Shown here piece by piece: positions 1 through 64,000 of a stretch of DNA of 64,000 bases. The translations under genes and the position numbers were made by a program. Every line of letters starts with the position of its first letter. Positions within the stretch are counted from its first letter, which is position 1. Source of the stretch: a virus; the IMG/VR virus record IMGVR_UViG_3300028648_000084, positions 17,532-81,531 of that record. The stretch is one strand, 5' to 3'. Below the pieces are notes generated by a model that saw only the letters and a list, made by a program, of their open reading frames with translations, did no database searches and was not told where the DNA came from.

Positions 1-8431: not shown

Positions 8432-10423
8432 TCATTCCTGGAACACGAGTCCATCGCTTGAAGCCTTGCGCACGAGACTCGCGACGTTCTTCGCGGTGTC
8501 CTCGGTCGCCTTCGCGATTCGATCAAGCGGTCGGCCACTCCCGGCCTGGAGACTCTGAATGGCTGCGGCCGCGAAGATGCCACGCGACTCCGACTTCGCG
8601 CGAGCGCCGTCGATACCGTCGATCGCATCCGCGAACGCCGGGCGACGACTGGCAAGCGGCCCGTCTTCAGCTGCTGCCTCGCGCGCCTTCCGCGCTTCCT
8701 CCATCGCGCCCCGGAGTTCCTCCTGCGCCTTCGCGAGCGCATCTGCCGTCTCGGCGATAGCTGCGTCACGCGCCGTCGCAATGCCGCGCTGGTCGTCGAT
8801 CAATCCGCCACCGATCGCGTCCTTCCGTGCGGCGAGCGCGTTCGCCGACGCGTTCTTGCGGCCCTCGAGCCGTCCTGCGATGAGCCGCTCCTGAGCAGTG
8901 CGTTCCTTCTCGAGTGCCGCAGCGCCTGCGCCATCCGTCGAGCGACGAGCAGCCTTCGCCGCAGTCGCGTCGAGCGACTCGTCGAAGAGGGCCATCACAT
9001 CGATGATGCGGTCGCCCATCCAGCCGGTCACCGTCTCCCAGACACTGCGGAAGAACGACGTCATCGAGAGCCATGCCCGAGAGACGAACGCAAACGCCTC
9101 CGCCGCCGCCGTTTCAAATGTGCTCCACGCCTCTGCCGCGAAGAGCTGCACACCGGCGACGACCTCGGACCACGAATTCAGGAACCATGTTTTGGCCTCA
9201 GTCCAGATGTCGCGCAGCCAGCCGGTCCCCCGAATCCACTCCGCCTTGATCCCGAGCCACGCGATCTTCGCCGCGAGCGCGAGGTCCCCCGCCTTCATCG
9301 CGTCACCGATCGCACCGAGAACTGCCGTCACGCGCTCGCGGAGTTCGCCGAAGCGTTCTTGCAACCACTGAAGCGCCGCACCACCTGCACCGGTGAAGTA
9401 AAGAAGCGCGGCGATTCCGCCACCGAGCGCGACGGCCACGAGCCCGATCGGTGAGGCAAGCGCGAGGAAGGCCACCTTCATGAGCAGCACCGCCTTGATG
9501 GCGAGACCGAACGCAGTCGCCAGTCCTCCGAATGCCGCCCCCGCCAGCGAGATTGAGAGACCAAGCCCGACGATCGCGGCACCGACGAGGCCGACGATGG
9601 CCACCACCTTCGCGATCGTGACAATCAACGGACGGTTCGCAGCGACCCACTTGCTTGTGGCGGCCGTGACCCGGGCCAGTCGCTCGGCAAGTTCGGTCGT
9701 GATCGGCGCGAGCGCCGCTCCAATCTGGAGCGAGACTCCACGCGCCGACTTCGAGAGCAGGTTCAGGGTGTCATTGAGAACTTCGGCGGCCTTCGCATCC
9801 TTCCCCCCCACCGAAATGCCGAACTCGCGCGCCTGCTTCCGAAGCGCTTCGATGCCCGCGGCGCCCTCACCAAGCAGCGGGATGAGCTGAGCGCCGGCGC
9901 GACCGAAGATGTCCATCGCGGCCGCGGTCCGCTTCGCGGGGTCTTCGACCTGCATAAGCCGATCGGCGATTAGTGCGAACTGCTCATCTGGCGCGAGGCC
10001 TTCGAGGTCCTTCACACTGAGGCCGAGCGCCGCGAACGCATCTTGGGCACCGGTCGCGCCGTTCGCGGCCTCGACCATCGTGCGTTGCATGATGCGGACG
10101 CCCTTCTCGAGCGACTCCATGTCCGCGCCAGACTGCTCGGCCGCGAATCCGAGTTCGGACATCGCCTCCGTGCTCATGCCTGTGCGCGCCGCCGCCTTGG
10201 CGACCGCGTCGCCGACGTCGCTGAAGAGCTTCACGCTCGCCGCAAGTGGTGCTGCCGCAGCAGCCGCGGCACCGACCATGCCGAGGCCGATGTTGCGGAC
10301 GGCACCACCGCACGCCTTCAGTCTCGCCTGCGCGGCGCGCAGTCCCTTCGTGAGCTTGTCGTTGACTCCAAGCTCGACGTACGCGCGACCAGCCTTGATG
10401 CCTGACGCCGAGCCCTTGGCCAA
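8432..10423 (-). CDS. Phage tail tape measure protein (663 aa)
   Basis: IKAGRAYVELG N-terminus, Ala-rich helical body, hydrophobic middle, W/F-periodic repeats; same length as the paralog. Confidence 0.9.
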   Translation of the reverse strand: MAKGSASGIKAGRAYVELGVNDKLTKGLRAAQARLKACGGAVRNIGLGMVGAAAAAAAPLAASVKLFSDVGDAVAKAAARTGMSTEAMSELGFAAEQSGADMESLEKGVRIMQRTMVEAANGATGAQDAFAALGLSVKDLEGLAPDEQFALIADRLMQVEDPAKRTAAAMDIFGRAGAQLIPLLGEGAAGIEALRKQAREFGISVGGKDAKAAEVLNDTLNLLSKSARGVSLQIGAALAPITTELAERLARVTAATSKWVAANRPLIVTIAKVVAIVGLVGAAIVGLGLSISLAGAAFGGLATAFGLAIKAVLLMKVAFLALASPIGLVAVALGGGIAALLYFTGAGGAALQWLQERFGELRERVTAVLGAIGDAMKAGDLALAAKIAWLGIKAEWIRGTGWLRDIWTEAKTWFLNSWSEVVAGVQLFAAEAWSTFETAAAEAFAFVSRAWLSMTSFFRSVWETVTGWMGDRIIDVMALFDESLDATAAKAARRSTDGAGAAALEKERTAQERLIAGRLEGRKNASANALAARKDAIGGGLIDDQRGIATARDAAIAETADALAKAQEELRGAMEEARKAREAAAEDGPLASRRPAFADAIDGIDGARAKSESRGIFAAAAIQSLQAGSGRPLDRIAKATEDTAKNVASLVRKASSDGLVFQE

Positions 10424-10426
10424 TGT

Positions 10427-10939
10427 TCATCCCCTTGAGACGACTGCGTTCCTGAACTGCTCCGGGAGCTTCGATGCTTCGCGTTCGAGCGCCGGCGCCA
10501 TGTAGGGGCGCGCGTCGATGCGCACGGTCTTGCGCTCGGCGTTTCCATTCCGGGATCGGCGCTCGACGACGGTCGTGCCTCCGAACTCGAGCGTCTCGGG
10601 CGCCCTCGTGCTCTTGTTGATGCGCTCGGGTCCGACGAGCACGCTGGGACTGCTTGAGCCTGGGACGGCCGCGAAGAGGATGCGGTCACGAAGCAGGCCA
10701 GTCCGCGAGTACGGAGGACTGCCAGGGGTCGAGACACGTTGCACCACTTTCGGAGTCTTGCCCTCTCGCGCCCGGCCTCGTGCTCGGACCTTGCCTTCTT
10801 TGATCGACTTGCGAGCGCCGCGCATCACGAAGGCGCCTCCCTTGGAGAGCGCCTTGCGAGTGGCCGCATCCATCGCGCGCACGACGCGCTCGCGGTCGAA
10901 GAAGAAGTCCTTGCTCTTGCCGATCGCCATCGTGAACAT
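10427..10939 (-). CDS. Basic phage neck/tail completion protein (HK97 gp10-like)
   Basis: Arg/Lys-rich, ends ARPYMAPALERE; paralog at 33372-33890. Confidence 0.65.
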   Translation of the reverse strand: MFTMAIGKSKDFFFDRERVVRAMDAATRKALSKGGAFVMRGARKSIKEGKVRARGRAREGKTPKVVQRVSTPGSPPYSRTGLLRDRILFAAVPGSSSPSVLVGPERINKSTRAPETLEFGGTTVVERRSRNGNAERKTVRIDARPYMAPALEREASKLPEQFRNAVVSRG

Positions 10940-10942
10940 GGC

Positions 10943-11825
10943 TCAGGCCTCGGCCTTCGCGAGTGCGAACTCCAATCGCGCCATGTCGTCACCTGCGAGG
11001 ACTGCCTTCGCCTGCTTGCGGACATTCGGATCGTTCGCGATGTTCTCGATGCCGAAGCGCTCGGTGACCGCGATGACTCGGCGGGCGCCGTCACGCTGTT
11101 CGACTGCTTCATCGCGTTCGCCCTCGAGCTCGCGTGCCTTCTTGCGACCTCGCAGCGCGATCATGGTCCCGATCGAGCCGCCGCCGAGGACAGCGGCGAG
11201 TCCAGTCTCGAGCACACTCGACACCTGGCTCGCGATCATCCCGGCTCCGGGGACACCGAGATTGCCGACCTGCTCGCCGATCCCCTTGACCGCCGCCGTC
11301 GCGCGCTTGATCGCAGCACCCGTCGCTTCGTCGAAGGACTCGAGTGTCGCCTCCGCAGTCGCGAGCTCGCGCTTCGCCTTGCTCGCGGCGACCTCCACCT
11401 TGACGAGTTGTTCTTCGTAGTCGGCCAGCAGTCGCGCGACGGCCGCGGACTCGTTCGTGAGCCCTTCGAGCTGGCCGTCGATCTCCTTGATCGATGCGAG
11501 CAGGATCGTGCGCGCCTCCGGTGGCGCCGTCGCGAGCTTCGCTGCGAGTTCGGACTGCATCCGTTCGAGCACGGCGCGTCGCTGACCGATGCGATCTTCC
11601 GAGGCCTTCACCTTCGCCGTCTCGCGCTCAGCCAGGAGTCGCTGCTCCTTGAGCTTCTCGACTTCCTCATCCGCCTTTGCGATCTGATCAGCGGTCGCCC
11701 TCACGTCCTTGCTGGTCGGTGCACCGACGGCCCCCGCCACGACGTCTCGGAAGGCGTCACAGCCGGTAACCCAAGGAACCGCCATCAGGCAGAACAGGAG
11801 GGCCAGGACTGACTTTCGATACCTC
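10943..11825 (-). pseudogene. Coiled-coil lipoprotein that has lost its start codon
   Basis: Frame reads RYRKSVLALLFCLMAVPWVTGC, matching MRYRNSVLALLFC of 33894-34796, but the ATG is replaced by CGG at the 11825/11826 junction; an internal ATG remains at 11785. Confidence 0.7.
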
Positions 11826-12119
11826 CGTGAAGTTGTAGCGGCCGAGCTTTCTCGGGTTGATCTTCGGATCGAGTGTCGAGTTGACCTTGATGGTCCTGTC
11901 GCCGAAGAGGATCAGGCCGAGCACATCCGGCGTGCCGAGGTCCTCGACGATGAGGCCGAGTTCCAGATGGAACTCCACGATATCGTCGAGAGGAACCGGC
12001 ACTGATCGCGCCCAACCCTTGGCCTTCCACTCGTCGAGCAGCGCCTCCGCGTCCGCCTCGATCCTCGACTCGGGCAGGTATCGAACGCGCTCGTGTTGAC
12101 CGACGAACGGCCGGGTCAC
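11826..12119 (-). pseudogene. Truncated ImmA/IrrE metallopeptidase
   Basis: GTG overlaps the XRE stop. Matches the N-half of 980-1744 (VPVPLD..., GRYNFT) and breaks just before the expected AHE-x-x-H. Confidence 0.8.
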
Positions 12120-12484
12120 GGGACCTGACCTTTGGTGGACCGTTTCACCAGGTCGGCCACGAGCTTCTTGAGCTCTTTCGAGTCCATCTTGTTCGCCGCG
12201 CGAAGAAGTGCCGGCATCGCCCGAGGCTGGCTCAGGATGATCTTCTCCATGTCGTCGGGCACGCGCCCCGCGAGCGCGATCCATTCGTCGGCGTCTGCTT
12301 CGAGAAGCTTCGCCATCAGGCGCACACGCTCCGCAGTCGGCGGGTACTCCGTCCGGCTGGTCTCGATCAGCGAGAGGTATGTGGGGCTCACGTCGATCAT
12401 CTCGGCGAACTTCCGGAGGCTGATTCGCTTCTCCAGCCGTCGTTCTCGAAGCACTGGCCCGAATTGTTGTCGCTTGCCACCCAT
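12116..12484 (-). CDS. XRE-family HTH regulator
   Basis: FGPVLRERRLEKRISLRKFAEMIDVSPTYLSLIE; paralog of 594-974. Confidence 0.9.
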   Translation of the reverse strand: MGGKRQQFGPVLRERRLEKRISLRKFAEMIDVSPTYLSLIETSRTEYPPTAERVRLMAKLLEADADEWIALAGRVPDDMEKIILSQPRAMPALLRAANKMDSKELKKLVADLVKRSTKGQVP

Positions 12485-12501
12485 GCTGCTACAGGCGGGG
12501 A

Positions 12502-12556
12502 TTGACGATCCATGTCCTGCCCGTTTACTCTAGCGTGGACATAACCGGCGGGTCAA
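12502..12556. promoter_or_regulatory. Face-to-face sigma70-like promoters with overlapping -10 boxes
   Basis: Plus strand: TTGACG(12502)-18 nt-TACTCT(12526). Minus strand: TTGACC(12556)-18 nt-TAGAGT(12532). Confidence 0.4.
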
Positions 12557-12695
12557 CCCCATCGGAGTGAGCGGCGATCGCGCTGAGGACTCATGACGCT
12601 TCGGCCGACTCGTTCTGATCGATACTTCCCACACGAGGGGAAGTTCCTTAGGGACGAGCGCGTCGCCGCGCGGTGAGAAGGAGACGAACTGCCCC

Positions 12696-14525
12696 ATGGC
12701 GAATCCCCCAAATGCTCCAGACGCCTCGGCACCTCCAGCCCATACCGTGAGTGAGATGATGCCGGAGAGTGGCGCCCCCAGTGACGCGCGCCATGACAAG
12801 GACATCTTGCGACGAGAGGTTGTGTCCTCATTGAATGCCGTCGCCAGACGCCACGGTCTCGAGGTCGCTGAGAGCGGGAAGACTGCCCGAATGCGGGACC
12901 TTGACGATTCGACGGGGTACTGGTCCGACCCGACTGCGGTGACGCCAAAACCACCCCGGTGGATTATCCATCTCGCCCTCGCGGATGGTCATGTCAGGGC
13001 AACGGTCCCAGCGCTGCCGGGCTCGCGTCGCACCGGATACTTCAACACGGCCAATCGCGATGTCGGCGTCGGCTGCTTTCGCATTGCAGTGGCAATCAGG
13101 TTTCCGGGGGAGACCAAGTTCCACTTCAACGCGGAGTGGGACTGGCTCCTTTGGTTCGCGTTCAATCCCGCGCTCCCGAATGGCACAAGTGGACAGCTCT
13201 TGGATGACTTTGATCCTGCGACCGGCGCGCTCAAGTACATGGGGCATCCTCAGTCCTACATCGCAGCTGGTCTGGTGTGTCTATCCCCTGCCAATCAGGT
13301 CTTCAAGAGTGCCGGGCACACGCTCACCTACCAGCAGGCGACCGATGCCTTGCACCGCCTCATTCACGTGTCCCCCGAGCCGCCACGCCCAACTGGCGAT
13401 GAAGGCCACGATCGCACCACGCAGATTCCCGTGTTCGATGCCACTGACACTGCATCTCGACGCCTCCTGACTGAGCGATTGGATTCCGCCTTTGGTGCAG
13501 CCAAAGCGTCGATTGCGGAACCAGATTCCGAGGGCCGAGCGGAGCGCGTCCGCATCCCCGTTTTCCCCGAGTTAATTGGACTGTCGCCGTCGTTGTTTCG
13601 ACAGATTGAAGCGGCGATCAATTCAGGCAAGCGGCACCTGATGTTCTACGGCCCCCCGGGCACCGGCAAGACGACACTCGCTCAGCTAGTGGCGGGAAGT
13701 CTCGCTGATCAATGGAAGCTGATCACTGCTTCGGCAGATTGGACGTCGCAAGACATCATTGGCGGATACATGCCGCTTGAAGGTGGGAGACTGGCATTCG
13801 TCCCCGGCGTGCTACTGTCGCACTTCGACAAACCGCTCATCATCGACGAGCTCAACCGTTGCGACATTGACAAAGTGATCGGATCGCTCTTTACCGTGCT
13901 CAGTGGACATCCAACGACGCTCCCATACCTGACAAATCCGGCCGATGCCACATCGTCGCGGTTCGCCATCTTGCCTGAGCACAAGCCCGACCGAGCATCG
14001 CATGAGTTTGCGCCGTCCCCGGACTGGCGTCTGATTGCCACGATTAACACGGTCGACAAGTCGTCTCTCTATCAGATGTCCTACGCACTTTCGCGCCGCT
14101 TTGCGTGGATCTTCGTGGATGCGCCAGCAGCCCCGTCTACGTTCCTCGTTGACTGGATGCGAGCAAAGGGACTGATTCCTTCGAACGCGGGCACTCCTGC
14201 GGAGATTCCGCTCGGCGGCGTTTGGTCTGCAGTCAACGCAGTTCGACCGCTTGGTCCCGCGCCCGCGATCGACGCCGTCCAGTACATGGAGGCGTCCGCT
14301 GACGGCGGGGGCATCGATCATCTAAGCCCAATCACATCTCCCGATGACGCGCGCGTCGCCCTGCTTGCCGAAGCCCTCGTCATCTTCTTCCTGCCGCTGC
14401 TGGACGGCATCAGCCGCCAGGAAGGCGAATCCTTGACCACCGCGATCCGCACAGTCCTATCGCTCCCTGCCGAGCACGCGATCGCGCTTCAGCTTCACCG
14501 CTCGGTACTTGCTATCTGCATATGA
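12696..14525 (+). CDS. mcrB: McrB-like AAA+ NTPase with an unrecognised N-terminal domain
   Basis: GPPGTGKT, IIDELNR, ATINTVD (McrB NxxD motif), ALSRRFAW. Confidence 0.85.
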   Translation: MANPPNAPDASAPPAHTVSEMMPESGAPSDARHDKDILRREVVSSLNAVARRHGLEVAESGKTARMRDLDDSTGYWSDPTAVTPKPPRWIIHLALADGHVRATVPALPGSRRTGYFNTANRDVGVGCFRIAVAIRFPGETKFHFNAEWDWLLWFAFNPALPNGTSGQLLDDFDPATGALKYMGHPQSYIAAGLVCLSPANQVFKSAGHTLTYQQATDALHRLIHVSPEPPRPTGDEGHDRTTQIPVFDATDTASRRLLTERLDSAFGAAKASIAEPDSEGRAERVRIPVFPELIGLSPSLFRQIEAAINSGKRHLMFYGPPGTGKTTLAQLVAGSLADQWKLITASADWTSQDIIGGYMPLEGGRLAFVPGVLLSHFDKPLIIDELNRCDIDKVIGSLFTVLSGHPTTLPYLTNPADATSSRFAILPEHKPDRASHEFAPSPDWRLIATINTVDKSSLYQMSYALSRRFAWIFVDAPAAPSTFLVDWMRAKGLIPSNAGTPAEIPLGGVWSAVNAVRPLGPAPAIDAVQYMEASADGGGIDHLSPITSPDDARVALLAEALVIFFLPLLDGISRQEGESLTTAIRTVLSLPAEHAIALQLHRSVLAICI

Positions 14526-15760
14526 CGGAACCCGGCACTCTGGTCGATGCTGCGATCGTCCGCCTGCTCCTCAGATACTTCCGACGAGGTTCGCCGGTGG
14601 TGTTGGCGGGTGAACTCGACACCACTCGTGAAGACTCAGATCTGGTGGTGTTTCACTGGGCGATGTCCGCAGAGATTGAGCTGCTCGCCTCGCATCTAAC
14701 CCGCAGCCCTCACGAGACCGAACTTGTGTTGGTTCAAGAGCGCACCGAGAGCAGCGGACTTGCCCGTGGACGTGTCGATGCGGTTGGCACACTCATGGCT
14801 CAGCGCAGAAGCGGCGATGTTGCTCGGGTCATTTCGTTTGCGCCCTCGCGACATGCCGATCATGGCATCAACCGACTGCTTGTGTGGGTCATCAAGCGCG
14901 CGTCTGAGGCGCTCGATCGCCTTGCGGGATTGATCGCGGCTGACAGCCCGTACTTTGAGAGATGCACTCGACTCCGCGCGGCGCTCGTACCGATCTCCCG
15001 CAGCTCAGGGGTCGCGGATCTCTTTCGGTCAGTACGGCTTTCCAATCGTCCCACTGCAGGCGATGTTCGGCATGCGGCGCGACACCGCAGGGCGCTCTAT
15101 CGCCTCGGTGCGGCGGCGTACTCACAGCTTCTCGCGGTCGAACGCGGGGATCCATCGGCCATTGCTGCGACGCTACATGAGTCCGTGGTCGCACCGATAG
15201 AGCCGTGGCGTCGATTCGAGATGCTTACTGCGCTCGCGATTGCTGACACCATTGCGCGCCGTGTCTCAGCGCCACTTTCGCTGGAGATTCTGACTGCGGG
15301 CGGCGCCTCGAAACCAATCGCGCGTTGTGGGGAATACGAGGTCCACTGGCAATCGCGGACTCCCCACTACACAGAACCCGCGCTCGAACCCTCCGAGCAA
15401 CTCACAGCAAACATCTGTTCCGACTTCGGCATTGTCTGGGGAGCCGACCGGCCTGATGTCGTAGTAGTGGACGCCTCCGCAGGTCGCGTCATTGCGCTCG
15501 CAGAGGCAAAGTTCATCGGAGGGACGCCGGGCCACGAGTCAAATCCCCTCTCAGATGCGATCGAGCAGCTTGTCAGGTACAGCCGCGGCTACGGCCCCGA
15601 GGTACTTGGAGCATCGGTGATCGCCATGTCGCGACTACCTTCGTCTGTGTGGATCGGCCAGCCATGTGCCAGGTCTCCGTTCGCGATCGATTTGAACGGA
15701 CTGCTCAATGCAGCTCTGGACGATTGGCCACTCATGAGCGCCGTTCGCCAGAATCGGTGA
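14522..15760 (+). CDS. mcrC: McrC-like PD-(D/E)xK nuclease
   Basis: ATGA-coupled to the McrB-like gene; RPDVVVVD...LAEAKF motif. Confidence 0.7.
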   Translation: MTEPGTLVDAAIVRLLLRYFRRGSPVVLAGELDTTREDSDLVVFHWAMSAEIELLASHLTRSPHETELVLVQERTESSGLARGRVDAVGTLMAQRRSGDVARVISFAPSRHADHGINRLLVWVIKRASEALDRLAGLIAADSPYFERCTRLRAALVPISRSSGVADLFRSVRLSNRPTAGDVRHAARHRRALYRLGAAAYSQLLAVERGDPSAIAATLHESVVAPIEPWRRFEMLTALAIADTIARRVSAPLSLEILTAGGASKPIARCGEYEVHWQSRTPHYTEPALEPSEQLTANICSDFGIVWGADRPDVVVVDASAGRVIALAEAKFIGGTPGHESNPLSDAIEQLVRYSRGYGPEVLGASVIAMSRLPSSVWIGQPCARSPFAIDLNGLLNAALDDWPLMSAVRQNR

Positions 15761-15770
15761 TCACGGGGGA

Positions 15771-17003
15771 TCAGGTGGCTGGCGCCAGCGCTGAGCCACG
15801 GGCTCGGCCGCGACGCTTCTTCGTTCGGTTCTTGCCTGCCTCGCCCGTCCCGAGACGATCTGGTCCAGGGGCGTTCTGTAGCGCGCAAGGCGGAAAGATG
15901 TTGTACGGCTTCATGCCAGGTGCGGGAGCACGAGGCTCGCGATCGAATCGTGCCATTGCGCCCTTCAGGAACTCCGCGTCGAGCTCGCAACAGAGCCATC
16001 GCCGGTCGAGTCGGTCGCATACCTCGCCGGTCACGCAGGAACCAGCAAACGGGTCGAGGACAACATCGCCTTCGTCGGTGAGCATTCTTACGAAGTATTC
16101 GGGGAGAAGAGATGGGAATCGTGCTGGGTGAATTGGAAGGCCTTGCTTCCGACAGTAGGCTTGGTACTGGCCGCTCGATTCGGTGTTGGCGATAGCAAGC
16201 AGGTTGGGGGGGACCGAACCGCCATTATGCCGTTGGAACTTTGTTGAAATATCATGACCTGATGGACGTAGTTTCGCGGTGTACCCATTCTTCAGTAGGT
16301 ACTCCATCGCTTCAGAGTACGGTGCGAGAACGCGCCGATTGTCTGCCTTTGGCCACGGACTGGGGGAAAGCCACCAGACGCAGTTGACTGCGTCCTTCAC
16401 TCGGATCCTACGAATGTTCACCCATTCCGCGGGCGTGGGAAGTTTTGACGGACTCCACCAATAGTGCTCCTCGCAGAGGTGGAACCCGAATTCGCGGCAG
16501 AGACTGATTAGCAATTCGAAGTGGTATAGAGATCGCGTGGGCGTTCCGGCCTTCCACGCGCCGCCGATATCGATGACAAGGCTCCCGTTCTCCTTGAGGA
16601 CTCTGCGAAAGCCAGCCGCAAATGGCCGGAACCACTCAACATACTGATCCGCGTCCTCGTTGCCGTACGACTTTTTACGCACTAGTCCGAAAGGCGGCGA
16701 GGTCACGATTAAGTCCACAGAGCTCGGAGCAAGCGTCTTGAACAAAAGCCCTCGCGAATCGCCGTGGTAAACCTTGCCGCGGCGAACAGAGGCGAACACA
16801 TGCGGTTCCTCGTACTGCGCTGCGATCGGAGCGAGTCGGGCAGCTGAAGCGCGAAGATGACTGCGGTGAAGGAATCGGACGTACTCGCTAATGCTTGGGA
16901 ATCCTGACTCCGACGCCGCACGCTCCATCGCACCTCGTTCGGTGTGTGTTAGGCGTACATTTGCCGCCGAGGAACGAGGAGAGACTGCTTTCGGTCGGGG
17001 CAT
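15771..17003 (-). CDS. N4C/N6A DNA methyltransferase (beta class) with N-terminal ribbon-helix-helix domain
   Basis: TSPPF (motif IV), HPARFP, VLDPFAGS (motif I). N-terminus VRLTHTERGAMERAASESGFPSISEYVR is RHH-like. Start placed at ATG 17003. Confidence 0.85.
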   Translation of the reverse strand: MPRPKAVSPRSSAANVRLTHTERGAMERAASESGFPSISEYVRFLHRSHLRASAARLAPIAAQYEEPHVFASVRRGKVYHGDSRGLLFKTLAPSSVDLIVTSPPFGLVRKKSYGNEDADQYVEWFRPFAAGFRRVLKENGSLVIDIGGAWKAGTPTRSLYHFELLISLCREFGFHLCEEHYWWSPSKLPTPAEWVNIRRIRVKDAVNCVWWLSPSPWPKADNRRVLAPYSEAMEYLLKNGYTAKLRPSGHDISTKFQRHNGGSVPPNLLAIANTESSGQYQAYCRKQGLPIHPARFPSLLPEYFVRMLTDEGDVVLDPFAGSCVTGEVCDRLDRRWLCCELDAEFLKGAMARFDREPRAPAPGMKPYNIFPPCALQNAPGPDRLGTGEAGKNRTKKRRGRARGSALAPAT

Positions 17004-17037
17004 GGGCGTTTCCAGAGAGTGAGGCGGAGTTTCGGTC

Positions 17038-17066
17038 ACTCTAACTAGAGGGTTCTTGTGTGACAA
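17038..17066 (-). promoter_or_regulatory. sigma70 promoter TTGTCA-17-TAGAGT with overlapping inverted repeat CTCTA-N2-TAGAG
   Basis: -35 at 17066-17061, -10 at 17043-17038, palindrome at 17039-17050. Confidence 0.6.
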
Positions 17067-17400
17067 GAACCATGGACGACAGCCGCGTCCGGAACGTCCG
17101 CCACGCGGCCCTCTGGTCGGACCATCGCGTGCTCCGAACCACGGACCTGAGCATGTGTTCACTGAGATTTTCGCGGCCCGCGCTCACTGGGGCTTGAAGC
17201 AACGCCTCCTGAATGTCGGGCGCAAGGTGCAGCAGATTCATGATCTGCGTCATTCGTGGCTGGGTGACGTGCGCGACGTGCGCGAGTTCGGACAGGCTCG
17301 ATACGGAGCCGGAGCGGAGCAGTCCCTCGAACTTGATCGCGAGGGCCATGAGGCGCGCGACCCGTGGCACGCGCTCCACGGGCACCTCGGCCGCGACCTG
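17041..17400 (-). pseudogene. 5'-truncated recombinase-associated small HTH protein
   Basis: RVPRVARLMALAI...TQPR.TQI.NL..LAPDIQE.LL is shared with 59733-60131; the N-terminus is missing. Confidence 0.7.
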
Positions 17401-17404
17401 TCCC

Positions 17405-17647
17405 GAGCTGGTCGAGATTCCCAAGAGCCTCCTTCAACAGGCATCAAGGGCGATTCTGTGGATGGTCGACACGAGCAAGCAGTCACCGAAGCCGGGATAC
17501 GGCGAGGTTCGGGACGAGTCGGGCAAGCCGATGTTCGCGCTCTATTTCGACGGCGGCACGGAGCGGAAGCTCCAGCTCAAGGACATCGACAAGTCGCACT
17601 GCATCGTGCACGCAACGTGGGCGTTCAACGGGTCGAGCGCCGCTTGA
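17405..17647 (+). pseudogene. C-terminal fragment of an SmaI-like type II restriction endonuclease
   Basis: ELVEIPKSLL...KQSPKPGYG...LYFDGGTERKLQ...HCIVH matches my recollection of the R.SmaI C-terminus; no start codon or N-terminal half. Confidence 0.65.
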
Positions 17648-18365
17648 CCTTGATGCCTGCTCCGGAGAGGCGCTTCTTAGCCAGTTCAAGGTAGTCCGGG
17701 TTCAGCTCGATGCCGACGAAGGAGCGCTTCAGTTTCGCCGCGACGACGCCGGTTGTGCCCGCGCCGCAGAACGGATCGAGAACGACATCGCCCTCCCGGC
17801 TACCAGCGCGCAGGCACGGATCGACGAGCGCTGTCGGGAAGGTCGCGAAGTGCGCCTCGGGGTAGGCCTCGGTGTTGATGCCCCAGACGGATCGGAGGGA
17901 TCGCATCGCACTCCTGTCCCGAGTCTGCTCTCGTACGGCTTCGTGATCGTAGAAATACTGCTCGGACTTCGAGAACAGGAAGACATACTCGTGGACGCGC
18001 GAAGGGCGATCCTTGACCGATTCGGGCAGTCCATTCGGCTTGTGCCAAATGATGTCGGAGCGCAGATACCACCCTTTTGCCTGAAGCGCGAACGCGAGCC
18101 TCCACGGAACGCCGATCAGATCCTTCGGTTTGAGTCCGGGCGGCGTGGGAGCGCGATACGACATGCCGCGTGCAGCGTTCTTCCGATCGGTCTGCCGCCA
18201 TGTTCGACCGCCGCTCGTGAAGCTGTCACCGATGTTCAGCCAGAAGGTGCCGTCTGGCTTCAGGACGCGCCGCACCTCCTCGAAGACCTCGGTCAGCTTG
18301 CTTAAATAGGCGTCGAGGTCCATCTCCGCTCCGATCTGTCCCTCGATCCCGTAGTCGCGCAGGCC
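17625..18365 (-). pseudogene. SmaI/Cfr9I-like N4-cytosine methyltransferase lacking its catalytic SPPY motif
   Basis: GLRDYGIEGQIGAE...WLNIGDSFTSGGRTW...LKPKDLIGVPWRLAFALQ...VLDPFCGAGTT. The frame upstream of GLRDYG is unrelated and hits TAG. Confidence 0.8.
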
Positions 18366-18719
18366 GTGGCGTTCGTGGTCGCGCCAGCCCTATGGGCGGT
18401 CGCCACGCCGTTGGTGCCATTCTCAAAAAGCAGGGACTCGCGTTCCATCGGACCCGACTTTACCCCGAACGTCCGAGTCTCGCCACCGTGCCAAGTGGTG
18501 TGGGCAACTCGTCATTCGATCCGCGGGCGTCGAGGTCACATCGTTCGGCAGCTGCGCGCGTTGGTCGCCTCGATGTCGACCGCCGGGTGATGATCACCCG
18601 CGCTATAACCCGACCCGAGTCTCGGGTTAAGAGACTCCGAGACTCTCGCCCCAAGGTCGGCCAGACCGTGCGCCCCGCTGTCGCGCGCGACGCGCGAGAA
18701 GAGCCTCGGCGAGACCTCG

Positions 18720-18860
18720 CACTCGCACAGACCCTGGCGATTCCTTGGCCTACCAACGCGAACGCCCGCGAGTTGCCTCGCGGGCGTTCACCGTTCACCA
18801 GCGGGTCGGTGGCGTTCCACCGGACCCAAGAAGTAGAGGGAACCTGACACCTTGCGAAAT
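18720..18860 (-). ncRNA. Candidate structured non-coding element, copy B
   Basis: 13-bp stem at 18760-18789 with a GCAA loop on the minus strand; GAAGTAGAGG at 18830-18839; homologous to 1871-2012. Confidence 0.45.
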
Positions 18861-19039
18861 GTCTCGCCTGCGTTTCATCAGGGGGCCATCCCAATCGGTC
18901 CTGACCGTACGGTGGGGATCGGCTGCGAGACTCGAACAGGTGACGGCGGGTCGCCCAAGAGACCAAGCCACTCGCGACCTGCTTTAGACGCGCGTACTTT
19001 CCCCCACCTACACAATACCCCGCCGCACCGTTGACACGC

Positions 19040-19471
19040 CTACGACGCGGCTCCGCACTCCGGGCAGCGTCTGGGCTTCAGATCGTCTGTCGCAGCGCGC
19101 AAATCGTATCCACACCGGCCGCATCGGTAGCCCTGCCCGTGCCGGGACCCATCTCGCCACATGTCTAGAAGACCCCAAGTGCACGCATACGCTATGCCAT
19201 ATATCACCGCGTTAATCACTAGTACGACGTAGAAGATCCACGACGTCACAGTTATCCCCTCGAAGACCCTCGTAGCCAGCCACACCACAAGCGCCAGACT
19301 CCACACGCAAATCTCCATGACGGTGTGCGAGGGCTCGGACGGGGCTGGGATTGACGCTGCCGCCACACCTCCTACGCATAGCGAGAGCAATAGATGGATG
19401 CCGCTCAGGATCAATACTCTTTTGCACCAGACCCCCCAGCGAGCCCTTCGCTCGCCTACATGCCGCCGCAT
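19040..19471 (-). CDS. Membrane protein with C-terminal zinc ribbon, candidate Rhs immunity protein
   Basis: GGAG then ATG 19471; three hydrophobic segments; CGRCGYDL...RCPECG; directly downstream of the Rhs gene. Confidence 0.65.
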   Translation of the reverse strand: MRRHVGERRARWGVWCKRVLILSGIHLLLSLCVGGVAAASIPAPSEPSHTVMEICVWSLALVVWLATRVFEGITVTSWIFYVVLVINAVIYGIAYACTWGLLDMWRDGSRHGQGYRCGRCGYDLRAATDDLKPRRCPECGAAS

Positions 19472-19508
19472 GCTCGACTCCACCGAGGATCCTCGACTAC
19501 TGATGGGG

Positions 19509-22500
19509 TCACTGGACATTGAACGGACCCGATGGATACACGAACTCATCCTCGCCGCAGCAGACCGTCCCGGTCATTGTGATTGGCCATTTAACGTACA
19601 CCCAGAAGGGAGGATGCAGGCCGCTCTGTTGCAAGATTACAGCGCTCTTGTAATCCGCAAACAGCTCGCGAAAGCTGCTGCTGAAGAAATTGTAGTAGTC
19701 CGCAACAATGATGGTTCCCTCGACTCTAAGTTCACAGCAGCAGGCACTTCGATCGCGAGGATGCGTAGTGGATTGCCCGAGTGTCAGAATAATATCCTTG
19801 TGACCGATGCTCGCGCCAGCATGTGCATAGAACAGCTCGCCTGACTCGAATCGGTGATAGAAGGCGATGTCCTTTCCGAGTATCGCGAGTTTGTCGCGCA
19901 GTCTCCGGGACGTATTGCATCCGTCGTCAAGAACATGCTCGCACATGGACCCACGGAAGTAGTTCCATAGCTTCCACATGAACGGGTAGTCGGCCTTGTA
20001 CTTCTCGCCATAGCCGAAGATAGTAAGGCTTGACCCTGGACCGCGACCAGGCACAAGGAAATAGTCGAGTATCTCTGCCGCGAGATCCCACCCCTGCCCA
20101 TTCCACTTCTTGGAGAGTCCCTGTAGTGAGGAGAGCGCATCGGAATACTCATTGAGGCCGAGCGGATCCAAACCGATTATGGGGCGACCTCCCACAAACT
20201 GGTAGAGCGACAGACTGTCCACATAGCCTGCCGGATCCCGGCTGCTCCATCTCCCCAGCGGCGGCTCATAGGTCCGATTGCGCGCGAGGTAGTTCGCGAC
20301 GGCAGGGTTGAACGCATACCCGTCCCACCCGATCGAGTTGTCGGCGACCGTATCGACAGAGATCAGGCCGGCAGCGAGAGCCGATGCGTTGACGTTCGCA
20401 AACGTGCCATCGGTCGAGTTGATTACGCCGTTGCGATCGAGGTCGGCCTCGGCACGGTAGTTGGCCTGGCCAATCGAGGATGAACCCGCCGCGATGATCG
20501 CATCAACTATTGCCTTGTCCGTACTTCCGCTCGAGCCGTTGCCATCGACATCGCCGGGTCGGTGGTGCCGGGCAACTCCATAGGAATCGTAGGTGACGCG
20601 CTCGACGAGGCCGCCGGACCTGTTCAGGACAGCGACCGTCGAGAACATCCCATCGAGGCAATGGTAATAGGTGCCTTCGCCCGAATCGACATAGTCGCCG
20701 TCGTTGTTGACGTCGGCGCGGTGCATGAGGCACTCGTCGATGTAGCGCTGGCCCCAGACATACTGAACGCGCTTGTTCAGCCCGGGAGAACTGACATAGT
20801 TGTCGTCGACTCGTTCCTCAAGGAGCTGCCAACCCGCAGAGTAGGTCAGCGCGCGTTCCTCATCGAGCCCACCGCTCTGGTCCGTGTCCTCACGCTTGAG
20901 GGTGCGCCAACCAAGGCCATTGAACGCCTGCTCGAGCTGGACACGGCTGCTGACCTTGACCTGTGCGAGCCGGTTCCAAGGGTCGTATCTGTAAGAGGTC
21001 GTGACGCTATTGGCGGTGCGAGTGAGTAGATTGCCGGCATCGTCATACTCGAGCGTCTCGTCGGGAGTCGCCCCAGGAAAGTCCCGGGCATTCAGCTGGT
21101 TAACGTTATCGTGATCGCGCGATTCTGTCTGCTGCGCTGGCGTCGCGTCCCAGGTCGAGACTTCGATCCAGTTGCCCAGCAGGTCGAGCGACCACTCCTG
21201 GCTTCCCTGGGCATTCGAAGGCGAGCCGCCAGACAGGTTTCCGTAGGTGTTCCGCATCGCCGATGCAACGCGGTTCATCCCATCATAGGTAAAGGCGTGG
21301 CTCATCGGCCATTGATTCGTGTGCCGGCGATCGTAGACGCTCGTGCGGTTCAACTCATCGTCGTAACCATACTGAAGGGCCACGATCTGCGGCCTTGTCG
21401 GCACGCGGTTGCCGCTCACGAGCTGCGTCGTCAGCGAACCATCGGCCCAGGTCTGGAGGGCCAACCGCCCGAACCGGTCATACCCCGGATAGAACCCGCG
21501 CGGTGACTGGGTGGTGTAACCAACCGCCCAGCGCTTGCCGTCGAGTGATAGCGTGAAGTCGAGCTGAACATCCGCTTGCTCGAGGTCCATAAGCGCCGGC
21601 GTCGCCATCCCGACATATTCGAAGTTCGCCATCGCGATGTTCGAACTGCTCGTCAGATTGAACTTGTTCTGAGTGACGCGGCTGATCCGATCCGCGAGCG
21701 AGGTCGATGAGCCGTAGACGGTGTCAATCGTCTCGGGAGACACTCCAGAGCTGTTTGCCCGGCGCGGATAGGAGAGGCCCGTCAAGCGGCTGTAATTGCT
21801 GCCAGCGCTGCCCGACGCCACCGCGGCATCCGAGTAGGCGTAAGAGACTAGCCGAGTATCCCCCGTGGGAATGCCGCTGCCGTCGTAGCTGACCGCGCCT
21901 TTCTGATGCTGATAGACCTTGGCAATCTGCCCAAGTCCGGTGTAGGTGAACTCCACCTCGTTCTTGATCGTCGTACTGTTGAGGCCGACGACCCTTCCGA
22001 GCCGGCCCGCATTATCGAACGAGAAGGTAACGTTGTTGATCGTCGTGTCGATGTGCGTGGCGCTCGCGGTCACCGCGTCGCTCGTCACGCGGCCGAGCTT
22101 GTCCAATCCGTAGGCGTGCTTCGTCTTATTCTGGTCGATGATGCCGGTTCGTTCCCCAATGCGGTTCCAACTGTGCCACACGGTGCGCGACGCTTCCGAT
22201 GTGCTGTCCTGCCCGAGCGGAAAGATGGTCTTGAGAAGCAGGTCGTTCGACACCATCGACGACGCGATCGTCGGACCGCCGCTCGGTCCCACGGCGGAGG
22301 TGGTTACACCATAGACATACTGCGTGACCTGATCGTTGCCGTCGCCGGTGTCGCCATTCGCATGCGCGGTGAGCTTGGTGACCTGGCCGATGCCATTGCG
22401 GACGAACGTGGTGGTGCGATCGATGTCGTTGCCCGCATCGATGCCGCTCAGCTCAAGTGCGGTGCCGCCGGTGTTCCACGCAACCGTGACACTTGAGTCG

Positions 22501-25500
22501 TCATCATTCTCAATTGTTGCGATCGTGCGGCCGAGCGCATCGACCAGTGTCCGATCGACGCGACTCCCGCTTCCCACTCCTGGGCCGGGGTTGATGCGCG
22601 TGTTCGCCAGCCCACGCGGGTCATAGAGGAACTGCGTGACGAGCGCGCCGCCAGTGGTCGGCACGGCATTGGGAACGGCGTCGGATGACGTTGGCGCAGA
22701 ACCGCTTGGAGCAAAGGTCGACTGATTCGTGCCCCATTCGGCGATCGCGATCTGGCGTGCGGCCGCGTCATAGTGCGAGGTCTGGAATGTCGCGATGAAA
22801 TCGGCGCTCGCCGGAACACCAGTATCCGTCGCGGGAGAATGGATGCGCTGGAGTCTTGTTGCAATGAACGGCATGCCCCCAAGCGATGACTCCGTTCCGG
22901 CCACAAAGGTCTGCTCCGTGACCTCGATCACGCGATCGCCAGTCGGGACCGCCGCGCGCGTCGATGGCGACCAGACATCAATGTGGCTCCCGGCGCCAGG
23001 GATCGCATCGCCACCTCGGTCCGTGAGATAGGTCGCGATCGCGCGGCCGAGGCCGTCGAAGGTCGCTTTCATCGCAGGACTTGATGGCGCCCAGGTGCCG
23101 ACCGTGCGACCGACCTCGTCGAACCAGTTCGCGCTTGTGAGGTTCACCCGCGAGCCGGAGGCGGCACCCGGGTTCGTCGCCAGCTCGGTCCAGGCCACGA
23201 GCCCGCGCTGCGTATAGGTGGATTTCTCCAGCGCGACGCGCGTCGAATCCGCCGAAGAAAAGCCGGTGGGCACTGACCCCGGCAGCGTGTCGAACATCGC
23301 GCGCTCGGTCACCCTGCCGAGATTGTCATAGAGCTGCGCGGCGTGGGGCGCGAGTGGGCTCTCGACCATCACGAGCCGATCGCGCCAGTCGAAGCTGTTG
23401 TTGGTGATGCGATCGAAGGTGTTGCTCGATTCTGCAAGCACCCGCTGTCGCGTAAGGTTCCCGTTTCCGCTGCCGGGAGTGTCGCCGCTGCCATCGAACA
23501 CCGACTTCGCAACGGTCGACATCTGGTCCGGCTCATCCGCGTCGGCGATGCCGACCTTGGTCTCGACCACTCGATCGAGCACATCGTAGAGCTGCTGCGT
23601 GACGGTGCCGACAGCGTTGATCGTGTAGTCCAGGCGCCCCACAGGATCGTGGAAGAACTTCGTGATGACCTTGCCTGCATCGGGGCCGGCGCCAGAGGGA
23701 TCATGCCAAGCCGTGCGGCTGATCGCCTGGCCGGCGACATTGCGCTCCGTGCTCGCTCGCGCGAGCAGGCTCGATGTCGAGGTGCTGATTGCGTAGTCCG
23801 TGATGACCTGAGGCCAAGGTTCGCCACCAGAACTAATGTCGTAGGTGCCGGTGATTGGACAATCCCACGCTGCAATCTCAGCGCCGGAGGCGTTGACCCA
23901 GCGGATCGATGCGGGGCCAGCATGGTCCGAGCTACCGAGCTCGTGCGGCAGCGTCACGATGGCGAGGTACTCGAGGCCTGGATGATCGGCGCATTCGCGC
24001 AGCTCGCGCCGCGTGTAGGTGTTCACACCGGCTGGTGATGTCTGACGCTGCACTCGTCCGAGCAAGTCGTAGGTCGTGGCCGAGACAAGCGAGCCGCCGG
24101 AACCATTCAATCCGGTAAAGGTGCCGGTGAGGCCGGTCGTCGAAGGGAAGGAGCTCCCATCGTCAGCGTTCTGCTCGACGAGCGTGACCCTTCCACTCCG
24201 GGGGTCGAACTCGCGCCGCGTCAGCGCGCCATCCGCGGCTCGGCTCCAATAGTTCCTGCCTTGCGAATCGAAGAACTCGTGCGCATAGACGAAGAGCGAC
24301 AATGGCGGCGAGCCACCATCATCCGGACCGTTGAATGCGCGGCCATCCCACTCGGTCTTCGTCTGCGTTGCCGAGATCTTGTCGCCTGCTGAGAATTGGT
24401 AGGCGAACTCCGTCGTTTCGATGTCATCACCGCCGAGCGAACCCGGTGTGTCCGTCGCGACCCGGAATCGCTCGATCGTGGCGGGCAACCAAGTGCGAGT
24501 GCTTCCCGTCCCCGCGCCCCAGGTTGTCCTCGTGACAATCGCTCGCTCTACGGGCGTCGAGCCGCGCTCGACCCACTCCTCGGTCCGGCGCTTGCTCGAG
24601 TCATACTCGAACGAATGCACGAGCCCTACGGTCGTCTTGGCAACGAACGCCCCCGGCAAGCTGTGATCGCTCGCAGGATCCGGGTCGTAACTCTGGCAAC
24701 TCGACGGCGTGAAGACTTTGGTCACGAGCCCATCGCCGTTGTACTCGTGATGGGTTGCCCAGATCAGAGAGTCGTCCGCGTTCGCGATCGCCTTGTTGAT
24801 CATGAACGGCGGCCGAGCCGCCATTCCGGGAACCGTCGGTCCGCGCCGACCCAGGTCGTAGTAGGTTGCCCGGTAGCGATCCCATGGGTCGCTCGGGTTT
24901 CCTGTGGCGATGTGCTCGATCTCGTGCGTCGACCATTGAAGTGTGGCGTGACTGGGGAAGGAGTAATACTCGTAGGTGAACTTCCGACCCTGCGGCGAAC
25001 CCGCGCCGCCACTGCATCCGCAGTCGCTGATCAGGTATTGCGTCAGCACGCGATAGGGGCTCGACGACTCGTACTGCTCGATGATCTTCGCCGCCAGGTC
25101 GACCACGAGGATGCCGGACGCCGCCTCAGCACCGTCAGCAAGCGTCAAGAGATGCGCGGCCGTGGTCGCCACGCGCGTCGACAGCGGCTCCGCAGCGCTC
25201 AGCGCCGCGACGAACTCGACCTGCTGTGGATGGATCTCCATCTTGAGCTGGCCATCCCGACCGAGCCATGAGAATGACCGATCACCTTCGTCCACGCCGC
25301 ACGTGGAACAGGATGTTCGGTGATACCGATACTGCGCAATCGTCTGGCGCCAGACGGGATCGGTGCCCAAACTTCCTGGGGCCGGATCGATGCGCTCGGA
25401 CTTGATGACTTGCACGAGATCGCCGTTCGTGCCGAGATCCGCAGAGAAGCTCGAGTCATCGCCCATATACGTGTACTCGACGCGTTCGACGGGCACGAGT

Positions 25501-27410
25501 ACTGGCGTCGTCGTCCCGACATCCCGCACGACCTCGGCGCGACGGAGGCGGCCGAAGTTCGGCGATGTGCTGTTGAAGTTCCAGGTGAATGTCACCTGGG
25601 CAGCGGGCTCTTGCGCGGATCCCGGGTATCCGTCCACATAGACCCGCTCCAATCGCGCGACATTGCCTGTGCCGGTCGCGATGAGCAGGTACTTGTATAT
25701 CGTTCCGTTGCCGTAGATGTCGAAGGTCCGGAGCCGCAGGCCGAGGAGCGCTGCATCGGGAGCGGTCACACTCGAGGCGCTTCCACAGGAGAGCCCGCCC
25801 ATGATCGTCTCGCCGGAGGCCTTCGCGCGGAAGTAATCGATCGAGGTCCTGCCCGGCTCCTCGATGCGCCACACCGGGTACACGACGCCATCCACACAAG
25901 CCTGCGTGCGCTTGATAACTCGATGACTTGGGCCCGGAAGAGGAAGCGCGCCACCGATCGTGGCAAGCAGGTCATTCTCATCAACGATCGGCACTTCGGG
26001 GCGCGCCGTCCCTCGCCGAATGCGAAGGAGCAAGTGACCGTCCTGAGTGGAGACCGACATGTACTCCGCGGTGGAGAGTGCCCACTTCGAGCCACTCACC
26101 CTGGCGGCAGTCCAGACATCCTCGCTTCGGTACTTGCGAGCGAGCCGAAAGCCGCCGCCCGCAGCGCTCACGCTGAGATCGGTCGCTGAGCCATTCTTGT
26201 GGCCGAACGCGAGATCGATTGGATGCCTGCCGCCGGGAATGGGATCGTACTCACCGCCTGCGCCCTCGCAATCGTCGTCGTCACCGTCCTTGTCGAGATC
26301 CTCATCTTCGGGCGGCACAGGCGGAATCGGCGGCTCCATGTTGATGCTGCAGCCGGAAGTTCCCTGGAGATCGGCCAGCTCCTCATCCGTCAGGCCATGA
26401 CCATCGCCCTGATCGCCAAAGGTCTCAAAGAGGTACTCCTGGAGGCAATCGACAAGCGCGGCGCACTTCGCCGCATTGCCGGAGGCACATTGAGCGAGGA
26501 AATCCTTGGTGATCGCAATCGCGTCCGCGCGCGTCATCTGCGCTGGGTCGTAACACACTTGGGAGTCGCTCAACAGCTTTCGCAGATCGTCGCAGGTGCC
26601 TTCCTCCTCGTCGCAGTCCTGGTCGCACTCGAGCTCCTCGCCGCACTGCCAGCGCGCCGAGCTTCCCTCTGGTGTCTTGCAGCAGTCGCAATCGGTCAGA
26701 AGGTCGGCACCGACGCACATGGCCATTTCGTCGAGCACTGATTGCGGCACGCAGCCGAGGATCTGATGAATGCACTTCGTGACTTCTTCGCAGAAGGTGC
26801 ACGGTCCACTCGGACATGCGGTTGCCTTCCAAGTGGCACCGCACTTCTTGAGGAACTCGCACACGGCCGCGAACTTCGAGTCGAAGTCCGCAGGGCAGCA
26901 CTCCTCGCCCTCGAGCATCAGCTCCACCTTCTCCACCATGAAGCCACATCGCTCCGCGGGCGTCGTCATCGTCTCGAGCTCGGAGCAATCGACGCTCTGA
27001 AGCACGCACGCGCGGCGCCATGCGCAGCAGAGGCCAGCGGGGAAGCAGTCCTCCTTGCCTTCCCAGCAGTCCGGATTCAGATAGCCTGGGATATTGGCGG
27101 GCACGACGACGGCGAAGAACTGCTCGCAGGTCTCGATCGAATCGGTCTCGTTGATCTTGTAGTCGCACGGCGGAACGCACATGAAGCACCCGCCATACGG
27201 CAGAACAAACCACCCAGCGACGCTGTTCTCGCACGGGGTGCCAATCGAGGCGCAAATGCCCGTTCCGCTCGATGGCGGTACCGCTGAGCATGGTGGATCT
27301 GCGGCAGCGCGATCGATCGCGGGGGTGATCGCCACCGAGATGGCACCGAGCATGGCGAGAGTCAGAACGAGGCGCTGTCGCACGATCGCGCTCCAGAGTG
27401 ATTCGTCCAT
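19509..27410 (-). CDS. Giant Rhs/YD-repeat polymorphic toxin (~2630 aa)
   Basis: Signal-like N-terminus, Cys-rich region, YD repeats, Rhs core end (GRWSSRDPAGYVDSLSLYQFVGGRPIIGLDPLGL) and a 214-aa tip. Start placed at ATG 27410. Confidence 0.9.
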   Translation of the reverse strand: MDESLWSAIVRQRLVLTLAMLGAISVAITPAIDRAAADPPCSAVPPSSGTGICASIGTPCENSVAGWFVLPYGGCFMCVPPCDYKINETDSIETCEQFFAVVVPANIPGYLNPDCWEGKEDCFPAGLCCAWRRACVLQSVDCSELETMTTPAERCGFMVEKVELMLEGEECCPADFDSKFAAVCEFLKKCGATWKATACPSGPCTFCEEVTKCIHQILGCVPQSVLDEMAMCVGADLLTDCDCCKTPEGSSARWQCGEELECDQDCDEEEGTCDDLRKLLSDSQVCYDPAQMTRADAIAITKDFLAQCASGNAAKCAALVDCLQEYLFETFGDQGDGHGLTDEELADLQGTSGCSINMEPPIPPVPPEDEDLDKDGDDDDCEGAGGEYDPIPGGRHPIDLAFGHKNGSATDLSVSAAGGGFRLARKYRSEDVWTAARVSGSKWALSTAEYMSVSTQDGHLLLRIRRGTARPEVPIVDENDLLATIGGALPLPGPSHRVIKRTQACVDGVVYPVWRIEEPGRTSIDYFRAKASGETIMGGLSCGSASSVTAPDAALLGLRLRTFDIYGNGTIYKYLLIATGTGNVARLERVYVDGYPGSAQEPAAQVTFTWNFNSTSPNFGRLRRAEVVRDVGTTTPVLVPVERVEYTYMGDDSSFSADLGTNGDLVQVIKSERIDPAPGSLGTDPVWRQTIAQYRYHRTSCSTCGVDEGDRSFSWLGRDGQLKMEIHPQQVEFVAALSAAEPLSTRVATTAAHLLTLADGAEAASGILVVDLAAKIIEQYESSSPYRVLTQYLISDCGCSGGAGSPQGRKFTYEYYSFPSHATLQWSTHEIEHIATGNPSDPWDRYRATYYDLGRRGPTVPGMAARPPFMINKAIANADDSLIWATHHEYNGDGLVTKVFTPSSCQSYDPDPASDHSLPGAFVAKTTVGLVHSFEYDSSKRRTEEWVERGSTPVERAIVTRTTWGAGTGSTRTWLPATIERFRVATDTPGSLGGDDIETTEFAYQFSAGDKISATQTKTEWDGRAFNGPDDGGSPPLSLFVYAHEFFDSQGRNYWSRAADGALTRREFDPRSGRVTLVEQNADDGSSFPSTTGLTGTFTGLNGSGGSLVSATTYDLLGRVQRQTSPAGVNTYTRRELRECADHPGLEYLAIVTLPHELGSSDHAGPASIRWVNASGAEIAAWDCPITGTYDISSGGEPWPQVITDYAISTSTSSLLARASTERNVAGQAISRTAWHDPSGAGPDAGKVITKFFHDPVGRLDYTINAVGTVTQQLYDVLDRVVETKVGIADADEPDQMSTVAKSVFDGSGDTPGSGNGNLTRQRVLAESSNTFDRITNNSFDWRDRLVMVESPLAPHAAQLYDNLGRVTERAMFDTLPGSVPTGFSSADSTRVALEKSTYTQRGLVAWTELATNPGAASGSRVNLTSANWFDEVGRTVGTWAPSSPAMKATFDGLGRAIATYLTDRGGDAIPGAGSHIDVWSPSTRAAVPTGDRVIEVTEQTFVAGTESSLGGMPFIATRLQRIHSPATDTGVPASADFIATFQTSHYDAAARQIAIAEWGTNQSTFAPSGSAPTSSDAVPNAVPTTGGALVTQFLYDPRGLANTRINPGPGVGSGSRVDRTLVDALGRTIATIENDDDSSVTVAWNTGGTALELSGIDAGNDIDRTTTFVRNGIGQVTKLTAHANGDTGDGNDQVTQYVYGVTTSAVGPSGGPTIASSMVSNDLLLKTIFPLGQDSTSEASRTVWHSWNRIGERTGIIDQNKTKHAYGLDKLGRVTSDAVTASATHIDTTINNVTFSFDNAGRLGRVVGLNSTTIKNEVEFTYTGLGQIAKVYQHQKGAVSYDGSGIPTGDTRLVSYAYSDAAVASGSAGSNYSRLTGLSYPRRANSSGVSPETIDTVYGSSTSLADRISRVTQNKFNLTSSSNIAMANFEYVGMATPALMDLEQADVQLDFTLSLDGKRWAVGYTTQSPRGFYPGYDRFGRLALQTWADGSLTTQLVSGNRVPTRPQIVALQYGYDDELNRTSVYDRRHTNQWPMSHAFTYDGMNRVASAMRNTYGNLSGGSPSNAQGSQEWSLDLLGNWIEVSTWDATPAQQTESRDHDNVNQLNARDFPGATPDETLEYDDAGNLLTRTANSVTTSYRYDPWNRLAQVKVSSRVQLEQAFNGLGWRTLKREDTDQSGGLDEERALTYSAGWQLLEERVDDNYVSSPGLNKRVQYVWGQRYIDECLMHRADVNNDGDYVDSGEGTYYHCLDGMFSTVAVLNRSGGLVERVTYDSYGVARHHRPGDVDGNGSSGSTDKAIVDAIIAAGSSSIGQANYRAEADLDRNGVINSTDGTFANVNASALAAGLISVDTVADNSIGWDGYAFNPAVANYLARNRTYEPPLGRWSSRDPAGYVDSLSLYQFVGGRPIIGLDPLGLNEYSDALSSLQGLSKKWNGQGWDLAAEILDYFLVPGRGPGSSLTIFGYGEKYKADYPFMWKLWNYFRGSMCEHVLDDGCNTSRRLRDKLAILGKDIAFYHRFESGELFYAHAGASIGHKDIILTLGQSTTHPRDRSACCCELRVEGTIIVADYYNFFSSSFRELFADYKSAVILQQSGLHPPFWVYVKWPITMTGTVCCGEDEFVYPSGPFNVQ

Positions 27411-27678
27411 CGACCTAGCCGATCGCGTTCGACCGGCCACCACCGAACACTGGGCGACGACTCCCCTTCGCCGTCCGGAAGCTGGGGTTTCCAGCGGCAC
27501 TGAGGATCGCCAGATCCAGTCGTGCTGTCAAGACTCTACCGGCCGCTTTTCTTTGGAGGCGAGTTTTCGCCAGCAATATGCAACGCGGCGCCGAGGATGG
27601 CTACGCTAACGACATACGTTCCGTCGGCGGGCGGCGCTGCCATCGCCGACCTCGATCGCAACTTCGGAGGACACGCAG

Positions 27679-28401
27679 ATGCTGAAGCTACTTCTGATTG
27701 GGGGCACCGCGGTTGCATCGAGTCTTCTGAGCTTTCTGGCACTCGTGGCGCCGAATCCGGTGCCGACCTCGCCGATAGCAATCGACACGCCGCCCGGCGT
27801 CGCGGCATCGATCGGCCTCAACCCGGAGGCGATGGCCGCTGCGGGATTGAGTGCCCAGCAAGCATCGACTGTGATTGCAAATCTCGCCACTTCATCGGCG
27901 CTTGTGTCCGAACTTCAGAACGCCGACATTTCGGCGACGAGCGCAGCGAGCACACTCACCACCGCGCAGGAACAGGCGCGCGGACCGTTCGCGACCGAGC
28001 AATCGCCGGCGGCGGTGGCTGCGGCGGTAGCCGCGTTCGAGCAGGCGATCGCTGTGCGAGAAGAGGCACGGATCGCACTTGTGAATGCCGCGACGGCGGG
28101 ACTGACCTCAGAGGCGAAAGCGCGTCTCGCTGCAATCACGGCGGCATCGCTTCACAGCGTGCCCACTTCGTTCATGGTCTTGACCCGCACACCTGAGGAG
28201 TGGACCACGATTGAAGAGGCGCTTCGAGCGGAGGCGCGCGCCACCCGCATGGAAATGACACTCGCCGAGAGTCACGCGTCGCTGCTTGCGGGGACTCGCG
28301 CCGATGCTGGAGTGATCGCGGCACAGGCAAGCCTGACCAGCAATCTCGCCGCGATCGCGGCCGTTGTCGCTGCGGGCGATGCTGTCCCGCCCGGGCCCTG
28401 A
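27679..28401 (+). CDS. Ala-rich secreted/helical hypothetical protein, divergent from the Rhs gene
   Basis: Clean 240-aa ORF with a hydrophobic N-terminus. Confidence 0.7.
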   Translation: MLKLLLIGGTAVASSLLSFLALVAPNPVPTSPIAIDTPPGVAASIGLNPEAMAAAGLSAQQASTVIANLATSSALVSELQNADISATSAASTLTTAQEQARGPFATEQSPAAVAAAVAAFEQAIAVREEARIALVNAATAGLTSEAKARLAAITAASLHSVPTSFMVLTRTPEEWTTIEEALRAEARATRMEMTLAESHASLLAGTRADAGVIAAQASLTSNLAAIAAVVAAGDAVPPGP

Positions 28402-28520
28402 CTCAGCGCACTCCGATCGCGCCCGAACAACAACGCCCGGCGAGCCTTGCGGCTCAGCCGGGCGCTTCCGGGGGCAACTTTGAGTCGGACGGAATCAAGA
28501 TAGCACCGGGCCTGCACCGG

Positions 28521-28931
28521 TCAAGTGGTGGCCGACCGCACTGCTTTCGGGCAGCACGGCACCCGCAGGCGCGGTCGTGATCCTGCCGCGCTCGCCAGCC
28601 ACCACCCGCGCGGACACTTGGCGGACGGCACTCGGCGCTTGAGCGGCAGGAGGCAGTGGCACGCGGGGCAGAACAACGGACCGCCGCACTTCTCGCGACA
28701 CACCGCGCGGCGCTCGCGGGCCAGCCCGTCCAACGCTCGAAGTCGCGCGGCGACCTCGCGGATGCGCTCAACGATGCGCAGGCGTCCGCCAGGAGCGCGG
28801 TGCTGACAACTGCCACACCGCTCGACCCTGAACGGCAGCGTGCCCATTGCGCCGATCGTGCACTGCACGAGATCGGGCGCTCGCGTCGTGCGTTGATGGC
28901 GGCATGCACTCTTGACTTCAGGACCACTCAT
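28521..28931 (-). CDS. Small Cys-rich phage protein (136 aa)
   Basis: ATGA overlap with the upstream gene; paralog of 5612-5992. Confidence 0.65.
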   Translation of the reverse strand: MSGPEVKSACRHQRTTRAPDLVQCTIGAMGTLPFRVERCGSCQHRAPGGRLRIVERIREVAARLRALDGLARERRAVCREKCGGPLFCPACHCLLPLKRRVPSAKCPRGWWLASAAGSRPRLRVPCCPKAVRSATT

Positions 28932-29722
28932 GACACGCTCGTCGTTACGCGATAGGTGCGTGAGCAACTCTCGTAGCCGCCGCTGTAGGTGCGCGAGCGC
29001 TCGGGCAGCGTCCAGATTCCATCAAGCAACTCTTCGATCGTGTACGACGGCCCGAGCACGAAGCTCGAGGCGCCGATGTCCGCGATCACGCAGTCCGGCG
29101 GATCGACAGGATCTTCAGGACAACAGCCCGCGTTGCAGCACGCCTCGGAATGCAGGATGGCTGGGATGCACGGGTCCTCAGGATCGAGCTCGAAGCAGTT
29201 CCCGCTCTCGGGTGTGTAGTAGACCTGCGCGCACTTCGCGGGAAGCGCCGCAGCAAGCACGATCGACGCGCTGAAGGACGGAATGCCATCGCATTGCAGC
29301 GAGAGGAACTGAACGAGCGTGTTGAGCGGCTCGAAGTAGTCGGTGCCCGACTGGAGATACCCAGCGCTCATGAGCGCGTCGATGTCTTCACCGCGCCAGC
29401 ACTGTCCGGCTGGCCCCGCGAACGGCAGAGCGCCGCCAGTTCCTGCGCGCCAGAATCCTCCAGGGTCGATCGGGTACGGCGGCGTGGACGGCGGATAGCC
29501 GAGGTCCATTCGCAGCATCGTCCAACTCGTCGCGAAGATCTCGACCCAACCACCGGCGCCGTCATCGTGCTCGAGCTTGAGATGACCGACGAGTGTGTCG
29601 GGGCCGTTCGCCTCGATGTAGGCGGGGAACGCCGTGCAGTTCCCACCGAACGGCGGCGGCGGTGGCGGACCTTCGTCGCAACAGCAGATCACAGCGGGAA
29701 GCGCAGTCGTCGTCATGGACAA
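28928..29722 (-). CDS. Cys/Pro-rich putative tail-tip protein
   Basis: Paralog of 5989-6771. Confidence 0.65.
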   Translation of the reverse strand: MSMTTTALPAVICCCDEGPPPPPPFGGNCTAFPAYIEANGPDTLVGHLKLEHDDGAGGWVEIFATSWTMLRMDLGYPPSTPPYPIDPGGFWRAGTGGALPFAGPAGQCWRGEDIDALMSAGYLQSGTDYFEPLNTLVQFLSLQCDGIPSFSASIVLAAALPAKCAQVYYTPESGNCFELDPEDPCIPAILHSEACCNAGCCPEDPVDPPDCVIADIGASSFVLGPSYTIEELLDGIWTLPERSRTYSGGYESCSRTYRVTTSVS

Positions 29723-30573
29723 GTGACCTCGTAGGCGTTCGCCTGCGTGAACATCCAGAGTTCGCCGACCTCTGCAGGCACAGGCAACTGGACGATCGGC
29801 CCGACGAGTGTTCCGACAGGCAGGCGTTGCAAGGTGACGATGCCTCCTGGAAGCGAGTCGGTGACTTGATCCTGCAGATCACCAGAGAGTTCGAACGCGT
29901 TCACACATGGGATCGCGGCGCCGGATGCCGCGAAGAGATCCATCGCGGCGTTCTGATGTCGCGAAACGATGTAGCCCTGATAGCCGAGTGTGGCCTCGTC
30001 CTCGGTCTCAGTGACGCTCGCGATCTGACCGCTCGCGACGGCGCCAGAGATGACACCAGCATTCACGGCAACGATCGCCTTCTTCGATCCAGTGCCGCTC
30101 TCGCGCCAGAGAATGCGCACTGGCCCACCGGCTGCGCTCTGCAGGAGCTCCTCGCCGTCTGCCGCGACTGCGAAGTGATGATCCGCGCTCGTGATGTTGA
30201 CGATCGCCTGCACCGCGCCACTTACGCACACTCGGCCCATCTTGCCGGGCAGGATCGGCGCAGTCGCAATCGCGACCCACGCCCACTGATCATCCGTGTC
30301 TGGAATCTTGCAATCGACCGCGAGCCGCATGGCCCACTCGGCTTCGTTGTCCTCGGGAAGAATGACTGGCGCAACACAGATCACTGCGCCGTAGCGCGGG
30401 ATTGTGTCCTCGCCGGTGTTTCGCGCGAGCGCCGTCGTCGGCGAGGTCGCCAGCATCAGCGGGCCACCAGCTCCCACCGCGAGCGGCATCGATTGCATCT
30501 GGCGCGCGGCGCGATTGATCGCGTTCCAGTCCGCGGCGCGGATGCGCAGCCGATCGGCGGGCCGCACTGACAT
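29713..30573 (-). CDS. Putative tail tip/baseplate protein (286 aa)
   Basis: Real start MSVRPADRL at 30573 (TGATG overlap); paralog of 6768-7628. Confidence 0.7.
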   Translation of the reverse strand: MSVRPADRLRIRAADWNAINRAARQMQSMPLAVGAGGPLMLATSPTTALARNTGEDTIPRYGAVICVAPVILPEDNEAEWAMRLAVDCKIPDTDDQWAWVAIATAPILPGKMGRVCVSGAVQAIVNITSADHHFAVAADGEELLQSAAGGPVRILWRESGTGSKKAIVAVNAGVISGAVASGQIASVTETEDEATLGYQGYIVSRHQNAAMDLFAASGAAIPCVNAFELSGDLQDQVTDSLPGGIVTLQRLPVGTLVGPIVQLPVPAEVGELWMFTQANAYEVTCP

Positions 30574-31373
30574 CACCCGATCCCCATATCGCTGAAGTCG
30601 GTCGAGTCGTAAACGCGCTCGACATACGCGAACGCAGGCACGGGCACGATGCGATCGGCGCTGACGGCGGGCTCGTAGTAGACCCAGAGGTACTCGAAGC
30701 CATCCTTCGCAATGCCGGTGATCGAACCCACTGAAAGTCCGGTCGCGTTGTCGCTCGTCGCGAAACTGAAGGTGAGCTGCCAGACATCGTCGCTCGCGCG
30801 CTTGCCCCCACGAACACCGACCAGGAGCACCTCGCCCGCAGCGTGATCGCGGAACGGCGCGTCGTTCACTTTGCCGACCATCGAGCGGAGCATGCGGCGG
30901 TAGGCCGCGGTCACTGTCCCAGTCGAGAGATAGTGCGTCTCGCTGAAGCGCGACTCGGGGGTCAGGATGTCGCAGCCATCGACGCCGTCCTGGGTGACTC
31001 CGATCGCTTCGTCGAAGTCCGGCATCGTCATCACACCGGAGGGCGCGTACCCGCCGACAGTCGCCTTCGACTGGGTGATGTGCGTCGAGGTCGTTCCGAT
31101 CTCGAACTCGAAGTCGCTCTCTCCGACTTCGGGTGGAGTCGCTGGTGTGCTCCGGCGGTAACGCGCCGTGACCTCCCACATGCCGAGGTTCGAGTCGATC
31201 GGCGCGACATCGACGAGGAGGTTGCCGAGCCCGCCGTCTGTCGCGGGGAGATCGGAATACGCCTCACTCTCGACTTCGTTCTCGTCGGTGCTGCCGGTCG
31301 CGACAAAGACACGCTCGCGCGAGTCCTTTTCAATTCGAGGGCTGGAAGCCAGTTCTGCGAAGGTGACTGCCAC
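30573..31373 (-). CDS. Putative distal tail protein
   Basis: Follows the tape measure gene; paralog of 7625-8428. Confidence 0.7.
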   Translation of the reverse strand: MAVTFAELASSPRIEKDSRERVFVATGSTDENEVESEAYSDLPATDGGLGNLLVDVAPIDSNLGMWEVTARYRRSTPATPPEVGESDFEFEIGTTSTHITQSKATVGGYAPSGVMTMPDFDEAIGVTQDGVDGCDILTPESRFSETHYLSTGTVTAAYRRMLRSMVGKVNDAPFRDHAAGEVLLVGVRGGKRASDDVWQLTFSFATSDNATGLSVGSITGIAKDGFEYLWVYYEPAVSADRIVPVPAFAYVERVYDSTDFSDMGIG

Positions 31374-31376
31374 GGT

Positions 31377-33368
31377 TCATTCCTGGAACACGAGCCCATC
31401 GCTCGACGCCTTGCGCACGAGTGAGGCGACGTTCTTGGCGGTGTTTTCGGTCGCCTTCGCGATTCGATCGAGCGGTCGGCCACTCCCGGCCTGAAGACTC
31501 TGAATGGCGGCGGCCGCGAAGATGCCACGGGATTCCGACTTGGCACGCGCGCCGTCGAGTCCGTCGATCGCATCCGCGAACGCCGGGCGCCGACTGGCCA
31601 ACGGCCCTTGCTCGGCTGCGGCCTCGCGCGCCTTGCGTGCTTCTTCCATCGCGCCCCGGAGTTCCTCCTGCGCCTTCGCGAGCGCGTCTGCTGTCTCAGC
31701 GAGTGCTGTGTCACGCGCAGTCGAGATGGCTCGCTGGTCGTCAATCAGTCCGCCACCAATCGCGTCCTTCCGAGCAGCGAGCGCATTGGCCGAGGCGTGC
31801 TTGCGGCCCTCGAGTCGTCCTGCAATCTGCCGTTCTTGGGCGGCGCGCTCCTTCTCGAGCGCCGCAGCACCTGCGTCATCAGTCGCTCGGCGAGCTGCCT
31901 TCGCCGCAGTCGCGTCGAGCGACTCGTCGAAGAGCGCCATCACGTCGATGATGCGGTCGCCCATCCATCCGGTCACGGACTCCCAGACACTCCGGAAGAA
32001 ACTCGTCATCGAGAGCCAGGCGCGGGAGACGAACGCGAACGCCTCTGCCGCGGCTGTCTCGAAGGTGCTCCACGCCTCCGCCGCGAAGAGCTGCACGCCA
32101 GCAACGACCTCCGACCATGAATTCAGAAACCACCCCCGGACCTCAGTCCAGATGTCTCGCAGCCAGCCGGTGCCACGAACCCACTCCGCCTTGATCGCAA
32201 GCCAGGCGATCTTCGCAGCCAGCGCGAGATCTCCGGCCTTCATCGCATCACCGATGGCCCCGAGCACGGCGGTCACGCGCTCGCCGAGTTCACTGAAGCG
32301 GTCACGCAGCCAGTCGAGAGCCGCGCCACCCGCACCGGTGAAGTACAGGAGCGCCGCAATGCCGCCTCCAATTGCGACGGCCACGAGCCCGATCGGCGAC
32401 ACCAGCGCGAGGAAGGCCACCTTCATGAGCAACACTGCCTTGATGGCGATTCCGAATGCGGTCGCCAGTCCCCCAAACGCGGCCCCGGCGAACGAGATCG
32501 AGAGTCCAACCGCAATGAGCGCGGCACCAACCGCACCGACGATCGCGATGACCTTCGCAGTCGTCACGATCAATGGGCGGTTCGCAGCGATCCACTTGCT
32601 CGTGGCGGCCGCGATCTTTGCCATGCGTTGTGTGAGGTCGGTCACTGCCGGCGCGAGCGCCGCACCGATGTTCAGCCAAATGCCACGAACGGCCTTGCTC
32701 ATTCGATTGAAGGTGTCATTGAGACTCTCGGCTGCCTTCGCATCCTTGCCACCGATCGAGATGCCGAAGTCGCGTGCCTCCTGGCGAAGCGCCTCGATGC
32801 CCGATGCACCTTCAGCCAGGAGAGGAATGAGCTGAGCGCCGGCGCGACCGAAGATGTCCATCGCTGCAGCAGTCCGTCGCGCCGGGTCGTCGATTGCCTT
32901 GATGCGTTCCGCGATCGCAGCGAACTGCTCGTCAGGCGAGAGGCCTTCGAGGTCCTTCACACTGACGCCGAGCGCCGCGAACGCATCCTGGGCACCGGCC
33001 GCTCCATTCGCTGCGTCGACCATCGTGCGTTGCATGATGCGGACGCCCTTCTCAAGCGACTCCATGTCAGCGCCAGATTGCTCAGCAGCGAATCCAAGTT
33101 CGGACATCGCCTCAGTGCTCATGCCAGTGCGTGCCGCCGCTTTGGCAACCGCATCACCGACATCACTGAAGAGCTTCACACTCGCAGCAAGAGGTGCTGC
33201 GGCAGCAGTGGCAGCGCCCACCATGCCGAGTCCGATGTTGCGCACGGCACCACCGAAGGCCTTCAGTCGTGCCTGTGCAGCGCGCAGTCCCTTCGTGAGC
33301 TTGTCGTTGACTCCAAGCTCGACATACGCGCGACCAGCTTTGATGCCTGACGCCGAGCCCTTAGCCAC
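31377..33368 (-). CDS. Phage tail tape measure protein (663 aa)
   Basis: Same features as 8432-10423. Confidence 0.9.
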   Translation of the reverse strand: MAKGSASGIKAGRAYVELGVNDKLTKGLRAAQARLKAFGGAVRNIGLGMVGAATAAAAPLAASVKLFSDVGDAVAKAAARTGMSTEAMSELGFAAEQSGADMESLEKGVRIMQRTMVDAANGAAGAQDAFAALGVSVKDLEGLSPDEQFAAIAERIKAIDDPARRTAAAMDIFGRAGAQLIPLLAEGASGIEALRQEARDFGISIGGKDAKAAESLNDTFNRMSKAVRGIWLNIGAALAPAVTDLTQRMAKIAAATSKWIAANRPLIVTTAKVIAIVGAVGAALIAVGLSISFAGAAFGGLATAFGIAIKAVLLMKVAFLALVSPIGLVAVAIGGGIAALLYFTGAGGAALDWLRDRFSELGERVTAVLGAIGDAMKAGDLALAAKIAWLAIKAEWVRGTGWLRDIWTEVRGWFLNSWSEVVAGVQLFAAEAWSTFETAAAEAFAFVSRAWLSMTSFFRSVWESVTGWMGDRIIDVMALFDESLDATAAKAARRATDDAGAAALEKERAAQERQIAGRLEGRKHASANALAARKDAIGGGLIDDQRAISTARDTALAETADALAKAQEELRGAMEEARKAREAAAEQGPLASRRPAFADAIDGLDGARAKSESRGIFAAAAIQSLQAGSGRPLDRIAKATENTAKNVASLVRKASSDGLVFQE

Positions 33369-33371
33369 AGA

Positions 33372-33890
33372 TCACCCTCTCGATAGGACTGCGTTTCTGA
33401 ATTGCTCCGGCAACTTGCTCGCCTCGCGAGAGAGTGCAGGTGCCATGAACGGTCGCGCCGCGATGCGTACGGACTTGCGCTCGACGCCTCCCTTGCTGCG
33501 GCGGCGTTCAACCACCGTCGTGCCACCGAACTCGAGAGTCTCGGGCGCGCCAGTGCTCTTGTTGATCCGCTCAGGACCAACAAGCACGTTTGGGCTCCCG
33601 TTCCCGGGGGCGGGGGCTGCGGCGAAGAGGATGCGATCACGGAGCAGGCCAGTCCTTGAGTACGGCGGACTCCCTGGAAGGGAGACGCGCTCGACGACCT
33701 TCGGCGTCTCTCCTTCTCTCGCACGGCCGCGCGCACGCACTTTCCCTTCCTTGATCGACTTGCGGGCACCGCGCATCACGAAGGCGCCTCCCTTGGAGAG
33801 CGCCTTGCGAGTCGCGGCATCCATCGCTCGCACGACACGCTCGCGATCGAAGAAGAAGTCTTTGCTCTTACCGATCGAAATCGTGAGCAT
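33372..33890 (-). CDS. Basic phage neck/tail completion protein (HK97 gp10-like)
   Basis: Paralog of 10427-10939. Confidence 0.65.
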   Translation of the reverse strand: MLTISIGKSKDFFFDRERVVRAMDAATRKALSKGGAFVMRGARKSIKEGKVRARGRAREGETPKVVERVSLPGSPPYSRTGLLRDRILFAAAPAPGNGSPNVLVGPERINKSTGAPETLEFGGTTVVERRRSKGGVERKSVRIAARPFMAPALSREASKLPEQFRNAVLSRG

Positions 33891-33893
33891 GGC

Positions 33894-34796
33894 TCAAGCC
33901 CCCCCGGAACCCGCCTTCGCGAGTGCGAACTCTGTCCTTGCGACATCGTCACCGGCGAGCACGGCGCGTGCCTGCTTTCGGATGTTCGGATCGTTCGCGA
34001 TGTTCTCGATACCGAAGCGCTCGGTGACCGCGATCACTCGGCGAGCACCATCGCGCTGCTCCACAGCTTCATCGCGCTCGCCTTCGAGCTCGCGGGCCTT
34101 CTTGCGACCGCGCAGCGCAATCATGGTTCCGATCGAGCCGCCACCAAGGAGCGCGGCCAGTCCTGTCTCGAGCACACTCGACACCTGGCCCGCGATCATT
34201 CCAGCGCCAGGCACGCCGAGATTGCCGACCTGATCGCCGATTCCCTTCACGGCTGCGGTCGTGCGCTTGATCGCGGCAACTGTCGCTTCGTCGAAGGATT
34301 CGAGAGTCGCTTCAGCCTGTGCGAGATCGCGCTTCGCCTTGCTTGCCGCGACCTCGACCTTGACGAGTTGTTCTTCGTAATCGGCCAGGAGTCGCGCGAC
34401 GGCGGCTGACTCGTTCGTGAGTCCTTCGAGCTGCGCGTCGATCTCTCTGATCGACGCGAGCAGGATCGTGCGCGCCTCCGGCGGCGCCGTCGCGAGCTTG
34501 GCCGCCAATTCGGATTGCATCCGCTCGAGCACACCGCGACGCTGGGTGATCCTGTCCTCGGCGCCTTTCAGTTTCGCCTGCTCGCGCTCGGCCAGGAGCC
34601 TCTGCTCCTTGAGCTTCTCGACCTCTTCATCCGCCTTCGCGATCTGGTCGGCGGTCGCTTTCACATCCTTGCTGGTCGGTGCACCGACGGCACCCGCCAC
34701 GACATCGCGAAGGCCCTCGCAGCCGGGAAGCCCGAGCACCCCCGGAATGGCCACAATGCAGAACAGGAGCGCCAGAACCGAGTTTCGATACCTCAT
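33894..34796 (-). CDS. Coiled-coil lipoprotein with C-terminal hydrophobic segment
   Basis: Signal ending LPGC, long heptad region, then LETGLAALLGGGSIGTMIAL followed by RGRKK. Confidence 0.75.
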   Translation of the reverse strand: MRYRNSVLALLFCIVAIPGVLGLPGCEGLRDVVAGAVGAPTSKDVKATADQIAKADEEVEKLKEQRLLAEREQAKLKGAEDRITQRRGVLERMQSELAAKLATAPPEARTILLASIREIDAQLEGLTNESAAVARLLADYEEQLVKVEVAASKAKRDLAQAEATLESFDEATVAAIKRTTAAVKGIGDQVGNLGVPGAGMIAGQVSSVLETGLAALLGGGSIGTMIALRGRKKARELEGERDEAVEQRDGARRVIAVTERFGIENIANDPNIRKQARAVLAGDDVARTEFALAKAGSGGA

Positions 34797-35152
34797 ATAT
34801 GTCCCTTCTGAGCCGAAGCTCGTTTTGCCCCCGGACCCCCCGAAACAGGGGCCGGGCAGAAGATGTCGCGAAGTACGGTGATTGCGGCCTTTGGAAGTGG
34901 CCCGCGGGCATCCCGGGTAGTGCCCATTCCTGGCTTCCGGGGCGGGCGGGGGTTGAAGTCGTCGGGTGTGAATCGTTTGCCCTTCTTGGGGTCGCGATGA
35001 ATGTTGGCGATGAGGGCCATGAGTGATGCGGTGTGCGACCAGCGCTCGTCCAAGTGCGCGTCGGCCATCCAGTCCAGTTCGCGAAGCGTCAGGCCGTCGG
35101 GGTCAACGCCGACGATTCCGGCAAGTCGATAGACAACGGACCAGAGATCGCC
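34793..35152 (-). CDS. Tail assembly chaperone, second (T-like) reading frame
   Basis: The -1 frame reads GDLWSVVYRLAGIVGVDPDGLTLRELDWMADAH..., overlapping the end of 35089-35586. Confidence 0.6.
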   Translation of the reverse strand, partial: GDLWSVVYRLAGIVGVDPDGLTLRELDWMADAHLDERWSHTASLMALIANIHRDPKKGKRFTPDDFNPRPPRKPGMGTTRDARGPLPKAAITVLRDIFCPAPVSGGPGAKRASAQKGHI

Positions 35153-35586
35153 GCGGTCATCGCGCGTTCGATCTCGCCGCTCTCGAGTCGTTGCTCGACG
35201 AGCGTCCTTGCCCGATCCATCGCGGCGTCCATCGTTCGGATCACCCGCGAGAGCGCCGCTCGCTCGCGGGCATTCGGGAAAAACTGGATGAGCTCCTCGA
35301 CGAGCGCCTTCGACGCGTGTTCGATCGCGTCGCCAGCCATCGCTTCACCGAACTCGATGTCGGTGACTTGCGCGAGATCCGCCTGCGGCTTGCACACCGC
35401 GAAGAGCACATCGCAGAGAGTGATCGGGTCAGCCACAAGGCGTTCGATGACGCGACCCTCAGCGAGGTCGAGAAGATCGACCTTCGCCAGATCGCGCACG
35501 CGCTTGATGGCAGCGACATTGAGCTTGACCGACCAGGAGCGTCCGGCGTTGTCAGTGAACGCGCGCATTAGGGCACCTCGAACCAC
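35089..35586 (-). CDS. Tail assembly chaperone (G-like)
   Basis: Lies between the major tail gene and the tape measure gene; acidic and helical. Confidence 0.75.
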   Translation of the reverse strand: MVRGALMRAFTDNAGRSWSVKLNVAAIKRVRDLAKVDLLDLAEGRVIERLVADPITLCDVLFAVCKPQADLAQVTDIEFGEAMAGDAIEHASKALVEELIQFFPNARERAALSRVIRTMDAAMDRARTLVEQRLESGEIERAMTAAISGPLSIDLPESSALTPTA

Positions 35587-36017
35587 GATGGTGCGTTCGC
35601 GGCATACGCAGGCTTGAGAGTGACACTCACACTCAATGCTTCTTCAAGAGGTTCCGATCGCGAGAACGCGGTCACGCTGCAGGTCGCACGCAGACCTTGA
35701 TTGCCGGAGGAGCCGGCGCCGCTCACAGGACCATCCAGCGCGAGGATCTCGAGCGTCGTGTTGCCGAGATACGCGTCCTTGATCGCGTCGAAGTCAGCGT
35801 CCTCGGTGTCCCAGACCATCTCGAACTCGATCGAGGCGTCTTTGAGAGTTTGCGCCGTTGCGCGCCAGCCGTTGTTCGCGCGCGTGGTCACATCCGCCTC
35901 GCCGGATTCGAGGTTCAGCGTCACGTCCTTGACGTTCGCGATCTCGTTCCATGCGGGCGTGGCGTAGGTGCCGGTGTTTCTGTAGAGCTTGGCGTTGAGT
36001 CCGAGCCGGATGGCCAT
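35568..36017 (-). CDS. Major tail (tube) protein
   Basis: NVKDVTLNLESGEADVTTR...W...ASIEFEMVWD, typical siphovirus tube pattern. Confidence 0.85.
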   Translation of the reverse strand: MAIRLGLNAKLYRNTGTYATPAWNEIANVKDVTLNLESGEADVTTRANNGWRATAQTLKDASIEFEMVWDTEDADFDAIKDAYLGNTTLEILALDGPVSGAGSSGNQGLRATCSVTAFSRSEPLEEALSVSVTLKPAYAANAPSWFEVP

Positions 36018-36045
36018 CGGAGAGTCCTTTCAACAACGGACGATT

Positions 36046-36312
36046 TCAGTCCGCAGGTGAGTTCCCGGAGAAGGAGACGACGGTGCCGCTGGAGCTGGCG
36101 GCCACATAGAGTTCGTTGAGGTTGATGCGATCGAGGCGCACCGGCACATTCGTTGGCAGGGACGCGCGCGTCGAACCGGCATCGGTCGAGAGGTACGCCG
36201 TGCGCGCCGCAGTCGTGTTCACAACCGTCACGCTCGCGAGCAATCGTGCGCTCGAAGCACGCACATAGCTCGTGCCCACCGTCAATTCGAATGCGATCGG
36301 GTTCGCTCTCAT
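36046..36312 (-). CDS. Small hypothetical virion protein
   Basis: 88-aa beta-rich ORF coupled within the operon. Confidence 0.6.
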   Translation of the reverse strand: MRANPIAFELTVGTSYVRASSARLLASVTVVNTTAARTAYLSTDAGSTRASLPTNVPVRLDRINLNELYVAASSSGTVVSFSGNSPAD

Positions 36313-36749
36313 GCGAACACCCGATAGATGAGGCGGATCACACCCGTGTACTGCTTGAGCCTGTTCCAGTGATCGGGATCGAGCACCGGCTCAAGGCGCG
36401 CGGAGACGAACGCGGCATCGCCTGGTTTCGGGTCGCCAGGAAGCGGAAGCGCTCGCTGAAACAGCGCATCGTTGATCGCTTCGAGAGCCGCGACGAGAGT
36501 GCCAACCTCGGCTTCATCCTCAGCGGCCTTCTGGAGCGCAACGAGGATCTCGCAGTCGTACTGCCCCCGGCCACGCCCGAGGTTCGCCGGGGTTTCCGTC
36601 GATGGCACGACCCAGCAAGCGAGTGCGCCAGCGTCGATGCGATCGGTGAACGGCATCCACGCGACCTGCGCCGTCACGGAGACTGGCAGCGTGGCCGCGT
36701 TGATCGCGGTGGCGACTGCCTCGGCAACAAGTGCGATGCGTGAGGCCAT
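36309..36749 (-). CDS. Tail terminator / head-tail protein
   Basis: Position before the major tail gene; start MASRIALV at 36749. Confidence 0.65.
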   Translation of the reverse strand: MASRIALVAEAVATAINAATLPVSVTAQVAWMPFTDRIDAGALACWVVPSTETPANLGRGRGQYDCEILVALQKAAEDEAEVGTLVAALEAINDALFQRALPLPGDPKPGDAAFVSARLEPVLDPDHWNRLKQYTGVIRLIYRVFA

Positions 36750-36751
36750 GA

Positions 36752-37045
36752 TTAAAGCTCCAAACCTGAGCCAGACGGCGCAGAGCAACCGGTGGACTGG
36801 AAGCGATGGTTCTGCTCCAGGCGATCGATGCGACGCGCCGTGTCCTCATGCATCCGCTGCGAGTGCTGAATCGTGGTGGTCACAGCGACGGTTGTCTTCA
36901 CGAGGTCGGCCACAGCCACGCGGAGTTCGTCCACACTCCGCGCCAGCGTGTTCAGCTGCTCGTCGCGATGGCCGAGATGGATGAAGATCGCGCCAGCTGC
37001 GGCGACAGTCGCGATGATCTGGAAAATGGCAACGATGTCGTTCAA
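36752..37045 (-). CDS. Single-TM coiled-coil protein, holin-like candidate
   Basis: TTG start overlapping the upstream TGA; IVAIFQIIATVAAAGAIFIHL transmembrane segment then heptads. Confidence 0.5.
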   Translation of the reverse strand: MNDIVAIFQIIATVAAAGAIFIHLGHRDEQLNTLARSVDELRVAVADLVKTTVAVTTTIQHSQRMHEDTARRIDRLEQNHRFQSTGCSAPSGSGLEL

Positions 37046-37440
37046 GTGATGATCTCCGGTGGAGGCACATGGGTCGGCTCGACACCAACGAGCCGTGTGT
37101 GAATGCGATATGCGGTGCGAGTCGCGTCGGCCCAACGCCAGGCGGGCGCGCTCTGGACTGGGGCCATGACCTCAAACACATAGACGAGCGCGCCACGCGG
37201 CTCGCGGATTCGATCCCCGCGGGCAGGCGCCTCTTCAAGGTCGCCCGTCGCGACGATGAAGTCGCGCGACTCGGTGCGCTCCATGATGCCGCCCTCGCCG
37301 ACAACTTCGAACTCGGTGCGACCGATGGTCGCGACGATGTTCGTTGAGATGGTGCCGGCCAGGTACTCGATCTCGTGAGAGAGATGCGAGCGACGCTGAT
37401 CGGCAAGCCACTCGGCTCCATTGGCGATGAGGTCTGGCAT
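37042..37440 (-). CDS. Head-tail joining/closure protein
   Basis: Position after capsid and decoration genes; small beta protein. Confidence 0.65.
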   Translation of the reverse strand: MPDLIANGAEWLADQRRSHLSHEIEYLAGTISTNIVATIGRTEFEVVGEGGIMERTESRDFIVATGDLEEAPARGDRIREPRGALVYVFEVMAPVQSAPAWRWADATRTAYRIHTRLVGVEPTHVPPPEIIT

Positions 37441-37463
37441 GAGCGGGTTCGAGTTCCTGCGCC

Positions 37464-37799
37464 TTACTGCGACATGCGAATGCGCACGAGCGCGTCGGCG
37501 TCAGCCGCCGCGATGACACACTTGCCGATCAGCTTGTTGGCACCAGCTGCAGCGCTCGTGGTCGCGCGCGAATTGCCTGCGTCCCAGTAGCAGAGCGCAC
37601 CAGCGGTGATCGCAGTGCTGCCACCGGTCTGCTTCGGGAAGTCATGGACTCCCGCGACAGCGAGTGCGCCGAGCTTGTTCGCCTTGATGTCGCGCGCAGC
37701 GACACCGACGAGTTCGCCCAGGACGACGACTGCACCCGCAGCCACATCAGCGCCGGGCGTGTAGTCGATCGAGTTGCCTTCATGAATGAAGCGAGCCAT
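37464..37799 (-). CDS. DUF2190-family capsid decoration/cement protein
   Basis: FIHEGNSIDYTP...AGAVVVLGELVGVA..DI.AN.LGAL.V.GV..FPK signature. Confidence 0.85.
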   Translation of the reverse strand: MARFIHEGNSIDYTPGADVAAGAVVVLGELVGVAARDIKANKLGALAVAGVHDFPKQTGGSTAITAGALCYWDAGNSRATTSAAAGANKLIGKCVIAAADADALVRIRMSQ

Positions 37800-37885
37800 G
37801 TGGATGTGTCCTTCCTATGTCTTGGTTCAGAAGGCCGAGCGCGATCACGAGGACCGCGCCCGGCCCGTCCGGGGGCTTGTGTGAA

Positions 37886-39931
37886 TCAGGCCTCGCCCTT
37901 GACCTTGATCGCGCCGCGCGGGTCTTGCTCGCGCACTCCGAAGTCGATGTAGGCGGCCCACGAGACGCCGAGCGTGTTTGCCGGAGTCGGCGTGCGCTCG
38001 ATCGTCGGCTGCTGCTTCCCGTTCAGGAAGACGATCTCGAACGCCGCCACGAGTCGCGGGTCGGCGAACAGATACCAAGCCTTCGCGCTGTTGCCCGAGT
38101 AGTAGGTGTCCGAGAGATGCGGCGCAACCGAGAGCACATACTTGCCGCGGTGCGGGTTGTCGACCGGCAGCTTCGTCTTCGCAGACGAGCCGTCGAGTTG
38201 GATCTGCGCCGAGCCCATGAGCACCTGCGCATCCGTCTCGACCTCGACCGGGACGAGCAATCGCGTCGGTCGGATGTTGATCGGCTTCTTGTCCTTTGCC
38301 TCAGTGCCGGGACCGACCTTGATCTTCTGGAAGCTCGCGCGTGCGAGGGAAAGCGAATCCACTCCGAACGCGGTGTCCGCGCCCGAGAGGAAGTTGGTGT
38401 TGCCGACACCGAAGAAGGTGCCGGGGTTCGAGAGGAGCAGTCGGAAGAACTCATCGTCGATCGTCGCTGCGCCATCCATGCCGACCTGACGAGGCAGATC
38501 GAGGAAGGCGCCGAGGTCGTCGTTGATCAGGTCCTGCCGAGTGAGCGTGAGCATGATGCCCCGCGTCTCGGCCTGGTTCTTGAAGGTCTGCTCGCTGAGC
38601 TGACCGTTCTTGAGTTCGCCATCCTGCGCTACCTTCTCCCAGCGGCCAGCGCCGAGCAGTCGCACGCGCGTGACCTCGCGGAAGTCCTTCACGCTTCCGA
38701 CGCGACATACGTCGAAGGCGACGACAGGCACCGCCTCGTACGCCTCGAGCATCGTCCGCTGCATCGTTCCTTCGAGGATCGTCGGCAGACTCAGAGTGGT
38801 GAACGCGGCCTGGATCGTCGCGGCACCGTCGCCGAAGACGCCCGGCACATGCTTGCCTTCGAGTCGAGCGCAGTTCGCGGCGAGCTCGCGGAGCCCGATC
38901 GATCGCAGCGGTGACGCGGAGTCGAGAGTCTGCTCGCCGAAGTCCTTGAGCAACCGCTTCTCGCTCACACCAGCGGAGAGACACGCGGCCGCCTCAAGCA
39001 CCTTCTGCGTGAGTGGGCCACGGCCAGCACCGATGTTCGGTGCGGCGAGGCCTGACGCAGGGCGCGCGGCACGGAGCACTTCGAGTTCGGTGCGCTCGGT
39101 GGACCAGCCTTCACCGATCGCCTTCGCTTCGAGCTCAGGGTGACCGGCACAGAGTGTGTGCAGTGCCGCGATCCGAGTTGCCTCGGCTGCTGCACGCGCG
39201 CGCATCTCTGCGACGGGGTCCGTTCCCGCGCCGGAAGAGGCCGTTGCATTCGCGGTTCCGGCCGCGTCAGCGGTGAGAGTCGGGTTCGCCGCAGTTGCGG
39301 TCGCCGTGTTGGTGTCGTCGTTGACGGTGCTCATGGTGTTGTCGTCCCTTCTGTCCTCTATGCCGTTTCTGTCCGCGTTGGCAGCGACACGCGCGGATGT
39401 GTCGTCGTCGGCGCCGAGCGCCACGAAACTCACTTCGTTCAAGGTCGAGGCGCGCACGATGTGCAGCGGTCCCTCGAAGGTGCGGCCGTTCGCCGAAGCG
39501 GTCTGGCCCTTCTTCACGAACTCGGTGCGCGTTGCACGCGCTCCGACACTCGCCTGCCATGGGAATCCGTTCCGGCTGCTCTCGACGATCTCGCTGGCGA
39601 CTCGGCCCGATCCGCTCACGAGTCCTGCGACTCGCAGTTGGCCCGCTTCGACACCCACGCTCTCGGTGTGGCCGACGATCATCGATTGCGAGTGGTCCTT
39701 GAGGATCGGTCGCGCGGCGCCGCGGATCGAGAGCCCAGCAAGGTCGATCACGACCGGCGCGTCCCATCCAGCGAGCACCATCGCGGCGCCGGTGTAGGCC
39801 ACCATCTCGAAGCGACGGAGCGCCTTCGCATCGGCGCCGTCACCAGCGCGTGCCTGAACATCGCTCCAGTGCTCGATCGGTGCGCTCATGCGCACCGCGC
39901 GGATCTCAGTTGTTGCGAGGGCCGAGGGCAT
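37886..39931 (-). CDS. Prohead protease-scaffold-major capsid fusion
   Basis: ILKDH...GH and EVSFV..GAD protease motifs, Ala/Thr-rich linker, Mu gpT-like capsid region (LINDDLGAF). Confidence 0.88.
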   Translation of the reverse strand: MPSALATTEIRAVRMSAPIEHWSDVQARAGDGADAKALRRFEMVAYTGAAMVLAGWDAPVVIDLAGLSIRGAARPILKDHSQSMIVGHTESVGVEAGQLRVAGLVSGSGRVASEIVESSRNGFPWQASVGARATRTEFVKKGQTASANGRTFEGPLHIVRASTLNEVSFVALGADDDTSARVAANADRNGIEDRRDDNTMSTVNDDTNTATATAANPTLTADAAGTANATASSGAGTDPVAEMRARAAAEATRIAALHTLCAGHPELEAKAIGEGWSTERTELEVLRAARPASGLAAPNIGAGRGPLTQKVLEAAACLSAGVSEKRLLKDFGEQTLDSASPLRSIGLRELAANCARLEGKHVPGVFGDGAATIQAAFTTLSLPTILEGTMQRTMLEAYEAVPVVAFDVCRVGSVKDFREVTRVRLLGAGRWEKVAQDGELKNGQLSEQTFKNQAETRGIMLTLTRQDLINDDLGAFLDLPRQVGMDGAATIDDEFFRLLLSNPGTFFGVGNTNFLSGADTAFGVDSLSLARASFQKIKVGPGTEAKDKKPINIRPTRLLVPVEVETDAQVLMGSAQIQLDGSSAKTKLPVDNPHRGKYVLSVAPHLSDTYYSGNSAKAWYLFADPRLVAAFEIVFLNGKQQPTIERTPTPANTLGVSWAAYIDFGVREQDPRGAIKVKGEA

Positions 39932-41411
39932 CGCTCTCCTCCGTGTCGGGTTCGTTGCTATCGCCGCGCGCCACTCCTGCGGCGCTCAGGGAAGAGAGGC
40001 CGAGCTCGTCCATGAGCGCGACCTCCTTCGCCCGCTGGCGGATCTGCTCCTCCCAGTCGAGGCCCTGGCGGGCGTACTCGGCTGCGAGAGTCGTTGTGTG
40101 TGAAGTCAGTCGCGTGGACTGCGCCGTTGCTTCCTTCGCAGGATCGACATGCTCGTGGCCATCCCAGAACCACGCGTGCGGCACATGCATCGCTTCACGC
40201 AGTTGTGCGGGCACGATTCCCAGCGCGCGCGCGGCTTCGCGCAACCACTCGCTCAGGATGCGATCAAGGACGCGGCACTCGAACTCGCTGCGCTCGACAC
40301 GGATCGCCTTGAAGTAGGTCTGGTGATCGAGGCGGCCGGAGGCGTAGTTGTAGGAAGCGCTGTTTCCTGCCGCGACATTGAACGGCATGTTCAGGCAACG
40401 CGCGATCTCGTTGAGGATCTCGCGCTTGAACTCGCCGTAAGTCGTCGACGGCTGCTTGGCGTCGACCTGCCCCATCTTCCAGCCCGCAGGCATGGTGACG
40501 AGAGCGCGGCTCTCGAGTTCGACTGTGTCCATCGGTTCGATGGACTCGGCCTCGCCTGCTGCGGGAGCGTCTGTGTAGAGGATGCCCGCGAAGTCGGCGG
40601 CAGTCTCGGCGGCGCCGAGCACCGCGAGTGTGTATCGACGGAGCTGCGCGAAGAGTGGGAGCGCGGGCGTGATCTCTGGAATGCCTCGCGACTGCCCCGG
40701 ACGGTCGACGCGATAGACATGCACCATCCCTGAGGCTGGCACGCGATCGAACTCGCTGACTCCGGGGGGAAGGCCGAAGAGCGCGCCGGGATGTGCACGC
40801 AGCACATGGAAGAAGGTCGGGTTGCCGTACTCATCGGACTCGATGCCGTCGACGGCAGAGTTGTTCGGGAGCTGCCAGAGACGCATCGAGGGAGTCGTGA
40901 CCTGGTCGGCCTCGATGAGCCGCAGATCGAGCATGACCTCGCTCTGGACCTCGGGATTCGTGGTGAGCAGCGCGAACGCTTCGCCATCGACGGCCTTCGC
41001 CATCCGCATTGTGCGGAGCTTTCCGGCGAGATCGATCGCGCGCGCCCACTGCATGAACGCCGCTTCGATCGCAGCGTTGGCGGCCGGATTGTCAGTCAGC
41101 ATCTGAAGCCGGGGGCCGGTTCCGACGCAGTCGTTCGCAAGCGTCGAGACGATTCCCTTCGCGTACGAGTTGTTCGCGGCTTCGTAGCGCGAGCGCGCAC
41201 GCAGGACGCGCCGCACTTCAGGTGTCGCTGCGGCATCAGCAGAGAGATGATCGGCCTCGGCCCAGTGACGACGGTTCTCGTCAGTCGTCTTCGCCGCATC
41301 GAAGCCCGCGCGAAGGATCACGCGGTGTCGGCCAGATGTGCCGGGGGCAGAAGTGGCACGCGCGCGGTCAGTGCCCGCGAGCCGACCGAGCATGGTCAGG
41401 AAGAAGCCCAT
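39906..41411 (-). CDS. Lambda-family portal protein
   Basis: LRARSRYEAANNSYAKG, RPGQSRGIP, NYASGRLD motifs. Confidence 0.92.
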   Translation of the reverse strand: MGFFLTMLGRLAGTDRARATSAPGTSGRHRVILRAGFDAAKTTDENRRHWAEADHLSADAAATPEVRRVLRARSRYEAANNSYAKGIVSTLANDCVGTGPRLQMLTDNPAANAAIEAAFMQWARAIDLAGKLRTMRMAKAVDGEAFALLTTNPEVQSEVMLDLRLIEADQVTTPSMRLWQLPNNSAVDGIESDEYGNPTFFHVLRAHPGALFGLPPGVSEFDRVPASGMVHVYRVDRPGQSRGIPEITPALPLFAQLRRYTLAVLGAAETAADFAGILYTDAPAAGEAESIEPMDTVELESRALVTMPAGWKMGQVDAKQPSTTYGEFKREILNEIARCLNMPFNVAAGNSASYNYASGRLDHQTYFKAIRVERSEFECRVLDRILSEWLREAARALGIVPAQLREAMHVPHAWFWDGHEHVDPAKEATAQSTRLTSHTTTLAAEYARQGLDWEEQIRQRAKEVALMDELGLSSLSAAGVARGDSNEPDTEESDALGPRNN

Positions 41412-41611
41412 CAGCCAGCCGCTCCTGGCGGCACCAGCTTCGTGAAGCGCAGCGCCCTGCGGGGATTTTCCGCGGCTTCTTTCGACGCGAGATACCGATC
41501 GGCATCGATCAGCTCGCCAAGCGGCTGCTGTTCGACCGCACCCGTCTCATTCGAGGCGCGTGCGGGCCCAGCGGCTGCGTCACGGATCTTCTGTTCGAGA
41601 TCTTCGGCCAC
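41411..41611 (-). CDS. gpW-like head completion protein
   Basis: 66 aa, between terminase and portal genes, TGATG-coupled to the portal gene. Confidence 0.65.
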   Translation of the reverse strand: MAEDLEQKIRDAAAGPARASNETGAVEQQPLGELIDADRYLASKEAAENPRRALRFTKLVPPGAAG

Positions 41612-41653
41612 GACGACTCCCGTCGCGGCCGTGTCGCGCGAATACGCGGGGCC

Positions 41654-41695
41654 GCTACCTGGGATGTACGCCGTGGTTCGGCGCGCTGTCCGCTC
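41654..41695 (-). promoter_or_regulatory. Conserved 42-bp motif, copy a (ECF-like promoter, head/tail operon)
   Basis: CGGACA-N16-CGTACATCCCAG(G/A)TAGC, also present at 55549 and 62276. Confidence 0.7.
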
Positions 41696-41718
41696 CTGTC
41701 ACGAGTGGCAGCAGATCG

Positions 41719-42210
41719 TTACACCGGTAGACATGCGATCCGAGATGTGATGTCCAGAACGAGGGGCTCGTCGAGGACACTCCGCCTCATGTGGAACCGG
41801 TGCGAGTTCGTGTGCGCAGTGAATCTCGCTCTCGCCGCAACGACGGCAACGGGAATCTGGGCGGCGTAGTCCACAGAGAAGTCGGGTCGGAACACAACGG
41901 CCACCAGAAAGTGAAATGGCATCGTGTCGAGCCTTCGAATCGCACTCAGCTCGGTCGATGGGTTCTGCGGCGTCAGTCGGCGCCCCTTGATCTGGTAGCG
42001 CTGACCCTCCGCATCGGTGGCGTCATGGCCAGCTCGCGAGTTAGGTGCCCGCTCAAGGCCGAGCCCCAGGCAGACCAGATGCTCGGTGTAGTCGGCGACC
42101 GGGTTGTTTGAACTGCGAGTCACCCCTCTCCTTCGGAGCGCTTCGACGATATCCGCGTACTGAGCGAGCAACTGGCGCACGGGGAGTGTGTCAAGGTCGC
42201 CGGCTGGCAT
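41719..42210 (-). CDS. DUF6998-like protein, PD-(D/E)xK nuclease fold candidate
   Basis: NNPVADYTEHLV...GHDA...RYQIKGRR; start placed at ATG 42210. Confidence 0.6.
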   Translation of the reverse strand: MPAGDLDTLPVRQLLAQYADIVEALRRRGVTRSSNNPVADYTEHLVCLGLGLERAPNSRAGHDATDAEGQRYQIKGRRLTPQNPSTELSAIRRLDTMPFHFLVAVVFRPDFSVDYAAQIPVAVVAARARFTAHTNSHRFHMRRSVLDEPLVLDITSRIACLPV

Positions 42211-42224
42211 GCGTCGGGACCAGC

Positions 42225-42422
42225 CTATCCGCGGCTGGCCGCCGCTCCCGCGTACTCGGTGGTCGTGATCCGCTTGCCGCAGTTCCGACATTCGCGCCGT
42301 CTGATCAGCCTGCCACCCCAGGCCGAGCGCGTGTAGATCACGCGCCAGTGCCCGCACCCGCACTTGGGACAACGAATGCCGCGATCGCCCTTCACCGTCT
42401 CTTTCGCTTGGCGCTGGTTCAT
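42225..42422 (-). CDS. Small zinc-ribbon protein (Ogr/NrdR-like)
   Basis: CPKCG...RRRECRNCGKRITT; ATGA-coupled to the terminase large subunit gene. Confidence 0.75.
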   Translation of the reverse strand: MNQRQAKETVKGDRGIRCPKCGCGHWRVIYTRSAWGGRLIRRRECRNCGKRITTTEYAGAAASRG

Positions 42423-44722
42423 CGATCCCTCCGGATCGCGGACAGCTTCAGGCGCGGCCGCTTCGCAGGCATCGACGCGCCGGTCCCGAAGAGCACCGCA
42501 CCTTCCATTGATGCCGCGACCGCAGTGCCGACTGCGCAGTCGAACCAGTGGTTGTCGAGACCATCGACTCGCATCTTCCATTCATCAACCGTGCGACCAC
42601 GACCTTCGGTTCGTACTCGGTACTCGGAGAGCAGGTGGTCGGCCAGGAGTCGGTGCAGCATGGGACCGCGACCGTAAAGCGACAGGTTGCCCGGATCGCC
42701 CATCGGCACCGCGAGGCGCGCGTGAATGAAGCTCTTCCAGTAGTTCGTATCGAACACGACATGCCGTACGGCGCGGCGCCCCGTGATCGTCGGCACGCGC
42801 CAGTTGAGGCCGACACGGTCGCCACGCTTCCGCCGATACTCACTGAACGGAATGCTGGAGGCGCCGACATAGCGACCGTGACTCGGCATCACGATGCCCG
42901 CGTGCGAACTCTGCCTGCAGAACTGATACACGACATCGGTCGATGCGCCCCAGTTCGCGTCGATGAGGCATCGGTCGATGCGGACCATCGCGCCGTCGTC
43001 ACGGCGCCATTCGCGGCCGACAGTCGATTCGATCAGGCGTTCGAGCCCGGCGTAGACAGCGCCCTCGAGGCCGGCGCGAGGTGCGATGTCGGCGAGCGTG
43101 AACCTGAGGTCGCGCAGAGTGAAGTGGGCGCCGGGTGCCACCTTCTGATCCGGCTCGGTGCCGTAGTCGACGAGGTAGCCGGTGAAGTCGTCCTCCCACG
43201 CAGCGACCATCCAGAAGAGCGCCTTACCCTGGACGTCGACAAACATCGTGAGTCGAGTGCATCCGATCGGCACTTCTCGTCGCGCGTGACCGTTCGTCTT
43301 CGCCGCGATCTCGTCCGCAGTGAGCAGGTCGTCGTCGATCGCGTTGGTCTCAGGCAGCGGTTCGTTCTGATACTCGGCCCAGAAGGCTGCTTCACCTTGA
43401 AGGCGCAGGTTCATCGCGTGCTGGATGGCTGACGCTTCGTCGTGGTTGAAGCGCTCGGGCCAGGCGATCACGGCGCCTTCATCCATCGCGAGCTGGTTCT
43501 CGCGATAGAACGCGGTCGCACCGACGATGCCAGCGTCAGCGCGAAGACCAGCAGCACGCAGCTCCGCGTAGCGCGACCACATCGCTTCGTTTGTCGGGAA
43601 CGAATACACCATCTTCGTCCGCTCGCCCTGCCATGCGGGATGCTTGTCGCGATCGAGTAGACGGTCGGCCAGGTCGTCAGGACGCACGACCGTGAGCGTC
43701 ATGAGTCCCGCGATCTTCTTGCCGGGACCGGCGAGCCCAAGGATCGCCCCGGAGAGGATTCGCTCGCGCGTCTCGCATTGCGACGGACTTCGTGCCGATT
43801 CGTCGGTCTGCGGATCGTCGATGAGAACGAGCGACGGCCGCACCGCGCCTCCGTCAGGTCGTTTGTACTTCATCCCACGCACGCGACCAGTGATTCCGGC
43901 GACACGGATGATGCCCCCAGCAGCGCTCGAGCCTTCGATCGTCGGGAGCACGAGCTCACGTGCGGTCCAGCCGATGTGTGTCTGCTTGCCCCGGAAGAGT
44001 TGGCCTGACGCGCGTTGGTGGATTCCCTCGAGCTTGCGAATTGGGAAGCAGACTTCGGGGAAGTCGCCGAGCAGGAGATCGCTGTTCTCGAGTTCGGCCT
44101 TGATCGAGTCGAGCATGTTCGCGGCGTGGTCCTCGTCGCTGCCGATCAGGGCCACGAACGCGCGATGCCCGTAGAGGAGCGCCCAGAGACATGCCGTTTC
44201 GCAGAGCGAGGTCTTTCCGCTCCCGCGCGGCATCGCCATCGCAAAGAGTCCACCATCGAGCACAGCGGTCTCGATCTTCGCGATCACCTTCAGGTGGTCC
44301 GGCGACCACTTGAGGTGGAATGTCTGCGGCAGATATCGCTCGCAGAAGCCACGGAAGTTGCGCTCGCAGTCGTTCCGGCGCGTTGCATTCTGAACCGCGG
44401 GCAGTTCACCGATGTCGCGGCCCGAGATCGACTCGAGCGATGCGCGGAGCCGCATTCGATCGCGGTGCGCTTCGTAGCCCGCCCCGGCCCCGGAAGTGAC
44501 GGAGCCGTCACCTGCTTCCGGGGGAGCGTGGCGCTGATCGAAGAGCCATGCGAGATAGCGCAGCAGATTGATGCGCTGCGGATCACCGTCGGCTGCGATG
44601 CGAAGCCCCGCGCGGTTTCGGTGCCGGTGGAACTGGCGCTCACCAAGGCACTCGCCGAGCGGGGTCGAGTTGAGCAGGCGACAGAGTTCGCCCGCGCGCA
44701 GGCGTCTGACATCAGTTGCCAC
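42419..44722 (-). CDS. Terminase large subunit (gpA family) with N-terminal DNA-binding extension
   Basis: MPRGSGKT Walker A, LIDDPQTD Walker B, DNHWFDC nuclease end; start placed at GTG 44722. Confidence 0.9.
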   Translation of the reverse strand: MATDVRRLRAGELCRLLNSTPLGECLGERQFHRHRNRAGLRIAADGDPQRINLLRYLAWLFDQRHAPPEAGDGSVTSGAGAGYEAHRDRMRLRASLESISGRDIGELPAVQNATRRNDCERNFRGFCERYLPQTFHLKWSPDHLKVIAKIETAVLDGGLFAMAMPRGSGKTSLCETACLWALLYGHRAFVALIGSDEDHAANMLDSIKAELENSDLLLGDFPEVCFPIRKLEGIHQRASGQLFRGKQTHIGWTARELVLPTIEGSSAAGGIIRVAGITGRVRGMKYKRPDGGAVRPSLVLIDDPQTDESARSPSQCETRERILSGAILGLAGPGKKIAGLMTLTVVRPDDLADRLLDRDKHPAWQGERTKMVYSFPTNEAMWSRYAELRAAGLRADAGIVGATAFYRENQLAMDEGAVIAWPERFNHDEASAIQHAMNLRLQGEAAFWAEYQNEPLPETNAIDDDLLTADEIAAKTNGHARREVPIGCTRLTMFVDVQGKALFWMVAAWEDDFTGYLVDYGTEPDQKVAPGAHFTLRDLRFTLADIAPRAGLEGAVYAGLERLIESTVGREWRRDDGAMVRIDRCLIDANWGASTDVVYQFCRQSSHAGIVMPSHGRYVGASSIPFSEYRRKRGDRVGLNWRVPTITGRRAVRHVVFDTNYWKSFIHARLAVPMGDPGNLSLYGRGPMLHRLLADHLLSEYRVRTEGRGRTVDEWKMRVDGLDNHWFDCAVGTAVAASMEGAVLFGTGASMPAKRPRLKLSAIRRDR

Positions 44723-44930
44723 GAGCGGCCTCCGATGCAAGCACCTGGCGCACGAGCCACGCGCCGTAGTGCACGAGGTTGAGCGAGCCGTCGCGATTCG
44801 TCGGCGCACCGATGTCGATGTCTGCGCGGACGCGCTCGGCGCTTGCATGCTGCGAGCCGGAGGCGCGCAACAGCCGCACGAGGTCATCGATGTCAAGTGC
44901 GGCCGGGCTCTTCTTCGGCGTGTCGGTCAT
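44712..44930 (-). CDS. Small terminase-like DNA-binding protein
   Basis: 72 aa immediately upstream of the large subunit; L.RLL...NL..Y.AWL pattern. Confidence 0.6.
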   Translation of the reverse strand: MTDTPKKSPAALDIDDLVRLLRASGSQHASAERVRADIDIGAPTNRDGSLNLVHYGAWLVRQVLASEAARGN

Positions 44931-45000
44931 GCAGTGTTCCTTCGCCACGGTTCGGCCAGTTCGCAGCGAGTCGCCATGAACACCTCGGACCTTCCGCCAA

Positions 45001-45034
45001 GGGGGCGCGTGGGGGGCGTGGGGGGCGCGGGGGG
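45001..45034 (+). other. G-quadruplex-forming motif G5-N5-G6-N3-G6-N3-G6
   Basis: Read directly from the sequence; intergenic between divergent operons. Confidence 0.65.
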
Positions 45035-45185
45035 CGTTCCGGTGGCGAAACATCTGCGGCATTCCGGCGAGGTGTTCGCCCAGTTGCCTTGATGGGTTGG
45101 CGATGTCATGCCCTCATGTCGCCAACGCGATCGAGATGCCCGAACGACGAGGCGCGAACGCGAGGAACGAACGAAGGACAACGCC

Positions 45186-45479
45186 ATGGCGCAGATCAAC
45201 GAAACCACGCGATTCGAAGCCGAACACGCCAAGCGCCAGTTCGCAGCGCTCGAAGCCGATGCACGCAAGCGATGCGAGGACGCGATCGACGCCGCTCGAC
45301 GAGACCTGCACGAAGCCGCATGCGCGCTGCAGGCAGGTCGAATGCCAAACACCTGCGGCATCCTCCAGACGCGCGCCACCGAGGTCGAGATGGCGATCGG
45401 AGCGCTCGCAGCGACGCGAGAGGCAGCCCGCCACTTCAACCTTCTCGCCGAGGCCTTCGACGCCGCCGCAAAGGCCTGA
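45186..45479 (+). CDS. Hypothetical protein, counter-oriented small-gene cluster
   Basis: AAGGA Shine-Dalgarno then ATG 45186; helical 97-aa product. Confidence 0.6.
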   Translation: MAQINETTRFEAEHAKRQFAALEADARKRCEDAIDAARRDLHEAACALQAGRMPNTCGILQTRATEVEMAIGALAATREAARHFNLLAEAFDAAAKA

Positions 45480-45509
45480 CGCCACGCACCACGAACCAAG
45501 GAGAACGCC

Positions 45510-45770
45510 ATGACGTCCGTACCCACCACAGCACGCGAGGCGATGACCGCGAAACAGAACGACATCGCACGCTTGATCGATGTGCTGCAAATGGAACTCG
45601 CGAAGCACGCCGAGCGCGCGAGCGCCGCGCCGAACAACTGGGGCTTCCCCGGCAACCTCGGCAAGGTCCGCAGCGACCTGATCGACACCGTCGCATTCAT
45701 CAGCGGCATGGGCCGCGAAGAGATCGAGGCCTTCCTCGATGACGCGGATGCCGCAGCAGACGCGAACTGA
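45510..45770 (+). CDS. Hypothetical protein
   Basis: AAGGAG Shine-Dalgarno; acidic helical 86-aa product. Confidence 0.7.
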   Translation: MTSVPTTAREAMTAKQNDIARLIDVLQMELAKHAERASAAPNNWGFPGNLGKVRSDLIDTVAFISGMGREEIEAFLDDADAAADAN

Positions 45771-45778
45771 GGACCACC

Positions 45779-45988
45779 ATGAAGACGCCACCCACCGATG
45801 CCATTCGAGACGCCGCGATCCGCGAGATCGCCAAGCGAGAACTCTTCATCGAGACGCTGGAGCGCCGCATGCGCGACAGCCTCGACTTCCACGATGTCTC
45901 CGTCTGGGGCGTGGAGGCGGCACTGATGGCCGCCTACGAGGCCGGGCGTGCGGCCGAACGAAAGCAACGCACCAAGTCCGGGCGCTGA
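45779..45988 (+). CDS. DUF6900-like small protein
   Basis: IETLERRMRDSLDFHDVSVWGVEAALMAAYEAG signature. Confidence 0.75.
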   Translation: MKTPPTDAIRDAAIREIAKRELFIETLERRMRDSLDFHDVSVWGVEAALMAAYEAGRAAERKQRTKSGR

Positions 45989-46000
45989 GGAAACACCACG

Positions 46001-46855
46001 ATGCCACGACTTCGATTCAAAGACCCGGCGCTCGTCCTGCGCCTCGTCGAAGCAGCGATCACGAGCGGCAAGCCGCTGATGCTCGCGCACGACCACGGCG
46101 TTTACCTCTGCCACGACGACATCAAGCATCCGGCGCCCGGCACCGGGTGCATCTGCGCGTTCGTCGACGGCATGGAGCCCGAGGTCGATCCCGAAGCGTT
46201 TGAGACTGCAAACGCGTTCGTCGGCTTTGACGACTTCGGCGAACTCATCCCGCTGACCGCGCGCGACCAGCCGCTGCTTGACGATTTGAAGCGCGGCCAC
46301 GAACTCGTCATCGGGTTCAGCAAGACGCGAGTCACGATCAACACGCTCGCGCCATGTGCGAAGCGTCCACCAACTCCAGCCGCACGCGGGCGCGGTGCCG
46401 AGTCTCACCCAACAGCCCGCATGAAGGACAGCAACGTGAAGACAGCCACGAAGAAGACGAAGAGCACGAAGTCCGCGAGCAAGAAGAGCACCACGAAGGC
46501 CGCGGCAGGCGGCGCGAAGCTGCGCAAGGCCGCGATGGCCGAGATCGGCGAACGCATCGCAAAGCTCGATGGCGCGCCGACGAAGGCAACGAAGACGGCG
46601 CGGCAGCCAAAGCCGAAGCGCACGAGCGCGCTCGATGCGGCTGCGCAGGTGCTGGCCGGTGCCAAGGAGCCGATGACTGCAGGTGCCCTGATCACCGCGA
46701 TGGCCGAGCGCGAACTCTGGACGAGCCCGGGCGGCAAGACGCCGCACGCAACTCTCTACGCCGCGATCGTCCGAGAGATCAAGGTGAAGGGCACGGACGC
46801 GCGATTCACCAAGACAGACCGCGGACTCTTCGCCTTCAACGGAAAGGCGGGCTGA
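46001..46855 (+). CDS. DUF3085-like domain fused to a Lys-rich linker and HARE-HTH winged helix
   Basis: HDHGVYL...DDFGE N-terminal domain; WTSPGGKTPHATLYAAIVREI...ARFTKTDRGLF C-terminal domain. Confidence 0.7.
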   Translation: MPRLRFKDPALVLRLVEAAITSGKPLMLAHDHGVYLCHDDIKHPAPGTGCICAFVDGMEPEVDPEAFETANAFVGFDDFGELIPLTARDQPLLDDLKRGHELVIGFSKTRVTINTLAPCAKRPPTPAARGRGAESHPTARMKDSNVKTATKKTKSTKSASKKSTTKAAAGGAKLRKAAMAEIGERIAKLDGAPTKATKTARQPKPKRTSALDAAAQVLAGAKEPMTAGALITAMAERELWTSPGGKTPHATLYAAIVREIKVKGTDARFTKTDRGLFAFNGKAG

Positions 46856-46876
46856 CTGTTGCGCACCGAGAACGCC

Positions 46877-47335
46877 ATGCAGATGCTCCTCGCGGCTGCG
46901 ACCGAACTCGCCGAGGCGCGGCGGCACGATTCGGAAACGGCGGAGGAGTGGGACGCACTCGAGCGTGCGATCACCTTCGCGGAGGAGACGGGACCGCCGA
47001 CCTACGAGTTCGATGGCGACATGTTCATCCGCAGGTCGCGTGACCGAAACGGCGAGTCCGACATCGACGTCTGCGACATCGAGGACATCGAGCAGGTCGC
47101 CATCGCGATCACAGATGACGCCGACCCGCACGGCAATGGCTGGTTCGTCGTCGACGAACTCGTCGCGCCCTCGGGCCGCACATGGACGCGATGCCTGGTG
47201 GCGGTCGAGTTCATGAAGCGCGCAGGGCTTCTGCATGAGCGCGGGATCGACCTTCGCCTCTCGAGGATGCCATCCTTCAGCATCGACGCCGCGACCGCCG
47301 CGTTCAGACGCGAGGCCGGACTGCCAGCGGTCTGA
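46877..47335 (+). CDS. Acidic hypothetical protein
   Basis: ATG at 46877 after GAGAACGCC; last gene of the cluster. Confidence 0.6.
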   Translation: MQMLLAAATELAEARRHDSETAEEWDALERAITFAEETGPPTYEFDGDMFIRRSRDRNGESDIDVCDIEDIEQVAIAITDDADPHGNGWFVVDELVAPSGRTWTRCLVAVEFMKRAGLLHERGIDLRLSRMPSFSIDAATAAFRREAGLPAV

Positions 47336-47346
47336 CGCGATCACGA

Positions 47347-47796
47347 TCAAGCGCTCGCTCCCGCGCCAGCACTTGCTGGCGCTTTCTCAGTCGCGAGCTT
47401 CTGACGTGCGTTCCGCCGTCGCTTGGCGTCGACCACTCCAGTGATGTGACACTCCCTGCAGCGACTCATCAGCCCTGTGCGACCCGGGTAGCAGTAGAAG
47501 GCGGTCTCCGGCTTGAGCACACCGCATCGGCGGCACGGTTTCCACCAGACGCCGTCGCGAAGTTCGCAGCCGCTGTGGATGCGCTTGTGGTGGAGCCGAC
47601 TCATGAGCTGTAGGTTCTCGATCCGGTTGTCGAGCTTGTCGCCGTTGATGTGGTGAATCTCCTTGCCGGGCGGAACCGGCCCGTGGTGCGCCTCCCACAC
47701 GAGTCGATGTTCAAACTTCAGCTTCCGCTCGCGCGTCATCATGCGGCGGTAGCCGAGCACGGTCACATAGCCTCGCGGTCGAGGTCGAGGACTCAT
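47347..47796 (-). CDS. HNH endonuclease with C-terminal zinc finger
   Basis: EHRLVW...IHHINGDKLDNRIENL; CRRC...CREC; ATGA-coupled to the methyltransferase gene. Confidence 0.85.
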   Translation of the reverse strand: MSPRPRPRGYVTVLGYRRMMTRERKLKFEHRLVWEAHHGPVPPGKEIHHINGDKLDNRIENLQLMSRLHHKRIHSGCELRDGVWWKPCRRCGVLKPETAFYCYPGRTGLMSRCRECHITGVVDAKRRRNARQKLATEKAPASAGAGASA

Positions 47797-49139
47797 CGCA
47801 TCGCCTCCTCGCGCGCCTTCATCGGAATCGGCGATGTGCCGGTTCGCTCGAGCACCGCGTGCTTCCCGGTGAATCTCTGGTAGCGGTCGACTATGAGATC
47901 GCAGTACAGCGGGTCCAGCTCCATCAGGAACGCGCGACGACCAGTCTGCTCGGCGCCGATGAGCGTCGATCCGCTCCCTCCGAACAGATCGAGCACGTTT
48001 TCTCCAGCGCGTGAGGAGTACTGCATGGCGCGCGTTGCGAGCTCCACGCTCTTCTGAGTCAAATGTTCCATCTTCTGCGGCGGGATCTTCTTCACATGCC
48101 ACAGGTCGGTCGCGTTGTTCGGACCGAGGAAGAGATGCGCGGCGCCTTCGCGCCAGCCGTAGAAGCAGATCTCGAACGCGCCCATGAAGTCCTTGCGCGT
48201 GAGCACCGGATGCTGCTTGTCCCAGACGATGCCCTGTGAGAAGTACAGCTCGTGCTTCTTGAGGAATGGCGGGTAGTTGCCGAGGTTCGCGTAGCCGCCC
48301 CAGATGTAGAACCCGCGCCCCGGCAATAGCACGCGCGCCATGTTGCCGAACCACGCATCGAGCAGCTCATCGAACGCTTCGTCAGTCACGAAGTCGTTCG
48401 CGAGCGGACGGTCCTTCGCGCGGAGCTGTCGATGAGTCGCCTTCGATCCCGGGTTCCGCGCCTTGTCGAACTTCTGGTGATGCCCCCGGGTCGTACCTTC
48501 GAACGATGAGAGGCCTGCGGCGATCGCGTTGTTCGAGCGCGGTTCGACCTTCACGTTGTACGGCGGGTCCGTGTTGACGAGATGGATCGGTTGGCCATCA
48601 AGCAGGCGATCGAGATCCGCAACTGACGAGCTGTCACCGCAGAGCAGCCGGTGATCACCAAGAACCCACAGGTCGCCGGGCTGCGTGGTCGCAGCATCAG
48701 GTGGCGACGGCACATCGTCCGGGTCGGCGAGCCCGTCCTTCATGTCGCCCGCGAAGATCTTCGCGAGCTCATCTGCGTCGAACCCGAGCGATGCGAGATC
48801 GACATCGATCGACCGCAATGCATCGAGCTCGATCGCGAGTAGATCCATGTTCCATTCGGCGAGCTCGGCGGTCTTGTTGTCCGCAATGCGGTACGCGCGG
48901 ATCTGCTCGGGCGTGAGATCGCGGGCCACATGCACCGGTGCCTTCTCGAGGCCGAGCTTCTGCGCCGCCTTCCAGCGCGTGTGCCCGCAGACGATCACGC
49001 CGTCGGTGTCGACCACGATCGGTTGGCGGAACCCGAACTGCTTCAGCGATGTCGCGACCGCATCGATCGCGTCGTCGTTGATGCGCGGGTTCGCCTCGTA
49101 GGGCTTGATGTCAGCGAGCGGACGGAGTTCGATCTTCAT
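47793..49139 (-). CDS. ParB-like domain / DNA adenine methyltransferase fusion
   Basis: PYEANPRIND..GFRQPIVV ParB-like domain; TDPPYNV; VLDLFGGSGST. Confidence 0.9.
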   Translation of the reverse strand: MKIELRPLADIKPYEANPRINDDAIDAVATSLKQFGFRQPIVVDTDGVIVCGHTRWKAAQKLGLEKAPVHVARDLTPEQIRAYRIADNKTAELAEWNMDLLAIELDALRSIDVDLASLGFDADELAKIFAGDMKDGLADPDDVPSPPDAATTQPGDLWVLGDHRLLCGDSSSVADLDRLLDGQPIHLVNTDPPYNVKVEPRSNNAIAAGLSSFEGTTRGHHQKFDKARNPGSKATHRQLRAKDRPLANDFVTDEAFDELLDAWFGNMARVLLPGRGFYIWGGYANLGNYPPFLKKHELYFSQGIVWDKQHPVLTRKDFMGAFEICFYGWREGAAHLFLGPNNATDLWHVKKIPPQKMEHLTQKSVELATRAMQYSSRAGENVLDLFGGSGSTLIGAEQTGRRAFLMELDPLYCDLIVDRYQRFTGKHAVLERTGTSPIPMKAREEAMR

Positions 49140-49510
49140 CGGGGGGAGTCCTTTCCGTAGTCGTCCTGTTCGAGGCGCCGCTGAACGGCGATGAGCTTCA
49201 GGTCGGACGCGGCGTAAAGCACGCGGCTTGCGATGGCGACAGTCGGGATGGGGCCGCGCGGTGCGCTGAGTCGATGAAGCGTTCGGATGCCGATGCCGAG
49301 TTGACGCGCCGCTTCCTTGGCGTCCACGAGCAGCGGTTCAGTCTTTCCGGGTTGCGGCGCATGCATGCGTGTCGTCGCGAGCGCCGCACGCTGCCGATCT
49401 CGTTCGCGCTCCGCTTCACGCTGCACGCGGCCGTCCTCAATGGCGGCCAACAACTCGAGGAGGGATTCGGCCATGCGATGCATGGCCGCCGATTCGCGGG
49501 GGGTTGTCAT
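49136..49510 (-). CDS. Excisionase-like HTH protein (124 aa)
   Basis: LLVDAKEAARQLGIGIRTLHRL...IPTVAIASRVLY, HTH_17 pattern. Confidence 0.75.
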   Translation of the reverse strand: MTTPRESAAMHRMAESLLELLAAIEDGRVQREAERERDRQRAALATTRMHAPQPGKTEPLLVDAKEAARQLGIGIRTLHRLSAPRGPIPTVAIASRVLYAASDLKLIAVQRRLEQDDYGKDSPR

Positions 49511-49756
49511 TCCGCGATCGTCCCTCGGCGCGCCCGAAGCGATCGGCACTTGGCGAACGACGCCGCCAAGGGGGCCAACCTTGGCCAACTCGCGACGACT
49601 GGGCGACCCTGCGCCACCGGCGCAACGGGGGCGACCGTCGTGGTCCAGGTGGCGACCGCGCCGCGTTCGGCACCTTGAAATAAAGTCAGTCGCCATTGGC
49701 GACTGTTCCCACGTGCCTTTCGGGCAGTTTTCGCGCTGGTAGTACCTACGACCATT

Positions 49757-49996
49757 CGAACTGCGCGCACGAACCTCAAGCGCGCGCGCAGTTAGTTCGG
49801 GTGCTGCGGCCAACTGGCCGCACGCACCCCGGGGGGGTATGGGGGGGTGCGCGCAGTTAGTTAGTTCGCTGGCTCGCGCCCCGATAACGGGTCGAACTGC
49901 GCGCAGCGCGCCGATGGGGTGCGCGCAGTTCGCGGTGGCTGAACGAACCAACTGCGCGCAGCGAACCACCCGATTCGGGTGCGCGCAGTTAGTTCG
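49757..49996. repeat. Seven GCGCGCAGTT iteron-like repeats in both orientations (candidate replication origin)
   Basis: Direct copies at 49784, 49849, 49921, 49981; inverted copies at 49759, 49895, 49950; directly downstream of the primase-helicase gene. Confidence 0.75.
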
Positions 49997-50016
49997 CGAC
50001 TTGCTGCGGGCCACCG

Positions 50017-52185
50017 TCATGCGTCACCCCCAACGTTCGCATCACCACCAATGACGAAGCCGATCGGCCCGCCACGGCCAGGGAGACGGACACGGCTGAT
50101 CAAGCCACGCCGTTCGGCGATGCCGACGAAATCGCCTGCACGACGCCACGGCAAGTCGGAGACATCGTCAATGAGCTCTCGAAGCTCTGGAAGCGTTACC
50201 GGTTCGCTCCCGATGAACTCCTGTACGAACCGCTCAACGGTCCAGGTGACTGCCTTCGGTGCCTTGGGTTCGTCTTCCTTGGGCTGCTTGCGCTTTGCTG
50301 GTCGCTCTGGCTTGAGGGCCTCGGGATCGAGCGCGTCATCGACGGTCCAGATGGGGAACGACCAGCGCAGGCATGTCGGCTCGATCGGTGCCCATGAGCG
50401 GACGGCCGCATCGAGCACGACGACACCTTGTTCCTCATGAGGCCGAAGGACGAGATGCGTGTCGGTCGCTCGGCTTTGAGCGCCGGCGCCGGCGCCGACA
50501 TCGGTCACGCTCTTGCCCGACTGGCTGCCCTTGGTCGAGTGATGGATCAGGACGAAGCAGCAGCCGAGCCGGTCGGCGAAGGCGTCGAGGCGGTTGTAGA
50601 TGTTCGCCATCGTGCCGTTGTCGTTCTCGTCGCCACCTGCGGGCATGAAGCGATAGAACGCGTCGAGCACGATCACCTTGACGCGCCCTGGCTCGAGTGC
50701 GGCGAAGTAGGGCGCGAGCGTGAAGATGTCCTGGAGCCGCCCGCGGAGGTTGTCGACGAAGATGCGATCGTCGATCTCGCGCATTGCGACGCCGCGTGCA
50801 TGCGCGACCTGCGGAATGCGGTGCGCGCTCGTTTCGCGGTGTAGCTCGTTGTCGATGATCAGCACATTGCCGGGCACGGTCTCGTAGCGACCGAGCCAGG
50901 GGCGACCGGTTGCGACGGCGATCGCGAGGTCGAGCGTGAGCCAACTCTTCCCCGTCTTCGGGCTCGCGATGATGTTCATCGTCTCGCCCTCCCGCAAGAG
51001 GCCGTGAATCACTGGAGGCCGCAGCTGCGGGTAGGCCGCGACGAGGTCGCGCACTGGAAGCGGCGCCGGCACAAGTGACGACTCTGCCTGAGGCGGCACA
51101 TGTGTGATGAACGCCGAGAGATCAACGCCGTGCGTGTTGTCAGCGGAGCCGTAGCCCTCTGAAGCGAGCGATGATGCCGCCGCGGCAAAGTCGCCGTGAT
51201 GCTCGAGCAGCGCATAGACGGCGAATGGCGCGTAGCCATTGTGCGCCTCGAACGGCGGCGCGTTCGTCGAGAAGACATAGAAGACGCGGTCCTTGAGGGT
51301 CGCGCTCGTGCCGGCGAACTTGCCTGGCCTGCACCAGTGCTCGTTGTCCCCGGCGCTGACACGTTTCCAGCCATGCTTGAGCAGGTACTCCCGGGGATCG
51401 CCGCGTGCATTGAAGTCGTCACCAGGACGCAGTGCGCCTTCGCTTCCGCTTGTTTGCCGCTTGGCTTCCTCTTGATTGCCGCTTGATTGCGCATTGCCGT
51501 CGACCATGGGCCTCGGCAACTCGTCGAGCGCCCAGGCGCAGCCGAGGAGGATGTCGCGCTCGTCGGTCGTGATGAGCGGCGGCGCGCAGAGATCGCCATG
51601 CGTGATCTCGTAGCCGTCGGACGGCGCGCAGAGGAAGAGGCCGCCCTCGCCACGCGTCTCGATCATCGTGACGATGACATGCCACACGCCCGCCGCATCC
51701 TGGCGCGGCACATGCGTCTTGCCGCCGACCACGACGGACTCGGCGCCGTCGACCACGATGCGGCGCTGTGCGAGCTTCGTGTTGCCCGACACCGGCGCCT
51801 CGCATCGATAGACCACATGCTTGCCACCCGACGGAGTCGATTCGATCACGAGTCGATCGACGAGTCCGGGGGCGTTGTCCTCGACCGACGCGCGCCAGGC
51901 ATCGAACGCCTCACCACCGAGATCGAAGTCGATCATCTCGAGGTTGCCCGAGACGGCGCCGCAGACGAGGCACATCGCGCCTCCCCCGGACGCATCGGCG
52001 TTGAACCACGAGCCGATCTCGTCACTCGACGGCAGTCGCGATTGGTAGGTCTTCCAGCGCCGGAGCGCCACGCGCTTCTCATCACCGCGCCTGAGCGCGG
52101 GCAGCGCGCACAGACCGGCCGCAACGCATGAGCGCGCATGTGAGCCGAGCGAGCCGTTCACCGAGATCGGTGCGTTGCTCGTCAT
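50017..52185 (-). CDS. Bifunctional primase-polymerase fused to an AAA_25 helicase
   Basis: CGAVSGNLEMIDFD and TPSGGKH prim-pol motifs; ASPKTGKS Walker A; IVLDAFY; IHHSTK. Confidence 0.88.
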   Translation of the reverse strand: MTSNAPISVNGSLGSHARSCVAAGLCALPALRRGDEKRVALRRWKTYQSRLPSSDEIGSWFNADASGGGAMCLVCGAVSGNLEMIDFDLGGEAFDAWRASVEDNAPGLVDRLVIESTPSGGKHVVYRCEAPVSGNTKLAQRRIVVDGAESVVVGGKTHVPRQDAAGVWHVIVTMIETRGEGGLFLCAPSDGYEITHGDLCAPPLITTDERDILLGCAWALDELPRPMVDGNAQSSGNQEEAKRQTSGSEGALRPGDDFNARGDPREYLLKHGWKRVSAGDNEHWCRPGKFAGTSATLKDRVFYVFSTNAPPFEAHNGYAPFAVYALLEHHGDFAAAASSLASEGYGSADNTHGVDLSAFITHVPPQAESSLVPAPLPVRDLVAAYPQLRPPVIHGLLREGETMNIIASPKTGKSWLTLDLAIAVATGRPWLGRYETVPGNVLIIDNELHRETSAHRIPQVAHARGVAMREIDDRIFVDNLRGRLQDIFTLAPYFAALEPGRVKVIVLDAFYRFMPAGGDENDNGTMANIYNRLDAFADRLGCCFVLIHHSTKGSQSGKSVTDVGAGAGAQSRATDTHLVLRPHEEQGVVVLDAAVRSWAPIEPTCLRWSFPIWTVDDALDPEALKPERPAKRKQPKEDEPKAPKAVTWTVERFVQEFIGSEPVTLPELRELIDDVSDLPWRRAGDFVGIAERRGLISRVRLPGRGGPIGFVIGGDANVGGDA

Positions 52186-53885
52186 CAGAACGGGATCTCC
52201 CCGAAGTCTTGATCGCCGCCCGTCGGCGGCACGGTCTCGGGCAGTCCATCCTCGCTCTCAAGTCGCGGCGGCTTCGGACCGAGCTTGTGGTCGACGACGC
52301 GGTCCCACTGGTCACCGGGCTTGCGTTCGATCGTGATGCTCAGCGTCTGTGCGAGCGCGCCGGCGCGGGCGAGATCGACCGCCTCTTCGACCGTGCTCGG
52401 CACGAGCTCGTTCGAGCGCTTGCTCCACCACGCCTCGGCCTTCCTCCGCGCCATTCCATTCCGTGGGTGCTCGAAGCAGATCCATTCGCGATGCCAGCGG
52501 TTCCAACCGCAGCGGTACTCGACGCGCATTGTGGGCAGCGCATTCGGACTGTCGCGCTTGAAATGGATGTGGTAGCCGACCTCGCTCACGCGCTCCTCGA
52601 TCCGCGACACACCATCGGCGCCGGAGACAACATCAGCATCCGATGCAACGGCGCCGTGCTTCACCACCTGGCGCGGCGGGAACACATGACCGCAATGTGG
52701 GCAGACGGCGTACGCCGCGTGAATGAGCGCGTCGCAATCCGGGCACTGCTTCGCCGGTGGATCGCCTGCGACCGCGTTCGGGTCGGCCAATCGAATCGCA
52801 TCGACCGGCCCGTGCCGAAGCACGTTGCCACCGAAGTCCATGACGAGACACTCGGCCTTGCCAGGGTGCACTCGGAAGCCGCGACCGACCATCTGGTAGT
52901 ACAAGCCCGGACTCAGCGTCGGCCGCAGCATCGCGACGCAGTCGACGTTCGGCGCATCGAAGCCGGTGGTCAGAACATTGACGTTCGCCAGGAACTTGAG
53001 TTCGCCCGCCTTGAATCGTCTGATGAGCGCGTCGCGTTCCTTCGCCGGAGTGTTGCCGTCGAGAAAGCCGCAATCGACTGCATGCCTGCGCCGCAGGACA
53101 TCGGCGACATGCTCGCCGTGGCGCACGCCAGAACAGAAGACCAGCACCGAATGACGGTCGCGCGTCGACGCGACCATGTCGGCACAGGCGGCCTCGACCA
53201 ACGAGTCCTTGTCCATCAGGTCCTCGAGCTCGCCCGCGACGAACTCGCCACCGCGCACATGCACGTCGCTGGTGTCGGCGATCGCCTTGCCGGCGCGGCT
53301 ATGGAGTGGGCACAGGAATCCCTGCGTGATCAGCTCGCGCACTCCCGCCTCGAAGCAGACCTCGTTCAACACATGGTCCGGCGCAGGACCGCAGATCATG
53401 CCCGTCTTCATTCGATACGGCGTGGCGGTAAGGCCGATGACGCGCTGGTGGTCGCAGATGTCCCGCGCGTCAGCCAGGAAGCGCCGGTACATCCCTTCGC
53501 CGTCTGGTGGAATGAGATGCGCCTCGTCAACGATGACGAGGTCGAGCGGCCCGAGATCATGGGCGCGCTGGTAGACGGACTGGATGCCAGCGATCGTGAT
53601 CGCGTAGCCGAGATCGCGACGACCGAGTCCCGCCGAGTAGACGCCGATCGGAAGATCGGGCGCCACCACTCGCAGCTTGTCCGCGGCCTGGTCGAGAAGC
53701 TCCTTCACATGTGCAAGCACGACGACGCGGCCGTTCCATTTGGTCACTGCATCCCGGCAGATCTCGGCGATGACATGCGTCTTGCCGGAGCCGGTCGGAA
53801 GGACGACGGCGGGGTTCGTGCTGCTCGATGCGATGTGGTGCCACACCGCGTCGACGGCATCGCGCTGGTAGGGACGAAGCTCCAT
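52185..53885 (-). CDS. SF2 helicase (RadD/YejH-like) with zinc finger
   Basis: LPTGSGKT, IVDEAH, GLTATP, YQMVGRG; CPDC...CPHC. Confidence 0.9.
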   Translation of the reverse strand: MELRPYQRDAVDAVWHHIASSSTNPAVVLPTGSGKTHVIAEICRDAVTKWNGRVVVLAHVKELLDQAADKLRVVAPDLPIGVYSAGLGRRDLGYAITIAGIQSVYQRAHDLGPLDLVIVDEAHLIPPDGEGMYRRFLADARDICDHQRVIGLTATPYRMKTGMICGPAPDHVLNEVCFEAGVRELITQGFLCPLHSRAGKAIADTSDVHVRGGEFVAGELEDLMDKDSLVEAACADMVASTRDRHSVLVFCSGVRHGEHVADVLRRRHAVDCGFLDGNTPAKERDALIRRFKAGELKFLANVNVLTTGFDAPNVDCVAMLRPTLSPGLYYQMVGRGFRVHPGKAECLVMDFGGNVLRHGPVDAIRLADPNAVAGDPPAKQCPDCDALIHAAYAVCPHCGHVFPPRQVVKHGAVASDADVVSGADGVSRIEERVSEVGYHIHFKRDSPNALPTMRVEYRCGWNRWHREWICFEHPRNGMARRKAEAWWSKRSNELVPSTVEEAVDLARAGALAQTLSITIERKPGDQWDRVVDHKLGPKPPRLESEDGLPETVPPTGGDQDFGEIPF

Positions 53886-54251
53886 TCAGAATGTCTCCAC
53901 GATCTCGACGGCGCATGAGCCCCCGGGAACGCATGCACCACGCTCAATGGTGAGATGGTCGATCTGCGAGTCGTCCTCGTAGACACCTGCGTGCGCAAGC
54001 GCATCAAGCAGGCTCTTCATGGAGTTGTCGATGTCCCGGCGCCGGCGATCGGGTGGATGAAGAATGACGATCATGTCGAGGCGACCCCGGAAGGTTGATG
54101 TGTCGGGACTCAGCCGCGCTGCCGCGAGGAGGGAGCACACGCGTTCGCGGTAGCTCCTCCCCTCACGGCTCAACAGGACGCGCGGGCCGACATGCCGCCA
54201 GTAGCGATTGACCGACGGCGGAAATGGAAGGGTGAGTACGCGTCGTCTCAT
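53886..54251 (-). CDS. rusA: RusA Holliday junction resolvase
   Basis: LPFPPSVNRYWR...PDRRRRDIDNSMKSLLDAL..AGVYEDDSQI. Confidence 0.92.
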   Translation of the reverse strand: MRRRVLTLPFPPSVNRYWRHVGPRVLLSREGRSYRERVCSLLAAARLSPDTSTFRGRLDMIVILHPPDRRRRDIDNSMKSLLDALAHAGVYEDDSQIDHLTIERGACVPGGSCAVEIVETF

Positions 54252-54754
54252 CGCTTCCACGGCGGCGTCGAACCCGCGGCCACAGGTTGGCGCGGAGCGC
54301 CACCCGTTGGCCCGCTTGCGACGGCAGCGCCGGCTGGCCCATGGCCTCCGCCGTGATTGCCTCGCTTCGCGTAGCCCTTGATGATGTTGGTGAACTCGCC
54401 GCTGTCATCGCGGCGCTTGAGCCCGACACTGATCTCAAGCGGGATGTTGTGCAGTTCGACCGAGTCGCGCGGTTGCATCACGCTGATCGCCCGGCAGATC
54501 GACGAGAGTTCGCCACGCGCGATCTTCACTGCCATCGCGCTGTCGTTCTCAAGATTGAGCCTTGCCCAGACGAAGCGGCCTCGGAACTCGCCTTCGATCA
54601 CCTGGAATGTGAGCTGCAGGTACTGGCCGTTGCCCGCCTTCGTCGGCTTCATCTCCGACTCGGTGATGATGGCGGCGTAGCGACCTGCAGGCAGCGGATC
54701 GAACTGAACTGCGGGATCGATCTGGTTCGCGTCGAAGTTGTTGAGATGAGCCAT
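54248..54754 (-). CDS. DUF669-family phage ssDNA-binding protein
   Basis: FDPLPAGRY...EMKPTKAGNGQYLQL; Gly-rich tail ending PPWKR. Confidence 0.85.
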   Translation of the reverse strand: MAHLNNFDANQIDPAVQFDPLPAGRYAAIITESEMKPTKAGNGQYLQLTFQVIEGEFRGRFVWARLNLENDSAMAVKIARGELSSICRAISVMQPRDSVELHNIPLEISVGLKRRDDSGEFTNIIKGYAKRGNHGGGHGPAGAAVASGPTGGAPRQPVAAGSTPPWKR

Positions 54755-54776
54755 GTGTGTGTCTCCTGAGAGTGCG

Positions 54777-55517
54777 TCAGTTGGTCGATGCTGGCGACGG
54801 CGCGTTGTGCGCAATCGCGTCGGTGAGTTCCTGCCATGACAGCGCGAGCCGCGGCGGCAGCGCGTATCGGTTCTTCGCGGTGATCGTGCTCGTTGACTCG
54901 GTCGTGAGAATGCGAGTCCCGTCGGGCTCGCGCGATGCATAGAGCACGCAGTCGGCCCACTCGATGAACATCGGCGCGATCCACCCCGGAATGTCCGGGC
55001 CTGCGAGCCGCACATCGAACCCCTCGGGGGTCGTCATCTTTGTGTTGGCCGCATGCGCGAGCAGGAGCACCGTGATGCCGCGATCAGTGATCGCGTTCAA
55101 CAGTGGCAGCAACTCGCGGCTCACGATGTTCTGCACGATCTCGCGCGCCTTGAAGTAGCCACCGTGGGCGGATGAGAGAGTGTTGGTCACATCGCCGCGG
55201 CTCTTCTTGTCGAGGTCCATCACAACGAACTCGACGATGCGCTGGAGCAACCAATCGAGCGTGTCGATCGCGACGACCCGCAGGCCTTCGGGAGCGTTGC
55301 TCTCGATCTCACTGAGCCATGCAAATGCCTCTGGCCAGCTTCGAATGAACGGCGTGCGCGTGAGACCTGGAATCGCGCCGGCGCCGTTCTCGCAGTCGAT
55401 GAGAAGCGCGTCGGCGCCTTGGGCAAGCGTTGTCTTTCCGACTCCAGCGCCGCCGTACAGCAGGACCTTCGGCGGCGCTGGTGTCGTGGTCGTGATCAAT
55501 GTGTCGAGCAGTGGCAT
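54777..55517 (-). CDS. Sak4-like AAA_24 ssDNA-annealing ATPase
   Basis: LLYGGAGVGKTT, VAIDTLDWL, LLAH, EWADCV, AKNRY. Confidence 0.88.
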   Translation of the reverse strand: MPLLDTLITTTTPAPPKVLLYGGAGVGKTTLAQGADALLIDCENGAGAIPGLTRTPFIRSWPEAFAWLSEIESNAPEGLRVVAIDTLDWLLQRIVEFVVMDLDKKSRGDVTNTLSSAHGGYFKAREIVQNIVSRELLPLLNAITDRGITVLLLAHAANTKMTTPEGFDVRLAGPDIPGWIAPMFIEWADCVLYASREPDGTRILTTESTSTITAKNRYALPPRLALSWQELTDAIAHNAPSPASTN

Positions 55518-55548
55518 GTGTTCTCCGGGGTCAGCGGTGCGAGATGGG

Positions 55549-55590
55549 GCTATCTGGGATGTACGCCGCGATTCCGAGCGCTGTCCGCTC
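55549..55590 (-). promoter_or_regulatory. Conserved 42-bp motif, copy b (replication operon)
   Basis: GCTATCTGGGATGTACGCCGCGATTCCGAGCGCTGTCCGCTC on the plus strand. Confidence 0.7.
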
Positions 55591-56167
55591 AGTGACCGAA
55601 ACCGTGGCGGATGAAGTGCTCACGGATCTCGGCGATGAGGGAGCGCATCTGCCGACGCGAGATGCCGAGACGCCGCGCGGCGGTCGCCGGTGTGTCCTCG
55701 CGCAGGAGCCGCACCACGATCACAAGGTCTGGCTGCAGCGACGCTGTCGCGTGCTCGATCGACTGGCGGGTGATGAATGCACCGATCGCGTCGGGCGCCG
55801 CGCCGCCATGCCGCGTCGCCGCCTCAGACTCCGTGATCGCTTCCGCGCGCCGCCGTTGCCCACGGGCGTCCGGCGCATCGAACGACCAGGTGTTGAGCGC
55901 CACGCGCCGGCAATCGCGGTAGCGCTCCTTGATGAGCGAAGCACCAATGCTCCGCATCGCGCACGCCACGAGAGCGTGCAGCGCGCCACGGCAGAGATCG
56001 AGCTTCGCGAGCCTTGGCGCGAGTTGGATTCGGATCGCGCCTGCGATGTCGGCGATGTCGTCGCCGACGAACTCGCGGCGCTGCGCGAGTTCCCGCGCCT
56101 TCTTCCGGATCGCGCGCTTGACGATGGGGTGCGTGAGGAGGTCGGACGGGTTGTTCGGTAGCGACAT
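55589..56167 (-). CDS. Phage sigma70/ECF-like factor
   Basis: Region-2-like N-terminal half; region-4 HTH (ASLQPDLVIVVRLL...TAARRLGISRRQM); start placed at ATG 56167. Confidence 0.7.
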   Translation of the reverse strand: MSLPNNPSDLLTHPIVKRAIRKKARELAQRREFVGDDIADIAGAIRIQLAPRLAKLDLCRGALHALVACAMRSIGASLIKERYRDCRRVALNTWSFDAPDARGQRRRAEAITESEAATRHGGAAPDAIGAFITRQSIEHATASLQPDLVIVVRLLREDTPATAARRLGISRRQMRSLIAEIREHFIRHGFGH

Positions 56168-56246
56168 CGATGGTCCCTGTGGTGCGGGGCGGCGCGTTCG
56201 CCGCGTGCCACACACACTGAGGACCTAGACTTACCGCTCGATGGAA

Positions 56247-58088
56247 CTAGCTCTTACCGTCCGATGAGATCTTCATCGCAATGTGACCACGCTGCGATCC
56301 ATCGATGTCAAGCAGCTCGCCCATACCCGCATCGCGGAGCTTCTTGCGCAAGGTGCTTGCGCACTTGTGCACGGTGTTCCTTCTCCGCGTGTTTCCGTCC
56401 CAGACATCCGCCAGCAAGGTCTCCATGCTGAGGTAGGCGCCTGGACGGAGTGCGAGGCGCCGGAACAGTTTCAATTCGATTGTGCTTCCGAGGAAGCACC
56501 CTTTGTCGCGGAAGCATGCACGGAGGCCGTCCTCGTCGACCGCGGGCGCCTTGTAGAAGGCCGACTTTCCGTTCGCGGCACCCGAGGATGACGCATCGGT
56601 GGTGTCAGCGAGAGCTGGTGGTGGACTTAGAGCCGGCGCGGGCGGGGCAAGGCGCGCAAGGATTCCCAGCGGTGAGTCATGGGGCACTTCGCCGTCGACG
56701 ATCCGATTCGCCTCCTGCTTGACGAGCGCTACCACAGCACGGTGCACCTGGTCGGCATGGCGACGATGCAATTGGAACACCTGTTCCGCGGCGGCGGCGG
56801 TCGATCCGGGGAGCGAAGAGAGCACTCGACCAACTTCACCGAACTGGGAGAGGAAGCCCTGCACCGAGGTGATCGAGCGGATCTTGAGCACGGACCCGAC
56901 ATACCTTTCGACGAGCGTCTTGTGAAGCTCGTCGCGGCAACGCATGTCGAGTCCAGTGGCATACATCTCGACAGGATCGTTGTCGTTGCCCATCTCGGCG
57001 GCGATGGCCGCGAAGCGCCGGTCGATGCACTGGGAGCAGCGCCCGCAATGGCTGTGCTGAGTCGTGCGCTCCTTCGTGTGGGCGCAACTGATTGTCTTCG
57101 CGCAGAGCGGCGCGAGGGCAGTAGTCCTGAGCTGCTCCAGAATCTCGGTGCGAGTTCGCCATAGGAACGGGTTCTCGATCTCGAACGGAACCTCGAAGAC
57201 GAGAGATAGCAGTTCTCGCAACCGCCTGATCGTGAGGGGATGGGTGGTGCGACTCGCGCGACCACCGACGAGTTCTGCTGCGATGGGGAGATTGAATGAA
57301 ATGGGCCCGTTCTCGTAGAAGCGGAATCGCGAGAGGCCAAGCCCACGCGCCACGGCGCCCGCCATCGTCGCGAACACGAACGACCGTGTGCGTTGCGTGT
57401 TGTCGACGCCGAGATCCTTGCCTTTGTTCAATCCAACTGGAATGTGGACGGGCCCGTGGCCAGACTTCGCGTGCGCGGCGAGAGCGGTGACGAGGTCACG
57501 CTGCGGCTTGCCGACCTTACTCGTGGAGACATGGCTCACGAGCGCCACTCGGCGCTGGCCGACCACGATCTCCTGCACGGCGCCACTGAATGAGTCGAGG
57601 CCACCTGAGAACAACATCACTTCCTCGATCCGGGGACCTTCGACCTTGCCAGTCGCGAATGGGAGGTATGCCTCGATTGGTGCGGGACTTTTGTTCTTCT
57701 CGAAGATGAATTCGTAATCGTCATCCGACAGGAACCCCAGTGCCGACGTGAGCGCCTCCAAGGTGGCGCGAGCATTCCAGAACGCGACATCTCGCACAGG
57801 AACCTCGAAGCGGAGATGGCGACGCCACTTCTTCCCGTACTCGAAAGAGGAGTCGCCTCCGCGGCTGACCGCCTGATCGGCCGTGTAGACATAGGCCGCG
57901 ATCTCGAGCAGATCGAGAGCTCTCGGTGGAAGCGGCGCCACAAGCTTGTTCGGGATGTCGCCACTTTTCAGGTGGACCTCTCGGGCACCTTTCCCGATCG
58001 ACAGCTTGATCGGGCGAGCGCCCGTCCAGCGTTTCGCCTTCGACGAGGTCCGAGCGCCGCCGCAGAGGATGAGGCGGGGTGCGCTCAT
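56247..58088 (-). CDS. QueC-like (QatC-type) PP-loop enzyme fused to a C-terminal OmpR-like winged helix
   Basis: LFSGGLDS PP-loop; TQRTRSF; SCAH...HCGRCSQC zinc site; tail LFRRLALRPGAYLSMETLLADVWDG...HKCASTLRKKL. Confidence 0.85.
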   Translation of the reverse strand: MSAPRLILCGGARTSSKAKRWTGARPIKLSIGKGAREVHLKSGDIPNKLVAPLPPRALDLLEIAAYVYTADQAVSRGGDSSFEYGKKWRRHLRFEVPVRDVAFWNARATLEALTSALGFLSDDDYEFIFEKNKSPAPIEAYLPFATGKVEGPRIEEVMLFSGGLDSFSGAVQEIVVGQRRVALVSHVSTSKVGKPQRDLVTALAAHAKSGHGPVHIPVGLNKGKDLGVDNTQRTRSFVFATMAGAVARGLGLSRFRFYENGPISFNLPIAAELVGGRASRTTHPLTIRRLRELLSLVFEVPFEIENPFLWRTRTEILEQLRTTALAPLCAKTISCAHTKERTTQHSHCGRCSQCIDRRFAAIAAEMGNDNDPVEMYATGLDMRCRDELHKTLVERYVGSVLKIRSITSVQGFLSQFGEVGRVLSSLPGSTAAAAEQVFQLHRRHADQVHRAVVALVKQEANRIVDGEVPHDSPLGILARLAPPAPALSPPPALADTTDASSSGAANGKSAFYKAPAVDEDGLRACFRDKGCFLGSTIELKLFRRLALRPGAYLSMETLLADVWDGNTRRRNTVHKCASTLRKKLRDAGMGELLDIDGSQRGHIAMKISSDGKS

Positions 58089-58858
58089 CCGGCGGCTCTC
58101 CGTCGGACCTCGCTGCGGATCTTCGTGATGCAGTAGCTCGCGAAACGGCGAGCTGAGTCTTCCGACAGTCCCGTCTCGAACTTGGACTTGCCGTACCAAC
58201 CGGACGCGAACTCGCGAACGATCGATGTGACCTGGGAGCTGTGCTGCCGAAGTGCGTCGAGAAACTCGTTGTGGGCTGCGGAGTCAGCGAACCGCTGGTT
58301 CTGGCCGACATGCTGCGAGAGTTCCCGGCTCAGGTGGTAGGTTAGATAGCGTTCGAAGAAGCGAGTGAAGAACGCATGCGTCAGCGTTCTGAATCCCCCC
58401 TCGGTCCCGAATGCGCCCAGAGCTGACTTTGCGCTTGCTGCCGCATCACTCCACAGGAGGTCGGGCGCGGCGCCTGCCGTCGCGCTGATCGCCTCGATGG
58501 CCGCCATCTGCGCCATCTCGCCGAGGTCGTTGCGAGCTCGGTTCGCCGTCAGGTGGCGATCGACCGCGTCACTGAATCCTGCGAGTACATCCGTGAGCGA
58601 CGCATCGTTGGAGACATCGATCGCGCACTCGCGAAGCGCGCTGGCGAAATCACCCTTGCGTGCCGCCGCGACGATCCTCGCCAGTAGCCAGACTGAGTAC
58701 GCGACGCCTCTGTCCCGTCCAGCAAGTTCGAGACCGCGCTCGGCAGCCTCAAGCGTTGCCTCAGCGACAGCCGCGACATCCTCGCCGAGCGCGAGTGCCT
58801 CGACGACATGCCACCACTTCGAGGTATCAGGCGGGAACTGAAGACGGTTGTGGCCGAT
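58085..58858 (-). CDS. QatB-like partner protein (257 aa) with an ATC start codon
   Basis: Frame is open for 114 codons upstream of ATG 58516 with no ATG/GTG/TTG. GGAG lies 7 nt before ATC-GGC-CAC-AAC-CGT. Stop codon overlaps the QueC-like ATG. Confidence 0.7.
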   Translation of the reverse strand: MGHNRLQFPPDTSKWWHVVEALALGEDVAAVAEATLEAAERGLELAGRDRGVAYSVWLLARIVAAARKGDFASALRECAIDVSNDASLTDVLAGFSDAVDRHLTANRARNDLGEMAQMAAIEAISATAGAAPDLLWSDAAASAKSALGAFGTEGGFRTLTHAFFTRFFERYLTYHLSRELSQHVGQNQRFADSAAHNEFLDALRQHSSQVTSIVREFASGWYGKSKFETGLSEDSARRFASYCITKIRSEVRRRAAG

Positions 58859-59001
58859 GGGCGGACTCCGGAAACCCGTTCCACCGGAGCCGAAGCCCCG
58901 ACTGAGACAGATCTTGCGACAGTATTGCCGATGCCTGCCTCGCCTTCAAACGGGCACGCCGGTGGTCGACCTCGCAGCTCCCATTCCGCTAGGGTTCGAG
59001 C

Positions 59002-59745
59002 ATGGACTGTTGGGCCAAGGGACATGGGCCATGCCGCGGCGCAATCACCGGCGAGCATTGGGTGCCGCGTGGGATTGCCACTGGACCGTCAGTCGACGTG
59101 CGAGGAATGACCTTCTGTGGCAACGAGACCCGCACCATCCCGTGGTCCACGGCGCTGAGCAACATGCTCTGCGAGCGCCACAACCACGAGGTCTCTAGCG
59201 GGCTCGATATGGAGGCGATCCGCCTCAAGCGGTCCATCGAAGCGGTGGCAGACGAGAGCGATGTCTGCCGCCCGGGAGCGCTGTGGCGCGGCCCGAACGT
59301 GATCGAACTTCCGTTCGATCAGCTTGCGCGCTGGATGACAAAGACCTGGTGCAATTTCGTCGCCGCCAACCGTGGCGCCGTGATGCCCGCCGCCGCGGCT
59401 TACGCGATGGGAGTCGAGGCGGCCGACATCAGGATGTTCCCTTACCTGCGCGCAACCCTGCACACGGAAGTGATGCTCGACACCGCGATCGGCCACATCG
59501 GCGTGCTTTCACTCGAAGACGCGAACGGTGTCATCGGATTCCAAGGAGAGGTCTTTGGCCTTACCTTCCTCGTTACCTGCCATGATTTGCGGGGAACGCC
59601 GCGGCGCATTCGGGTCGACGGAGAGGGTGTCATCTCAAGCAACGAGCTGAAGCGTCGGGTCGAGCTCGACTTTCGGGCGCATGTCCCTATGCACGGTACT
59701 GTCGTTGTCGCGAAGCTCGTGCTGGGATCGGGTCAGACCACTTGA
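59002..59745 (+). CDS. Hypothetical protein with an HNH-like N-terminus
   Basis: C-x7-C...GEHWVP...LCERHN pattern; divergent from the QatB-like gene. Confidence 0.55.
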   Translation: MDCWAKGHGPCRGAITGEHWVPRGIATGPSVDVRGMTFCGNETRTIPWSTALSNMLCERHNHEVSSGLDMEAIRLKRSIEAVADESDVCRPGALWRGPNVIELPFDQLARWMTKTWCNFVAANRGAVMPAAAAYAMGVEAADIRMFPYLRATLHTEVMLDTAIGHIGVLSLEDANGVIGFQGEVFGLTFLVTCHDLRGTPRRIRVDGEGVISSNELKRRVELDFRAHVPMHGTVVVAKLVLGSGQTT

Positions 59746-60131
59746 GCGGCGCGCCGCCACGCTGACCTCTGTTCCTTCCAATCCGTGTGGGCCACGATCG
59801 GCCGCAACCGCCTTTCGTTGAGCCGGTCGCGACCGGTCCTGGCGCTGCCCCAGTGCAGCAGCTCCTCCTGAATGTCCGGGGCGAGCAGGGTCAAGTTCAG
59901 GATCTGCGTCACGCGAGGCTGCGTGATCCGGGTGAGCCGGGCGAGTTCCGACAGACTCGCCACCGAGCCGTCTCTCAGGAGCCGATCGAAGCGGATCGCA
60001 AGCGCCATCAGACGCGCCACGCGCGGCACCCGAGGCGGCAGCACCTTCTCTGCGGGTGCCGGCTCATCCGCGAGGACAACCCGACCACCGCTCGTGCGAG
60101 TGAGGTGAACTTTCGCTCGTAGTGCCATCAT
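59733..60131 (-). CDS. Recombinase-associated small HTH protein
   Basis: ATGA-coupled to the recombinase gene; homolog of the 17041-17400 fragment. Confidence 0.75.
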   Translation of the reverse strand: MMALRAKVHLTRTSGGRVVLADEPAPAEKVLPPRVPRVARLMALAIRFDRLLRDGSVASLSELARLTRITQPRVTQILNLTLLAPDIQEELLHWGSARTGRDRLNERRLRPIVAHTDWKEQRSAWRRAAQVV

Positions 60132-61495
60132 GCGGCTTCCTCCAGTGATCCCTTGGTGAGCGCGGTCACGCCCGTCGGATGGAACATGACTTCAACGCTG
60201 CTCTCCGCGCCGTCGTACTCGACGCGGTCGATCGCGAGATCAAGCACCCGCGTCTGCTCGCGTGGCGTGAGCGCTGCCCACAGCGACTCGAAGTCGTCAA
60301 GCGCCATCGTCACATCCGCCACGCCGACGGCGCGGTCAGACTCCCGCGCCGACGCGACTGCCGCGTTCATGATCGCTGGTTGACGCAGCGCCACCGCGAG
60401 CTGCTCCAGCACGACGCGTTCGATCTCTGCCGCAGGCAGCGATGGTGACGGGCAGTTCGCTCGAGTGGTTCGGTTCGCCTTCGAACAGACGTAGTACCGA
60501 TAGCGCTTCGTGCCTCGGCCCGAGAGCACATGCACCATGGCGCAGCCGCACGCTCGGCAGTGCAGGCGACCCTTGAGCATCGCACCATTCTCGGAGGCAG
60601 CCGGGGTCGAGCCAGAACGACCGTTCGCATGGAGTTGCTTCTGCACTCGCGCGAACGTCGCCTCCGACACGATCGCCTCATGCTCACCCGGGAACCGCTC
60701 CCCTTTATGGACAATCTGGCCGGTGCACAGTGGGTTCGTGAGAAGCTGGTGCAGCGACGGCCGGTCGAACGGGCGACCGCCGAGGCGTTTGCCGTTCTGG
60801 GTCGACCAGACCTTGTTCGTCCACCTCCGGCGATCGAGCTCCTCGACCACCGGCAGGAGCGAGCCCTTCTCCAGGTACAGCTCGAAGATGGTCCGCACGC
60901 GCGACGCTTCCTCGGGGTTCACCACGAGGCGCGGGCTCGGTCCTGAGCGATCGACCTCGTACCCGAGCATCGGCTTTCCGCCCGCCCACTTCCCTCGGCG
61001 GCGCGCCGCGGCAATCTTGTCGCGGATGCGCTCGCCGATGATCTCGCGCTCGAACTGCGCGAAAGAGAGCAGGACGTTCAGCATCAGGCGACCCATCGAG
61101 TCACGGGTATTGAACGCCTGCGTCACCGAAACGAACGCCACGCCGTGGCGTTCGAACGTCTCCATGACTTTCGTGAAGTCGAGGAGCGACCGGCTGAGGC
61201 GATCGACCTTGTAAACCACCACGCAGTCGATCGCCCCGGACGCGATATCGGCGAGAAGTCGCTGGAGCGCGGGCCGCTCGATGTTGCCGCCCGTGAATCC
61301 ACCGTCGTCGTAACGCGCCGGAAGACAGGTCCAACCCTCTGTCTTCTGACTGGCGATGTACGCCTCGCCGCTCTCGCGCTGGGCGTCGAGAGAGTTGAAC
61401 TCCTGGTCGAGCCCCTCCTCGGTGCTCTTCCTCGTGTAGACGGCGCAGCGCATGCGCTTCGTGTTCGTCGCGACGGCGGCCATGCGGCGACTCAC
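60128..61495 (-). CDS. Large serine recombinase (integrase)
   Basis: CAVYTRKS catalytic Ser, SLDAQ, VYKVDRLSRS, recombinase domain, CRACG...YYVC zinc ribbon; start GTG 61495 or ATG 61483. Confidence 0.95.
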   Translation of the reverse strand: MSRRMAAVATNTKRMRCAVYTRKSTEEGLDQEFNSLDAQRESGEAYIASQKTEGWTCLPARYDDGGFTGGNIERPALQRLLADIASGAIDCVVVYKVDRLSRSLLDFTKVMETFERHGVAFVSVTQAFNTRDSMGRLMLNVLLSFAQFEREIIGERIRDKIAAARRRGKWAGGKPMLGYEVDRSGPSPRLVVNPEEASRVRTIFELYLEKGSLLPVVEELDRRRWTNKVWSTQNGKRLGGRPFDRPSLHQLLTNPLCTGQIVHKGERFPGEHEAIVSEATFARVQKQLHANGRSGSTPAASENGAMLKGRLHCRACGCAMVHVLSGRGTKRYRYYVCSKANRTTRANCPSPSLPAAEIERVVLEQLAVALRQPAIMNAAVASARESDRAVGVADVTMALDDFESLWAALTPREQTRVLDLAIDRVEYDGAESSVEVMFHPTGVTALTKGSLEEAA

Positions 61496-62013
61496 TGCGG
61501 CCTCTCCAGACCGAAGAAGCGGAAGCCGTTGATGTGGGAGCCTGTGATCAACTTCGCGACGGCCGACAGCGAGGGGAGGTGCTGGCCATCCCACTCGAAG
61601 CCGTCATCGAGGACGTTCACGACGAGTCGACGCCCCTTGTAGTCGCGGACGATCGAAGTGCCGGGACGCGGCAGCCGGGGATCGTGGTTAGTCGGTACGC
61701 CGTGGATCTCGCGCGAACGAGGGATTGTGCGAATGGCACCAGAGCGAGGTGGCGTCACGCGCACTTCGGCATCGTTCGCAAGCTCTTCGGCGCGTCGGAG
61801 CGCGCGATCCGAGAGTCCGCCCTCAGCGTTCGCTTGGATGCGCCACGCGATGCGGCGGATGAGGTACTGGCGGTGTCGGCTTCGAGCCTTCTCGCCGACG
61901 ACTTCCGCGTAGCGCTCGTGCAGCTCGCCGACGGTCATCCGTTCGAGTGCAGCGATCTCTGTTTCGATATCGATGATCATGTACTTGGTCTCCTTGCCAC
62001 CCGCATCGTTCAC
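61492..62013 (-). CDS. DUF2924-family protein
   Basis: LERMTVGEL..RY, LIRRIAWRIQANAEGGLS, PGTSIVRDYKG, SLSAVAKLITGSHINGFRFFGL. Confidence 0.88.
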   Translation of the reverse strand: MNDAGGKETKYMIIDIETEIAALERMTVGELHERYAEVVGEKARSRHRQYLIRRIAWRIQANAEGGLSDRALRRAEELANDAEVRVTPPRSGAIRTIPRSREIHGVPTNHDPRLPRPGTSIVRDYKGRRLVVNVLDDGFEWDGQHLPSLSAVAKLITGSHINGFRFFGLERPQ

Positions 62014-62216
62014 CCGCGGGTACGGTCTGCCACACTGAGCGGCAAGGGCGCCGGAACCTCAAGGCCACTTGCAGAGGATTCCTGCGAGATTCCGGGCACC
62101 GGAGGTGTGATCCGCCGGTCGAGCGCCATGCGCTGGACGACTGCGGCCGCGAGGATGCTCGCGAGTTCTCGAAGACGATCGGAAGGTGCGATGTCCGGCT
62201 GCGACCTTGCAGACAT
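62010..62216 (-). CDS. Small hypothetical protein leading the recombinase operon
   Basis: 68 aa, ATGA-coupled to the DUF2924 gene. Confidence 0.55.
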   Translation of the reverse strand: MSARSQPDIAPSDRLRELASILAAAVVQRMALDRRITPPVPGISQESSASGLEVPAPLPLSVADRTRG

Positions 62217-62275
62217 GCGGCGACTCCTGGGCCGCGGGCATCAGCCTGCGACTGCGGGGTGAAGGGCGAACGGTG

Positions 62276-62317
62276 GCTATCTGGGATGTACGCCGTGATT
62301 CCGACGCATGTCCGGCA
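62276..62317 (-). promoter_or_regulatory. Conserved 42-bp motif, copy c (recombinase operon)
   Basis: GCTATCTGGGATGTACGCCGTGATTCCGACGCATGTCCGGCA on the plus strand. Confidence 0.7.
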
Positions 62318-62425
62318 CGACTGGATTCGGACTCGGGCGGAGAAACGGGCTCGAAGGTGGACAGAACAGCTGCGGGGGGCGACAATGACGGCGCCGCAGT
62401 GGTGCGAATGGACACGACGGCGGCC

Positions 62426-62454
62426 TTGACGAACCCGAACAGAACCCGTACCTT
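62426..62454 (+). promoter_or_regulatory. sigma70 promoter TTGACG-17-TACCTT
   Basis: -35 at 62426-62431 and -10 at 62449-62454, 7 nt before the in-frame GTG at 62461. Confidence 0.5.
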
Positions 62455-62460
62455 TTGCGC

Positions 62461-63483
62461 GTGCCCACCACTCTGCCTTCATGTGCCAACAGTTCGAGGC
62501 CTCGCGAGGCGTCCCCTCCCGAGTCGCTCATCGGCACCTTCGATTTCGGGCTACCGTCACGCACAATCGGCCGCTCACTGGCAGTCCACGCGGACTGCTT
62601 CGAGTGGATGGCTCGTTGCCCCGAGAATGCAATCCACGCCATCGTGACGGACCCGCCTTACGGCGTGAAGGAGTTCGACACCGATCAGTTGGAGAAGCGC
62701 GCCAGCGGCAAGGGTGGCATCTGGCGCATTCCGCCTTCCTTCGACGGTCACGCGCGTTCCCCACTTCCCCGGTTCACCGCGCTCGATGGCAAAGAGCGGG
62801 AGCGCCTCCGCTGCTTCTTCAAAGAGTGGAGTTCACTGGCTCTCAGGGTCCTACGGCCTGGCGGCCACGTTCTCCTCGCAACGAACGCGTTCGTTTCCCA
62901 GTTGATCTTTGGAGCGATGATCGAAGGCGGCCTTGAGTTCCGTGGCGAACTGATCCGGCTCGTGCGCACTCTGCGCGGCGGTGATCGACCCAAGAACGCC
63001 GAGGAGGAGTTTCCGGGAGTCTGCTCAATGGCGCGGGGCTGCTACGAGCCTTGGGGGATCTTTCGAAAGCCCATGGGGTCGCTGAAGGTCAGCGATTGCC
63101 TTCGCGAGTGGCAGACAGGTGGCCTCCGTCGCTACAAGAACGACCTTCCATTCGAGGACGTGATCGAAAGCGAACGAACGCCGCAGCGTGAACGGGCCGT
63201 TGCGGGACACCCCAGTCTCAAGCCACAGTCACTGATGCGGCGGCTCGTCTGGGCGTCGCTGCCGCTAGGTGAAGGCGTGGTGCTTGACCCGTTCATGGGG
63301 TCGGGTTCGACTATCGCAGCCGGGGAAGCGGTCGGCGTGCAGGCGATCGGCCTCGAGCGCCATCCGGAGTACTTCAAACTTGCGGTCGGCGCAATTCCGC
63401 GACTGCGCGCTCAATCGACTCCTGATCTGTCCGGCCTCGTCGACTCCGCTGGGGAGCCTGCGCTATTCGGCGGGAGCCGATAG
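62461..63483 (+). CDS. Beta-class N6A/N4C DNA methyltransferase
   Basis: VTDPPYG, HPSLKP, VLDPFMGSGST; exact start uncertain. Confidence 0.88.
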   Translation: MPTTLPSCANSSRPREASPPESLIGTFDFGLPSRTIGRSLAVHADCFEWMARCPENAIHAIVTDPPYGVKEFDTDQLEKRASGKGGIWRIPPSFDGHARSPLPRFTALDGKERERLRCFFKEWSSLALRVLRPGGHVLLATNAFVSQLIFGAMIEGGLEFRGELIRLVRTLRGGDRPKNAEEEFPGVCSMARGCYEPWGIFRKPMGSLKVSDCLREWQTGGLRRYKNDLPFEDVIESERTPQRERAVAGHPSLKPQSLMRRLVWASLPLGEGVVLDPFMGSGSTIAAGEAVGVQAIGLERHPEYFKLAVGAIPRLRAQSTPDLSGLVDSAGEPALFGGSR

Positions 63484-64000
63484 ATCCAATTGCTCTCCAT
63501 CTTGGCGAAGCCGCTGTTGGTTACGCTGGCCGTGATCGTGCGCCGGCTCGTCTCCGAACGGCCCGAGAAAAGCCAATCTACTTCCGCGAGCTGAGCACCT
63601 ACCACCTTGAGAAATCGGAACGGCATTGGCGCTACTCCGTTGGCAGCGTCGATGGCACGGTTGGCTTCGAACACGAAAACAAGAAGCCAGACGCACTCTG
63701 CATTGTGTCCCTGCCAACCGCGAAGATAGCGTGAGGCCTTGACCTCGATGCCGTCGGTGCTGTGCTGCACAGCGTCACGCTCGAACTGGCCTTTGGGTAT
63801 GAGGTCGGGGTGTCCATTGTGGTAGCGGTTCTTGACGAGGTCAGCGCAGTGCTTGGGGATCGTCGCCGACATGAATTCGCCGACGATGCTGCTGAAATTG
63901 GCGGGCATCAAGAACGCTTCGAGCCGTGGAATCTGCTTCGAGTAGAGCTGGGAATTGACGAACTCGAGGAACTCGATGAAATCGTTCATCGCGGCGCGGA
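63411..64000 (-). CDS. Putative type II restriction endonuclease, 5' end outside the window
   Basis: HPDL...GIEVKAS PD-(D/E)xK motif; convergent with the methyltransferase; frame open to the window edge. Confidence 0.6.
   Translation of the reverse strand, partial: RAAMNDFIEFLEFVNSQLYSKQIPRLEAFLMPANFSSIVGEFMSATIPKHCADLVKNRYHNGHPDLIPKGQFERDAVQHSTDGIEVKASRYLRGWQGHNAECVWLLVFVFEANRAIDAANGVAPMPFRFLKVVGAQLAEVDWLFSGRSETSRRTITASVTNSGFAKMESNWIYRLPPNSAGSPAESTRPDRSGVD

What the first reader, a model, noticed from the sequence alone, without database searches (positions are those of the whole stretch)
41654..62317. Three copies of a 42-bp ECF-type promoter motif define a phage sigma regulon
Seen: CGGACA-N16-CGTACATCCCAG(A/G)TAGC (minus strand) at 41654-41695, 55549-55590 and 62276-62317. 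Each copy is intergenic and upstream of an operon: head/tail, replication, and recombinase. Known: ECF promoters have a ~16-bp spacer and -10 boxes such as CGTA. Inference: the encoded sigma-like protein drives excision, replication and virion genes from one promoter class, which makes it the master switch of this prophage.
Basis: partly seen in the sequence, partly recalled or inferred. Interest (0 to 1): 0.75.

Follow-up and report, generated by a model that had tools for sequence, protein, structure and literature searches.

The report
Phage sigma factor's three private promoters
An integrated virus of Planctomycetota-type bacteria carries its own small sigma factor and three near-identical two-part promoters that most likely switch on its recombinase, replication and virion genes; the strategy is known from other phages, and here it is supported by comparison of related viruses, not by experiment.

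Summary
GGACA-N16-CGTACATCCCAGRTAGC occurs three times on the minus strand, and nowhere else in the 85.9-kb virus record (0 to 0.2 expected).

Each copy lies 38-66 nt before the first gene of a block: a gpW-like gene plus portal and head, the replication genes, and DUF2924 plus a serine recombinase.

The 192-aa gene that ends 2 nt before copy 2 encodes a divergent two-domain (sigma2+sigma4) sigma-70-family protein. It falls below curated thresholds itself, but its family clearly matches ECF sigmas.

Comparative evidence is strong:
- The same three-site layout recurs in at least three sigma lineages, and partly in a fourth, of Planctomycetota prophages. Each has its own box sequences and a fixed 16-nt spacer.
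- Perfect copies occur only inside the prophage in 3.6-6.4 Mb host genomes.
- Upstream-box type tracks the sigma4 recognition helix, and downstream-box type tracks a sigma2 helix.

No transcript data exist.

The "master switch" reading is only partly supported. The terminase genes and the sigma operon itself lack the motif, and what controls the sigma is unknown.

This is a new member of a known kind (SPO1 gp28, phiEco32 gp36, PBSX Xpf). This scan has already reported similar phage sigma/promoter sets on other DNA.

The parts
41654..41691 (-). Promoter copy P1. GGACA is at 41691-41687, the 16-nt spacer follows, CGTA is at 41670-41667, and the conserved extension runs to 41654. The start is predicted near A41660. 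P1 heads the gpW-like gene, portal, head and tail genes.
   Evidence: Orthologous copies stand before the W-like gene plus portal in IMG/VR contig L032, G003 (L088), G047 (L127) and G359 (L150).
55549..55586 (-). Promoter copy P2. GGACA is at 55586-55582, CGTA at 55565-55562, and the start is predicted near A55555. It begins 2 nt after the sigma stop codon and heads the replication genes.
   Evidence: A two-part motif sits at the same place after the sigma gene in about 21 of 32 lineages.
62276..62313 (-). Promoter copy P3. GGACA is at 62313-62309, CGTA at 62292-62289, and the start is predicted near A62282. It heads a 68-aa gene, DUF2924, the large serine recombinase and a 132-aa gene.
   Evidence: Orthologous copies stand before DUF2924 plus recombinase in L030/L035, G003 (L087), G047 (L129) and G005 (L125).
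55589..56167 (-). Gene for the 192-aa sigma-like protein (P0001), a divergent two-domain sigma-70-family (ECF-like) factor.
56247..58199 (-). 650-aa protein with a QueC-like PP-loop domain and an OmpR-type winged helix, encoded just upstream of the sigma in the same operon. It is a possible regulator of the sigma but is not shared by all lineages that have the motif.
   Evidence: No homologue was found in the G003 prophage.
58921..58949 (-). Sigma-70-like TTGAAG-17-AATACT before the sigma operon. It is the candidate host-read promoter that would start the cascade.
   Evidence: Sequence read. It is a consensus resemblance only, not significant by itself.
37886..41611 (-). First genes downstream of P1: a 66-aa gpW-like gene (41411-41611), the portal gene (39906-41411) and a 681-aa gene whose C-terminal half is a capsid domain (37886-39931). 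Tail genes follow, down to about 28,900.
   Evidence: Phage_portal_2 3e-59; Phage_capsid_4 4e-35; tail tube.
47793..55517 (-). Replication block downstream of P2: AAA_24 ATPase, RusA, a DEAD/ResIII helicase, a primase-polymerase with AAA_25, a 294-aa protein and a ParB-methyltransferase.
59733..62216 (-). Recombination block downstream of P3: a 68-aa protein, DUF2924, the large serine recombinase and a 132-aa protein (phrog_14161, 'recombinase').
42419..44930 (-). Small-terminase-like (about 44712-44930) and large-terminase (gpA-type) genes. They lie upstream of P1 and have no copy of the motif.

Best explanation
The three sites are promoters read by host core RNA polymerase carrying the phage's own 192-aa sigma factor. 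GGACA acts as the -35 box, contacted by the sigma4 helix-turn-helix (recognition helix ISRRQ). Sixteen bases downstream, CGTA acts as the -10 box, contacted by sigma2. Transcription should start about 7-9 nt later, at the A of AGATAGC. The likely order is as follows. The sigma operon (a helical protein, the QueC-like winged-helix protein, then the sigma) is transcribed first from a host-type promoter. The sigma then turns on three blocks in parallel: recombination, replication, and portal/head/tail. Shown here: the sites, their rarity, their positions, the sigma fold and family, and the co-variation across lineages. Inferred: binding to core polymerase, use of the sites as promoters, the start site and the timing.
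For: 1. Rarity and placement. There are three copies and no others in the record. Each is co-oriented with the next block and lies 38-66 nt before a start codon that has a GGAG ribosome-binding site.

2. Box-and-spacer pattern. Nine distinct instances from close relatives keep GGACA and the 20-nt block around CGTA, with three substitutions in all. The 16-nt spacer varies in sequence but never in length.

3. The protein is a sigma. The AlphaFold model has two helical domains joined by a disordered linker, and all the top Foldseek hits listed are sigma-70-family factors or sigma-like regulators. A 60-member family profile hits the R. sphaeroides ECF RpoE at 1.6e-7, and other sigmas. Fifty of the 60 members hit Pfam Sigma70_r2 and 13 hit Sigma70_ECF. 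TIGR02937 aligns end to end at 2.5e-10 to 7.6e-9 for three relatives.

4. Layout conserved across deep divergence. The P0008 lineage has a sigma only 33% identical. It carries exactly three perfect copies of GGACA-N16-CGTATGTAGCC per 3.6-4.5 Mb genome, at the same three gene junctions. G047 has exactly three perfect CGTCA-N16-GGTAGCT sites in 6.4 Mb, again at those junctions. G359 and G005 show two of the three sites.

5. Promoters track the sigma, not their neighbours. Between the window and G003, TerL is 75% and portal 64% identical, yet the promoter lying between them has switched to the type that matches the local sigma.

6. Modular co-variation. The sigma4 helix SRRQ goes with GGAC in 8 of 9 lineages and with none of 12 others. 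The sigma4 helix PR(T/S/A)T goes with CGTCA/GACCA/GGCCA. A methionine in a sigma2 helix goes with a CATA -10 box in 7 of 7 lineages, against 0 of 14.

7. No host regulon. In four host genomes the minimal GGACA-N16-CGTA exceeds the reversed-pattern control only by about the three prophage copies.

8. The QueC-winged-helix protein has no homologue in the G003 prophage, which does have the motif. The sigma is therefore the regulator shared by the lineages compared.
Against: There is no transcript, start-site or binding data of any kind. The window's own sigma fails every curated family threshold (TIGR02937 13.7 bits against a cut-off of 42.9; no Pfam sigma hit), and its model is only moderately confident (pLDDT 67). 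The co-variation counts are not phylogenetically independent: motif types cluster on the sigma tree, and the copy next to the sigma gene is physically linked to it. The -35 box lacks the AAC typical of ECF promoters. Conservation runs about 13 nt past CGTA, which sigma contacts alone do not explain. No terminator precedes P1 or P2, so upstream transcripts may read through and the sites may only boost expression. Some lineages have no intergenic space, and no recognisable motif, after the sigma gene.
Confidence: 0.78

Rival explanations
1. The sites are promoters, but a host ECF sigma factor reads them and the phage has copied a host regulon signal. An earlier report of this scan proposed this for another Planctomycetes phage.
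For: GGACA-N16-CGTA has the general ECF shape, and Planctomycetota encode many ECF sigmas. Relative P0009 weakly matches a Rhodopirellula/Verrucomicrobium sigma family. The sigma gene has no copy of the motif in front of it.
Against: In four host genomes the minimal motif is no more frequent than its reversed control, apart from the three prophage copies. The extended motifs occur only in the prophage. Box sequences change with the phage sigma's own helices between lineages.
Confidence: 0.06
2. The sites are binding sites for a DNA-binding regulator acting as an activator or repressor beside an ordinary host-type promoter, not as a polymerase subunit. The regulator could be the sigma-like protein itself or another phage protein such as the QueC-winged-helix protein.
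For: The conserved block around CGTA is 20 nt long, longer than a -10 box. The C-terminal helix-turn-helix also matches KorA/TrfB repressors weakly. An OmpR-type winged-helix protein is encoded next door.
Against: No dyad symmetry beyond chance was found. No sigma-70-like hexamers were found at the sites. The winged-helix protein has no homologue in the G003 prophage, which keeps the motif. The N-terminal domain matches sigma region 2, not a regulator domain. Two boxes at a rigid 16-nt spacing, each co-varying with a different domain, is the sigma-holoenzyme pattern.
Confidence: 0.1
3. The element acts as RNA or as a recombination or packaging site, for example an antitermination or processing signal or a recombinase target, and its promoter-like shape is incidental.
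For: There are three direct copies in a phage that encodes a serine recombinase. Some spacers can form short hairpins. P1 and P2 would lie within transcripts coming from upstream.
Against: The window has no Rfam match. Spacer folding is no better than in shuffles and is not conserved between copies. Recombination between three direct repeats would delete essential genes. Conservation is in two boxes at a fixed distance, and the boxes co-vary with sigma residues.
Confidence: 0.03

Closest known systems
Phage-encoded sigma factors with private promoter classes: SPO1 gp28 and gp34, T4 gp55 (PMC9429907), and, from my own knowledge, coliphage phiEco32 gp36
   Same: The phage carries its own sigma, which redirects host core polymerase to a small set of near-identical phage-only promoters in front of gene blocks.
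   Different: Here the phage is temperate and integrated, and its hosts are Planctomycetota. There are only three promoters. They cover the recombinase and replication blocks as well as the virion genes, so this is not a middle or late class alone. The sigma family is below the thresholds of curated models.
Xpf of the Bacillus subtilis defective prophage PBSX, listed as a group IV sigma2+sigma4 positive control factor (PMC10141391)
   Same: It is a prophage-encoded two-domain sigma acting as positive control factor for prophage genes.
   Different: From my own knowledge, Xpf controls the late (virion and lysis) operon only. No sequence relationship beyond the sigma-70 superfamily was shown here. 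The box sequences and the three-site layout differ.
Bacterial ECF (group 4) sigma factors and their promoters, e.g. B. subtilis SigW with TGAAAC-N16-CGTA (from my own knowledge) and R. sphaeroides RpoE (PDB 2q1z)
   Same: They share the two-domain architecture, a roughly 16-nt spacer, CGT in the -10 box and a G-rich, A/C-containing -35 box.
   Different: No anti-sigma gene was recognised and there is no autoregulatory copy before the sigma operon. The -35 box is GGACA, not GGAAC. The linker is long (about 45 residues, disordered). Promoter conservation extends to about +7.
Other phage sigma/promoter sets already reported by this scan on other DNA (e1-5246262, e1-3581565, e1-5352464, e1-3267112)
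   Same: Each has a small phage sigma beside several copies of a two-part motif before phage gene blocks. One case also has three copies covering replication and excision genes.
   Different: The hosts, sigma families and box sequences differ. Those reports were not checked here.

Membership tests
ECF (group 4) sigma-70-family factors | Only the sigma2 and sigma4 domains are present, in a protein of about 170-220 aa. | tested here: met
   The protein is 192 aa. The AlphaFold model has two helical domains (residues 7-94 and 127-187) and a disordered linker. Foldseek hits cover residues 7-187 of sigma factors.
ECF (group 4) sigma-70-family factors | Significant sequence match to Sigma70_r2 / Sigma70_r4_2 / TIGR02937 at curated thresholds. 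| tested here: inconclusive
   The window protein has no Pfam sigma hit and scores E 0.035, 13.7 bits against a cut-off of 42.9 on TIGR02937. At family level, 50 of 60 members hit Sigma70_r2 and 13 hit Sigma70_ECF, the profile hits RpoE 2q1z at 1.6e-7, and relatives score 35-40 bits on TIGR02937, still under the cut-off.
ECF (group 4) sigma-70-family factors | Cognate promoter with a GGAAC-like -35 box, a 16-17 nt spacer and a CGT-containing -10 box. | tested here: met
   GGACA-N16-CGTA is found in all instances, with an invariant spacer length. The -35 box reads ACA instead of AAC.
ECF (group 4) sigma-70-family factors | Adjacent co-transcribed anti-sigma factor. | tested here: not met
   The neighbours are a QueC-like winged-helix protein upstream and an AAA_24 ATPase downstream. 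Pfam and PHROGs recognised no anti-sigma domain. Not all ECF groups have an anti-sigma, and a novel one cannot be excluded.
ECF (group 4) sigma-70-family factors | Positive autoregulation from a cognate promoter upstream of the sigma's own operon. | tested here: not met
   The record has only three copies and none lies before the sigma operon. That region shows only a sigma-70-like TTGAAG-17-AATACT.
ECF (group 4) sigma-70-family factors | Binds core RNA polymerase and directs promoter-specific initiation. | not testable with these tools
   This needs biochemistry or genetics. No RNA run was listed.
Phage-encoded sigma with private promoters (SPO1 gp28 / phiEco32 gp36 / PBSX Xpf type) | The sigma gene lies inside the phage, and several near-identical promoters stand before phage gene blocks and are absent from the host genome. 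| tested here: met
   Perfect copies are confined to the prophage in 3.6-6.4 Mb genomes and lie at conserved junctions.
Phage-encoded sigma with private promoters (SPO1 gp28 / phiEco32 gp36 / PBSX Xpf type) | Expression of the target genes depends on the sigma. | not testable with these tools
   No cultured host or phage is available and no transcriptome was listed.
Repressor operators (CI-type or stoperator-like repeated sites) | Dyad-symmetric or short repeated sites bound by a repressor encoded in the phage. | tested here: not met
   The longest inverted repeat within each 42-nt site is 4-5 nt, the same as in shuffles. No CI-like repressor was recognised beside the sites.

The most novel reading that the evidence does not exclude
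The family may be a natural set of orthogonal sigma/promoter pairs with a readable two-module specificity code: sigma4 SRRQ with GGACA, sigma4 PR(T/S)T with CGTCA-type boxes, and a sigma2 methionine with CATA against CGTA or GGTA. The promoters may also carry a second recognition layer around the start site. The stretch CCAGATAG is shared by the window lineage and the G047 lineage even though their -35 box, -10 box and sigma helices differ. That would point to a start-site or initial-transcript requirement, or to a 5' RNA tag read by another phage factor. Such a layer would let one sigma run integration or excision, replication and assembly with separate fine control.
Probability: 0.2. Interest if true: 0.65.

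Novelty: new member of a known kind. Interest (0 to 1): 0.5.

Why it matters
Almost nothing is known about gene control in viruses of Planctomycetota. This result gives a concrete, testable circuit: one small sigma and three promoters. The sigma family is present in about one in ten sampled genomes of the phylum (41 of 401). The circuit suggests that a temperate phage places its recombinase, replication and virion genes under a single private sigma, so whatever controls that sigma would decide between lysogeny and lytic growth. The lineage-specific box and helix pairs could also provide orthogonal expression parts for a phylum with few genetic tools. The family is missed by curated sigma models, so many such genes are annotated as hypothetical.

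Tried and rejected
- **Exact 17-mer search of genome contigs.** It gave 27 single hits in unrelated taxa. None carries the GGACA box, and the number is within my back-of-envelope chance expectation for 596 Gb, so they are not relatives.
- **Cultured phages.** tblastn of the sigma gave no match. TerL gave only distant hits under 30% identity.
- **P0001 in genome contigs.** No relative was found.
- **Rfam on the window.** No match.
- **Spacer hairpin or RNA element.** Folding energies are no better than in shuffles and the pairing is not conserved between copies.
- **Dyad symmetry (operator idea).** None beyond chance.
- **Sigma-70-like hexamers at the three sites.** None. The scan of 44000-63500 found 2 sites where 1.9 were expected, both elsewhere.
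- **RNA evidence.** No RNA holder was listed for the region. DNA holders are bioreactor, activated-sludge and wastewater metagenomes.
- **Extra copies in other lineages.**
  - G274 gave one perfect copy and G273 one perfect plus ambiguous one-mismatch hits.
  - G361 gave one perfect copy plus a one-mismatch copy 17.7 kb away on the same strand.
  - G018 gave three perfect copies on separate contigs, and only the copy next to the sigma was placed.
  - These are left as partial or uncertain.
- **The 247-aa divergent gene as a repressor candidate.** Only hypothetical-protein clusters were found, with no DNA-binding family.
- **Loose fourth hit, CGGCA-N16-CGTAAGT at 30220-30247.** Chance level.
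- **Sigma with the RNA polymerase beta-prime subunit (complex prediction).** Not run. It is a textbook pair and a pass would have changed my odds little.
Full report
**Observation**

The pattern CGGACA-N16-CGTACATCCCAGRTAGC lies on the minus strand at 41654-41692, 55549-55587 and 62276-62314. With up to three mismatches allowed, no other site appears, and shuffles give none. The window is part of an 85,891-bp virus record. That record holds only these three copies. Even the minimal GGACA-N16-CGTA occurs three times where 0.2 are expected.

**Gene context**

The genes around the sites run on the minus strand.

- P3 (62276-62313) lies in a divergent region opposite a DNA methylase gene. It precedes a 68-aa gene, DUF2924, a large serine recombinase and a 132-aa protein that PHROGs labels 'recombinase'.
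- Next comes one gene on the opposite strand (247 aa, unknown function).
- Then an operon encodes a helical protein, a 650-aa QueC-like PP-loop protein fused to an OmpR-type winged helix, and a 192-aa protein.
- P2 begins 2 nt after the stop codon of that 192-aa gene. It lies 38 nt before the AAA_24 gene, which is followed by RusA, a helicase, a primase-polymerase and a ParB-methyltransferase.
- After a plus-strand cluster come the small and large terminase genes and a 217-aa gene.
- P1 follows, 49 nt before a 66-aa gpW-like gene. Then come the portal gene, a 681-aa gene whose C-terminal half is a capsid domain, and the tail genes.

Each site is therefore intergenic, co-oriented with the block it precedes, and followed by a GGAG ribosome-binding site. 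The terminase genes and the sigma operon have no copy.

**The 192-aa protein**

Alone, it fails curated models. It gives only weak helix-turn-helix hits in Pfam, E 0.035 on TIGR02937 and 1.7e-4 on a PHROGs sigma family. Only six near-identical homologues exist among 5.8 billion clustered proteins.

A profile search of 1.84 billion representatives finds a family of 654 clusters of about 190-200 aa. Of 60 members, 50 hit Pfam Sigma70_r2 and 13 hit Sigma70_ECF. The family profile hits the R. sphaeroides ECF RpoE at 1.6e-7, and many other sigma factors, in the PDB.

The AlphaFold model (pLDDT 67) has two helical domains joined by a 45-residue disordered linker. The listed Foldseek matches in the PDB and Swiss-Prot are all sigma-70-family factors or sigma-like regulators and span both domains, although the E-values are weak. 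I conclude that it is a divergent group-4-like sigma factor.

**Close relatives**

Five related contigs from metagenomes keep the gene order. They give nine distinct instances of the motif. GGACA and the block CGGCGTACATCCCAGATAGC are kept, with three substitutions in all. The spacer varies in sequence but is always 16 nt long. Paralogous copies share nothing outside the motif. Orthologous copies also share their 5' leaders.

**Distant relatives**

This is the main test.

- The P0008 lineage has a sigma 33% identical to the window's and lives in MAGs mostly labelled Phycisphaerales. Each of four genomes of 3.6-4.5 Mb has exactly three perfect copies of GGACA-N16-CGTATGTAGCC, with controls of 0-1.
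- On contig G003:C16 these copies lie before DUF2924 plus the recombinase, directly after the sigma gene, and between TerL and the W-like gene plus portal.
- In G047 (6.4 Mb) there are exactly three perfect CGTCA-N16-GGTAGCT sites. All lie within 23 kb on one strand, at the same three junctions.
- G359 has the copy after the sigma gene and the copy before the portal. G005 has the copy after the sigma gene and the copy before the recombinase.
- Between the window and G003, TerL is 75% and portal 64% identical while the sigma is 33% identical. Yet the promoter lying between TerL and portal has the type that matches the local sigma. This is evidence of co-evolution that does not depend on linkage to the sigma gene.

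**Family-wide pattern**

The sigma family occurs in 41 of 401 sampled Planctomycetota genomes. In about 21 of 32 lineages, the 3' end of the sigma gene or the DNA just after it carries xGxCA-N16-(C/G)(G/A)TA, often followed by nGTA.

The box type follows the protein:

- The sigma4 recognition helix SRRQ goes with GGAC in 8 of 9 lineages, and with none of 12 others.
- The helix PR(T/S/A)T goes with CGTCA, GACCA or GGCCA, together with a GGTA -10 box.
- A methionine in a sigma2 helix goes with CATA in 7 of 7 lineages, against 0 of 14.

The two associations cut across each other, as expected if sigma4 reads the upstream box and sigma2 the downstream box. The counts are not independent events: motif types cluster on the sigma tree (6 changes, against 10.7 in shuffles). 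I therefore treat them as supportive, not as proof.

**Rivals**

- **Host sigma.** An earlier report of this scan proposed a host-sigma regulon for another Planctomycetes phage. Here it is unlikely. In four host genomes the minimal motif is no more common than its reversed control, apart from the three prophage copies.
- **Operator or activator site.** This is disfavoured for three reasons. There is no dyad symmetry. The winged-helix protein has no homologue in the G003 prophage, which keeps the motif. The N-terminal domain matches sigma region 2.
- **RNA element.** This is disfavoured because Rfam finds nothing and spacer folding is neither unusual nor conserved.

**What remains open**

- No RNA run holding this sequence could be listed, so promoter use, the start site and the timing are all inferred.
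- 'Master switch' overstates the evidence. The sigma is the last gene of an operon that has no copy of the motif, only a sigma-70-like TTGAAG-17-AATACT. Control must therefore act on that operon or on the sigma protein, possibly through the QueC-like winged-helix protein.
- In every lineage all copies are identical from about -15 to about +7. CCAGATAG around the predicted start is shared by the window lineage and the G047 lineage although their boxes and sigma helices differ. This is unexplained.

**Comparison and novelty**

Phage-encoded sigma factors with private promoters are long known. Examples are SPO1 gp28 and gp34 and T4 gp55 (PMC9429907), Xpf of prophage PBSX, listed as a group IV sigma2+sigma4 factor (PMC10141391), and, from my own knowledge, phiEco32 gp36. 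This scan has also reported several similar sets on other DNA.

Literature searches found no paper on a sigma factor of Planctomycetota phages. I class the finding as a new member of a known kind. Its particular features are a host phylum with little known phage biology, a fixed three-promoter layout that includes the recombinase block, and clear lineage-specific box and helix pairs.

Noticed in passing
window 1811-1990 and 18728-18929; also contig 3186-3388 and 83470-83656 (the last equals window 65939-66125, beyond the window end): A roughly 200-bp element occurs in four direct copies (75-82% identity), which looks like the junctions of a tandem array of integrated elements. The unit that holds the sigma and the three promoters would span about window 18.9k-65.9k (47 kb). 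The other two units are 16-17 kb and have no sigma and no promoter copy.
   Followed up: partly
window 5674-11825 versus 28587-34794: A 6.2-kb block of tail genes is duplicated at 82.6% identity. The copy in the upstream unit seems to be a remnant of a related prophage. Two further serine-recombinase paralogues lie at contig 5853-7157 and 11204-13018.
   Followed up: partly
window 56247-58858: A helical protein and a QueC-like PP-loop enzyme fused to an OmpR-type winged helix stand directly upstream of the sigma in one operon. The pair is conserved in the close relatives but has no homologue in the G003 prophage. It may control the sigma.
   Followed up: partly
window 44930-45108: The upstream region of the terminase genes has no copy of the sigma motif and contains C-rich tandem repeats (CGCCCCCC / ACGCCCCCC). 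How the terminase genes are transcribed is unknown.
   Followed up: no
window 19509-27500: A 2663-aa Rhs-repeat protein with DUF6531 and a dockerin-like segment lies at the tail-distal end of the prophage unit, apparently as cargo.
   Followed up: no
window 594-1741: An XRE-type helix-turn-helix gene followed by an ImmA/IrrE-type M78 peptidase gene lies in the neighbouring unit, not in the unit with the sigma. This is the usual immunity-repressor and anti-repressor pair of integrated elements.
   Followed up: no
L097, L098, L100, L114, L115 (Planctomycetota genomes): In some lineages the sigma gene abuts or overlaps the next gene, a small protein with a conserved YR(F/Y)xF motif. These lineages have no intergenic space and no recognisable motif there. 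In L102, L104, L105 and L046 the -10 box contains the sigma stop codon.
   Followed up: no

What the first reader, a model, noticed from the sequence alone, without database searches (positions are those of the whole stretch)
58516..58950. Non-canonical ATC start (or point-inactivated ATG) on the QatB-like gene
Seen: 114 sense codons upstream of the called ORF contain no ATG/GTG/TTG. GGAG lies 7 nt before ATC GGC CAC AAC CGT CTT. The leader has a C(UUCG)G hairpin (58886-58899) and a plausible TTGAAG-17-AATACT promoter (58949-58921). From memory, homologs begin MGH.RLG.LP. Inference: either translation is deliberately throttled by an AUC start, or one G-to-C change has silenced the module.
Basis: partly seen in the sequence, partly recalled or inferred. 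Interest (0 to 1): 0.6.

Follow-up and report, generated by a model that had tools for sequence, protein, structure and literature searches.

The report
Conserved ATC/ATA start on QatB-like gene
A prophage gene for a QatB-like protein really does begin at ATC instead of ATG, and because every known member of its clade keeps an ATC/ATA-type codon there while the protein stays under strong selection, this is a working weak start codon, not a dead gene or an assembly error.

Summary
On the minus strand the frame is open from the stop at 58947-58945 to the stop at 58087-58085. Its first ATG/GTG/TTG is at 58516. ATC sits at 58858-58856, 7 nt after GGAG.

More than 500 homologues of about 260 aa cover 99-100% of the ATC-started protein, and almost all begin MGH.RLG.LP at exactly that codon.

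The silenced-gene reading fails:
- A collinear relative (L001, 78% nt identity) has ATA there, with the same GGAG spacing.
- All six full-length members of the window's clade have Ile at the start position. They form one clade (support 100/99) nested among Met-start lineages.
- dN/dS between window and L001 is 0.086 for the 113 codons upstream of the first ATG, at dS 0.77.
- The selective regime changes at the ATH codon.

The protein folds like QatB (Z 11.3). It is coupled to a QatC-like enzyme carrying a C-terminal winged helix. In QatB a free N-terminal glycine is essential.

Most likely, initiation occurs at AUC/AUA with initiator tRNA behind a good Shine-Dalgarno site and yields little Met-Gly-His protein.

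The gene also almost lacks internal in-frame ATG/GTG/TTG codons.

This is a new member of a known kind, of moderate interest. The scan has reported ATH starts before, but only as a genome-wide habit in Asgard archaea. Here it is specific to one gene.

The parts
58944..58949 (-). -35-like hexamer TTGAAG
   Evidence: Read. Kept as TTGAAT in L001 with the same 17-nt spacing. Below the threshold of the consensus scan.
58921..58926 (-). -10-like hexamer AATACT
   Evidence: Read. GATACT in L001. Predicts a leader of about 55 nt.
58886..58899 (-).
   Evidence: Present in the sequence. Not in the minimum-energy fold, z = +0.45. Disrupted by a 3-nt insertion in L001.
58866..58869 (-). Shine-Dalgarno GGAG, 7 nt before the start
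   Evidence: Identical motif and spacing in L001 (CCGGAG, 7 nt, ATA).
58856..58858 (-). ATC start codon, at the family-wide position of the initiator Met
   Evidence: Aligns with the M of MGH in about 160 loci and 120 proteins. ATA in L001. Ile in all six full-length clade members.
58085..58858 (-). QatB-like coding sequence, 257 codons
   Evidence: Homologues cover 99-100% of it. omega 0.043 against L001. AF2 model pLDDT 85.5. QatB 9y01_A Z 11.3.
58514..58516 (-). First canonical ATG (conserved internal Met115), the start chosen by gene callers
   Evidence: The public gene calls for this sequence are 140 and 143 aa (P0121, P0122). E114-M115-Q117 are family-conserved residues.
56247..58088 (-). 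QatC-like enzyme with C-terminal winged helix. Its ATG overlaps the QatB-like stop (ATGA) and has its own GGAGAG 7 nt upstream
   Evidence: PADLOC QatC 1.6e-56. Pfam QueC and Trans_reg_C. SGGLDS intact, omega 0.106 against L001.
59002..59745 (+). Divergently transcribed 247-aa gene of unknown function, sharing the 143-bp control region
   Evidence: ORF. 80% identical copy in L001 only. No Pfam, PADLOC or PHROG match. Belongs to clusters of hypothetical proteins.

Best explanation
The QatB-like gene is translated from the near-cognate codon AUC (AUA in the nearest relative), which lies at the position where the rest of the family has AUG. A GGAG Shine-Dalgarno site 7 nt upstream places the 30S subunit. 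Initiator tRNA reads AUH with a third-position mismatch, so the product starts with fMet. In E. coli reporters such codons give roughly 1-2% of the AUG rate. Removal of the Met before Gly2 would expose the N-terminal glycine, which in QatB and in type IV CBASS CD-NTases is the acceptor for the QueC-family partner. The downstream QatC-winged-helix gene has its own ATG and Shine-Dalgarno site, so the likely result is little substrate protein relative to enzyme. Shown here: position, conservation, selection, fold and partner. Inferred: that initiation occurs at this codon, the low yield, Met removal and the modification.
For: (1) Family start. 120 listed homologues and about 160 fetched loci begin M/V/L-G-H at exactly this codon (about 144 ATG, 9 GTG, 6 TTG after hand correction).
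(2) No alternative start. There is no ATG/GTG/TTG in frame between the upstream stop and codon 115, and no upstream ORF with a canonical start in the leader (read).
(3) Conservation. L001, collinear over 8.7 kb at 78% nt identity, has ATA with the same GGAG spacing. P0001, P0124, P0125, P0128 and P0002 (down to 68% identity) all have Ile there. The six form one clade at 100/99 support within Met-start lineages. The other clade members were called as truncated proteins of 140-227 aa, so the callers chose internal starts and no call begins at the family position.
(4) Selection. omega is 0.086 for codons 2-114 and 0.016 for codons 115-257 at dS 0.77-0.96. The 20 in-frame triplets before ATH show 7 non-synonymous and 5 synonymous changes plus a codon indel (pN/pS 0.55). 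The 20 codons after it show 1 and 5 (pN/pS 0.05). Upstream peptides of clade members do not align, whereas the residues from Ile onward are nearly identical.
(5) The upstream in-frame starts of relatives are not shared. The ATG used for P0124 lies in the -35 hexamer, and the TTG of L001 is TTC in the window.
(6) ATA is only 1.5% of Ile codons in the window's genes, so it is an odd choice for an ordinary Ile.
(7) The window and L001 rank first and second of 128 loci for depletion of in-frame ATG/GTG/TTG relative to their own QatC gene. GTG accounts for 1 of 30 Val codons against 22% in the rest of the family (p = 0.007).
(8) The need for a free Gly. The QatB fold is matched (Z 11.3, rmsd 4.1 over 199 residues, next best Z 5.1). 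A QatC partner lies directly downstream in 138 of 142 loci. In QatB, a G2D change or a His-tag before M1 abolishes defence, and an NDG-modified GTSKAY peptide was detected (PMC13279940, PMC13639016).
(9) AUC, AUA and AUU initiate at 1-2% of AUG, with N-terminal Met confirmed for AUC (bioRxiv 10.1101/063800). Lineage-fixed ATT (infC) and ATC (rnhC) starts are confirmed in Listeria (PMC13068326).
Against: There is no direct evidence of initiation: no reads, ribosome profiling or N-terminal peptide. DNA is available for only two clade members (ATC and ATA); for the other four only the residue Ile is known. The start-codon rules of the presumed Planctomycetota host are unknown. Three relatives have an in-frame canonical start 13-30 codons upstream, so an extended product cannot be excluded for them. 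The upstream/downstream contrast in substitutions rests on 20 codons on each side. Depletion of internal start codons is a family-wide tendency (22% against 33% GTG), and the window and L001 are only its extreme; the two are not independent. That G never appears at the third position in six tips is not statistically significant.
Confidence: 0.8

Rival explanations
1. The module is silenced: loss of the ATG left an untranslated gene, as in the reader's second alternative.
For: AUH codons are poor starts. A comparable event exists elsewhere in the family: L063 has ATA where its 98.8%-identical twin L045 has ATG, with only 2 differences in 921 nt of gene region.
Against: omega is 0.043 over the gene and 0.086 over the part upstream of the first ATG, at dS of about 0.8-0.9. 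The partner QatC is intact with omega 0.106. The Ile codon is shared by a 100/99-supported clade reaching 0.61 substitutions per site. The frame is intact in all members.
Confidence: 0.04
2. In this clade the protein starts further upstream and carries a 13-30-residue N-terminal extension, with Ile as an ordinary internal residue. The window copy would then have lost that start.
For: L001, P0001 and P0125 have an in-frame TTG 13 codons upstream. P0124, P0128 and P0002 have an in-frame ATG 20-30 codons upstream. Gene callers used these starts.
Against: The window has no such start. The upstream starts sit at different places. One lies inside the conserved -35 hexamer, and L001 has a stop between it and the gene. 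Upstream triplets evolve nearly neutrally and carry an indel, and the upstream peptides are not conserved. The TTG of L001 has no properly spaced Shine-Dalgarno site, whereas ATA has GGAG at 7 nt. In QatB an N-terminal extension abolishes function.
Confidence: 0.08
3. The real product is the 143-aa C-terminal half, started at ATG 58516 as annotated by gene callers.
For: It is the first canonical start. The public calls P0121 and P0122 are 140 and 143 aa.
Against: Met115 is an internal, family-conserved residue within a helix of a single globular domain. Codons 2-114 are under purifying selection. The homologues are full length. The only Shine-Dalgarno-like sequence (GGCGAG) abuts the ATG.
Confidence: 0.04
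4. Assembly or sequencing error: the true codon is ATG.
For: The window is a metagenome-derived virus record, and reads cannot be inspected here.
Against: Independent assemblies carry Ile at this position (L001, P0001, P0124, P0125, P0128, P0002). Seven contigs carry the truncated 140-aa call with the window's exact C-terminal sequence. The relative has ATA, not ATG.
Confidence: 0.01

Closest known systems
Near-cognate AUU/AUC/AUA start codons behind a Shine-Dalgarno site (E. coli infC and pcnB with AUU; Listeria infC ATT and rnhC ATC)
   Same: A third-position mismatch to the initiator anticodon, a Shine-Dalgarno site at normal spacing, fixation along a lineage, an expected low initiation rate, and gene callers that truncate the protein.
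   Different: Here the gene is phage-borne and encodes the presumed substrate of a protein-conjugating enzyme. No autoregulatory logic like that between IF3 and infC is evident. The third base varies within the clade (C and A). There is no experimental confirmation.
QatB of the QatABCD anti-phage system (PDB 9y01/9y02; PMC13279940, PMC13639016, PMC13376578)
   Same: An all-alpha fold of about ten helices (Z 11.3, 199 residues). It is encoded immediately upstream of, and overlapping, a QatC-type QueC-family gene. It has a flexible N-terminal tail beginning Met-Gly.
   Different: No sequence match to QatB models or to PDB chains. The N-terminal motif is MGH.RLG.LP rather than MGTS. The tail is about 12 residues rather than 30-90. 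No QatA or QatD is nearby. The partner carries an OmpR-type winged helix. The module sits beside a serine integrase in prophages and integrative elements.
Start-codon weakening as a tuning mutation (rpoS ATG>ATA in E. coli O104:H4, PMC12864459; rsbW ATG>ATA/ATT in Listeria, PMC13068326)
   Same: A single base change at the third position of the start codon lowers the protein level without destroying the gene.
   Different: Those are recent strain-level variants, like L063 here. The window's codon is an old, clade-wide state.

Membership tests
Functional near-cognate (AUH) bacterial start codon | The codon aligns with the initiator codon of homologues | tested here: met
   the M/V/L of MGH in about 160 loci falls on this codon.
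Functional near-cognate (AUH) bacterial start codon | No canonical in-frame start that could give the conserved N-terminus | tested here: met
   none between the upstream stop and codon 115.
Functional near-cognate (AUH) bacterial start codon | Shine-Dalgarno site at 5-9 nt, kept in relatives | tested here: met
   GGAG with a 7-nt spacer in the window and L001. DNA of the other clade members could not be fetched.
Functional near-cognate (AUH) bacterial start codon | Coding constraint begins at the codon | tested here: met
   omega 0.086 for codons 2-114. pN/pS is 0.05 after the codon against 0.55 before it, on small counts.
Functional near-cognate (AUH) bacterial start codon | Conserved along a lineage rather than a private mutation | tested here: met
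   Six of six full-length clade members have Ile there, and the clade has 100/99 support.
Functional near-cognate (AUH) bacterial start codon | Initiation demonstrated (N-terminal peptide, ribosome profiling or reporter) | not testable with these tools
   No expression data exist for this uncultured virus.
QatB (QatABCD) | QatB helical fold | tested here: met
   9y01_A Z 11.3, rmsd 4.1 over 199 of 215 residues, next entry Z 5.1. Foldseek places it first with TM 0.48-0.56 but E 0.15.
QatB (QatABCD) | Sequence match to QatB models | tested here: not met
   No PADLOC, Pfam or PHROG family matches. A profile search of the PDB gave no QatB chain.
QatB (QatABCD) | Adjacent, coupled QatC partner | tested here: met
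   PADLOC QatC 1.6e-56 with an ATGA overlap. 138 of 142 loci have the partner.
QatB (QatABCD) | N-terminal MGTS motif on a 30-90-residue disordered tail | tested here: not met
   Met-Gly is kept (G2 invariant), but the motif is MGH.RLG.LP and the tail is about 12 residues.
QatB (QatABCD) | Operon with QatA ATPase and QatD TatD nuclease | tested here: not met
   None in the window's neighbours or among the ten flanking ORFs scanned in four loci. The literature notes that only about a third of QatC genes have them.
QatB (QatABCD) | N-terminal glycine modified by the QueC-family partner | not testable with these tools
   Requires mass spectrometry of the protein.

The most novel reading that the evidence does not exclude
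The AUH start is an adaptive setting, not a tolerated defect. It would keep the QatB-like substrate far below its QatC-winged-helix partner. It would also make synthesis of the substrate depend on start-codon fidelity (IF3 activity), so that stress or a superinfecting phage that perturbs initiation raises it. In parallel, the gene has been purged of in-frame ATG/GTG/TTG codons so that the weak start is not out-competed by internal starts, which would produce tail-less decoy proteins. The shift may have compensated for the gene acquiring its own promoter after the opposite-strand 247-aa gene was inserted between the integrase genes and the module.
Probability: 0.2. Interest if true: 0.7.

Novelty: new member of a known kind. 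Interest (0 to 1): 0.5.

Why it matters
Naturally fixed AUC/AUA starts are rare: under 0.3% of core genes in the Listeria survey, and only infC and pcnB are confirmed in E. coli. They are missed by gene callers. Every public call for this clade is either truncated to 140-227 aa or extended upstream, so the true N-terminus is hidden. That N-terminus is the functionally critical part, because a free Gly2 is what QueC-family conjugating enzymes act on in QatB and type IV CBASS. Correct starts are therefore needed before anyone tests this widespread, integrase-linked QatBC-like module. The case also offers a natural experiment on dosage between a conjugation substrate and its enzyme.

Tried and rejected
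- Scans of metagenome, genome and viral contigs and a search of 401 Planctomycetota genomes returned no further clade member besides L001.
- No match in cultured phage records.
- The genome search cannot draw relatives for a virus record.
- Leader RNA structure: the window leader folds no better than shuffles (z +0.45), L001 gives z -1.42, and there is no shared hairpin.
- No repeats or operator-like sites in the 181-bp control region.
- The sigma-70 consensus scan found no promoter or terminator.
- No tRNA gene in the window, so no phage-encoded special initiator.
- ATH initiation as a window-wide habit was rejected. This is the only high-GC3 ORF with a long start-less lead: 143 codons. The next longest are 66 or fewer, most with non-coding-like GC3 (one 48-codon lead overlaps the preceding gene).
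- One row of the tree (P0006) was trimmed at a wrong internal VGD by my script. This does not touch the Ile clade.

Full report
**What is there**

The window is part of an 85.9-kb IMG/VR virus record, with 64% G+C. The feature lies in a prophage-like block on the minus strand:
- a serine integrase (61594-60128);
- a 132-aa recombinase-associated gene (60131-59733);
- an opposite-strand 247-aa gene (59002-59745, plus strand);
- the gene in question (58858-58085);
- a 613-aa QatC-like protein with a C-terminal OmpR-type winged helix (58088-56247);
- a sigma-like gene, then AAA_24, DUF669, a helicase and a primase-polymerase.

**Check of the observation**

The minus-strand frame is open from TGA 58947-58945 to TGA 58087-58085. 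ATC is at 58858-58856. GGAG is at 58869-58866, with the 7-nt spacer TCCGCCC between them.

Codons 115 and 118 are the only ATG/GTG/TTG codons in the whole gene. The 29 triplets between the upstream stop and ATC hold none either.

TTGAAG, a 17-nt spacer and AATACT lie at 58949-58921. They match 8 of 12 consensus positions, which is below the scan's threshold. Both hexamers and their spacing are nevertheless retained in the relative L001, while the sequence just upstream has diverged.

The UUCG hairpin exists in the sequence. It is not part of the minimum-energy fold, the leader is no more stable than shuffles, and the hairpin is disrupted in L001.

**The family starts at this codon**

A search with the 257-aa ATC-started translation found 511 proteins. 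The 120 listed are about 260 aa long and cover 98-100% of the query in nearly every case.

Across about 165 fetched loci the codon at this position is, after correcting mis-registered rows by hand, about 144 ATG, 9 GTG, 6 TTG and 2 ATA. Homologues therefore do not start at the equivalent of 58516. Met115 is an internal, conserved residue.

**The Ile-type codon is old and clade-wide**

L001 is collinear with the window over 8.7 kb at 78% nt identity. It has ATA at the start position, preceded by the same CCGGAG and a 7-nt spacer.

The 90%-identity clusters around the window's protein contain these full-length members:
- P0001, P0124 and P0125 (P0125 matches the protein encoded in L001);
- P0128, about 76-78% identical;
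- P0002, 68% identical.

Every one of them has Ile followed by GHNRLQ. The remaining members were called as fragments of 140-227 aa beginning at internal Met or Val codons. One of these is the 140-aa call found on seven contigs, the longest of them 85,891 nt like the window's own record. The gene callers thus chose internal starts, and no call begins at the family position.

In a maximum-likelihood tree the six Ile sequences form one clade with 100/99 support, nested among Met-start lineages. Within-clade paths reach 0.61 substitutions per site. One ancestral change followed by retention is the parsimonious history.

By contrast, the only other ATA in the family (L063) differs from its ATG-bearing twin L045 by 2 bases in 921. 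It looks like a recent variant.

**The gene is not dead, and the coding constraint starts at ATH**

Between the window and L001:

| Region | omega | dS |
|---|---|---|
| Whole gene | 0.043 | 0.87 |
| Codons 2-114 (untranslated if 58516 were the start) | 0.086 | 0.77 |
| Codons 115-257 | 0.016 | 0.96 |

The QatC partner has omega 0.106 and an intact SGGLDS loop.

The 20 in-frame triplets before ATH show 7 non-synonymous and 5 synonymous differences plus a one-codon indel. The first 20 codons after it show 1 and 5.

The in-frame upstream starts that callers used in relatives lie at different places:
- The ATG of P0124 lies within the conserved -35 hexamer.
- L001 has a stop between that position and the gene.
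- The TTG of L001 is TTC in the window.
- The upstream peptides of P0128 and P0002 do not align with the window's.

ATA makes up only 1.5% of Ile codons in the window's genes, which makes it an unlikely choice for an ordinary Ile.

**Why the exact N-terminus matters**

An AlphaFold model built on 51 homologues (pLDDT 85.5) is all-alpha with a flexible first 12 residues. Its best structural match is QatB from the P. aeruginosa QatB-QatC complex: Z 11.3, rmsd 4.1 A over 199 residues, with the next unrelated entry at Z 5.1. Foldseek also ranks it first.

There is no sequence-level match to QatB models or PDB chains. The downstream gene matches PADLOC QatC at 1.6e-56. A QatC-like gene directly follows the homologue in 138 of 142 loci that have room for it.

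Published work shows three things about QatB (PMC13279940; PMC13639016):
- It carries an essential N-terminal MG motif.
- G2D, or a tag placed before M1, abolishes defence.
- An NDG-modified peptide starting at Gly2 has been detected.

By analogy, which is inference, this protein needs Gly2 at a free N-terminus. Only initiation at the ATH codon followed by Met removal can provide that.

**Mechanism**

The most likely mechanism is Shine-Dalgarno-directed initiation at AUC (window) or AUA (L001) by initiator tRNA. In E. coli, AUA, AUC and AUU start at 1-2% of AUG, and AUC-started protein carries N-terminal Met (bioRxiv 10.1101/063800). Fixed ATT and ATC starts are confirmed for infC and rnhC in Listeria (PMC13068326).

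The QatC gene overlaps the QatB-like stop (ATGA) and has its own GGAGAG 7 nt upstream. The enzyme can therefore be made in excess over its substrate. The low yield and the stoichiometry are inferred, not measured.

**An extra signature**

The window's gene has 2 in-frame ATG/GTG/TTG codons in 256. Both are conserved Met residues, and none of its 14 Val codons is GTG. Neighbouring phage genes have 5.5% such codons and 41% GTG among Val codons.

Relative to their own QatC genes, the window and L001 rank first and second of 128 loci for this depletion. Their GTG share is 1 of 30 against 22% in the rest of the family (p = 0.007).

The whole family is also depleted relative to QatC: 22% against 33%, in 103 of 128 loci, Wilcoxon 4e-14. 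This fits selection against internal initiation that would yield tail-less products, strongest where the true start is weak. It is suggestive only, because the two sequences are related.

**Scope**

ATH initiation is not a habit of this window. No other high-GC3 ORF has a long start-less lead, and no tRNA gene is present.

**Limits**

- No reads or expression data exist.
- The presumed host, Planctomycetota, is inferred only from the nearest homologues.

**Verdict**

The throttled AUC start reading is supported, while its adaptiveness remains open. The silenced reading is rejected. This is a new member of a known kind, in an interesting QatBC-like context.

Noticed in passing
window 56247-61594; loci L004, L005, L010, L013, L045, L089-L096, L100, L136, L139, L141, L148, L157, L167 and others: The QatB-like/QatC-like pair lies directly downstream of a serine integrase and a 132-aa recombinase-associated gene (PHROG 14161). 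This holds in dozens of loci from Planctomycetota, Pseudomonadota, Acidobacteriota, Bacteroidota and viral contigs. It therefore looks like a standard module of a widespread family of integrative elements rather than part of a QatABCD operon.
   Followed up: partly
family-wide (128 loci with both genes): QatB-like genes avoid in-frame GTG relative to their own QatC partners: 22% against 33% of Val codons, in 103 of 128 loci, Wilcoxon 4e-14. Overall density of start-type codons is 3.6% against 5.2%. This may reflect selection against internal initiation that would produce tail-less proteins.
   Followed up: partly
L063:308-310 versus L045:2402-2404: A second, independent ATA at the family start. 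L063 and L045 are 98.8% identical over 2.2 kb, and the gene region differs by 2 bases, one of which turns ATG into ATA. This is a recent start-codon variant in a distant branch.
   Followed up: yes
window 59002-59745 (+); L001:3120-3854 (-): An opposite-strand 247-aa gene of unknown function sits between the integrase genes and the module, and only in the window and L001. It has no Pfam, PADLOC or PHROG match and belongs to clusters of hypothetical proteins. Its presence coincides with the module having its own promoter-like site and the weak start.
   Followed up: partly
window 56247-56500 (C-terminus of the QatC-like gene): The OmpR-type winged helix (Trans_reg_C) fused to QatC is aligned in only about 25 of 138 partner genes, mostly those nearest the window from Planctomycetota.
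   Followed up: partly
protein P0132 (cluster of P0005): A 912-aa member sits in a cluster of 259-aa QatB-like proteins. Its length fits a read-through or fusion of the QatB-like and QatC-like genes. I did not examine it.
   Followed up: no
window 53886-54404 (-): A 172-codon open frame whose first canonical start is at codon 48, with a lead of coding-like GC3 (0.71). This probably results from overlap with the preceding DUF669 gene.
   Followed up: no
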